IMG/VR virus record: IMGVR_UViG_3300038427_000658
Source: a virus
DNA: 38,109 bases
Strand: one strand, 5' to 3'
This document shows positions 1 through 38,109 of this stretch, one piece after another (position 1 is the stretch's first letter; each line of letters begins with the position of its first letter). Both the position numbers and the translations under genes were made by a program. Below the pieces are notes generated by a model. That model ran no database searches. It saw nothing but the letters and a program-made list of their open reading frames with translations, and was not told where the DNA came from.

Positions 1-363
1 CACGTACTCTTGAAATGTCATTTCTGGAACAATCCACTTTGATAAGGGCCATCCGTACGTGGGCCACTTACAGGTAACTTCAAGTTTGGCGTGAAGATTT
101 TTCATAAACAGAATTTCGAGGTGTCGTGCTCCTAAACCGAAAATTTGCTCCAGTGCGTTCGAAAAATCACTTAGTCTACTGGGTATTTCCTGTTTTCTAA
201 TCTTGAAAAGGTCTTCGAGGTGAGAATAAATTGACATTTTTGCACTTTCTCCTAAAGTAGAAAAAGCTTCATCAATCGAGCTCAGTAGGATTTGTTCAAA
301 TTTTTTGCCACTATGATTCTTGTCCAAGTGTTCATCCCAACAAGTGCCTTTTTCTATTTCCAC
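1..363 (-). CDS. Host gene (partial, runs off the window edge): small alpha-helical protein of a family I recognise as common in Bathyarchaeia/Nitrososphaeria (NitrOD/DUF3227-like)
   Basis: Not in the ORF track. Manual translation from GTG at 363 is open to base 1: ...KKFEQILLSSIDEAFSTLGESAKMSIYSHLEDLFKIRKQEIPSRLSDFSNALEQIFGLGARHLEILFMKNLHAKL... Confidence 0.7.
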   Translation of the reverse strand, partial: MEIEKGTCWDEHLDKNHSGKKFEQILLSSIDEAFSTLGESAKMSIYSHLEDLFKIRKQEIPSRLSDFSNALEQIFGLGARHLEILFMKNLHAKLEVTCKWPTYGWPLSKWIVPEMTFQEYV

Positions 364-717
364 AGGTACCTTGTGGACCTAACTTTTTGAGCATAATTCT
401 AAAATGGGAAGAAGATAGTAAAGGATTATGAATTTCTAATTCTAACTGCTAATACACCAAGTTCTCTTAAACGATTAAGCAAGTGAAATAATGCTGAACA
501 CGTTAATCCATCTTTTTTAATCTTGACAATTGAAGCCATTAATCAAGATTATTGTCAATCCGCTCGCTCCAAAAAGTGGCCTCTATTTTTGAATATTCAA
601 AATAAATTTGCAGTCTATATTATAAATTAACAAGCTATTAATTGCAATTTTTTATTTTTTTATCTAATTGATTGGAGAATAAATACAGGCAAAAAACATA
701 GACCCGAGCAAGTAAAT

Positions 718-933
718 ATGACTAGACCTACGGAAGAAGTACAAGAATCGACAGCCTATGCTGCAATTATAGACACATCGACCAAGGAACCAATCGACAA
801 AAAAAGTTTACTTAAACTTCTCAAATCGCACCGAGTGAAAACTACATACATTGAAAACTCGGAAATCTCTATGGAAGAAATCATTCCTACATTGAAGAAG
901 GCTAAAGTGAACATACCTGAAACTTTTTTCTGA
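718..933 (+). CDS. Hypothetical protein in the host flank, possibly a gene remnant
   Basis: 71-aa ORF after an AT-rich intergenic stretch; no recognisable motif. Confidence 0.3.
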   Translation: MTRPTEEVQESTAYAAIIDTSTKEPIDKKSLLKLLKSHRVKTTYIENSEISMEEIIPTLKKAKVNIPETFF

Positions 934-1397
934 GAACTAGCTTTTCAATCAGGGCTATCCTTTCTGGAACATTCCCAAATTAAAAAAATATACCAAAGCG
1001 AACAAAAAAGCAAGCTTATAACAATTCTACCATACCCAATCGTCAGCAAATACAAAATCATCTCACTAGAAATAAAAAAACCATTCTACTGGGACAAAAC
1101 CAGCCACGGCGTGTCGAAAGCGACAAAGTCAACTTCATGGTCTAATACATCCGCATCTGGAAAAGCCTAAAGTGAAATATCCTGGGCAACTAAATAAACG
1201 GAATGAAGGGGGAAACGCTCTTCATGCGTCAATAGACCGACTTTTACTTGGGAAACAAGACGAACCAAACACCATTATCTACAATAGCTGGATTCGAATA
1301 GGTCACAGAGATGGAACGGAGTTAAACTCTTCAGGAAAAGGAAATAAACCTCAGAGCAGTTTCCTCTACATCGCCTCAGGTTCCCGGTCTGCCGTAC

Positions 1398-1423
1398 GGG
1401 GCCGTCGTCTAGCATGGATTAGG
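1398..1423 (+). pseudogene. 5' fragment of an archaeal tRNA (Pro-like); candidate attL core
   Basis: GGGGCCGTCGTCTAGCATGGATTAGG matches the acceptor 5' strand and D-arm of Thermoproteota-type tRNA-Pro. No anticodon arm or T-arm follows. It lies at the host/virus compositional boundary. Confidence 0.5.
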
Positions 1424-1500
1424 CTCTCGCTGGAGATATCTCCACTAGCTTTTCTGCGGTTTTCCCTTTTTTTTGTTTTGGCAGCCAGGAGGCTTTTTGC

Positions 1501-1789
1501 TTGATTGATTCTGAGTGGTTGAATTCTCCTGGTCCTTATGTGCAGTATACTTACTCGGCTGATCCGCGGCTTGTCTCAATTATTCGGCGCCATGGCTTCG
1601 CTTTTGATGAGTGTTTTTGGTTTTGGATTCCGAAAACTAAGCGGGGGGGGGGCTGAGCTTCCAATGTTGATGGTTAAGCGTGCTCCTCTATGGACCTACC
1701 CAACTAAATCGGTTCCTGCTGAGAAGGCGCAGCGTAAGAAGGCTGCTCAGTTAGGAAATCAGCGTAAGCTTTTGGAGGTATCTGTATGA
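1501..1789 (+). pseudogene. Gene frameshifted at a poly-G tract (95 aa if the tract were G9)
   Basis: GGAGG 8 nt upstream of TTG at 1501. The frame is open (MIDSEWLNSPGPYVQY...WIPKTKRGGG) to TGA at 1654-1656, just after the G10 run. The +1 frame continues AELPMLMVKR...EVSV to 1789, overlapping the next ATG. Confidence 0.65.
1643..1652 (+). repeat. G10 homopolymer tract
   Basis: Directly visible: ...actaagc gggggggggg ctgag... Confidence 0.95.
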
Positions 1790-2304
1790 ATATTATTTTT
1801 ATTCGTCTTGAGCAACCTCTTAACAAATACACTTTCAAAGCGCCTAAAATCAGGAAGTGGGTAGAAGAGCAATGCAGAGAAAAGTTTACTCTTAATTTGT
1901 TTGCTGGTCCTACTGTTTTGCATGGTTTTCCAATAATAACAAACGATCTGAATGAAGCATTCCCTACTAGCTACCACATGGATGCTCTTGATTGCGTAAA
2001 CATGCTCAAAAAAGAGGGCGTAAAGGTCAAGCGAGTTCTTCTCGATCCGCCTTATAGTTATCGTAAAAGCATGGAGTTGTACCAAGGTAAGTATAACAGC
2101 CGTTTCAAGCAACTCCTTGATGTTCTTCCTGAGGTTTTGGCATCTGATGGCTGGGTGATTACTTTTGGTTATCAAAGCTCAGTTATGAGTAGAAAAAGAG
2201 GGTTTGCCATCCGAGAAATTTGTTTAATCTCCCATGGTGGGGCTCAACATGACACGATTGCTACTGTAGAAGAAAGAATCAACAATTTGGAGGTTATTTC
2301 TTGA
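1786..2304 (+). CDS. Small amino (N6A/N4C) DNA methyltransferase-like protein
   Basis: SAM-binding-like LNLFAG and catalytic-type LLDPPY motifs; 172 aa, no obvious target-recognition domain. Confidence 0.7.
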   Translation: MNIIFIRLEQPLNKYTFKAPKIRKWVEEQCREKFTLNLFAGPTVLHGFPIITNDLNEAFPTSYHMDALDCVNMLKKEGVKVKRVLLDPPYSYRKSMELYQGKYNSRFKQLLDVLPEVLASDGWVITFGYQSSVMSRKRGFAIREICLISHGGAQHDTIATVEERINNLEVIS

Positions 2305-2510
2305 GTGAAACTGAATCCTACCGTGAAGACGTTGAAACTTTCTGCAGTAAGCGGCGTTGTCAGGTTTTGATTTTACTACGTACATCCCAGGAGCCTACAG
2401 GTGGCATGATTACGGGTGTGCCTGATTCCTGCAATTTTGAAGGGGATTGTAGCAAGGGTGCATTGTGCCTTTTGAAAGCTAGGCAAATAACTACGGGGAG
2501 GAAACGATGA
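2301..2510 (+). CDS. Small Cys-rich hypothetical protein (contains a repeat-element arm)
   Basis: Overlaps flanking genes at TTGA/ATGA junctions, consistent with translational coupling. Confidence 0.4.
   Translation: MSETESYREDVETFCSKRRCQVLILLRTSQEPTGGMITGVPDSCNFEGDCSKGALCLLKARQITTGRKR
2374..2385 (+). repeat. Left arm of the dispersed quasi-palindromic element
   Basis: Exact TACTACGTACAT. Confidence 0.85.
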
Positions 2511-2674
2511 TGGGTCGTTTTAAGTGTTCTAGTGCTTCTTGCGGTAAAACTTTCCTGGTGCCTGCTAAAATTATTACGGAACGTAAGTCGCTTGATTTTA
2601 CTGCTTCTCGGACTGTGGTTGAGAAGGCTTGTTGTCCGTTTTGTGAAGGCCTTGAGTTTGAGGAGGTTTCTTGA
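2507..2674 (+). CDS. Small Zn-ribbon protein (55 aa)
   Basis: Manual translation MMGRFKCSSASCGKTF...KACCPFCEGLEFEEVS; coupled to neighbouring genes. Confidence 0.65.
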   Translation: MMGRFKCSSASCGKTFLVPAKIITERKSLDFTASRTVVEKACCPFCEGLEFEEVS

Positions 2675-3394
2675 TTGAATAGAACTAAGATTGAGTACCT
2701 TGATTATACTTGGAATCCGATTGTTGGTTGCAGTGGCGTTGGTTGTGCTGTTGCTGGGGTTTGTTGGGCTAAGGGTCAAGGCAAGCGCCAAAAGCCTCGA
2801 GTAGATAGGAACGGGAAGAAGAGAGGCTGCCAGGATTGCTATGATTTTAAGCCTCATTATCATTATGAGCGTTTTAGGCAGCCGTTAGCGGTTAAGAAGC
2901 CTAGTCGCGTTGGTGTTGGCTTCATGGGTGACTTGTTTGATTCTGCCTTCAACATTACCGTTCATCAGCAACTTTTCGGTGTTATGGCTCAGGCTTCCTG
3001 GCATACTTTCCTCGTGTTAACTAAGCAGTCTAAGAACATGCTTACTTTTGTGGATGATTGGATGTCTCCGCCTGCTAACGCTTGGCTGGGTGTCAGTGTT
3101 AACCGCAAGCAGGATCTCTATAGAATTGATAATTTGTTGGCTACTGAGGCGGAAGTAAAGTTTGTTAGTTTTGAGCCGCTTTACGAGGACCTTGGCCCTG
3201 TGGATCTGTCAGGCATTGATTGGGTAATTATTGGAGCTCAGCGTAGGCCTACGATTCAGCCTGAGAAAAACTGGGTTGCTAATTTGATTATGAAGGGCAT
3301 GGATGCTGGCGCCGCGATCTTTCTGAAGAATAACTTGGCTTGCATTAACGAGTTTAGTCGTCGTTTGCAGGAGATCCCGGAGGTAGAGGAGTAA
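2675..3394 (+). CDS. DUF5131 / phage Gp37-Gp68 family radical-SAM-like protein
   Basis: TKIEYLDYTWNPIVGCSGVGC...CWA, FMGDLF, FLVLTK, WLGVSV, FVSFEPL, IDWVIIG motifs. Confidence 0.85.
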   Translation: MNRTKIEYLDYTWNPIVGCSGVGCAVAGVCWAKGQGKRQKPRVDRNGKKRGCQDCYDFKPHYHYERFRQPLAVKKPSRVGVGFMGDLFDSAFNITVHQQLFGVMAQASWHTFLVLTKQSKNMLTFVDDWMSPPANAWLGVSVNRKQDLYRIDNLLATEAEVKFVSFEPLYEDLGPVDLSGIDWVIIGAQRRPTIQPEKNWVANLIMKGMDAGAAIFLKNNLACINEFSRRLQEIPEVEE

Positions 3395-3474
3395 ATGAGC
3401 GGGAAGGTTTGTCGTAAGAAGGCCAGGCGTGAGGGCCGTTTTTGGGTTTGCGATTGCGGTTATAAGGAGATGGC

Positions 3475-3816
3475 TTGAGCATGTGGGTTTGTTTGAATGA
3501 TGAGGGTAAGCGGGTTTGGGGTGATGTCTTTCCAGATGGTAAGGTGCCCGTTTGTTCCATGAATTTCTTCGATGCAAAGCTAGACAATGATCGTTTGGCG
3601 CGGGTCGTTATGGTTAATTTTGCTGCTTTGTCTTCTGCGCAGAAAGATGCTGTCTTGAATAAGTTTGTTGATGTGTGTGGCGTTCCTAAGGGCGCTTTGC
3701 AGAGTCGCCTGCGTTTGAGAAACGAGATTCTAAAGGATATTTTTTCGATTGGCCTTCCGCTGCGGGAATGTTATACGACTGGGGTTGTGGCTGCTGAGTT
3801 GAGGTTCTTCATTTAG
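3475..3816 (+). CDS. Hypothetical protein
   Basis: 113-aa ORF in the operon. Confidence 0.6.
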   Translation: MSMWVCLNDEGKRVWGDVFPDGKVPVCSMNFFDAKLDNDRLARVVMVNFAALSSAQKDAVLNKFVDVCGVPKGALQSRLRLRNEILKDIFSIGLPLRECYTTGVVAAELRFFI

Positions 3817-3828
3817 GAGCTGCATTTT

Positions 3829-4713
3829 TTGTCTGAGTCTGGTCAAAGTACAAAAGTCGCGCCTAAAAAGTACAAAGTACAATTTGACACTGAGAAGGTT
3901 CGCACTTGGGTCCTTCCGCTACTGCGGAGAATTGACGCTGGAGATTATCCTGCTAAGGCTGGGCGCATCATTGGTTTAAGTCGTCAACATGTCGGGTACT
4001 ACATCAGGAAGCTTGAGGAGTGCGGCTTGATCCATCGGGAGAAGCGCAGCAACGTTGTTTTTTATGAGCTTACCAATGCAGGTACAAGTCTTCTCAAGTC
4101 ATGTGAGGGGAGGGTGTTTCCTGGGGAGTTGCATCGTTTGGATAAGTGTCAGGTGTCTTTTGTTGTTGTTCGTGAGGGGTTGTATCCGGATAGGGATTTT
4201 AAGAAAGTGGAGATGGTGAATTGGACTGCTCTTCTTGGCTTGGAGCTTGGTGTTAAGGTTCGTCATACTTCGCGTAGTTGGATTGTGCATGTTCCTGTTA
4301 TTCGGGGTAGGAATCCTGCTGAGGTGTATGGTTTGGCGATGAATTTGGCTAATCGTGTGGCTGCTGCGTTAGGCAAAAAGTATGGGGTTGTTTTGTGTGA
4401 GGGCAAGTTTGTCGGTGGCGAAATGGCTGTTGAGGACCCTGTAGCTAAAATGTTTGGCAGGTATTTTTCTGTGCGGACTAAGCAGCGGAAGATTGATCAT
4501 AGTTTTGGTGAGGGTGAACTTGAGAATTTGGGGAAGGATGCGGTTATTGATTATTTGCAGATGCCTGAGAAAGTTAAGAAAATTGAGAGCAGTGTTGAAC
4601 GTTTGGCGTATAATGTTGTTAAGTTAACTGAAGCGTTGGGCGGGCTTAGCGACCTTGAGGATTCGAAGCGGCTTGCTGAAGGCCAGAGGAAACTTGGAGA
4701 TTACGTTAGATGA
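3829..4713 (+). CDS. N-terminal winged-HTH protein with an uncharacterised C-terminal domain (candidate replication or regulatory protein)
   Basis: AGRIIGLSRQHVGYYIRKLEECGLIHREKRSNVVFYELT is a MarR/ArsR-type wHTH; the C-terminal part has KIDHSFGEGELE and a short coiled coil. Confidence 0.7.
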   Translation: MSESGQSTKVAPKKYKVQFDTEKVRTWVLPLLRRIDAGDYPAKAGRIIGLSRQHVGYYIRKLEECGLIHREKRSNVVFYELTNAGTSLLKSCEGRVFPGELHRLDKCQVSFVVVREGLYPDRDFKKVEMVNWTALLGLELGVKVRHTSRSWIVHVPVIRGRNPAEVYGLAMNLANRVAAALGKKYGVVLCEGKFVGGEMAVEDPVAKMFGRYFSVRTKQRKIDHSFGEGELENLGKDAVIDYLQMPEKVKKIESSVERLAYNVVKLTEALGGLSDLEDSKRLAEGQRKLGDYVR

Positions 4714-4958
4714 AGTTGATTTCTGTGCATCTTCCTGAGACTTACATTCGGTTGCTTGATGAGTTGGTTGCTGAGCGGTTTTATCCTAATCGTGCGGAGG
4801 CTATTCGCATGTTTATTCGGATTGGGCTTTCTGAGCATGACCGGTTCAGGCCTAAGACGGATTATAGGTCTCCAGGTGAAAAGAAGTTAACTGCTGTTGA
4901 GCGGCTTGTTGAGTTGCAGAGCCGGAAGAGTCCGCTTCAGAGAAAGGAGGTTTCTTGA
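4710..4958 (+). CDS. Ribbon-helix-helix (CopG/Arc/MetJ-type) regulator
   Basis: MKLISVHLPETYIRLLDELVAERFYPNRAEAIRMFIR. Confidence 0.85.
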   Translation: MKLISVHLPETYIRLLDELVAERFYPNRAEAIRMFIRIGLSEHDRFRPKTDYRSPGEKKLTAVERLVELQSRKSPLQRKEVS

Positions 4959-4964
4959 TTGATT

Positions 4965-5000
4965 TACTACGTACATTCTAAGGCACATAAGTGCGGGGTA
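4965..5000 (+). repeat. Quasi-palindromic element whose degenerate right arm overlaps the tRNA 5' end
   Basis: Exact left arm at 4965-4976, 12-nt spacer, then AAGTGCGGGGTA (9/12 match to ATGTACGTGGTA). Confidence 0.7.
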
Positions 5001-5070
5001 GCTCAGCCAGGACTAGGGCGCATGGCCCATAACCATGAGATCGAGGGTTCAAATCCTTCCCCCGCAACCA
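4992..5070 (+). tRNA. tRNA with CAT anticodon (Met-type, initiator-like backbone, atypical), with encoded CCA
   Basis: Manual cloverleaf: acceptor TGCGGGG/CCCCGCA, D-stem GCTC/GGGC, anticodon stem CATGG/CCATG with loop CC-CAT-AA, T-arm GAGGG-TTCAAAT-CCTTC, discriminator A, CCA. Confidence 0.9.
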
Positions 5071-5079
5071 AGACCTGTG

Positions 5080-5124
5080 ATGTACGTGGTAGGGTTTTCT
5101 GTGCCCTGTCTGATGTACGTGGTA
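5080..5124 (+). repeat. Two tandem right arms of the dispersed element
   Basis: Exact ATGTACGTGGTA at 5080-5091 and 5113-5124. Confidence 0.85.
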
Positions 5125-5264
5125 TTGTGTTTTTGGATGTGAATGCCTGTTTAAATTTTTTTAGAGGTGTTTTTCGGGGTGTTTTTGCATGGGAAAAGTC
5201 CATGCTTTTGTCTTGGAGGTTTCGATAGTGGTTAGTCCTGATTGCGGGCACTATATTTCTGTTA

Positions 5265-5840
5265 ATGTTGATGGAGTGGATTGCCTTGGCTGAACATGTT
5301 GAGCAAGGTTTAGGCGTTGAGCCTGTTCAAACAGCCGAAAAAGTGGCTGAAAAAGTTAAAAAGAAGCGTAGTCAAAGCGATAAAGTTGGCATAAACAGGT
5401 ATAATCAGCAGTTGCTTAAGCAGGCGTTGGCATGCATTGAGGATATTAAGATGGAGTTACGTTGGGTTCGGCATAAACTTGACAGGTTAGGTGAGGCAGA
5501 TTATTCTCAGTCTGACGTTGAGCATTTTGCGGTTCAAGACGAGGTTGATAAGGAGATTGTTCAGAGGCTTCTTGAGGTAGGCGTGGATGGGGCGTTGCCT
5601 AAGGATGTGGCTGCCGAGGTGAATAAGCGCGGCGGCTACAATTTGAAGTATTATGAGGTAAGTCGCAGGCTGGTCCGGTTGAATAAGCGTTTGCATTTTG
5701 AGACTGGCAAGGTGCTGTTTGAGAAGCGTGGGCACAGGTGGGCTTTGACAAAGTTTGCCTTCGAAGTTTATGGCGAATCTGAAAGCGATATCGCTTCACG
5801 TGCACCTGAATCAGTAGATTCTGAAGAGGAAAAGGCTTAG
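5265..5840 (+). CDS. Hypothetical protein with a coiled coil and a probable C-terminal wHTH
   Basis: 191-aa ORF; C-terminal helix-helix-beta-hairpin pattern (VSRRLVRLNKRL...VLFEKRGHRWALT). Confidence 0.65.
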   Translation: MLMEWIALAEHVEQGLGVEPVQTAEKVAEKVKKKRSQSDKVGINRYNQQLLKQALACIEDIKMELRWVRHKLDRLGEADYSQSDVEHFAVQDEVDKEIVQRLLEVGVDGALPKDVAAEVNKRGGYNLKYYEVSRRLVRLNKRLHFETGKVLFEKRGHRWALTKFAFEVYGESESDIASRAPESVDSEEEKA

Positions 5841-5912
5841 AATTGGCGGTTTTTGGGTTTGGGGCTTGTTTTGGGGCACAGCAACAGTTATAAGCAAATT
5901 GTTGTGATAGGT

Positions 5913-5924
5913 TACTACGTACAT
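5913..5924 (+). repeat. Left arm of the dispersed element (right arm degenerate)
   Basis: Exact TACTACGTACAT followed by spacer-like AGGCAGCCTTGG. Confidence 0.85.
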
Positions 5925-6006
5925 AGGCAGCCTTGGGAAAAGCGGTAAGTCTCTCTCCCAAGGCGGGCTTGCTGTTTTTCTCAGGGTTGTCCTCTATAAT
6001 GTTCTT

Positions 6007-6267
6007 GTGCCGCCGTTTGAGTGGCGTTACGGAAGAGTTTTTATGGTGCATAAACGAAGCAAGGATAAGTTGTTGAAGAGGCAGATTCGCAGGATAATCT
6101 ATGCGTCAAGTTTTGATGATAGGATTATCTGTGAAACTATTAGTCAGGTTTCTCGGGAAGAGGTCCTGCCGCTTTTGGCTCAGCCTGTTCGCCTCAGTGA
6201 TGTGCCTGATGTTGAGAAGGGCGAAGTTTTGGTTAATAGTTATGGCCAGGGGAGTTTTCAGCGGTAA
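6007..6267 (+). CDS. Hypothetical protein
   Basis: 86-aa ORF, start uncertain. Confidence 0.45.
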   Translation: MPPFEWRYGRVFMVHKRSKDKLLKRQIRRIIYASSFDDRIICETISQVSREEVLPLLAQPVRLSDVPDVEKGEVLVNSYGQGSFQR

Positions 6268-6384
6268 AAAGACTGGCTAGCGTTTTGCCGCTATTTTCAG
6301 CCAAAAAGTGAGGTTTTACCATGCTTTTGCCACTTTTTGGAGCAAATTTGTCTCAAAACGCTAGTGGGTTGATGGTGGAAAAAC

Positions 6385-6819
6385 GTGAAAAATATGCAAG
6401 TTACGTTGAGTAAACGGGTTTCTAATAGGATTTGTGCGTCTCGTAGGATTTTGCATGTTGATACTCAGCGGACGCGTAAGAAGTTGATTGAGCAGTTAGA
6501 GGTAGTTTTCTCGACTGCGAGTAATTACGCGCGTGGCAATGTTACTTGGGTAACTGGTGAGGATGGTAAAAGGCGTCCTTTAACGGTTCTTGAGCGTCAG
6601 TGGTGGGCGAAAATCGCAGCGCAGACTGCTCAGACCATAAATAACATTGCTAGGGGTTTTGATGAGCGTCAGATTGATGATCAGCTGAATTTGTTGGAGA
6701 TGATGTTGAATAAAGCTCCGTCAGCGAACCAAGTTCCAGCAGCTTCTGGACCAGAAAAAGCAGAGGGAAAGCCGGCAGGCGCAGGCGTTGGCCAAGGCGC
6801 AGCCGTTGCAGCTTCCTAG
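6385..6819 (+). CDS. Candidate terminase small subunit
   Basis: Helical 144-aa protein immediately upstream of and overlapping TerL; call is by position only. Confidence 0.45.
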   Translation: MKNMQVTLSKRVSNRICASRRILHVDTQRTRKKLIEQLEVVFSTASNYARGNVTWVTGEDGKRRPLTVLERQWWAKIAAQTAQTINNIARGFDERQIDDQLNLLEMMLNKAPSANQVPAASGPEKAEGKPAGAGVGQGAAVAAS

Positions 6820-8146
6820 TGATCCTGTCGAGTTTGCTCAGTCACTTTTCGGTTTTACCGCGAAGAGTTATCAGGTTGAGCTGCTGCGGGATAAGAGTAA
6901 GCGTATTGTGGTTCGTTGGAGTCGGCAGGCTGGGAAGACCACTTGTATTGCTTTGCGGGCGATTTGGTTTGCATGTACGTATCCGAATACTTTGACGTTG
7001 ATTGTTGCTCCTACTTTGCGTCAGAGCATGATCATGAGTGATCGCATCCAGGATTTCTTGGCAAGTGTTCCGAAGGATAAGCGGGATTTGATTGTTGAGA
7101 AGGCGCAGCGCACTACGATTCGCTTTACTAATGGTAGTCGGATTGTGGCTTTGCCTAATAGTCCTCAGCTGCTCCGTGGCTACACTGCTCATCAAGTACT
7201 TCCTGATGAGGCCAACTTTTTCAAGGATGATCAGTTGGTCTTCTATAGTGTTATTTATCCGATGCTGTCGACTACGGATGGTACATTAATCGCGAGTAGT
7301 ACTCCTTGGAATAAAGACAGCGTTTTCTATAAGATGACTCAGGCGCCGGAGTTTAGCAAGCATACTATCACTTGTGAAGATGTTGTTAAGAGTGGGTTGT
7401 GTAAGCAGAGTTTTATTGATGAGATGCGTTCTCAGTTGCCTGCTGAGCGTTTTCAGCGGGAGTTTATGGCTGAATTCGTTGAGGACGTGGACGCTTGGCT
7501 TACTCAGAGCCTTATTGTTAACTGCATCGAAAGTAATTTGCAGCCTCTTGATTTTCAGGCCTTACCTCAGGGCGAGTTTTATGTCGGCGTTGATTTTGGT
7601 AAGGAACAGGATTTCAGTGTGGTCTTAGTGTTTGAGAAGCAAGGGCATGTGTTGCGGGTGATTCATGTTCACCGTTTTCCGCTTAAAACTGAGTATGCTA
7701 GCGTGATCGGGTATATCAAAAGTCTTCAGGACCGTTGGAAAACGGTTCGAGCTGTGTATGCAGATGTTACCGGTGTTGGTAATTATATTGTTGAGGATAT
7801 GGTTCACAGCGGGATCCAGGGCGTGGTGGGCGTAACTTTCACGGTTCAAAGCAAAGAGGAGATGGCTACTATTATGCGGGAGAAGATGCGTGGTGGCGAA
7901 GTGAAGATTCCTTATGTGCCTTCTCGGCGGATTGAGGATGTTGATTTGACGGCTGAATTGAACATTGAAAAGTACGAGCTCATGAAGACAGGGCACTTGC
8001 GCTTTAGCCATCCTGAAGGCGGTCATGATGACGTCTTTTGGAGCATGGCTTTGGCGTGTTATGGTGCTGCGCGGTCTCCGTTGCCTTCCTCAGGCGTTGG
8101 CATCGCAGTGATTAGGAAAAAGGAAAAAATAGTTGATGATGATTAA
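6788..8146 (+). CDS. terL: Terminase large subunit
   Basis: RWSRQAGKTT (Walker A), LRGYT...VLPDEANF (Walker B), ASSTPW, nuclease GVDFG and GHDDVFWSMALA. Confidence 0.95.
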   Translation: MAKAQPLQLPSDPVEFAQSLFGFTAKSYQVELLRDKSKRIVVRWSRQAGKTTCIALRAIWFACTYPNTLTLIVAPTLRQSMIMSDRIQDFLASVPKDKRDLIVEKAQRTTIRFTNGSRIVALPNSPQLLRGYTAHQVLPDEANFFKDDQLVFYSVIYPMLSTTDGTLIASSTPWNKDSVFYKMTQAPEFSKHTITCEDVVKSGLCKQSFIDEMRSQLPAERFQREFMAEFVEDVDAWLTQSLIVNCIESNLQPLDFQALPQGEFYVGVDFGKEQDFSVVLVFEKQGHVLRVIHVHRFPLKTEYASVIGYIKSLQDRWKTVRAVYADVTGVGNYIVEDMVHSGIQGVVGVTFTVQSKEEMATIMREKMRGGEVKIPYVPSRRIEDVDLTAELNIEKYELMKTGHLRFSHPEGGHDDVFWSMALACYGAARSPLPSSGVGIAVIRKKEKIVDDD

Positions 8147-8342
8147 AATGGAAAAAACTTTGTTGTCTGCAAATGCGAAGGACGAGATCGTTAAGGTTCT
8201 CGGGATTGAAGTTGCAAACGTGCGGATGGGTAAGTTGCACGTGAAAATTAACGGTGTTGACTTGATGCAGGACATGGTTTTGGATGACTTGCAGATAACT
8301 GCTGATGTTGAAGAGAAGAAAGAAGAGAAGAAGGAAGCTTAA
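8133..8342 (+). CDS. Small hypothetical protein
   Basis: 69-aa ORF between terL and portal. Confidence 0.55.
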   Translation: MMMIKMEKTLLSANAKDEIVKVLGIEVANVRMGKLHVKINGVDLMQDMVLDDLQITADVEEKKEEKKEA

Positions 8343-8347
8343 CGTAG

Positions 8348-9808
8348 ATGCCGCTTAGAAAAGATTTGTCGCTGACGATGCCTAATCCGTTGCGTAACGT
8401 ACCTAACGAGATAGCGGTGGCGCAGCGGGAAAGAGAGGTTCCTGTTGCTTGGCGCGGCGACTGGAATCTTATGCAGTACGTTAACAACTACACTTTGAAG
8501 GCTGCTGGCATAGGCTTTGTTTCAAGTCCTTATACGTCACTTTGGGATAGGATTTGGGGAGTTACTCCAATCGAGGATTTGCCGAAGTACAAGGCCTTAT
8601 ACTCGTTTGTTCCATACATTCAGTCTTCCATCGATGTGCGCGTAAATCTTACGACATCCAACGGGTTCGTGCTTGAAGGCGGAACCGCGACTTTCAGGGA
8701 TTTTTTGGAAGAATGGATTGAGTCGCATGATATACTCGCTACTATGCGTAGTGAAGAAACAGATGCGTTAGTTTTCGGTACGAGTTATACGGAGCCGTGT
8801 ATGGATGAGGATTCAAGCCGTGTGGAGTGGCTGAAAACTTTGGATCCGTGTTATATGCGGGTTCGTCAGGATTGTTTTAAGAACATTTTTGGTTATGCGC
8901 AGCTTACTTCATACCCGCCGGTTGTTTTTGATCCTGAGGAAATTTACAGGACTTTGAATGGGGTTAAATCGTGGATATGGGAAAATGCTTATGGGACTTC
9001 TGCTTTGCGGTCGATTTTGCATGTTCAGGCTTTGCTTGATGATTTTCAGGTTGACATGGCTAAAATCATGAAGGTTTACACGAAGCCTATGCTTGTGCTT
9101 CAATGCGGCGGAGACGGGCGGCCAGGTGAACCTTTGCCGTGGAGCGAAGAGCAAATACAGGAGCTTTTAGCTGAAGTATCTGCACGTGAGCAAGGTACTG
9201 ATTTAGCGGTTAAAGGGGACGTTAAGGTTACGGCTCAGGGTTCGATGACGCGGGATCTTAAGGCAGAGTGGTGGCTTGAATATCTTGAGCGTCAACGTGG
9301 TGCTCAGTTAGGTGTGCCGAAGATTTTTCTCGGTGAACTTGAAGGTTCGAATCGTGCGACTGCGGATATTGTTATGCAGGAATTCATCACTCGGTTGCGT
9401 ATGCGTCAGAAGCATAGGAGCGGTGTTTATGAGACGCAGTTATTTCCGTTGATTTTGCGCGGTGATTTTCCTGATAGCTTGATTGTTCCGGATAAGATTC
9501 CTAAGATTAAGTGGAAGCCGATTTGGGAGCCTCCGACGGACATTAAGATGTCGCGTGTCATCGACCTGTACAATAATTTGTTGATGGGCGATAAGGAAGC
9601 TCGTGCTGAACTTGGCATGTCAGAAACTGTTGAGGGTAATTTGAAGCCTCAGCAGCCGACGCCGGCGCAAGAGCCTCCGCAGGGCCAGGATGATTCGCTT
9701 AACCGTTTTGATGTCTCTCGAGAACCAATGCAAAAGGCCCCAGGCATGCCTGTGAAACTGGTTAGGGCAAGTAATGGAGCTGCGTATCTTGTGCGAGCTT
9801 TGCCTTGA
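8348..9808 (+). CDS. Portal protein
   Basis: Size (486 aa), position after terL, portal-like segments (ALVFGTSY, YGTSALRSI, LGVPKIFLGE..SNRATA, KIKWKPI). Confidence 0.85.
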   Translation: MPLRKDLSLTMPNPLRNVPNEIAVAQREREVPVAWRGDWNLMQYVNNYTLKAAGIGFVSSPYTSLWDRIWGVTPIEDLPKYKALYSFVPYIQSSIDVRVNLTTSNGFVLEGGTATFRDFLEEWIESHDILATMRSEETDALVFGTSYTEPCMDEDSSRVEWLKTLDPCYMRVRQDCFKNIFGYAQLTSYPPVVFDPEEIYRTLNGVKSWIWENAYGTSALRSILHVQALLDDFQVDMAKIMKVYTKPMLVLQCGGDGRPGEPLPWSEEQIQELLAEVSAREQGTDLAVKGDVKVTAQGSMTRDLKAEWWLEYLERQRGAQLGVPKIFLGELEGSNRATADIVMQEFITRLRMRQKHRSGVYETQLFPLILRGDFPDSLIVPDKIPKIKWKPIWEPPTDIKMSRVIDLYNNLLMGDKEARAELGMSETVEGNLKPQQPTPAQEPPQGQDDSLNRFDVSREPMQKAPGMPVKLVRASNGAAYLVRALP

Positions 9809-10085
9809 CGCGGTTAACGCTGTTATGGCGGTTGAAAGTTTTGAGGCAGCTGTTGTTGACCCTAACATAAAATTTTCTACGTGGCTATTCGTCAATTCAG
9901 GCAACGTTAACACGTGCGAAAAGTGCGATGAGTATAGTGGCGACACGTACGAGTTGGAAGATCCTGATGATTTGTTGGATATTTTTCCGTTCGGCGTTTG
10001 GGTTGATGAAGATACGTTCGCTTGTAACGTGCATCTAAACTGCGTTTGCTATGTGGTCAGGCAATCGGACTACAAAAAAACTTAA
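9774..10085 (+). CDS. MuF-like minor head protein, Cys/His C-terminal domain only
   Basis: TCEKCDEYSG...CNVHLNCVC resembles the MuF C..C...HPNCRC motif; directly follows portal. Confidence 0.6.
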   Translation: MELRILCELCLDAVNAVMAVESFEAAVVDPNIKFSTWLFVNSGNVNTCEKCDEYSGDTYELEDPDDLLDIFPFGVWVDEDTFACNVHLNCVCYVVRQSDYKKT

Positions 10086-10099
10086 GGGAACAAAAAATT

Positions 10100-11206
10100 A
10101 TGGAATTAAAATACGATGTTGACGTTAAGGCAAGCCTTGATGAAATCCAGAAAACCATAATCATCGAAGGCGAAGCTATCGACGTTTCTGTTAATAAAAA
10201 TAATTGGATGGTGCCGCCGGAAGACTTGGATTATTTTGTCTCAACTCTCCAAGGTGCCCAGCTTAGAATAGACCATGGAACTGACGTTACGGATGTTAAG
10301 GGCTTGGTTAGGAAAGCTCGGCGTGACGGAAACAAGGTTTTGTTTGAGGCTGAAGTTTCCGGTGACCCGGTGCTTTTGACGCAGATTGAAAAGAAATATT
10401 TGACTATGGTCAGCCCGAAAGTGGTTTCTGACGAAATAGTCTGTAGTTTGTGCAGTGGCAGAACCAGAGACGATAACATGGTTATGGTTCACTTATGTGC
10501 TGGCGCTTATGAAATCGTGCATAAGCCGCAGTGTGTTGAGCTTTCAATTGTTGCGGAAGGTGCATATCAGAACAGTAAGTTTCATCCTAAGGGGTTTGCT
10601 GCGGCGATGGATGAATCACAGCGTAAGGCACTTATCGCGTCTGTTTGCGAGTGCGCGGATAGGTCGAAGTGTCCTTGCGGCATTAAGGAGCTTAAATCAA
10701 AGGTACAACTCGGCAAACCCGAGTTTAACCAAACAACAAAAAATGGAGAAAAAAAACAAATGAGTGCAAAACCAAATGAACCACCAGAAACACCGAAAGT
10801 ACCACCACAAATTCCACAAGCACCAGCAAAAGCTGGTACAGAATTGACATACGACGATTTTGTGCAGGAATTACAGAAGAACACAACGCAAATCATGGAC
10901 GCATGTAAAAGCGCAATCGCGGAATCGGCAAAGAATCTTGAAGCGAAGCTGGAAGCGAAGCTGGAAGCAAAACTGGAAGCAGACGTTAAGGCGGCAGTTG
11001 CATCATTGATGCCTAAGCCTAAGCCAACAGGCAAAGGTACCACTGGAAGCGTAAACAGTTTGCCAGGACTGGATGATGCTCAGAGGCTAAACAATATTTT
11101 CGCTAGAAAAGGTAACTTGCAGAAAGCAGGCCTTGAATTAGCAGCTGCAGCGAAGCGCATGAGCGGCTTAACCGCTGACGTGACGCACAACGAGGAGGAA
11201 GAATAA
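10100..11206 (+). CDS. Prohead protease fused to a scaffold region
   Basis: N-terminal LRIDHG...ELSIV protease-like motifs and a C-terminal coiled coil with (LEAK)n; start set at MELKY (ATG 10100). Confidence 0.75.
   Translation: MELKYDVDVKASLDEIQKTIIIEGEAIDVSVNKNNWMVPPEDLDYFVSTLQGAQLRIDHGTDVTDVKGLVRKARRDGNKVLFEAEVSGDPVLLTQIEKKYLTMVSPKVVSDEIVCSLCSGRTRDDNMVMVHLCAGAYEIVHKPQCVELSIVAEGAYQNSKFHPKGFAAAMDESQRKALIASVCECADRSKCPCGIKELKSKVQLGKPEFNQTTKNGEKKQMSAKPNEPPETPKVPPQIPQAPAKAGTELTYDDFVQELQKNTTQIMDACKSAIAESAKNLEAKLEAKLEAKLEADVKAAVASLMPKPKPTGKGTTGSVNSLPGLDDAQRLNNIFARKGNLQKAGLELAAAAKRMSGLTADVTHNEEEE
10940..10981 (+). repeat. 12-bp tandem repeat encoding (EAKL)n in the scaffold
   Basis: gaagcgaagctg x2, gaagcaaaactg, gaagca. 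Confidence 0.85.
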
Positions 11207-11208
11207 AC

Positions 11209-11664
11209 ATGGCTTATTTTGAAGGTTCAGGACCGAAAGTTATTCCAGACCTTGAGCAGACATTTCTTGCAGATACAGGCTACACGTCGCCGGCAGTAGG
11301 AGACCCAGTCTATATTTCAGCGGATAACGCAGTTAGCAAATGCACAGGCGCAAACCCTGCGTTCGTAGGCTTCGTGCAATCTGTACTTCCACCTGACACA
11401 TTCGGCAATAAGCTGCTTAACGTGTACGTTTTTGGCCATAGACTCCGATGCAAAAACACTTCAGGCGGAGCTCTTAACGCAGGCGACGTAGTTACATCAG
11501 GCAACGCAGGCATCTCGAAACTCGCTGCAGTCACAACTCTTGACGCAGCATGGAGTACGACCCCAACATTGCTTCTTGCAGCTATCAACGCTCAGATGAA
11601 CCGAAGGGGCGTTGTGGTCGTGGGCGGAGCAAACAATGCCCAAGTGCAGATAATCTTCGGATAA
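11209..11664 (+). CDS. Capsid decoration/cement protein (DUF2190-like)
   Basis: Small beta-rich Gly/Ala protein between protease and MCP (AVGDPVYIS, LNAGDVVTS). Confidence 0.65.
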   Translation: MAYFEGSGPKVIPDLEQTFLADTGYTSPAVGDPVYISADNAVSKCTGANPAFVGFVQSVLPPDTFGNKLLNVYVFGHRLRCKNTSGGALNAGDVVTSGNAGISKLAAVTTLDAAWSTTPTLLLAAINAQMNRRGVVVVGGANNAQVQIIFG

Positions 11665-11685
11665 ACACAGGAGGAAACAAAAAAC

Positions 11686-12582
11686 ATGAGTTTTAATGAA
11701 GATGCATTAGCATTCGTTGACTCGGCAGCCATTCAATACCCAGAATTGCATCAAGTAATTCTTGAGTTGACTATGCCAAACCTGATTACCAAGCGCTTGT
11801 TTACTGATGACGTTTTGAAGTCGGGGCGAACTAAAACTTACGTGAAAGAGGTAGGTACGCGAAGTACAGGGATCAGCGAAATCGCGCCTGGTACTGCAGT
11901 TCCAGTTGACTACACGCCACTAAGCTACGTTACAATTAGTCCATACAAGCGCGGCGAAAGCGTTGAGATACCTAAGGAAGTCGTTGAAGACGTCGATCTG
12001 CCCGTTATTAATCAGCAGCTCAAAAGACTTGCGAGACGATTGGCTTTCCAAATCGAGTTAGATTGCATAACCGTTATTGGCTCAGCGTGTCCAGGAGCTA
12101 ACAGTAATGCTTGCACAGGCAAAACCATAACTGTTACAGGCACAGAGTTTACGAAGGCAGGCACGCCTGGTATGGAAGATTTCAACGCTGCAGAAGCGTT
12201 GATAAATAAAGCTGATTTCCTGATGGATACGATACTTTGCAACCCGCTACAGAAACGCGATATCAAAAATTTGCCGAACTACAGCTTATACCATGATGTC
12301 ATTAGCCCGATTACTCAGAAGCCGATGCAGATGCTTGGTGAATGGGAACTTTGCTGGAGCAACGTTATACCTGCAGGCACAGTTTACTGCATCAGCACGG
12401 GCAAGAACCTTTCCGCTGCTTACGCCCCACTAGGATTCTTCCTAGTTAAGCGTCCACTGACAACCGATGTAGAGCTGCTCAAGAGCAAAGAACTCGTTAA
12501 GCCAATTTTGACAACAAGGTACGCGCCGGTAATCACGAATGGTGAGTGCATAGCAGCAATTACAGGCTGCGCAACAAGTTAG
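11686..12582 (+). CDS. Major capsid protein, HK97 fold
   Basis: 298 aa, position, and motifs EIAPGTAVP...KRGESVEIPKEVVED...LARRLAFQIELD, DTILCNP. Confidence 0.9.
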   Translation: MSFNEDALAFVDSAAIQYPELHQVILELTMPNLITKRLFTDDVLKSGRTKTYVKEVGTRSTGISEIAPGTAVPVDYTPLSYVTISPYKRGESVEIPKEVVEDVDLPVINQQLKRLARRLAFQIELDCITVIGSACPGANSNACTGKTITVTGTEFTKAGTPGMEDFNAAEALINKADFLMDTILCNPLQKRDIKNLPNYSLYHDVISPITQKPMQMLGEWELCWSNVIPAGTVYCISTGKNLSAAYAPLGFFLVKRPLTTDVELLKSKELVKPILTTRYAPVITNGECIAAITGCATS

Positions 12583-12687
12583 AACGCAACAACACAAAAT
12601 TTAATCTATTTTCTTTGCCTCAGTCTTTTAAGTCTGGGGCCGTAAAGCCGGCTTAACCAAAACAAAGCATTATGAGATTTTAAGTTT

Positions 12688-13059
12688 ATGGCCATGGGGC
12701 ACTATGAAATTGCCGTGCCAAAAGGTAAAAAAGTACGTGAGACATACGGCGTCATTAAGAAGCTTGAAAAGTTTTTCAGCGGCTTCATAACCTGTTGGGG
12801 CCGTAAAAATGCTTTTTGTGATAGTCGCATTAGCTTATGCTTGCCATGTATAAAGCTGCGTTTCATATTTCGTTATGGACGTTTACCGTATAGCTTTGGC
12901 ATAAACGTTAAAGACGGCGCGTACTATTTTTACGCTGAAAAACGTTTTACGTGTACATACGCTCTTTTCATGAGTTTTAAAACTCAGCGAAGATGGAAAA
13001 GCATTGAAGATCAATGGATAGCTTCTTTGAAGGTTCCAAAACTTCTAAAATCAAGATAA
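12688..13059 (+). CDS. Hypothetical basic/aromatic protein (moron-like insertion)
   Basis: 123-aa AT-rich ORF between MCP and adaptor. Confidence 0.5.
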   Translation: MAMGHYEIAVPKGKKVRETYGVIKKLEKFFSGFITCWGRKNAFCDSRISLCLPCIKLRFIFRYGRLPYSFGINVKDGAYYFYAEKRFTCTYALFMSFKTQRRWKSIEDQWIASLKVPKLLKSR

Positions 13060-13076
13060 TCAAAATTTAAAAGACG

Positions 13077-13841
13077 ATGTTGATGAGTGAAAGTTTTAGT
13101 CCTGGCGGGTCAGTTGCCAAAATACTTACGTTCAGAGATCAGAATGGAAGTTTGTTTGATCCGACAACTGTTTCCGTAATAATCATAAACCCAAACGGAG
13201 AAACAGTTGCGACGCAAAATCTTTCTAATTTGACTAAGAAAAGCGTTGGGGTATATCAGTTTTTGTATAGTCTTGCCATCGATGCTCTTACCGGCTTGTG
13301 GATGGTTCAGGTTACTGGAATGCTTTCCAATTTCACGCAAGTTAAGGATTATCCTGTTCTTGTGGTGGATGTGGCGAAGGCTGGCGCCGCTGTTTACGCG
13401 GATGAGCGGGCTGTTGTGAATGCGTTGCAGATGACGTTTGATGTGGCGTCTAAGACTTTTATGGTGTTTGGGCTTCCGATAGCTCAGGTTGCTGTTTTGG
13501 CGCATATCAGCTTTGCTAATGGGTACGTTGATAGTTTAACGGGTCAGGTTGATCCTAAAAGCAAGAAGTATCGTGCTTGTGTTCAGGCGGCGGTTGCTTT
13601 GGCGTGCCGTAGGGTTTTAATCACTGCTTCGGGCGGTGTGTTGCAAGGCGCTTTTGACTACCGTCTTGGTGACCTTTTAGTGACCCGGGCTAACGTAACT
13701 AAGGAAGTTTACGTTGCTGCAATACAGGCTTTTGAATCAGAATTCCACGGAGCCTTAGTGAATGTTGCGACAGTCGCGAAAATAGGCGAATGTAAGCTTG
13801 CGAGTCAGGTTCCGCAGAAAAGACCGTTAATGGTCGATTAA
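13077..13841 (+). CDS. Head-tail adaptor-like protein with an N-terminal Ig-like domain
   Basis: N-terminal beta-sandwich pattern (TFRDQNG...DPT...GVYQFLY...GLW) and a C-terminal helical adaptor-like domain (YADERAV...ANGYVDS). Confidence 0.6.
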   Translation: MLMSESFSPGGSVAKILTFRDQNGSLFDPTTVSVIIINPNGETVATQNLSNLTKKSVGVYQFLYSLAIDALTGLWMVQVTGMLSNFTQVKDYPVLVVDVAKAGAAVYADERAVVNALQMTFDVASKTFMVFGLPIAQVAVLAHISFANGYVDSLTGQVDPKSKKYRACVQAAVALACRRVLITASGGVLQGAFDYRLGDLLVTRANVTKEVYVAAIQAFESEFHGALVNVATVAKIGECKLASQVPQKRPLMVD

Positions 13842-13865
13842 AGAAAAACAACGAGTTGGTTTGAG

Positions 13866-13988
13866 ATGAGTGTGAATGAAGAAATAGTCGTAGTTAAACT
13901 TGTGCTGGTTAATCCGGACGGCACGCAAAAACAGTTGAGTACGGATGCTAATGGAAATCTTAACGTCGCGGTTGCGGCGGTTCCTTAG
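13866..13988 (+). CDS. 40-aa mini-protein paralogous to the N-terminus of the next gene
   Basis: Manual translation MSVNEEIVVVKLVLVNPDGTQKQLSTDANGNLNVAVAAVP versus MSGKEVEVEEIELVNPDGSIKQLRTDPNGNLQVAIASP. Confidence 0.7.
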   Translation: MSVNEEIVVVKLVLVNPDGTQKQLSTDANGNLNVAVAAVP

Positions 13989-13991
13989 GAG

Positions 13992-14696
13992 GTGAATTTG
14001 ATGAGTGGAAAAGAAGTTGAAGTTGAAGAAATTGAACTTGTTAATCCTGATGGATCGATAAAACAGTTACGCACAGATCCTAATGGAAATCTTCAAGTTG
14101 CTATTGCTTCGCCCGGCGTATTAAATAACCTTGCGCAAAACCAGATTTTGAGTGATGCTACGCCTTTTGCTGGCGCAAACGTTGCTGCAATTAAAGCAAA
14201 AACCGATTTACTTCCTGCAGACACAGCTACTCAGCTTGATACTAACATTCCAGCGGTTAAGGCTAAGACGGATTTGATTCCTGCTGGGCTCGTGGCCTTG
14301 TTGTATGCTGCTGCTGGTGGTCCTTACGCACTTAGCGATGTCGTTCTGTTTTCACATGATGCTGAAACGAGTCATGATACACCAACGTACGTTAAAGTTA
14401 AGGAAATCAATGTTGGCTACTTAAGCGGCACAATTCGCACAGCCTTTAGCTTGAAAGCTCCAGCTGAAGGTCACTGGGTGGTTGGGCGCATATACAAAAA
14501 CGGCGTAGCAATGGGTAACGAATGCGGCCAGAGCGGCACAGACTATTACGAATACGTTCAGGATTTAGCGTTTGCTAAGAATGACCTTTTGCAACTATAT
14601 GTTCTTAATTCAGATGCTGGATACCCAGGATTAGTGAAAAACTTCCGCGTAAAAGGCACATTCCTTATTCCGCAAATGCCGGCTGTTACACTGTAG
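13992..14696 (+). CDS. Virion structural protein (fibre/whisker-like) with an internal repeat
   Basis: Repeat AIKAKTDLLPA / AVKAKTDLIPA and a beta-rich C-terminal domain. Confidence 0.6.
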   Translation: MNLMSGKEVEVEEIELVNPDGSIKQLRTDPNGNLQVAIASPGVLNNLAQNQILSDATPFAGANVAAIKAKTDLLPADTATQLDTNIPAVKAKTDLIPAGLVALLYAAAGGPYALSDVVLFSHDAETSHDTPTYVKVKEINVGYLSGTIRTAFSLKAPAEGHWVVGRIYKNGVAMGNECGQSGTDYYEYVQDLAFAKNDLLQLYVLNSDAGYPGLVKNFRVKGTFLIPQMPAVTL

Positions 14697-14722
14697 CTTC
14701 CTTAGTTCCTTCTTTTTTTTTC

Positions 14723-14760
14723 TACTACGTACATTCTAGGTCCTTGGCATGTACGTGGTA
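14723..14760 (+). repeat. Complete quasi-palindromic element (14-nt spacer), preceded by a T-tract
   Basis: TACTACGTACAT-TCTAGGTCCTTGGC-ATGTACGTGGTA. Confidence 0.9.
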
Positions 14761-14829
14761 AAGTGCTAGTTTGAGGGCGCCGTTATGCTTTCGCATTAAT
14801 TCGCATTAATCAAAATTGGAGTAAATGAA

Positions 14830-14982
14830 ATGAAGTTGTTGGAGAATCAGCGTAACAAGTTGGGAAAGTGCCTTGAGGATTACCGTTATAAGCGGTGCGG
14901 GTATCTTCATGCGGCACAGTTTGTACATAATAAACCGTTGAAGCAGTGCTATCGTTGCCACGATGTCGGCGTTAAAATGTAG
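14830..14982 (+). CDS. Small Cys/His-rich protein (50 aa)
   Basis: Manual translation MKLLENQRNKLGKC...KRCGYLH...KQCYRCHD; abuts the next gene. Confidence 0.45.
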   Translation: MKLLENQRNKLGKCLEDYRYKRCGYLHAAQFVHNKPLKQCYRCHDVGVKM

Positions 14983-15843
14983 GTGATTGAAATGGACTCT
15001 CTGATCTACTATGTTTTAGTAAGCCTCTGCGTTGGAGGGCTAACTTACACTTTTGGTAAATTCGCTTTTAAGCTGAAGAGTAACCCGCAGATTGAATTCA
15101 ACCGCACCTACCTCCTGACGATGCTGCTCTCGATGGTCGCAACCGTGGCGTTGACGCCGATCTTCTTCGTTCCCGGCCTGCACGTGCTCACTGACGCGTT
15201 TACGGCTAACGGCACGGTGTTCGCCGTGGCTCTTGGTTTCTGCGTCGGGTTTACTGCAAACGTCCTGGTTAACTGGCCTGTGACCTACCTGGTAAACAAG
15301 GTTGCGACGTATGAAGCGAAGCTTAAGGCCTCAGCGGCTACCGCAACACCGCTGCCGGGCACGCTGGTAACTGCGGCTGCACCTGCAAAAAGTCCGATTA
15401 ACGTGCACCGTTTGCTGGAAGCTATTGTGATAGTTATTCTTATCGGCGCATTAATCGGGGCATCCGTGTTCGCCGTAGTGACTTATCAGGCTTCGATAAC
15501 TGGGACTGGAAGCATAACAGGCGTAGGCGTGACGATATACTCCGATGCTCAAGGACAGGTGAACCTTAACGCGATCAACTGGGGAAACGTTGCGCCAGGC
15601 GCTTCGATTTCAACGGCAATATATGTTAAAAGCACGAGTAACACGCCTATAACGCTGTACCAGGCTACTGCGAACTGGTCGCCGCCGTCGATTTCAAGTG
15701 CTCTCACGTTGACATGGGACTACAACAACGCCACTCTGCAGCCAGGTAACATTGTCAAAATAAACTTGACTTTGGCAGCATCAACAGCCGCGCCTGCGGG
15801 AACAAACTTCAGCTTCAACATGATTATAACGGCTACGGGCTAG
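14983..15843 (+). CDS. Multi-pass membrane domain fused to an extracellular Ig-like domain of Bathyarchaeia type
   Basis: About 4 hydrophobic segments, then INWGNVAPG...NWSPP...LTLTWDY...INLTL...FSFNMIITATG. Confidence 0.75.
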   Translation: MIEMDSLIYYVLVSLCVGGLTYTFGKFAFKLKSNPQIEFNRTYLLTMLLSMVATVALTPIFFVPGLHVLTDAFTANGTVFAVALGFCVGFTANVLVNWPVTYLVNKVATYEAKLKASAATATPLPGTLVTAAAPAKSPINVHRLLEAIVIVILIGALIGASVFAVVTYQASITGTGSITGVGVTIYSDAQGQVNLNAINWGNVAPGASISTAIYVKSTSNTPITLYQATANWSPPSISSALTLTWDYNNATLQPGNIVKINLTLAASTAAPAGTNFSFNMIITATG

Positions 15844-15858
15844 CGGTTAAGAAGTTTT

Positions 15859-15972
15859 ATGGCTGATGATGAAGAGCCGTGTTATTTCGGCAAAAATGAA
15901 CTGCACATCCACAAATGCAGTGAGTGCTACGCGAAGATTGTGTGTGCTAAATCTAAACAGTTTGAAGATTAA
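15859..15972 (+). CDS. Small Cys-rich peptide (37 aa)
   Basis: Manual translation MADDEEPCYFGKNELHIHKCSECYAKIVCAKSKQFED; preferred over the 15866-16087 shadow ORF. Confidence 0.35.
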   Translation: MADDEEPCYFGKNELHIHKCSECYAKIVCAKSKQFED

Positions 15973-16040
15973 CGGAAGGACTTCCCGAGGTGAAGTTTTT
16001 TCCATAGTTTACCATTTCACAAACGATTTAAAAGTGATAT

Positions 16041-16259
16041 ATGATGAAAGCGTTCAAGCTAGTGAGAAGGTATCTTCCTACAAATGATATTGATTTGCTT
16101 CTTGTCGGAGTAACCTTTGACGATGGGACAACAGTTGTGCAGTTTCCTCTGCCGAGACCGAATCTCGGTGTTTTCAAGTCGTTCAAAGACTTCAAGAAAG
16201 CTTACAAGAAACTGTTTGACCCTTGTCAGAAAACTGAACTTATTCAAGTAGATGTATGA
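16041..16259 (+). CDS. Small hypothetical protein
   Basis: 72 aa (LLVGVTFDDGTTVVQF), overlaps the next gene. Confidence 0.55.
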   Translation: MMKAFKLVRRYLPTNDIDLLLVGVTFDDGTTVVQFPLPRPNLGVFKSFKDFKKAYKKLFDPCQKTELIQVDV

Positions 16260-17601
16260 TATGGTAAATTTGAATACTCTTGTGCATCACGTCTGCGAGA
16301 AAACAGGGGATATTCACATTCCCGACGTCGCTGCTGTTTACGCGCAGATTATAGCTGCTAACGATGGCAAATACGCGAACATTCTTTTGCTGCCTGAGTA
16401 TAACGGGAATGAGGTTTTTGCGGATTTGCTCGCTTGGCTTACTGACAATTTTGGTGGGCCGACGGGTATTCCGATTATGTTAACTGTGTTTGAGGGTGGG
16501 CCATACGCTGACCATGTCGTCACGCAGTTGACCGCAAACCAGATTTTGCAGGTTATGGCGGTAGCGAACGTTAAATGGCTTCGTTTTTTTGAGGTTAAAA
16601 GCTGGTACTTAGCGCATAGTCAGACGTTTCCAACTGCTTATGTTGCAACAATTCTCGCCTTCTGCAGAACAAATAACTTGAAAGTGTTCTGGACAGAGTA
16701 TAAGGTTGATCATGTTTTTCAAGATATTCAAGGGTACATCGCTGGATTCGAGGATATTGTAACTGTCGGCTTTTCAACTAATTCGGGTGAGCTTGAACCT
16801 TGGGACGGCTTTAACCTCGTGAAAGGCTTGTTTACGCATTGGGGCGGAAGTGTCCAGAGCTGGTATTGGGAGACGCGGCATAGGCTTCCTGAACTCGCTG
16901 CGGTGAATGATCCTCAGAACATGCCTGTTTCCTGGTTGATTCGACATGCATGCCTTTGCAGAAACATTGGTGCAGAGGTTATCCAGTTTGAGCCTTACGA
17001 GTACTTCTTCGGCAAGATAGACGGAAAAGCAAGTCAAAGTTTAGCGTTTCTGCATTATTACTTGAATTCGGCGATGAGCGCGATGCAGGGCAGCACTGTG
17101 ATTTTGCAGACGTTGATGGGCGAATGGCAGTATGGTCCTGATAAAACTGATATTTTCTGGAGTAATAACCCGATTGAATTTGCGTTTGGCGCTCAACCAC
17201 CGGCTCCAGACTTTTTCAAGATGAAAGAGAAAAATGCTGTTTTCTGCTACAGCTTGGGCAGTTCAAGTCTGACGCGTAAGCTGTGGCTTAAACTTGAGGA
17301 TGTGGCCGTACAAGTAGTTGCTAAAGCTGCCGATACTGCTATTGGCGATAACGTTTTGAGGCGTGAGAGTTTGAAAGCGGAGGTTGAACGCATAATCCAC
17401 ATGTACGACGTTCTTGCGCCTCTTTGGAATACCGAATACACGTACGCGAACGGCTCGCCTTGCAGGCGTAGAATTCCAGGTATAGGCGACGTTGTGATCA
17501 GCGCCGAACAAAGCCAGGGTGAAGATTTCAACCTTGCGCGGACGTTGATTCAGGTTAAGTGCAAGTTTTATCCAAGGAGCATAGTCACATCACAAGTGTG
17601 A
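16252..17601 (+). CDS. Fusion of a putative glycoside-hydrolase-like (beta/alpha) domain and a tail-terminator-like C-terminal domain
   Basis: Residues ~8-270 are clearly paralogous to the C-terminal domain of 30263-31450; the remainder sits directly before the tail tube gene and shows the terminator-like alpha/beta pattern. Confidence 0.7.
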   Translation: MYDMVNLNTLVHHVCEKTGDIHIPDVAAVYAQIIAANDGKYANILLLPEYNGNEVFADLLAWLTDNFGGPTGIPIMLTVFEGGPYADHVVTQLTANQILQVMAVANVKWLRFFEVKSWYLAHSQTFPTAYVATILAFCRTNNLKVFWTEYKVDHVFQDIQGYIAGFEDIVTVGFSTNSGELEPWDGFNLVKGLFTHWGGSVQSWYWETRHRLPELAAVNDPQNMPVSWLIRHACLCRNIGAEVIQFEPYEYFFGKIDGKASQSLAFLHYYLNSAMSAMQGSTVILQTLMGEWQYGPDKTDIFWSNNPIEFAFGAQPPAPDFFKMKEKNAVFCYSLGSSSLTRKLWLKLEDVAVQVVAKAADTAIGDNVLRRESLKAEVERIIHMYDVLAPLWNTEYTYANGSPCRRRIPGIGDVVISAEQSQGEDFNLARTLIQVKCKFYPRSIVTSQV

Positions 17602-17626
17602 TAAAAAATGGAGGAAACAAAAGAAA

Positions 17627-18700
17627 ATGAGTGGATATGGAGCAGATAAAGCAAAACTATACTACATTAGCGAATCAACGTACGGGAGGATACCAGCGAG
17701 TCCTGTAATGTCAGGCATAGAAAACGTTGAAGACGTTGAACCTTCAGTTAAGGCAAGTCTAATTAAGCTTCGAGGCATCGGTTCAAGAGATTTGACGGCG
17801 ATAAAAAAGGGTTTGAAGCAGGTAGATTTGAAAGTAGTCTATGCTTTGCCAAGTGACAATCCTACTAAGTTTCTAAACTACGTCATAACGCTTAATCCGT
17901 TCACTGCTGAGCTTATTTACCTAAACGCTGGCGGTCAAATTGTTGACCTGCGTCACACAGGCTGTATCTCGGATAAGGCGGTTGTTGAATGCAGCGTTGA
18001 AAACGTGATTAAAGTAACTAAAGACATTATTGCACAAAACTTGGATCCTGAAACCGCGAAGATTACAGGAGCGACTTATGCGCAAGACGGTGGCGCAGTT
18101 GCGTTTAATGAAAGTTACGTGAGTAAAGGAGCTGCAGACGGTAGCAATCAGGTTGTGCTTGATACGGTGACTGATTGGAAGTTCACCGTTGAAAACAACC
18201 TTAAACGGGTGTCTGTTATACGGAAAAACAATTCGAGTTTACTAACTGGAACAGCGGCGGCTTCACAAAAAGTTGTTCCGGTTGTGAGTGGCGCGTTATT
18301 CGCTGTTGGTGACATGGTTAAAATTCAAGATGACAGTGCCGCTGAATGGAACACGATTTACTCAATTGCAACTAATAGCTTGACTATGGTGAACAATTTG
18401 GCTAATACTTACACTGTTGCCGCTAATGGGTACACTGAAGATTTAGTTTCTGATTTGCTTAAGTATTTGCAGGAGCGCCACAGGGTTTTAACTGGCGAAT
18501 TAACCTTAGACTTTGAAGATATGATACAGTACCTGGAAGTAACGCACGACTTTGAATTCAGCTTGCAGTTTGGCTTGGGCGGTACGAGCAACGCTTTATT
18601 TACGCATTGCAAGTGGGATAGCGTTACGTCTCCAACAAAAACTGAAGACCTTATTTCGGTAAAAGCGCCGTTTACAGCACAGGAAATAGTCATTACTTAA
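17627..18700 (+). CDS. Tail tube (major tail) protein with an inserted beta-rich domain
   Basis: KLYYISESTYG, LRGIGSRD, WKFTVENNLKR...LTGELTLDFED, VKAPFTA; position before the chaperone. Confidence 0.8.
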   Translation: MSGYGADKAKLYYISESTYGRIPASPVMSGIENVEDVEPSVKASLIKLRGIGSRDLTAIKKGLKQVDLKVVYALPSDNPTKFLNYVITLNPFTAELIYLNAGGQIVDLRHTGCISDKAVVECSVENVIKVTKDIIAQNLDPETAKITGATYAQDGGAVAFNESYVSKGAADGSNQVVLDTVTDWKFTVENNLKRVSVIRKNNSSLLTGTAAASQKVVPVVSGALFAVGDMVKIQDDSAAEWNTIYSIATNSLTMVNNLANTYTVAANGYTEDLVSDLLKYLQERHRVLTGELTLDFEDMIQYLEVTHDFEFSLQFGLGGTSNALFTHCKWDSVTSPTKTEDLISVKAPFTAQEIVIT

Positions 18701-18705
18701 GGTGA

Positions 18706-19083
18706 TTGGAAATGCGAACTGAAAAATTAGAGTTAGACGGTAGATTCGGTGCTGAGTATCAGGGCAAATACGTTTTTGGCGAGATCAGTTGGGCTAAGCG
18801 TAGCCGCATCATTCAGAAGTACACGAAGTACAGTCAAATGACTGGTCAGGTGCAGAGCAGTGATTACGTGGCTGTTCAAGCGGAAACTGTAATGGCAAGC
18901 CTTAGGGAGCAGCCTGAGTCTAAGCCTGTTACGCTTGAAAAACTTTTGAGCGAAGAAAACGGTGTTCCGATTGGCTTAGGCGAATTGTTCGCGAAACTGG
19001 TCAATAAGCTTAATGCGGTTAACGTTGAAGAAGCCCGTTTTTTATCCGAGCCATCCGAAGCGGCAAGCCCAGCCAAGCCTTAA
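18706..19083 (+). CDS. Tail assembly chaperone (gpG-like)
   Basis: Position after the tube gene and a slippery site near its 3' end. Confidence 0.75.
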   Translation: MEMRTEKLELDGRFGAEYQGKYVFGEISWAKRSRIIQKYTKYSQMTGQVQSSDYVAVQAETVMASLREQPESKPVTLEKLLSEENGVPIGLGELFAKLVNKLNAVNVEEARFLSEPSEAASPAKP

Positions 19084-19229
19084 CTGAGTATCGTTTGTGC
19101 AAGGAATTCGGCTGGACAATACTGCAACTGCGGCAGCAGCCAGCGAAAGCAGTCAGCATGTTTCTTCTCATTTTGAGTGAGCAGGATAAACAGGTACAAG
19201 CCGAAACGGAAAAGGCTAAGAGGCGTTAG
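19038..19229 (+). CDS. -1 frameshift extension of the tail chaperone (gpGT-like)
   Basis: T TTT TTA at 19038-19044; the -1 frame is open: FFIRAIRSGKPSQALTEYRLCKEFGWTILQLRQQPAKAVSMFLLILSEQDKQVQAETEKAKRR*. Confidence 0.75.
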   Translation, partial: FFIRAIRSGKPSQALTEYRLCKEFGWTILQLRQQPAKAVSMFLLILSEQDKQVQAETEKAKRR

Positions 19230-19231
19230 CA

Positions 19232-19603
19232 TTGAGCATTGAATTTCAAGTTACCATTAAGGGCATGGAAGAATTTGAAAGTAAAATGGGTGCCTTAGAT
19301 GCGGATATGCAAGATCATATTAGCCAGGCGCTTATGCAGACTGCGCAGGAAATTGTGCTTCGTGCGAAGCAGCTTGCGCCCGTCAAAACTGGCAGGCTTC
19401 AAAGTAACATTTACCCTCAGGCAATTGATAAGTACACGGTTAAAGTCGGCTGCTACGTGCCCTATGCGCTTTTTCAGGAGTTTGGCACAAGACGCATTAT
19501 GCCGCGTCTTTTCTTAACGCGTGCGCTGCAGGAAAATGCGCCTAAACTTGTCTCGTTCATGAGTTCGGCTTTGCAGCAGGCTGTAGAGGAGGCTTCAGTA
19601 TGA
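19232..19603 (+). CDS. HK97 gp10-like tail completion protein
   Basis: AKQLAPVKTGRLQSNI and YALFQEFGTRRIMPRLFL motifs. Confidence 0.85.
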   Translation: MSIEFQVTIKGMEEFESKMGALDADMQDHISQALMQTAQEIVLRAKQLAPVKTGRLQSNIYPQAIDKYTVKVGCYVPYALFQEFGTRRIMPRLFLTRALQENAPKLVSFMSSALQQAVEEASV

Positions 19604-20604
19604 GTATGGGTGAAATCTTTGTAACGATTCGTGCTGTAGATGAGGCTACGTCGCAGTTTGCGGAGATTAGTAGTGGCGCCGCATCGATGGCTGCTGCTGT
19701 TTCAGGTTCACCAGTGACTCTTAATGTGGAGAATTTGGCTTCTCCAGAAATTAACCAGGTGGCGGAAGACGCTGCAGCAGTTAAGGCTCAGGTTGAGGCG
19801 TCGCCTATAACGCTTACTTTTGCACCGATTGTACCGCCTGTTATTCCGCCGATTGATGTTTCAAGTTTTGAGAATGCTAAAGTTACATTTGGTGAAGTTG
19901 GCGTAAGCGCGACTGAAATGGGCGCCAATGTTGAGGCTGCTGGAACAAGTTTTGACGATTTGGGAACCCAGGCTGAAGCGACTACGGTTAAGCTTACGAC
20001 TGTTGCCAGGGGTATTAGCAGTGTTAGCAGCCTAGGCTTAGGCATAACTACGCTGGGGACTGATTTTGGCTTTCTTGATTCGCAGTCAAGTAAGTACGTG
20101 CGTGATGCTCTTGCGGTGGTGACTGTTGTAAGTTCTGTTGCTCGCATGTTAGGTTACGCCACTGTTTTTACGCAGGGCCACACTGCGTCGATTACTCTTA
20201 ATTCTGGGGCGCAAACGGCTAATGCTGCTTCAACTGTTGCTGCGACTGGTGCGACGGAGGGTCAGGCGGCAGCAGTAGCGTTGGATACGTCAACGGAGAC
20301 GGCGAGTGCGAGTGCGAACCTAGCTTCAAGCATTGCCATGGGCATTAAAACGGCGGTTACGTGGATTGCCGTCACAGCGGAAAATGCTTTGAACATTAGT
20401 CAGGCTACGTTTTTGGCTTTGACTGGCGTGGGCATTGCGGTTGTAATTGCTGCGGCGGCTGCTGTGGCTTATTTTGCTAGTCAGATGAATTCGGCGGCGT
20501 CTAGTGTTCAGAATTTCAATTCTTCTGCTGCTGCAACGCCTGGAGTTATGAGTAATATTCAGAGTGGGGCTACGGCTGGATTGCTTCGTCGGGGTATTGA
20601 GTAA
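19600..20604 (+). CDS. Short tape-measure-like protein
   Basis: MSMGEIFVTIRAVDEAT start typical of tape measures, Ala/Thr/Ser-rich, hydrophobic segment near the C-terminus. Confidence 0.7.
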   Translation: MSMGEIFVTIRAVDEATSQFAEISSGAASMAAAVSGSPVTLNVENLASPEINQVAEDAAAVKAQVEASPITLTFAPIVPPVIPPIDVSSFENAKVTFGEVGVSATEMGANVEAAGTSFDDLGTQAEATTVKLTTVARGISSVSSLGLGITTLGTDFGFLDSQSSKYVRDALAVVTVVSSVARMLGYATVFTQGHTASITLNSGAQTANAASTVAATGATEGQAAAVALDTSTETASASANLASSIAMGIKTAVTWIAVTAENALNISQATFLALTGVGIAVVIAAAAAVAYFASQMNSAASSVQNFNSSAAATPGVMSNIQSGATAGLLRRGIE

Positions 20605-20687
20605 GTAGGTGAAATCGTGAGTGCAGTTTTATACGCTGCAATCAACATTTGGCGATTTTTCAAAAGGAGAGTTAAGGAGGTGAAAAA

Positions 20688-21050
20688 TTGGATACATCGA
20701 TACTTCAAACTATCTATAGTATTGTGGCTTTAATCGGCATTATAGTTTACAGCTTATCGGGTTGGCAAAAAAGCGGTGAGCCCTTTGACTTTGGCAAATT
20801 CCTTAACAGCTTAGTTACTTCGGGCATTATCAGCGTTATTACGGCAGGCGCGGCTCTCTATACAATAGGCTTAAACATCGTCGGCTTATTAACTGCTTTC
20901 TTCTTGCCTTGGGGAATCAATACAGCAATTATTCATAGTGTAGCAATGGTAAGCCTAAAACCAACAGCGACCCCAACGTGTCCTTTGACGGGCACGAATA
21001 AACCGCCAACAACCGAAGTAACAGCCACACCAACAACACCAGCCATTTGA
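20688..21050 (+). CDS. Membrane protein, holin-like
   Basis: Three hydrophobic segments, GWQKSGEPFDFGKF loop, Pro/Thr tail. Confidence 0.55.
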   Translation: MDTSILQTIYSIVALIGIIVYSLSGWQKSGEPFDFGKFLNSLVTSGIISVITAGAALYTIGLNIVGLLTAFFLPWGINTAIIHSVAMVSLKPTATPTCPLTGTNKPPTTEVTATPTTPAI

Positions 21051-21146
21051 TAACTATTATTTTTAAAAAGCTGATCCGTAGTCTCCTTTGAGTCTTTGGA
21101 AAGTAAGACGATACCTGCACGTTTTTTGTGTTGGCAGGGACAAAAA

Positions 21147-21500
21147 ATGGGTCTCAGCAAAATTGAATATGACCTGTTAAAGGAACTGAACGCTAATCTC
21201 AAAGTATTTAATCAGCAAATGGACAACTTGCTTCGATTAAAAAGTGAGCTACCGAGGATAATTCCTACAAGTGGAGTATTAGATACGGGTACTTTGCTTT
21301 CTTTACCCGACCACTTACGCAAAACCGCTATGACTATTCTGCAGGGAAGACGAATGAGTGCTGATGACGTGTCCAAGAAGTCTAAACGAGCTCGAGCATT
21401 AGAAAGCGCGTATTTGAACCAATTAGTTTGCATGGGTTTCTTACGGAAGGAGCGTAAAGGCAGAATAGTATCTTTCTTTCTTAAAAACGAGCAGGCTTAA
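21147..21500 (+). CDS. Winged-HTH transcriptional regulator of archaeal host type
   Basis: LLSLPDHLRKTA...SADDVSKKSKRARALESAYLNQLVCMGFLRKERKGR. Confidence 0.8.
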   Translation: MGLSKIEYDLLKELNANLKVFNQQMDNLLRLKSELPRIIPTSGVLDTGTLLSLPDHLRKTAMTILQGRRMSADDVSKKSKRARALESAYLNQLVCMGFLRKERKGRIVSFFLKNEQA

Positions 21501-21506
21501 CCATAA

Positions 21507-21746
21507 ATGCTTAAGCGAAAAGCACGTATCAAAAAATTTATTGTTGAAGCGTTAAGGCTTCACCACTCATTAAGTAGCATGGCATTGGCTAATTTGTTGA
21601 AGAAAGAGCCGTTTTCAGAAGATGTGGGCGTACATATTGTAAGCTCTGTTTTGTGTGAAATGAAAAAAGAAGGCTTAGTCACATATCATAAAAGAATAAT
21701 ACCTGAAGGCTGGGTTAGGCTGTGGGAGTTAACGGCCGCTTTTTAA
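21507..21746 (+). CDS. Small wHTH-like protein
   Basis: SSMALANLL...VSSVLCEMKKEGLV...VRLWEL. Confidence 0.55.
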   Translation: MLKRKARIKKFIVEALRLHHSLSSMALANLLKKEPFSEDVGVHIVSSVLCEMKKEGLVTYHKRIIPEGWVRLWELTAAF

Positions 21747-21820
21747 CTGTTGAAGCCTTCCCGGCGTAAGATTTTGAGGCTTGTGTTTCAGGTTCATTCA
21801 GTCAATTTCCTTTAGCGGTA

Positions 21821-22378
21821 ATGTTGAATACTAGATTGTTTGGGTCCCAAAAGCAGGTTTTGCCGTTATTGGCAATTGCGATTTTGCTGTTGGGCGGGTT
21901 TTTTGCGGCTTCAGTTGTTTCTCCTGTTTATGCTTCAACGCCTACAGTTTCGCCTTTGAATCTAGTTGGAATAACTGCAAATACGACTTCGATTGATTGG
22001 GGGACGCTTAGTCCTAATTCGTCGGAGACAAGAGCAGTTAACATAACAAATGCCGGCAGTAGCAATATTACTTTGCTCTTGTCTTCTTCTAGCTGGGCTC
22101 CTTCGGGGATTGATAGGAATCTCAGTTTAACGTGGGATTATAGTAATGAAACCATTTTTAGCCTTCAGAGTTTAATTGTGAATTTAACCTTAACTGTTTC
22201 AGCTTCTGCTTCGCCAACTGCTTTCAGTTTCAACATTATTATTAGTACGGTTTTGCCAGGTACGCCATTTGGTGTTTACGTTGTTCCCGTTGTTTTCGCA
22301 GCGTTTGGCATAACAGGTGTAGTTGTAGCATGGCGCTATCGGCGGACGCAGAAAACAAGGCAGGAGAGTGTGCCATAA
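21821..22378 (+). CDS. Secreted, C-terminally anchored Ig-like surface protein; paralog of the C-terminal domain of 14983-15843
   Basis: Signal peptide, IDWGTLSP...SWAP...LSLTWDY...VNLTL...FSFNIII, C-terminal TM helix and basic tail. Confidence 0.75.
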   Translation: MLNTRLFGSQKQVLPLLAIAILLLGGFFAASVVSPVYASTPTVSPLNLVGITANTTSIDWGTLSPNSSETRAVNITNAGSSNITLLLSSSSWAPSGIDRNLSLTWDYSNETIFSLQSLIVNLTLTVSASASPTAFSFNIIISTVLPGTPFGVYVVPVVFAAFGITGVVVAWRYRRTQKTRQESVP

Positions 22379-22380
22379 AA

Positions 22381-24579
22381 ATGGTTGATTTTGAAGTTTA
22401 TACGGGTCAATGGTCAACGATAAATGACGTGACTGAAGGAACTGTTGATGCGTCAGGTACGGCGCGTGTTGTAACAGGTTCAGAGAGCGATCATAACTAC
22501 GTTTTCTTTGCTACTGTTATTCCTGTTTCTGCCGTAAAAGTCGGTTTAATCGTTAACCACACGTTAGACGAAAACTATAATGAAAGCTACCTTGTTTTCA
22601 TGCTGCATCTTGACACGTCGCCTACAACTGTGACGCTTGAGGCTGTGACACGTGACTCATACGGAAATGAGACTTCCCGCCAAACCCTTGCATCCAGAAA
22701 CATATCATTAACCGCAAATACCCCGTATGTTGCTCGCGTCGAGACGGAAACATTAAGCGATGGTAACTTTGCAGTTTACTGCTTCATCGATGATTTCATG
22801 TTGGTAGAAGCGGAAGATTTGCTGGCGCAGTATAGTGCGGGGCAGAAAGGGTTTGAGATTCTCGGAAACAACGGTGATTCCGCGCAATTCCTCATTTTGA
22901 CTTCAGTGACTGCAGCAAATTTGACTGTGCCAGAGGGCGGCGGTAGCGTTGGATTGCCTGTTTGCATAGTTAGTTTAGGGTTGTCAGTTGCGGTTCCGCA
23001 AGAAGATGTTGTTTCTTTGAAGTTGCATCTTGGCTGCACGAAAGAGGTTAGCAGTTTTGATCTTTTGCTGCAGAATTGGGATAGAAAATATAGTTTAAAT
23101 GGCGCTTATCCGATTCTTGTTGGGTTGACGGGTGGCATCGGCCTTTGCAGGGCGCCGAATGATCCTGCTACTGTGCCGGTGATTTCGCTTCGGGTTGAAG
23201 GTGTTGAGTATCAGGAGAACCCTAATGCGCCTGGTGTGTCTGGCGAGTTTTATGTGCACGTGACTGGGCGTTGCTGGGGTGAACAGCTTTTCCGCAAGTT
23301 AGCAACTATAGAATACTTGAATCAAAAGGGCGAAGCGATAGTAAAAGATTTAATTGATAATTTCACAAGCTTAAGCCACACGCGCAATAGTGTGGAACTT
23401 GTTGAGGATACAAGTACTACGTACATTGACTTGAAGTATTCTAACAAGCAAGTTTTTGACATTTTAAAGGATATTGCTGATAGCTCTGACCAAAGCGGTG
23501 TTATTGGCTTTGATTTTCGTGTGGCGCCTGATGGCAAGTTTGAGTTTTTCCTAAAAAACAGTAAAAGTAACAGTGTGGATTTGAGTGAGAGCATAGAGCA
23601 GAGTAATTATAGCAAAGACATTTCCAGGGTTAGAAACAAAATTACTGTGTACGGCGCAGCTACCAAAAGTACGCCTTTGGATAAGGATGCTTGGACTGAA
23701 ATACTAAGCCCACCAGCAGGTAATTGGACAGCTTTCGGCGACGGCGTTACTGTCGCGCAGGATAGCACTGTTAAAGCCATTGGAACAAGCAGTATTAAAT
23801 GCCACATTGTCAATAATGCTTACGGCGCCATTATTTTCACTTTTAATGCAGGGTATGAAGTAAACGCTAATCTATATCCTAAATTAGCGTTATTTACCTT
23901 AATACCGACATTTAGTCGTGAAGGAGCCATTACGTTATTTGATATCAACGGTAAGCAAATGACTCAAGACCAAGCTTTTACTGGAAAAACGGCGTGGGGC
24001 AGTAAATCGGTTGATGTTGGAGAAGCAAACGCTGCTAACTGGGTGCCTGGGATCGAGCAATCAGGGTTTGATTGGACGCAGATAAAGAAAGTTGAAATAT
24101 CGTGCTTAGTTAATGAAGGAATGACTTCGGGCTCCGGCGACTACTGGATTGACGGCTTATACTTTGGCGGAATGAAATATAGTGCCGTTGAGGAAGATAA
24201 TGCAAGTCAAGTAGCCTATGCTTTAAGGGAATATGTTGAAACGGAGGCTTCTTTAGCCAGCGATAACGAATGCGACTTACGCGCTAAAGCGCTTCTTGCT
24301 TATTATAAGGATCCTGCGATTTCTTTGACTATTATCAGTACTGTTATTGATTATGGTACTACGCCCATTTTAGGAGGCGATAAAGTTCATGTTACTTTGC
24401 CTAACGAGAATGTGGATGATGATTTTCGCGTTGACTACGTTGAGTACCAGGTTGATACGAAGTCTGAGCCTCAGATGCTTAAGATAACGGTTAATTTGGG
24501 TAAGGAGAAGCCGCAGCTTGCTGATTACCTTTGTGGGCTTACATCTGTGAAAGGAGCGTTCAGCCTTGCGTCAGTTTAA
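22381..24579 (+). CDS. Tail tip/hub protein with accessory N-terminal and internal beta-sandwich domains
   Basis: Hub-like segments (GRCWGEQLF, GFDFRVAPDGKFEFF, RVRNKITVYG, LGGDKVHV...RVDYVEY); ~730 aa; position after the tape measure. Confidence 0.75.
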   Translation: MVDFEVYTGQWSTINDVTEGTVDASGTARVVTGSESDHNYVFFATVIPVSAVKVGLIVNHTLDENYNESYLVFMLHLDTSPTTVTLEAVTRDSYGNETSRQTLASRNISLTANTPYVARVETETLSDGNFAVYCFIDDFMLVEAEDLLAQYSAGQKGFEILGNNGDSAQFLILTSVTAANLTVPEGGGSVGLPVCIVSLGLSVAVPQEDVVSLKLHLGCTKEVSSFDLLLQNWDRKYSLNGAYPILVGLTGGIGLCRAPNDPATVPVISLRVEGVEYQENPNAPGVSGEFYVHVTGRCWGEQLFRKLATIEYLNQKGEAIVKDLIDNFTSLSHTRNSVELVEDTSTTYIDLKYSNKQVFDILKDIADSSDQSGVIGFDFRVAPDGKFEFFLKNSKSNSVDLSESIEQSNYSKDISRVRNKITVYGAATKSTPLDKDAWTEILSPPAGNWTAFGDGVTVAQDSTVKAIGTSSIKCHIVNNAYGAIIFTFNAGYEVNANLYPKLALFTLIPTFSREGAITLFDINGKQMTQDQAFTGKTAWGSKSVDVGEANAANWVPGIEQSGFDWTQIKKVEISCLVNEGMTSGSGDYWIDGLYFGGMKYSAVEEDNASQVAYALREYVETEASLASDNECDLRAKALLAYYKDPAISLTIISTVIDYGTTPILGGDKVHVTLPNENVDDDFRVDYVEYQVDTKSEPQMLKITVNLGKEKPQLADYLCGLTSVKGAFSLASV

Positions 24580-24587
24580 GCCTTAGG

Positions 24588-24599
24588 ATGTACGTGGTA
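24588..24599 (+). repeat. Right arm of the dispersed element
   Basis: Exact ATGTACGTGGTA preceded by spacer-like TTAAGCCTTAGG. Confidence 0.85.
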
Positions 24600-24691
24600 A
24601 CCCGTTTTCTGGTCTAGTTTCAAATTCGAGTTTTTGTGGAGTATGCGATTTTCGAGTTTTCATGTTAACCTTTGTGAGAGGTGAAAAATCA

Positions 24692-26455
24692 ATGAGAAAA
24701 ATACTGAAAGCAATAGCTATGGCAATTATCGTAGTATTCTTAATGTCCTGCTTTGCAGGTTTGTCAAAGTTACCAACTGTAAGTGCTGACCGTAATTATG
24801 ATAGGACAAGCGAAATGGCAATACTTATTTCTGCTTGGACCATGGATAGTCACGAAATAACGCCAGCTCAATGCAAAGCAATGATTGACAGCGTTTACAC
24901 GTCTAAAGGAGTAACATTTACAGCAGTAAAAATCACCTACGGATACGACCCAGCCAACGGCGCTCAGTACACGGCGAACAGAATTGGCGTTTGGGTTGCT
25001 TACTTTGCACAATACTACAACGTTATTTACGTTGCTTCAAGAAGCGTTTTCCACATTAACAGGAAACTGACATCAAGCGAATACACAACTTACTATTACG
25101 ATTTAGCTCAAGTGCTGAACAAATATTCGCAAGTCAAATGCTTCTTAGGCGAAGAAGAACCTGAAGCCAACCAGACGGATCCATTCACTGGAGCAGCAAT
25201 AGGTAATAACTTAGCATACAGCAGTGCTTCCGACATGATGAGTTATGTTACCGCTTTACATGATACGTGGCATCAATATAGCAGCATTCCGTTTACTTTT
25301 GAAAGCATCCCGCCTGAATACTATTCAAACGGAGCATTATACAATGTTGATTGCTGGTTCTTTAGTTCCATCCTTGCAACAACTTACTGGAATTGGATAG
25401 ATAGTTATCAGGATGTTTATGCAATTGATGAATGGCGGTATCATGAGGGCGTTCAACTTTGGGCTGACCATGTTGACTGGCATAACATACACGTTGGCAC
25501 GCGGAAAATTATCCTTGGAGAATGCTTTAACTTAGACTGTTCCCAAACTGAACAGCTATGGGATGCATTCAACCACGCCGGCGTCAGAAATGATTTGGCT
25601 TATGCATTCTGGTGGCAACTTTCAGGTTCTGAACCTGTACCAAGTAACTATGCTGGACAACCGTACCTTTACTTTGGCGGCGGCTTTGAAGGCCATCTAT
25701 GGGCGTTATTAAACATGAAAACTGTAAGTCCCAACGGCATACCTGGCAGCGGCTTGGTCTCGTGCCAAACGTACAGCGACAGTGGTTCTAATATTGCTCA
25801 AGCAATAATATACCCAAGCGGCGGCATTCCCTTTGGTACTGGAAATGTACAGTTCTGGGCAACATTCAACATTGACATGTTTGGCGCAGACGGTTCAGGA
25901 AATAATGCAGCAGTAGGTTACTGGGCAATGCGATGTTTGATATATAATAATGGAATACCGGTCGGAGTCTACAACGGATACTATTCTATCACTGCGCATT
26001 ATGACGGAGGAAGCGGAGTATATTTAACGTTCACATATCCAAATACTGCAGGAACTGAAGTTTCATACACAATGGCATCTAAAGTCGTCACTAACTGCTG
26101 GAATTGGGCTTCAATAACCTGTACAAGTTCTACAACCTTCAAATACGGATGGGAAGATCCAGTCAGCGGCGTAGAACACAATAGCACATTTACCGGCGGC
26201 AGTTGCATCCAAGCTTACCCAGCCAATATTATGAGTATAGCCTTCGGAGCGTTCGGCGGACAACTATGCAAACTATACGAGGGCGGAATTGGATTCAATT
26301 CTATTACAGCCTGGGCAGACAACTTCGAATCTGGCATGTCAGGATGGACTACATACTATACTCAGCCTTCGATGGTGCAGCAAAGCGGATTAATGGTTCC
26401 AAGCAATGGACCGCAATGGATGTTGCAACACCTGAAATACGGCATGGACTATTAA
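24692..26455 (+). CDS. Secreted protein: putative clan GH-A-like catalytic domain plus a C-terminal beta-sandwich
   Basis: Signal peptide (MRKILKAIAMAIIVVFL...VSA); FLGEEEPE and IILGECF as candidate acid/base and nucleophile; aromatic-rich. Confidence 0.55.
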   Translation: MRKILKAIAMAIIVVFLMSCFAGLSKLPTVSADRNYDRTSEMAILISAWTMDSHEITPAQCKAMIDSVYTSKGVTFTAVKITYGYDPANGAQYTANRIGVWVAYFAQYYNVIYVASRSVFHINRKLTSSEYTTYYYDLAQVLNKYSQVKCFLGEEEPEANQTDPFTGAAIGNNLAYSSASDMMSYVTALHDTWHQYSSIPFTFESIPPEYYSNGALYNVDCWFFSSILATTYWNWIDSYQDVYAIDEWRYHEGVQLWADHVDWHNIHVGTRKIILGECFNLDCSQTEQLWDAFNHAGVRNDLAYAFWWQLSGSEPVPSNYAGQPYLYFGGGFEGHLWALLNMKTVSPNGIPGSGLVSCQTYSDSGSNIAQAIIYPSGGIPFGTGNVQFWATFNIDMFGADGSGNNAAVGYWAMRCLIYNNGIPVGVYNGYYSITAHYDGGSGVYLTFTYPNTAGTEVSYTMASKVVTNCWNWASITCTSSTTFKYGWEDPVSGVEHNSTFTGGSCIQAYPANIMSIAFGAFGGQLCKLYEGGIGFNSITAWADNFESGMSGWTTYYTQPSMVQQSGLMVPSNGPQWMLQHLKYGMDY

Positions 26456-26493
26456 GGAACTAACAAAACCAAACAACTTTCCCTTTTTCTTTA

Positions 26494-27477
26494 CTAATCT
26501 GGTTTACCTGTTAATTGTTTTTGTAATGCGTAGTAGGCCGGTCGTGGCGTCGTCGCGTTTCCGATTAGTCCGAAGCTTTTTTGGTCTGCAGCGTTATCTA
26601 TTAGCGAGTACCAGAATAAGTGTGTGACTTTTCCTTGGAAAAATCCGAGAGCATCAGTCATGTACTGCGCCTGTCCTTGTTCTCCGCTGGCTTCTATTGG
26701 TTGACCAGTTTCAGTTACCCATATTTCAAGAGTTTTGTTTGACGTGAAAAGTGCGCGGTAATATGCTAGTGATTGAGTGTAGCTATTCCAAACTAAGGGT
26801 TGAACTTGGTTCATCCAGGGATAGGCGTGGATTGAGATTGCGTCACCGTACTGTTCAATGTTCATGGCTGCGAGTTGCCGTGCAAACTCTTTATCAAGTG
26901 CAAGATTAGGGTCGCTTCCTGAATACAGGTTTAAGCCTCCGAAGAGTACGATTTTTGCGGTTGGGTCGTATTGGCGGATGATTGGTGAAGCTGTCTGCAC
27001 AATCGAGTAATAAAATTCAACGATTCGGCTCATGTTTTCCTGGGCCGTAATATTCAAGTTCAACAGTGGGTAGGTTGGGTTTGCGGGTTCATTCCAGATT
27101 TCCCAAGCATCTACATTCGAATAATTTGAAACGTAATGTGTAACGGCATTGCGCCATTCTTCAAGTGTGAATGTTGTTGTTTGGTTGAACATCCAACTGT
27201 CAAGGATTCCGAGAACCTTCAAGTTATATGCCTTCGCATTTGTGACTGCTGTGCCAAAATCGGGTGAAGCGTCTATGCGTATCCAACGTGCACCGCTCTC
27301 GTTAACCAGTTGTGCTTCATTGGCAGAAAGAGAATGCAAACTGATTCCTACCCAATCATTCTCAGTTTGGTTGGAAGACGGGTTTGATGCAGGCGGTATC
27401 TTACTTGCAATGAAGTAGGCTGCAATAATGAGGGCTATGGCTAAGATAGCGTATATTGTTAGTTGTTTTTTCTTCAT
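26494..27477 (-). CDS. Membrane-anchored glycoside hydrolase (GH5/GH39-like, clan A)
   Basis: N-terminal TM anchor (MKKKQLTIYAILAIALIIAAYFIA), ARWIRID, AWEIWNEPAN, AISIHAY, EIWVTETG, FWYSLID. Confidence 0.85.
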   Translation of the reverse strand: MKKKQLTIYAILAIALIIAAYFIASKIPPASNPSSNQTENDWVGISLHSLSANEAQLVNESGARWIRIDASPDFGTAVTNAKAYNLKVLGILDSWMFNQTTTFTLEEWRNAVTHYVSNYSNVDAWEIWNEPANPTYPLLNLNITAQENMSRIVEFYYSIVQTASPIIRQYDPTAKIVLFGGLNLYSGSDPNLALDKEFARQLAAMNIEQYGDAISIHAYPWMNQVQPLVWNSYTQSLAYYRALFTSNKTLEIWVTETGQPIEASGEQGQAQYMTDALGFFQGKVTHLFWYSLIDNAADQKSFGLIGNATTPRPAYYALQKQLTGKPD

Positions 27478-27733
27478 GTTATCCCCAATTTCTTGTGTGG
27501 CATTTTGGGCAACGAAGAGGCATTGAACGCCCATCTTTAGCCCAACGTTTTGGTCGTGATTTCCATTCGTAACCGCAATGTGAACATTTGAATCTTGGTC
27601 TTTTGTATCTCCTTGGCTTCGGTAATAACTCCATTTAAACCAGCATGTTAGTGATTGGTAATAACTACGTATAAAGTTATCTTCGTAACCTTTTGGGCGT
27701 TTCATGGTAATTGTAATTGAACGGTGAAAAGAT

Positions 27734-28147
27734 TTGGAAAACAAAGAAAAAGAGAAGGATTTGAAGAAGCAGTTTGAATCGCTTTGCATAGGTGACTTGA
27801 TCTGTGTGGAATGGTGTGATGCTAGCGTTGGCAAGAGCAGAAGCAGTGGTATGCTGATTGATGTGCCTGTGAAGAGTTGGGGTGTTTATGTGGGTTTATT
27901 AGGCAGCAAAGCTAAGCACATCGTCCTTGCGCAGAATAGTTTCTGTTACGCCGACGGCATCTTTGATTTGGATTATACGGCTATTCCTCTTAGCTGGACT
28001 GTGGACGTGTCGGTGCTGGTTAAGGCGTATATTCCTAAAGAAGTAGCGGGTAAGCTTGTTAACAGTTTCTTGTCAGGTGGGCATCGGGTGTTTAATCATT
28101 CGCAGACGTTTCAGCGGAGGCTGAGTACGGATGGTAGACCGGATTAA
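27734..28147 (+). CDS. Conserved-looking hypothetical phage protein
   Basis: GDLICVEWCDAS...GVYVG...IVLAQN...IP pattern. Confidence 0.65.
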   Translation: MENKEKEKDLKKQFESLCIGDLICVEWCDASVGKSRSSGMLIDVPVKSWGVYVGLLGSKAKHIVLAQNSFCYADGIFDLDYTAIPLSWTVDVSVLVKAYIPKEVAGKLVNSFLSGGHRVFNHSQTFQRRLSTDGRPD

Positions 28148-28376
28148 GCGTGCTTTGACTCGTCGGCGCCGGGTTCCTGGGCGTCCTGTTATAGTTGAGG
28201 AGCCGAATGAAACGCTTGTTTATTGCGTAAAATTTATCATGGTCATGATTGTTTGCTTGTCAGCTCTCGAGGTTGCGTGTATGGCTTTTCTGGGAAGCTG
28301 GAGTAGCGAAGTGTTTAGCGCTATTATGGGGTTAGTCGGGATAGTTACTGGGATTTTTGTTGGGCAGAAAACGTAG
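28131..28376 (+). CDS. Small two-TM membrane protein
   Basis: Basic N-terminus followed by two hydrophobic helices. Confidence 0.65.
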   Translation: MVDRIKRALTRRRRVPGRPVIVEEPNETLVYCVKFIMVMIVCLSALEVACMAFLGSWSSEVFSAIMGLVGIVTGIFVGQKT

Positions 28377-28446
28377 GGCTAAACTTCAAAAAATTCGCAG
28401 GAAGCTTAAGGAGCGCCAGGTCACGGGCGTAACCAGATAAGCGGTT

Positions 28447-28481
28447 TACTACGTACATTGTAGCTTTGAATGTATGTGGTA
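28447..28481 (+). repeat. Complete quasi-palindromic element (11-nt spacer)
   Basis: TACTACGTACAT-TGTAGCTTTGA-ATGTATGTGGTA. Confidence 0.9.
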
Positions 28482-28510
28482 GCGTCTGTTTTTGTGCATT
28501 TAAATCGTTA

Positions 28511-28905
28511 TCAGCGGAGGCTATCACTTTCACTGTACTCTCCACTAGGCTGATTAGTCGTTTGGGCGGTGGTTGCTTATATTTCCTCTAAATTAATGCG
28601 CCACTTGAGGGGCGGAGTTTATGAGAGATCGGAGAGATGTGTTTAGGATTCGCAAGTGCCGCCGTATATACGATCGTGTACACGGCAGGTTTAGTTTTTG
28701 TGCATTGTTAATTGGTGTCAGCGGAGGCTATCACTTTCACTGTACTCTCCACTAGGCTGATTAGTCGTTTGGGCGGTGGTTGCTTATATTTCCTCTAAAT
28801 TAATGCGCCACTTGAGGGGCGGAGTTTATGAGAGATCGGAGAGATGTGTTTAGGATTCGCAAGTGCCGCCGTATATACGATCGTGTACACGGCAGGTTTA
28901 GTTTT
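28511..28905 (+). repeat. 188-bp direct repeat (28511-28698 and 28718-28905)
   Basis: The two copies appear identical by eye, with a period of 207 bp; each contains the upstream region and first codons of the ATPase gene. Confidence 0.9.
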
Positions 28906-30276
28906 CATGTTGAGTATGAGACTCACGCGGAGTTGACGCCTAGGACTGTGGTTGTTGCTGAAGCTTTTGGCCTTGGGATTGATGAGGCTCAGAAGTTCCC
29001 GGTGCTTAATGCGGAGCTGCAGATTAGCCCTAAAGATATCGTGCTGATTACCGGTGATAGTGGCAGCGGCAAGAGTGTTTTGCTTCGTGCTATCCGTGAG
29101 GACCTAGGCGCTGAAGCAGTCGACATGGCAGATATCCACATGGATGAGAGTAAGCCGTTAATTGAGACTGTTGGCGCCACTGTTGAGGAGGCCTTGGAGC
29201 TGCTTAGCAAGGTTGGGTTGAATGATGCTTTTTTGTTTCTGCGTAAGTATGGTCAGCTTTCGGATGGCCAGAAGTACCGTTACCGCATAGCCAAGCTAAT
29301 TGAAAGTAAAGCGCAGTGGTGGCTTATGGACGAATTCTGTGCAACGTTGGACCGTGACACTGCTAAAATTATCGCTTTTAATGTGCAAAAGTTGGCTCGG
29401 CAGCAGGGCAAGGCGGTTCTCGCTGCGACTACGCATGACGATTTGTTTGAGGATCTCTCGCCTAGTGTGCACGTGCACAAGCGTTTTGGCGAAGAAATCG
29501 ACATCAAATATTATTCGAGTAGGCCTGCTGCAGAGTGTAGTTTGCTTGGGGAGATGATGGTTGAGGGTGGCACTTTGGATGATTGGCGTAAACTAAGTGT
29601 CTTCCATTATCGCAGTCATAATGTTAGTGCCCCAAGAGGTATCTTCAGTGTTCGGCGCAACGCTGAGCTTTGCGGAGTGATTGTGTATTGTTATCCGCCT
29701 CCGAACTGTGCTGGCCGCAGGCTTGTGCTACCGAGGATGTCAATTCAGGATTTGAACAAGCAGCTGAGCATTATTAGCCGGGTTGTGGTTCATCCCAAGT
29801 ACCGTACCATCGGGTTAGGTGAGAAGTTGATTCGTGAGACTTTACCGCTTGTTGGGACGCCTTATGTGGAGATGATTGCGGTTATGGCTAAGTATAATCC
29901 GTTTGCTGAGCGTGCTGGCATGCGAAAGGTGAGCGTTCATGAGCCTCCGAAAGAAGCGCTTGGGTTAGCTGAGGCCCTGAAGGGCTTTGGCTTTGATGTG
30001 CAATTGCTTGGCAGCCAGCGGTATGTACGTGGTAAGCTTGAAGGCCTAAGCAGTGAGCAGGTTGCAGAGTTGAAAGAGGCGTTTGTGCGGAATGGTCATC
30101 AGCGTTTCAGGAAAGAGTTTGCAGCTATGCGTCATGTGCCTTATGGCACCACAAAACTGTACCGGGCAGGAATTGAAAGCGCTGATTTGGATAAGTTGGC
30201 GAAGCTGATCAGGATTGTTGGGGTTCTCCTGCAGACAAAGGTTTACCTATTCTGGGAGAATCCTAGCTTAGCATAG
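28828..30276 (+). CDS. ABC-type ATPase fused to a GNAT-like acetyltransferase (COG2401-like)
   Basis: Walker A GDSGSGKS, signature LSDGQKYR, Walker B LMDEF, H-loop ATTHDD; GNAT motif A SRVVVHPKYRTIGLG. Confidence 0.9.
   Translation: MRDRRDVFRIRKCRRIYDRVHGRFSFHVEYETHAELTPRTVVVAEAFGLGIDEAQKFPVLNAELQISPKDIVLITGDSGSGKSVLLRAIREDLGAEAVDMADIHMDESKPLIETVGATVEEALELLSKVGLNDAFLFLRKYGQLSDGQKYRYRIAKLIESKAQWWLMDEFCATLDRDTAKIIAFNVQKLARQQGKAVLAATTHDDLFEDLSPSVHVHKRFGEEIDIKYYSSRPAAECSLLGEMMVEGGTLDDWRKLSVFHYRSHNVSAPRGIFSVRRNAELCGVIVYCYPPPNCAGRRLVLPRMSIQDLNKQLSIISRVVVHPKYRTIGLGEKLIRETLPLVGTPYVEMIAVMAKYNPFAERAGMRKVSVHEPPKEALGLAEALKGFGFDVQLLGSQRYVRGKLEGLSSEQVAELKEAFVRNGHQRFRKEFAAMRHVPYGTTKLYRAGIESADLDKLAKLIRIVGVLLQTKVYLFWENPSLA
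30023..30034 (+). repeat. Isolated right arm of the dispersed element, inside coding sequence
   Basis: Exact ATGTACGTGGTA. Confidence 0.6.
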
Positions 30277-31450
30277 TTTCTAGTAATCTTAGGTTTTCGT
30301 TTGGTTGTCCGTTGTCAAAGAAATACCAGTAGGGTTCAAATTCTATTATTTCTGCGCCTAAACTTTTTGCTGAAAGTGCGTGTTGTATTAATAATGAGAT
30401 GGGCATGTTCATGGGGTCGGTGCCGTAACGTGTTGTCCAATACCAGGCTTGGACTGATGCGCCCCAGTGTTGGAACATACTGCTTACTTGCATGAAGCCA
30501 GTTGCGGGTTCGAGATCTCCCGAATTTGTGGAGAAGGAAACGGTCACGATGTCCTCGTAACCCTTGATGTAAGTTTGTATTGGCTTGAATGTTTCTGCTT
30601 TCCACTCTGTCCAGAACAGCTTTAGGTTGTTTGCTCTGCAGAATTGAAGGATGGATGTGATATAGGCTGTTGGAAAGGGCAGTTCGGGATGCGCCATGTA
30701 CCAACTTACGAGTTCGGCAAACCGTAAATACTGGACGTTGCACGTTGCCATAGCTGCTAAAATGTCATCGGGCGATAGCATTTGAATGGGAGCGGAACCG
30801 TTTCCTCCTTCGAAGACGTCTAGCATGATTGGGATGCCGTGTTGTCCTCCGAAGTTGGTTGTAAGCCATGCAAGCTCTTCTGTCCAGTTTGTGTTTCCTT
30901 CGTATTCGGGTAGCAGGAGGATGTTGTATGTGTTGTTGTTGAGGGCTAGGATTTGGTTGTAGGTGTCGCTTGCATTAGGTAGGTGTCCCCATATATACCC
31001 TGGTCCTTTTTCGGAGACGTGGAAGACCAGGGTTTGTAATTGTGTTTTGTTCGTGTTAATTATTGCTGTGAGATTGTTTATTTGGCTCTGCAGAGTGGTC
31101 ACAGTGGAACTTAAGGAGCTGATCTGGGAATTTGCTGTTGTGATTTGGCTTTGAAGGGTTGTTATTTGAGAATTTAGGGAATTGACTTGGCTTGTGAGAT
31201 TTGTTATTTGGGAGTCCTGATTTGTTGTTCGGGTGTTTAGTGAGGTGATTGTGTTGTTGTTTTCTGTTATTTGGGCGTCTTGGATGGCGAGTTGTGAGTT
31301 TTGGTTGTTGATTGTTGAGTCCTGGCTTGTTATGGTGTTGTCTTTTGCGCTTATTATTGACGTGTAGTTGGCTATGACTCCGGCTAAACTGGCTGCTAGA
31401 AGGATGCAGATGATCGCTAAGGTAATAGTTAGCTTATTGGTGTTATTCAT
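30263..31450 (-). CDS. Membrane-anchored surface protein: TM helix, coiled-coil stalk and putative GH-like domain
   Basis: MNNTNKLTITLAIICILLAASLAG anchor, heptad Q/N/S/T stalk, C-terminal domain paralogous to 16252-17601. Confidence 0.8.
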   Translation of the reverse strand: MNNTNKLTITLAIICILLAASLAGVIANYTSIISAKDNTITSQDSTINNQNSQLAIQDAQITENNNTITSLNTRTTNQDSQITNLTSQVNSLNSQITTLQSQITTANSQISSLSSTVTTLQSQINNLTAIINTNKTQLQTLVFHVSEKGPGYIWGHLPNASDTYNQILALNNNTYNILLLPEYEGNTNWTEELAWLTTNFGGQHGIPIMLDVFEGGNGSAPIQMLSPDDILAAMATCNVQYLRFAELVSWYMAHPELPFPTAYITSILQFCRANNLKLFWTEWKAETFKPIQTYIKGYEDIVTVSFSTNSGDLEPATGFMQVSSMFQHWGASVQAWYWTTRYGTDPMNMPISLLIQHALSAKSLGAEIIEFEPYWYFFDNGQPNENLRLLETMLS

Positions 31451-31772
31451 GTGAATCGCCTGTTTTGGAGTCGCCAAACTGGCTCTTTATGATTTTTCTG
31501 TTGCCTTCTTTCGGCTTGCCTATTTTCTGGGAGCATTTATCACAACAAAGTAGAATTTTCTGTCTGACTGTTAAGGTGTTGCCGTTCATTTCTGTCTGCA
31601 TGGGGTATTGATTGATTACTAGTTTATCAGCGGTTTTTGTTTTGTGGCAGACTGGGCAGGTGAAGGGTATTTTTGCAAGTTCTTCTCTGGTCTTAGGTAA
31701 TTCGCTTGTTACTTTGATACCAAGTACATCTATTATGGCTTTGTTTTTTTGTTCGGCTAAATCTTTACTCGT
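31443..31772 (-). pseudogene. Frameshifted Zn-finger protein gene
   Basis: GAGGTG SD-like site followed by ACG (not ATG); ...FTCPVCHK...INNTP then a one-base shift into MQTEMNG...LLCCDKCSQK. Confidence 0.45.
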
Positions 31773-32102
31773 TTATATCACCTCTAAATTTGCTTTTTCT
31801 GTTTTGTGGAATTCGTAGGCGTTGACGGTTTGCCATGGTATAAAGTAGCCTTGATTTTTAGTCATCCATTCTAGGAATTCTGTTAGGTTGTTGAATCCTT
31901 CAGCTTTCGCTTCTTCTTCGGTTACGTTGAATAAGCGTTGTGGGAACGCATTTAGTATTTGGATGTAGGCTTGTGATTTTTGGTAGCGTCGGCGGCTGGC
32001 GCCGTAGATTCTTCCAACCTTATAGGTTTGTTTGCTTAGGCGTCTAGTTTGAGTTTTGGTTCCATCCATGACTTTCGCTAGTAGAGGGTCCTTGAAAAGC
32101 AT
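31773..32102 (-). CDS. ASCH domain protein
   Basis: GTKTQTRR, KVG, L..VTEEEAKAEGF motifs. Confidence 0.85.
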   Translation of the reverse strand: MLFKDPLLAKVMDGTKTQTRRLSKQTYKVGRIYGASRRRYQKSQAYIQILNAFPQRLFNVTEEEAKAEGFNNLTEFLEWMTKNQGYFIPWQTVNAYEFHKTEKANLEVI

Positions 32103-32111
32103 ATTTATCGC

Positions 32112-32282
32112 CTATGGTCCTGCTTTTTTGAGGAATTGCTCGATTAGTCGTAGGTCTTCGTTGACGGGTTGCATGTGTCGGCAGCGGCTTACTAGCATTG
32201 CGTAGCCTTCGAGTTTTTCTCCGGTTGCTAGGAATTTTGTGATTATTTCTTTTTCTTTTTCTGTTAGTATGTATTCTCTCAT
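32112..32282 (-). CDS. Small hypothetical protein (56 aa)
   Basis: Manual translation MREYILTEKEKEIITKFLATGEKLEGYAMLVSRCRH... Confidence 0.6.
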   Translation of the reverse strand: MREYILTEKEKEIITKFLATGEKLEGYAMLVSRCRHMQPVNEDLRLIEQFLKKAGP

Positions 32283-32507
32283 TGTTATCGTTCCTGAATG
32301 GGATTGTTTTTATGCGTATTTAAGGTTAACTGTGACGCTTTAACTATGATAGATATGTTTATATGCCTAATTAACTACTACAGTTATTAAGGCGATAAGT
32401 AAAATGATTAACCAGAAAACGATTGATGAGTTTTCGCTTGAATCCAAGCCTTTAGATCGGGCGGAGAAAACTATCGCTAGTTTAAAGAATGTAAAGGAGT
32501 TGAATTT

Positions 32508-32876
32508 ATGGTGATGGCTCCTGAATCTTCTCATCTTTCTATGCTTTTGGATCGCGTGAGAGGCGAAGAGGTTAGCCTTGGTTATGCTCGCAAGGAATCG
32601 CTCATCGACATAGCGGAACACATGCTTAGTTGGAATGATTCTGCGAAAGAGGAAGAGCGTGAAGCTATAGCTTTGCTAGCGAAATATCATCTTGCAACCC
32701 TGGCTAATAAGCATCCGAAGTTTATCAAGAAGAGTTGGGTTTTAATTCGGCAAGAGCTTGCGAAGCCTTATGAAGCCCGGTGTTGCCGCTGTGGCGCCGT
32801 TATTACTGCTAAGAAATCGCTTGAAACGGGGCTAGGAAGCGTTTGCAGAAAAAAGGTAATTTCTGGCCTGAAGTGA
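32508..32876 (+). CDS. Protein with a C-terminal DUF6011-like Zn finger
   Basis: RCCRCGAVIT..KSLETGLGSVCRKK. Confidence 0.7.
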   Translation: MVMAPESSHLSMLLDRVRGEEVSLGYARKESLIDIAEHMLSWNDSAKEEEREAIALLAKYHLATLANKHPKFIKKSWVLIRQELAKPYEARCCRCGAVITAKKSLETGLGSVCRKKVISGLK

Positions 32877-33031
32877 GAGTGGCAATTTGGGCGAAGGCTG
32901 AGGAGCTTTTTATGCAGGAGCAGATGCGAACTATGGATTGTGATGTTAGGCCTGAGCGAAGTGAGCTTCTGGAAGGCGGGTTTTTTGAGCGGGCTAAAAT
33001 AATTGTTCTCCGGGAGCGGTTGGGGGTTTGA
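32873..33031 (+). CDS. Small hypothetical protein
   Basis: GTG overlapping the previous stop codon. Confidence 0.5.
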   Translation: MRVAIWAKAEELFMQEQMRTMDCDVRPERSELLEGGFFERAKIIVLRERLGV

Positions 33032-33034
33032 GGT

Positions 33035-33070
33035 TACCACGTGCATGTTAGGGTTTGAATGTACGTAGTA
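33035..33070 (-). repeat. Complete quasi-palindromic element in reverse orientation (12-nt spacer)
   Basis: The minus strand reads TACTACGTACAT-TCAAACCCTAAC-ATGCACGTGGTA, 5 nt after the stop of the minus-strand RHH gene. Confidence 0.9.
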
Positions 33071-33074
33071 AAAA

Positions 33075-33491
33075 TTAGACGTCGGGGAGTTTCGTCCAGC
33101 CTTCCTTTCGTCTTTTGCGGATAACCGCTTGGATTTCTGGTACTGTGAGTGCGAAGTCGATGTGTTCGCAGTTGTTGGTTTTATCGTAGTCGCAAAAGAT
33201 TCCCTCGGGTTTGAAGTATATATCGGCTATCCAGTTGAGTTTGCGGTCGCTTATTCTTACGCTGTCTGGGCCTATGTTGAAGTGTTCGAACCGCGGTATT
33301 TCTCGTTCGTGCGTTTGGTAATGGTTTAAGAGGTCTCGTAAGGCGTCTTTGACGACTTCTGTTCGGCTTTTGTATCCGTGTTTTCCAACTAATTTGTCCA
33401 TGTCTATGACTATGTCGTTTGGCAGTTTTATTGTGGTATATTTGCCTTCTGTTAGTTCTTTTTCTTTTTTTCTGGGCAAATTTTGCGTCAC
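33075..33491 (-). CDS. RHH regulator with a C-terminal Cys/His domain (CI-like position)
   Basis: YTTIKLPNDIVIDMDKLVGKHGYKSRTEVVKDALRDLL plus IFCDYDKTNNCEH; start uncertain (GTG 33491 or TTG 33479; ORF track uses 33551). Confidence 0.85.
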   Translation of the reverse strand: MTQNLPRKKEKELTEGKYTTIKLPNDIVIDMDKLVGKHGYKSRTEVVKDALRDLLNHYQTHEREIPRFEHFNIGPDSVRISDRKLNWIADIYFKPEGIFCDYDKTNNCEHIDFALTVPEIQAVIRKRRKEGWTKLPDV

Positions 33492-33510
33492 CTGATTTAG
33501 TGGGTAATGT

Positions 33511-33631
33511 GTTAGTAACATGATTATATGTAAATTCTTGTTAATAAACAATGTTGCTTTTAGCTATATATTACTAATAAATGATAATAAAAGCTTAAAA
33601 AGAAAACCCGTTTAATACCCCTATTAATAAT
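33511..33631. promoter_or_regulatory. Divergent promoter region with four RTTA-N-TAAH quasi-palindromes (candidate operators)
   Basis: GTTAGTAAC 33511, GTTAATAAA 33540, ATTACTAAT 33570, ATTAATAAT 33623; very AT-rich. Confidence 0.5.
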
Positions 33632-33641
33632 AGGTGATTAA

Positions 33642-33803
33642 ATGGCGAAAGGATATGTAACTATAAAATTGCCCTGCGACATAGTCAGCGAGGTTCTTGA
33701 TCCATTGGTTGGAACTCACGGCTATGCAAGCAGGACTGAAGTCATTAAAGACGCGCTAAGAAGATTGTTAGAAAAGTATCAAATATCGGCAACGGTAGCA
33801 TAG
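33642..33803 (+). CDS. Stand-alone RHH regulator (53 aa, Cro-like position)
   Basis: Below the ORF-track cutoff. Manual translation MAKGYVTIKLPCDIVSEVLDPLVGTHGYASRTEVIKDALRRLLEKYQISATVA; GGTGA SD-like site upstream. Confidence 0.85.
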   Translation: MAKGYVTIKLPCDIVSEVLDPLVGTHGYASRTEVIKDALRRLLEKYQISATVA

Positions 33804-34095
33804 GAGGCTTAGTGTTCTTGGGGATTAGGCTTTTTGAAGGCATCGCTTTTGGGAGGTTTTGCGTGTTTAAGCTACGCGTGTATTTGGCGAATTGTTTTGA
33901 GGTTCTTCTCTTCCCCCTTCTAAGAGGCTTCCTAAGCAAGGATACAAGCCCTTCACCGGGCAGAAGGTTGAATGAAAAATGAGGTTTCAACTGAAAATTA
34001 ACGGTTGTCACATGTGCTCTTTGAGAAAAGGTTGCGGAGATAAACTTCTTCCTTGCAAGGCGATTCCTGAGCTTCACACTAGCAAACGGAGATGA

Positions 34096-34368
34096 TTGTG
34101 GATGTCTGAGAAATCTGAGAAACATGTTGTTGCAGCGTTTAAGCGTGCGTTGGAAGGTTTGAGCGGTTGTTTTGAGCGGTTGTGCGGTGAGGTTGCGGAG
34201 CTTGAGCGTGGTAGGGCTGGTCATGAGGAGCGTTTTGGCGTGTTGGAGCAGGAGTTGGTTGCTTTGGCTGATCGCTTGAACGCTGTGGAGCTGCGTGCTG
34301 GCTCTGTGGTTACGGCTAAGGTTGCTGAGGGCACTTTCGCTAAGGTTTCTGATTTGGAGGCTCATTAA
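34096..34368 (+). CDS. Coiled-coil hypothetical protein
   Basis: Heptad pattern; stop/start overlap with the next gene. Confidence 0.65.
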   Translation: MWMSEKSEKHVVAAFKRALEGLSGCFERLCGEVAELERGRAGHEERFGVLEQELVALADRLNAVELRAGSVVTAKVAEGTFAKVSDLEAH

Positions 34369-34898
34369 TGCCTGATTCTGAGATTAAGCTTACACGTGTG
34401 CCGATCAACACGAAGTGTGCTGATGCTGATTGCGGTAAGCCTTTGCCTTTCGGCACTTGGGCTCATTGGCATGCTGATTCTAAGCAGGCGATTTGTATCG
34501 AGTGTGGCGCTAAACGGGGTTGGACGGATAAAGACCGCGCGAACAACATTATCAAGAAACTCGAGCTCCAGGAAGACATCAAAGCCTTGCGTAAGCAACA
34601 GAAGGTTGAAGCTGACGCGTTGTATCTTCTGAGGGAACAGGTTGATTTGCACCGGCTCGGCGAGCGTAGTCTTGACTTGGAGAAGCAGATTGTCGCGTTG
34701 ATGTCGAAGGTTAACAGTTACCTTAGCAAAGTTGCGACTGCTGAGGAGAAGGCTGCTTTGAAACAGGTTTATGAGGAAATTAAAGGTACGCAGGAGCTTC
34801 AGGGCGAGATTCGGGAGCAGCTTGAGAGTAGGTTGTTTTTGCTTGAGCGTGAGGAACGGAAGGTTAAGAAGCGTACGGTTCCGAAGGTGGTTGCGTAA
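34368..34898 (+). CDS. Zn-finger plus coiled-coil protein
   Basis: CADADCGK...CIECG followed by a long coiled coil. Confidence 0.7.
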   Translation: MPDSEIKLTRVPINTKCADADCGKPLPFGTWAHWHADSKQAICIECGAKRGWTDKDRANNIIKKLELQEDIKALRKQQKVEADALYLLREQVDLHRLGERSLDLEKQIVALMSKVNSYLSKVATAEEKAALKQVYEEIKGTQELQGEIREQLESRLFLLEREERKVKKRTVPKVVA

Positions 34899-35075
34899 AT
34901 GCCGAAGGATAAGTCTGAGAAAATCGTTTACGTCTGCTCTATCGCTTGTCCTGGTTGCAAGCAGAATATCGATGTCTTGAAGAAAGTTAGAATTATTGCT
35001 CCTGCGGAGAAGGCTGTGAAAGAAGAGTTGTATTACGCTGCGAAGAGTTCTCAAACACTTTTGCCTGGAGCGTAA
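34899..35075 (+). CDS. Small CxxC protein (58 aa)
   Basis: Manual translation MPKDKSEKIVYVCSIACPGCKQNIDV... Confidence 0.6.
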   Translation: MPKDKSEKIVYVCSIACPGCKQNIDVLKKVRIIAPAEKAVKEELYYAAKSSQTLLPGA

Positions 35076-35082
35076 GATAGTA

Positions 35083-35463
35083 ATGTTGCAGCAGGACTTG
35101 TTGTCTCGATCAAGCGTTACTGAGAAATTGTCGACGTGGCGGCCTCAAGTTATTCCTTTGCAGGAGAATGAGTCGGAGGCTTACCGGAAACTCGTTTGTG
35201 AGGCTGTTTTTAATTACTGGAAGTTTAAGCATCGGCCTTGCAGTCTAGTGGAGATTTTCGAGTTTGTGACGGCGAAAGTGGAGGCTTTGCGTAAACTTGA
35301 CGAGTGGCCGTTCAAAGCGTATCGTGGTAGACGTACTGTGGACCGTCGCGTTAACGAAGCGAGTTCGCCTCAATTTTACGCAGATAACATAGCTCGTATT
35401 GTCGCGGTTACAGCCGGCATCTACCAACCAAACCCTCAATATTCGGTGGAGGCGTCTGTTTGA
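35083..35463 (+). CDS. Hypothetical protein
   Basis: 126-aa ORF in the operon. Confidence 0.65.
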   Translation: MLQQDLLSRSSVTEKLSTWRPQVIPLQENESEAYRKLVCEAVFNYWKFKHRPCSLVEIFEFVTAKVEALRKLDEWPFKAYRGRRTVDRRVNEASSPQFYADNIARIVAVTAGIYQPNPQYSVEASV

Positions 35464-35633
35464 TTTTTGCGGTTAGTCGGAAGGTTCTTGAAGCTTTACT
35501 GGCTGATCCTGTTTGGCTTAAACGTGCCCAGGACTGCCAGAATTTTAAGGATTTGCAGAAAGTTATTGTTGATTTTGGCATGGAAAAGGGCTTCGTAGTT
35601 AAGGACCTTGATAAGCAAGAGGTGGCTGCCTGA
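35460..35633 (+). CDS. Small hypothetical protein (57 aa)
   Basis: TTG overlapping the previous stop; its TGA overlaps the next ATG. Confidence 0.55.
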   Translation: MIFAVSRKVLEALLADPVWLKRAQDCQNFKDLQKVIVDFGMEKGFVVKDLDKQEVAA

Positions 35634-36781
35634 TGATTCCAGTTATGCAAGCGGCTCCGAAACCAGTAACGATTAACTGGTTGAAAGAAACGTTTGGTCC
35701 TTCTTTGAATGTGGCGCCGTATGGCGAGTGCATTGTTATTCAGGGCGATAAGTTTGATCCTGATTGGGAAGCTGAGCTCGCGGATCAGAGCTTTAAGTGT
35801 CATTTTGGCGACTTGGATGGCCATGCTGTTACGTTTGTGCAACTCAAGAGGGTTGCTGCTGAGGGTAAAGTGGTTTATGTTCCGCCTAAGAAGCCTGCGG
35901 TTATTCCTGAAGTTCATGATAATGGGGAGGTGAAAGAAACGGAGAAAACAGTTGAAGTTGAGAAGAGAAAGTATGCTTTGAGAGGTCCTGCCTGGACAGA
36001 TGAAGATGAGGTTGAGCTTCTAAAAGAGCATGATCGTTTAGTTTCTGAGGGTTTGACGCGTAATTTTCATAAAGCGATTGCTAGGTTGCCCAAGTTTAAG
36101 GGACGTTCCGTTAGTGGGATTGAACAGAAGCTTAAGCGGTTGCTGAGGAAACGTAGGAAAGGTGAAACGACTGGGGGTCCTAAAGCAGAAAAGGTAGAGA
36201 AGCGGAATCAAGGAAATCCTCACCCAACAATGTCTTGGCTTAACGATGCTGAATTCTGGTCGCCTGAAGAGGACGCTTTGATAATCGAACTTTGGAAAAA
36301 GGACTTAACTCTTGCAGAAATCAGCGTTGAAGTGAATAAGAAGTATCCCAAACGTATTGGAAAGGCTGCTGTTGCTCGCGTTTATCAACTTCAGGGAAAG
36401 GGTGCGATTGAGAAGCGGCATAAGCCAAAATTAAAGGTTGCTAAGTCTCCAGAGACTACAGAGACTACAAAGACTACAAAGACTACAAAGACTACAAAGA
36501 CTACAGAGAGCGAAAAGAGCACAGAAACATCGATTGAAGTTAAGGGCCTCAGTGTTATCGAGCTTATTCAGGTTAAAATTTTGGCTGCCTTTGACGAAAT
36601 TAAAGCTGTCAGAGACGTTGTTAATGCAAATGCTGATAGTTTAGCAGCCAGAAACGTAGCACTCAATAATTTAGAAAAAGAACTAACAAGAAGTATCGCT
36701 GAGTTACGCAAGGATCTTGTTAGGCATAAGCATGCTATTGGTTCTGGTGAGGCGATGTTGCCCATGGAGGCTTCTAGTTAG
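35633..36781 (+). CDS. Protein with two Myb/SANT-like HTH repeats, a Thr/Lys tandem repeat and a coiled coil
   Basis: WTDEDEVELLK... and WSPEEDALIIELWK... Myb-like starts. Confidence 0.7.
   Translation: MIPVMQAAPKPVTINWLKETFGPSLNVAPYGECIVIQGDKFDPDWEAELADQSFKCHFGDLDGHAVTFVQLKRVAAEGKVVYVPPKKPAVIPEVHDNGEVKETEKTVEVEKRKYALRGPAWTDEDEVELLKEHDRLVSEGLTRNFHKAIARLPKFKGRSVSGIEQKLKRLLRKRRKGETTGGPKAEKVEKRNQGNPHPTMSWLNDAEFWSPEEDALIIELWKKDLTLAEISVEVNKKYPKRIGKAAVARVYQLQGKGAIEKRHKPKLKVAKSPETTETTKTTKTTKTTKTTESEKSTETSIEVKGLSVIELIQVKILAAFDEIKAVRDVVNANADSLAARNVALNNLEKELTRSIAELRKDLVRHKHAIGSGEAMLPMEASS
36450..36509 (+). repeat. 9-bp tandem repeat CA(G/A)AGACTA, six full units plus a partial
   Basis: Directly visible; encodes ETTETTKTTKTTKTTKTTES. 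Confidence 0.95.
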
Positions 36782-38109
36782 TGGTTTCTGAGGAGCAGTT
36801 GGCTGCTGGGGAGGGATTGGCTGGTCTTGCACATTCCCAGGGAAGCATATTTGGCAGACCTGAAGCCGGTTCTAATCTTGGTAAGTCGGGATTTGTAGAG
36901 GGTTCCGCCGGCGCCAGCCCCCTATGCCCTCAATGTCATTCTAAGAGTGTTTGGCGTGATGGCTTGCGTTCTCCTATGTTTGGTGAGTCGATTCAGCGTT
37001 GGCTTTGCCGTGATTGTGCCTACAGGTTTAGTGACCCTGTAGACGTTGAAAGGGCTAAGAAGGCGTTTGAAGCGGTTGAGATGCTTGAATCGAAGGCATT
37101 AAAAAGCGACGTGGACATATCTAGCGACCGCCAAATATGCGTCATGGAGACGAAAAACTTGGTTGCGGAACAACAAATAGTTGTATTTCCGCAGAGAAGT
37201 GAAGTGGACCTGAAAGGCGCTATCGTTGATTTCGCTTGGCTGTTAAAGAAGGAAAACAAAGCTGAAGGCACCATTAGAAACTATGACTATTCGTTGCAAG
37301 AGTTAGTTCACGTTGGTATTGACCTTTTCAATCCTGAAGCTTTCCGCGAAAAAATGCCGTTGCAGACTCAATGGAGTGAAACTAGGAAATATTGCTTAAC
37401 TAAGGCTTACCGGTGCTTCCTTAATCATCATGGTATCAAGGTTGTGCTTCCTAAATACAAAGTGACGCGTTCTTTGCCTTACATTCCGCCTGAAGAGCAT
37501 CTTGATCAAATTATTGCTTGTGCAAATCAAATGTTAGCTGTTTGGTTGCAGACTCTTAAAGAAACTGCTGCGAGGCCTATTGAAGCTTGGAAGATTGAGC
37601 GAGATGACTTGGACGTTGATGCTAAAAAACTGCATATATCGCATCCTGCAAAGGGTGGTAACCCTCGGATTTTGAGGGTTTCCGAGAAGCTTGTGCGCAT
37701 GTATCTTTCTTTGTTGAATACTTTGCCTCAAACGCAGAAACGAGTCTTCGGCTATAAATCACTGTTCTACATTGGAAAAACGTTCCGTCGGACACGCAAG
37801 CATGCTATTCAAAAATTCGGCAATCCTGAGTTGCGCAAAATAGACTTTTACACGAATAGGTATTGGCGGGCAACGATGGAGTATCGGCGGACTGGTGATT
37901 TCGGTGCTGTCATGGTTTTGCTTGGCCATAAATCATTAAAGTATGTGCTGTTGTATGCGCAGTTGGCTGAGACGTATGGCGGCAATGAAGAGTATGTTTG
38001 CAAGGATGCTCACACGCGGCAGGAAGCAATGCAACTCATTGAGGCAGGCTTCGATTACGTTATGTCAGATAAGGAGGGCGTTAGCCTTTTCAGAAAACTT
38101 AAATATTAA
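36781..38109 (+). CDS. int: Tyrosine recombinase/integrase with an N-terminal Zn ribbon
   Basis: CPQC...CRDC Zn ribbon; catalytic R (TAARPIEA), K (PAKGG), YTNR in place of HxxR, LLGH, terminal LLY. Confidence 0.9.
   Translation: MVSEEQLAAGEGLAGLAHSQGSIFGRPEAGSNLGKSGFVEGSAGASPLCPQCHSKSVWRDGLRSPMFGESIQRWLCRDCAYRFSDPVDVERAKKAFEAVEMLESKALKSDVDISSDRQICVMETKNLVAEQQIVVFPQRSEVDLKGAIVDFAWLLKKENKAEGTIRNYDYSLQELVHVGIDLFNPEAFREKMPLQTQWSETRKYCLTKAYRCFLNHHGIKVVLPKYKVTRSLPYIPPEEHLDQIIACANQMLAVWLQTLKETAARPIEAWKIERDDLDVDAKKLHISHPAKGGNPRILRVSEKLVRMYLSLLNTLPQTQKRVFGYKSLFYIGKTFRRTRKHAIQKFGNPELRKIDFYTNRYWRATMEYRRTGDFGAVMVLLGHKSLKYVLLYAQLAETYGGNEEYVCKDAHTRQEAMQLIEAGFDYVMSDKEGVSLFRKLKY

Follow-up and report, generated by a model that had tools for sequence, protein, structure and literature searches.

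Several described systems of short, dispersed DNA repeats bear on the element analysed here. The 12-nt DUS of Neisseria and the USS of the Pasteurellaceae are short clade-specific words, the most over-represented in their genomes at about one per kb, that are found within genes as single copies of either orientation and near gene ends as close inverted pairs, are retained at orthologous sites and are gained from near-matches. The REP and BIME elements of enterobacteria and pseudomonads, which go with Y1 (IS200-like) RAYT transposases encoded in the same genome, are imperfect palindromes of 35-40 nt, sometimes nested or clustered, that sit at operon ends where other DNA inserts, are confined to extragenic DNA and carry a GTRG motif 5' of the stem. 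At the parS, Noc-binding, SlmA and matS sites the reader is known and the sequence palindromic; a genome holds tens of such sites, 12-16 bp long and nearly identical, that are indifferent to gene and orientation and conserved between species, and the centromere repeats of prophage N15 are dispersed inverted copies in a temperate virus. HIP1 (GCGATCGC) of cyanobacteria, an 8-bp perfect palindrome found about once per kb, is over-represented in coding and non-coding DNA and kept at orthologous positions; we know of no function for it, nor of any concentration of it in viruses. The attC site of integrons, which adjoins variable genes, is imperfectly palindromic; its centre varies and its mismatch is strand-specific.

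The 12-nt word W (TACYACGTACAT), which appears to be the signature word of the small clade of Bathyarchaeia hosting the provirus studied here, can be set beside each of these. It shares the listed traits of DUS and USS, but is 20-100 times rarer (0.04/kb outside mobile elements in a related host chromosome) and is enriched, not depleted, in proviruses, and to our knowledge neither competence machinery nor an uptake bias has been described for these archaea. The intergenic copies resemble REP/BIME in length, imperfect symmetry, nesting and their place at operon ends where other DNA is inserted, but W has its GTRG motif in the stem and has half-sites in genes under constraint, and is thus not confined to extragenic DNA. 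It matches the parS-type sites in number, indifference to gene and orientation and conservation between species, the N15 repeats in its dispersed inverted copies in a temperate virus, and HIP1 in its distribution, while the hairpin form recalls attC; W nevertheless lacks the R/L boxes, cassette array and integron integrase, and its arms do not vary in sequence, while what attC conserves is structure and not sequence. The interpretation that we prefer, tentatively and at somewhat less than an even chance, is that the host clade uses W as a recognition word in its DNA, with a host factor as the probable reader, and that the viruses of that clade accumulate it. An objection to it is that W lacks the symmetry of most known chromosomal protein sites (parS, NBS, matS). 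The repeats do exist, but the virus did not invent them, and W is not virus-specific.

In the window, by which we mean the whole 38,109-nt stretch analysed, W is represented by 16 arms (0.12 expected). Matching at up to one mismatch gives 12-15 hits where dinucleotide shuffles predict 0.12-0.15, and none of the shuffles reached the observed count. The elements are spread across 31 kb and include three full hairpins as well as a compound element with a tRNA-Met gene in its loop (Table 1). A sequence-only reading had listed six exact left arms, five exact right arms and two right arms with one mismatch, and all of these were recovered; it had overlooked the exact left arm at 23415, and the one-mismatch arm at 31718, possibly a decayed copy, is also additional to its list. 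Its remark that the host flank holds no copy is true but uninformative, because that flank is only 1.4 kb long.

Table 1. Arms, hairpins and associated features of W in the window
Position	Strand	Feature	Context
2374..2385	+	Single left arm TACTACGTACAT	In ORF 2301-2510
4965..4976	+	Left arm of compound element (exact)	7 nt past stop of RHH gene 4710-4958
4992..5070	+	tRNA-Met (CAT)	Within hairpin loop
5080..5091	+	Right arm ATGTACGTGGTA	Partner of 4965
5092..5112	+	Conserved 21-nt spacer (gRgttttctgtgccctgtctg)	Separates two right arms
5113..5124	+	Second right arm, outer (exact)	No left partner here; then T5 run
5913..5924	+	Single left arm (exact)	Intergenic; kept in G001 provirus (596479); then unrelated hairpin
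14723..14760	+	Full hairpin, 14-nt loop; exact arms, left at 14723, right at 14749	Immediately past T9 run
23415..23426	+	Single left arm (exact)	In 749-aa ORF
24588..24599	+	Single right arm (exact)	9 nt past stop of 749-aa ORF
28447..28481	+	Full hairpin, 11-nt loop; exact left arm at 28447, one-mismatch right arm ATGTATGTGGTA at 28470	Then T5; common to L020
30023..30034	+	Single right arm (exact)	In ABC-ATPase/GNAT ORF 28828-30276
31718..31729	+	One-mismatch arm TACCAAGTACAT	Between minus-strand genes
33035..33070	-	Full hairpin; exact left arm at 33059-33070, one-mismatch right arm at 33035	5 nt past stop of RHH gene 33075-33551; T5 precedes on that strand

Our statements about the host rest on a relative, G001, with a flank identity of 80-93%. 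In this complete chromosome of 2.35 Mb, W is the most frequent 12-mer; it occurs 62 times exactly and 50 times with one mismatch, where the reversed control gives 0 and 13, and there is no excess at two mismatches. Five of the 201 sampled Bathyarchaeia genomes are W-rich. In G001 there is one W every 21-38 kb, and in the other four, which have 9-16 copies per 1.6-2.0 Mb each, one every 100-200 kb. Among the next relatives, G087, G119 and G176, no genome has more than one W, and the three W sites of a NurA-like gene are absent from them. Placement in the host follows the form of the element, in that inverted pairs are intergenic and single arms lie inside genes. Of 28 exact single arms, 21 fall within ORFs with Pfam-supported products, among them NrdD, HypF, PriS, MetRS and HerA, with no bias between sense and antisense, while 13 of the 15 multi-arm clusters in G001 lie outside long ORFs. 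A T-run is nearby in 13 of 27 G001 clusters versus 31% at random (p=0.048), which is weakly above background, and near the origin W is enriched no more than about three-fold.

In housekeeping genes, W is under constraint at the DNA level. Single arms stay in place across species: with flanks ~80% identical, G033 has an exact W at 9 of the 14 loci where G143 carries one (p=2e-7). Four genomes use the letters of W to encode the HerA peptide LLRTL, which G001 encodes with different codons. Amino-acid changes gave rise to W in the NurA-like gene, whose frameshifted copy in G143 still keeps its W pair. Of all W sites, those in the HerA-NurA genes are the best conserved, and one lies next to oriC. 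The earlier proposal of a virus-owned system, read by a viral wHTH, RHH, Myb-like or integrase protein, does not survive these findings, as W is clade-wide in the host, constrained in housekeeping genes and missing from close viral relatives. Rather, W is largely what that reading had set against its own proposal, a host-wide REP- or MITE-like repeat, though not one that is already known.

Under our preferred interpretation W would work at the DNA level, and the most likely mechanism is its recognition by a sequence-specific factor encoded by the clade. Within genes, the word is single, in either orientation, and written by codon choice or amino-acid change; between genes it takes the form of close inverted pairs, hairpin-capable and REP-like, often near oligo-T runs. 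Viruses would acquire it after arrival in the clade, by substitution in genes and as hairpin units of 35-40 nt in spacers, and their high density of it presumably lets them recruit the host factor or titrate it. As a clade-specific reader we considered the wHTH gene that adjoins the densest cluster of W, that of the NurA-like gene, and rejected it, as it is also found in W-poor relatives. The conservation and gain of W could also reflect molecular drive instead of site-by-site function. If W is a recognition word, it would reveal a new sequence-reading system in a widespread group of uncultured soil and peat archaea, with segregation, DNA import and end-processing as its possible roles. Archaeal viruses would then also be seen to adapt to their host by copying its DNA word, which would offer a new sequence-only route for linking viruses to hosts in metagenomes.

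The comparison of viruses is consistent with acquisition within the clade. No exact W was found in 38 close viral relatives (terminase 28-83% identical; 489 kb), and apart from a few candidates no other recurrent word was found in these W-less viruses, while a more distant virus of the W clade, with a terminase 41% identical, is W-rich at other spacers. The density of W per kb is 0.44 in the window and 0.34 and 0.24 in two G001 proviruses, as against 0.04 in the remaining chromosome, so that viruses infecting the clade carry it at about 10-fold the host density. At the arm in the 749-aa ORF, the G001 provirus differs at 6 of 12 nucleotides, three of the differences being non-synonymous, and at the position of the arm just past that ORF it has a full hairpin.

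Alternatively, the inverted pairs could act in cis as RNA or single-stranded hairpins, as terminator helpers or 3'-end protectors in which the U.G wobble marks the functional strand, a reading that we consider unlikely. Six of nine window sites lie 5-75 nt past a stop codon and are oriented along transcription, much as the first reading had said of most copies, the arms at 2374, 23415 and 30023 being inside ORFs instead. A T-run of five or longer is found within 20 nt of four of six sites, after the hairpin at 5124 and 28481 and before it at 14723 and 33070. The stems pair fully apart from one wobble, and two hairpins fold better on the sense strand (-17.0 and -13.8 kcal/mol) than on the antisense strand (-9.9 and -4.1). 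The T/G asymmetry noticed earlier is confirmed in the window, where on the sense strand all seven left arms have T and all seven right arms have G; under four-fold-site composition this 14/14 rule has p ~0.002, and strand composition, which accounts for part of it, is rejected as its sole cause. In the host, the variable Y position of the two hairpin arms assorts independently (TT 9, CC 1, mixed 8), with no link between Y and local skew. Taken together, the T/G rule and the two sense-stable hairpins suggest that a single-stranded or RNA form could matter in the virus. However, partnerless single arms obey the T/G rule too, the third window hairpin is more stable on the antisense strand, and the NurA-like gene contains a hairpin whose sense strand has C.A. 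In the host, spacers between divergent promoters hold hairpins as well, and the close viral relatives do without any such hairpin. The stem varies too little to offer any compensatory changes for counting. The idea of a REP-like hairpin fits the intergenic copies. The conserved single arms inside host genes, about 21 of them exact and found in both orientations, speak against an RNA-level role.

The DUS/USS-like pattern of W, as the top word of its genome, clade-specific, single in genes and gained from near-matches by few substitutions, with inverted pairs beside T-runs in spacers, raises a different possibility, namely that a translocating machine reads it as an uptake-type or Chi-type signal, for import or for end-resection by HerA-NurA. 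The word would then spread by drive or by selection for the handling of self-DNA, and viruses would mimic it for entry or for escape from degradation. Both NurA-HerA operons bear conserved W, and W is enriched in viruses. Nevertheless, we find this reading distinctly improbable, given that the density of W is so far below that of DUS/USS or Chi, that arms show no strand polarity relative to the origin (35 leading, 34 lagging), by which a Chi- or KOPS-like polarity was also rejected, and that HerA matches to CedD are far under the cut-off. Searches of the two NurA-HerA modules with PADLOC and NCBIfam gave only generic HerA similarity, far below cut-offs. It is likewise doubtful, in our estimate, that W is the first 'self-DNA word' of archaea, read by a DNA-translocating machine and copied by the viruses of the clade as self-mimicry; the pair of HerA-NurA modules is one candidate for such a machine, and the high density of W would allow a virus to pass as self or to obtain host-like DNA handling.

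W could also be a selfish, functionless palindrome of REP or MITE type, tolerated in spacers and using mobile elements as safe havens or vehicles. Whole units with the same loop type (TCTAGGNCCTTGG) are found at non-orthologous spacers in two viruses and the host, nested copies occur as LLR, LRR and LlRR, together with a compound copy of ~180 nt with inverted ends, and W is enriched in mobile elements. Against this, the conserved single arms in essential genes were made by codon or amino-acid change, which insertion cannot produce, and a selfish origin seems very unlikely to us. Moreover, the Y1 transposase domain (PF01797, IS200-like) has no match in the complete chromosome of G001, the genome richest in W, nor in G115 or G122, where control genomes were positive, and REP/RAYT was rejected on this count.

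Other identities were considered and set aside. Rfam returned only tRNA, both on the window (gathering thresholds) and on eight compound-copy loci (E-value mode). The oriC repeats of G001 read GCACCCC...TTCTACTGGAAAA and not W, which excludes an ORB identity. The first reading was right that W matches neither CRISPR repeats nor attC: the copies are dispersed and inverted, with no regular array, and TACYACGTACAT has neither the R''-L''...L'-R' boxes nor the GTTRRRY core. No mention of the motif was found in the literature searched.

As a side effect, the small palindromes may serve as break-and-rejoin points at which modules change. The first reading had proposed checking whether gene-content breaks fall at the element, and homology to the G001 provirus stops at or near 5080, 14735, 24663 and 28443, the second lying within the loop of a hairpin and the last two adjoining elements, although the overlap is estimated at only about p=0.04 with both breaks and elements restricted to spacers. 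These breaks, the tRNA gene and further hairpins inserted in loops, and a hairpin 12 nt upstream of an integrase homologue in two MAG contigs are what speaks for attC- or dif-like tyrosine-recombinase sites that shuffle viral modules, but this is highly improbable, since spacers of 4, 8, 11-15 and ~100 nt and the want of a fixed integrase link (no arm within 3 kb of the G001 provirus integrase, no element within 3.7 kb of the window integrase at 36781) argue against a classical core site with a fixed crossover region, R'/R'' boxes and cassette arrays are absent, and the arms in housekeeping genes are left unexplained. The palindromes nevertheless mark points of module exchange and cargo pickup in the virus. 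A 1.8-kb gene missing from G001 begins 63 nt downstream of the arm at 24588..24599, and a half-element was also seen at a W locus. The insert in a G001 loop holds merely a tRNA-like fragment, ARAGORN giving no split or permuted tRNA. In the related contig L016, the equivalent of the 4965/5080 hairpin has a 13-nt loop without the tRNA gene, and the 21-nt spacer between the two right arms recurs in L016, L001, G001 (598.4 kb and 1716 kb) and the host compound copies.

Re-searching the window confirmed the coordinates of all the arms that the sequence-only reading had listed for its dispersed quasi-palindromic elements, and added two more: an exact left arm at 23415, within a 749-aa ORF, and one with a single mismatch at 31718. 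The arms are copies of one 12-nt word, here called W (TACYACGTACAT), left and right arms being its two orientations, and each search at ≤1 mismatch returned 12-15 matches as against 0.12-0.15 in dinucleotide shuffles, none of which reached the observed number. Directly after the single arm at 5913 lies a separate hairpin with a 9-bp stem (GCCTTGGGA...TCCCAAGGC, 5930-5973), and this arm and the adjoining hairpin are almost identical in the provirus of G001, the complete 2.35-Mb chromosome of a related Bathyarchaeia host.

W elements of the window by form
Feature	Position	Strand	Remarks
Full hairpin	14723-14760	+	arm search
Full hairpin	28447-28481	+	arm search
Full hairpin	33035-33070	-	arm search
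Compound element	4965-5124		order: left arm, tRNA-Met, right arm, conserved 21-nt spacer, second right arm
tRNA-Met (CAT)	4992-5070		within the compound element's hairpin loop
Single arms, spacers	5913, 24588
Single arms, within ORFs	2374, 23415, 30023

That the element belongs to the virus, as had been supposed, is not borne out, for W is common to the host clade and is the top 12-mer of G001, to which the host flank of the window (85-1423) is 80-93% identical. The most frequent single 12-mer of that chromosome is TACTACGTACAT, with 40 copies and 22 more of its C variant; in all, W occurs there 62 times exactly and 50 times with one mismatch, versus 0 and 13 for the reversed word, with no excess of two-mismatch copies in G001. 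The 10-nt core occurs 90 times versus 4, and its CpG-containing hexamers are themselves depleted, ACGTAC and TACGTA being about two-fold rarer in G001 than reversed controls. Only five of the 201 genomes sampled in the class are W-rich (62, 16, 16, 11 and 9 copies), the remainder having 0-2 copies, as in the control. When relatedness was gauged by the NurA-like gene, the next relatives (G087, G119 and G176, at 63-71% protein identity) were found to carry that gene without W, and at most one W genome-wide. Exact copies of the full element were found in Bathyarchaeia MAGs (14 loci), G001 being one of these MAGs, and in six IMG/VR contigs; the element matches no Rfam family.

Among 38 IMG/VR relatives of the window virus (489 kb; terminases 66-83% identical at 34 loci and 28-36% at four), neither an exact arm nor another recurrent hairpin word was found, while a much more distant virus from the W clade (L015, L017, L018; terminase 41% identical) is W-rich, at other spacers. 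W content therefore tracks the host and not the virus family. In arms per kb, the window provirus has 0.44, the G001 provirus (563.8-598.7 kb) 0.34 and a second G001 element 0.24, compared with 0.125 within 60 kb either side of oriC and 0.040 in the remaining G001 chromosome, so that W in viruses stands about ten-fold above the host; it has been gained convergently by viruses of the clade. Three of the 38 relatives have a different small hairpin where the window has its compound element, a conserved CATGG-TAAAAGT-CCATG (L211, L216, L219) in the spacer between the homologues of window 3829-4713 and 5265-5840. Another W-less relative, L196, has four copies (1665, 2232, 6498, 8903) of a 13-15 nt word, (ga)TACTGTTAAGTTA, in both orientations, which may be the word of another host clade.

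Comparing the host genomes gene by gene shows W to be both retained and newly created. When W loci were ascertained in the W-rich genome G143 and sought in the others, 9 of 14 were exact in G033, where the flanks are only ~80% identical (chance per locus 0.08, p=2e-7), and 3 of 14 in G115 (identity 71%, p=0.004). The HerA peptide LLRTL is encoded by TTA CTA CGT ACA TTA, i.e. by W, in four genomes, whereas G001 encodes the same peptide by CTT TTG AGA ACG CTT. In the five W-rich genomes the NurA-like gene beside oriC contains a pair of inverted W copies set 4 nt apart, followed 165 nt downstream by a third; here W was made through amino-acid changes, since YHVHGDVRSMY in the W-rich genomes stands against YYEHKDTRSNY in the W-poor relatives. 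The G143 copy still retains the pair despite a frameshift and in-frame stops. The W sites unique to G001 (in PriS, NAD kinase and HypF) are 2-5 changes away from their orthologues, and those in PriS, the sole case where the codons were read, are synonymous. As a DNA word, W is specific to the clade and constrained at the DNA level, and it occurs singly and in inverted pairs. The reading we favour, though tentatively, is that W is read by a putative host factor of the clade, which its viruses would recruit or titrate.

An alternative in which W acts as an RNA or single-strand hairpin is the best placed of the others, and we still regard it as unlikely. In two window hairpins the sense RNA folds better than the antisense (-17.0 vs -9.9 and -13.8 vs -4.1 kcal/mol), but in the third the sense strand is not favoured (-8.3 vs -10.1 kcal/mol). 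In G001, 13 of 15 multi-arm clusters are intergenic, lying in convergent, tandem and divergent spacers, and the host also has nested forms (LLR, LRR and LlRR). Exact single arms fall inside ORFs in 21 of 28 cases, which simply follows the 84% coding fraction; these ORFs are real housekeeping genes, encoding anaerobic ribonucleotide reductase, HypF, primase PriS, MetRS, HerA, NAD kinase, FTR and HemD, among others. Single arms in G001 have no sense-strand preference (17 vs 12), and arms there have no leading-strand preference relative to the cdc6-linked origin (35 vs 34), unlike what is expected of an RNA element or of a polar Chi/KOPS-type signal; an uptake- or Chi-type signal seems to us decidedly unlikely. 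The T/G asymmetry on which a wobble had been proposed holds in the window, where the sense strand has T in 7/7 left and G in 7/7 right arms, single arms included, but not in the host, where the variable pyrimidines of the two arms (TT 9, CC 1, mixed 8) assort independently, and wobble is thus no general feature. Strand composition explains part of the rule (at four-fold sites of the window, T/(T+C) is 0.73 and G/(G+A) 0.56), and the remainder (p~0.002) could come from the copying of one founder hairpin.

A selfish repeat maintained by drive is improbable, and a REP with its RAYT was rejected, as no Y1 transposase was found in G001. A compound unit of ~180 nt with nested W hairpins, the conserved 21-nt spacer and ends that are roughly inverted (CTGTCAAGTTGACGGTT ... 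AACCGAAAGTTTACAG) is present in three copies in G001 (52.8, 361.4 and 1474.7 kb; L021, L024, L039), and looks like a MITE or small-RNA gene. A CRISPR repeat was likewise rejected as the identity of W; a second repeat family among the top 12-mers of G001 (ATTGTTTGAACAAAACTTTTACG, ~20 copies) may be one.

The weakest alternative is a recombinase site, which we consider very improbable: homology to the G001 provirus does break at or near 14735, 24588 and 28443, but there are no boxes, no array and no constant integrase link, and an attC-like site is rejected on the same grounds. Homology between the window and the G001 provirus ends within the loop at 14735, with only the left arm kept in G001, and again at 28443. 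At 24588 the window is without the left arm where G001 has a full hairpin; 63 nt beyond, a gene of 1.8 kb has been inserted. In the window region 4959-5124 the tRNA-Met sits in a W-hairpin loop, since the related viral contig L016 (786-855) shares the hairpin that begins at 4965 and the sequence downstream of it, but its loop measures 13 nt and lacks the tRNA; at the corresponding spot the provirus of G001 contains a T-arm fragment resembling a tRNA, with no ARAGORN call. Between the orthologous hairpins at G001 1197814 (L033:1001-1037) and in a peat MAG (L012:1093-1131) the loop is inverted, the spacer having flipped within its inverted arms. Taken together, these breaks, the half-element, the loop insertions and the inverted loop indicate that the palindromes are points where DNA is broken and rejoined; with both restricted to spacers, breaks and elements overlap at only p~0.04 by our estimate. 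W hairpins on two further contigs from Bathyarchaeota MAGs (L003:1113-1150, L010:1450-1487) each lie 12 nt upstream of an integrase homologue 38-42% identical to the Zn-ribbon tyrosine integrase of the window. At G001 309643-309969 there is a fragment that corresponds to the C-terminal third of that integrase; its location, ~4.5 kb away from the position syntenic to the integration site of the window, suggests a reused integration hot spot.

The replication origin of G001 is probably at 2167.7-2168.4 kb (L173:7660-8450), next to orc1/cdc6 and the small subunit of PolD, where ORB-type repeats (GCACCCC..TTCTACTGGAAAA) occur in direct and inverted copies; as these differ from W, an oriC ORB repeat was rejected as its identity. 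Both NurA-HerA operons of G001, at 2168978-2171513 (L173:8978-11513) and 721374-723910 (L101:1374-3910), have conserved W, and one of them lies ~1.3 kb from the cdc6-linked oriC, with five arms there. The conserved W in both host NurA-HerA modules is a post hoc lead.
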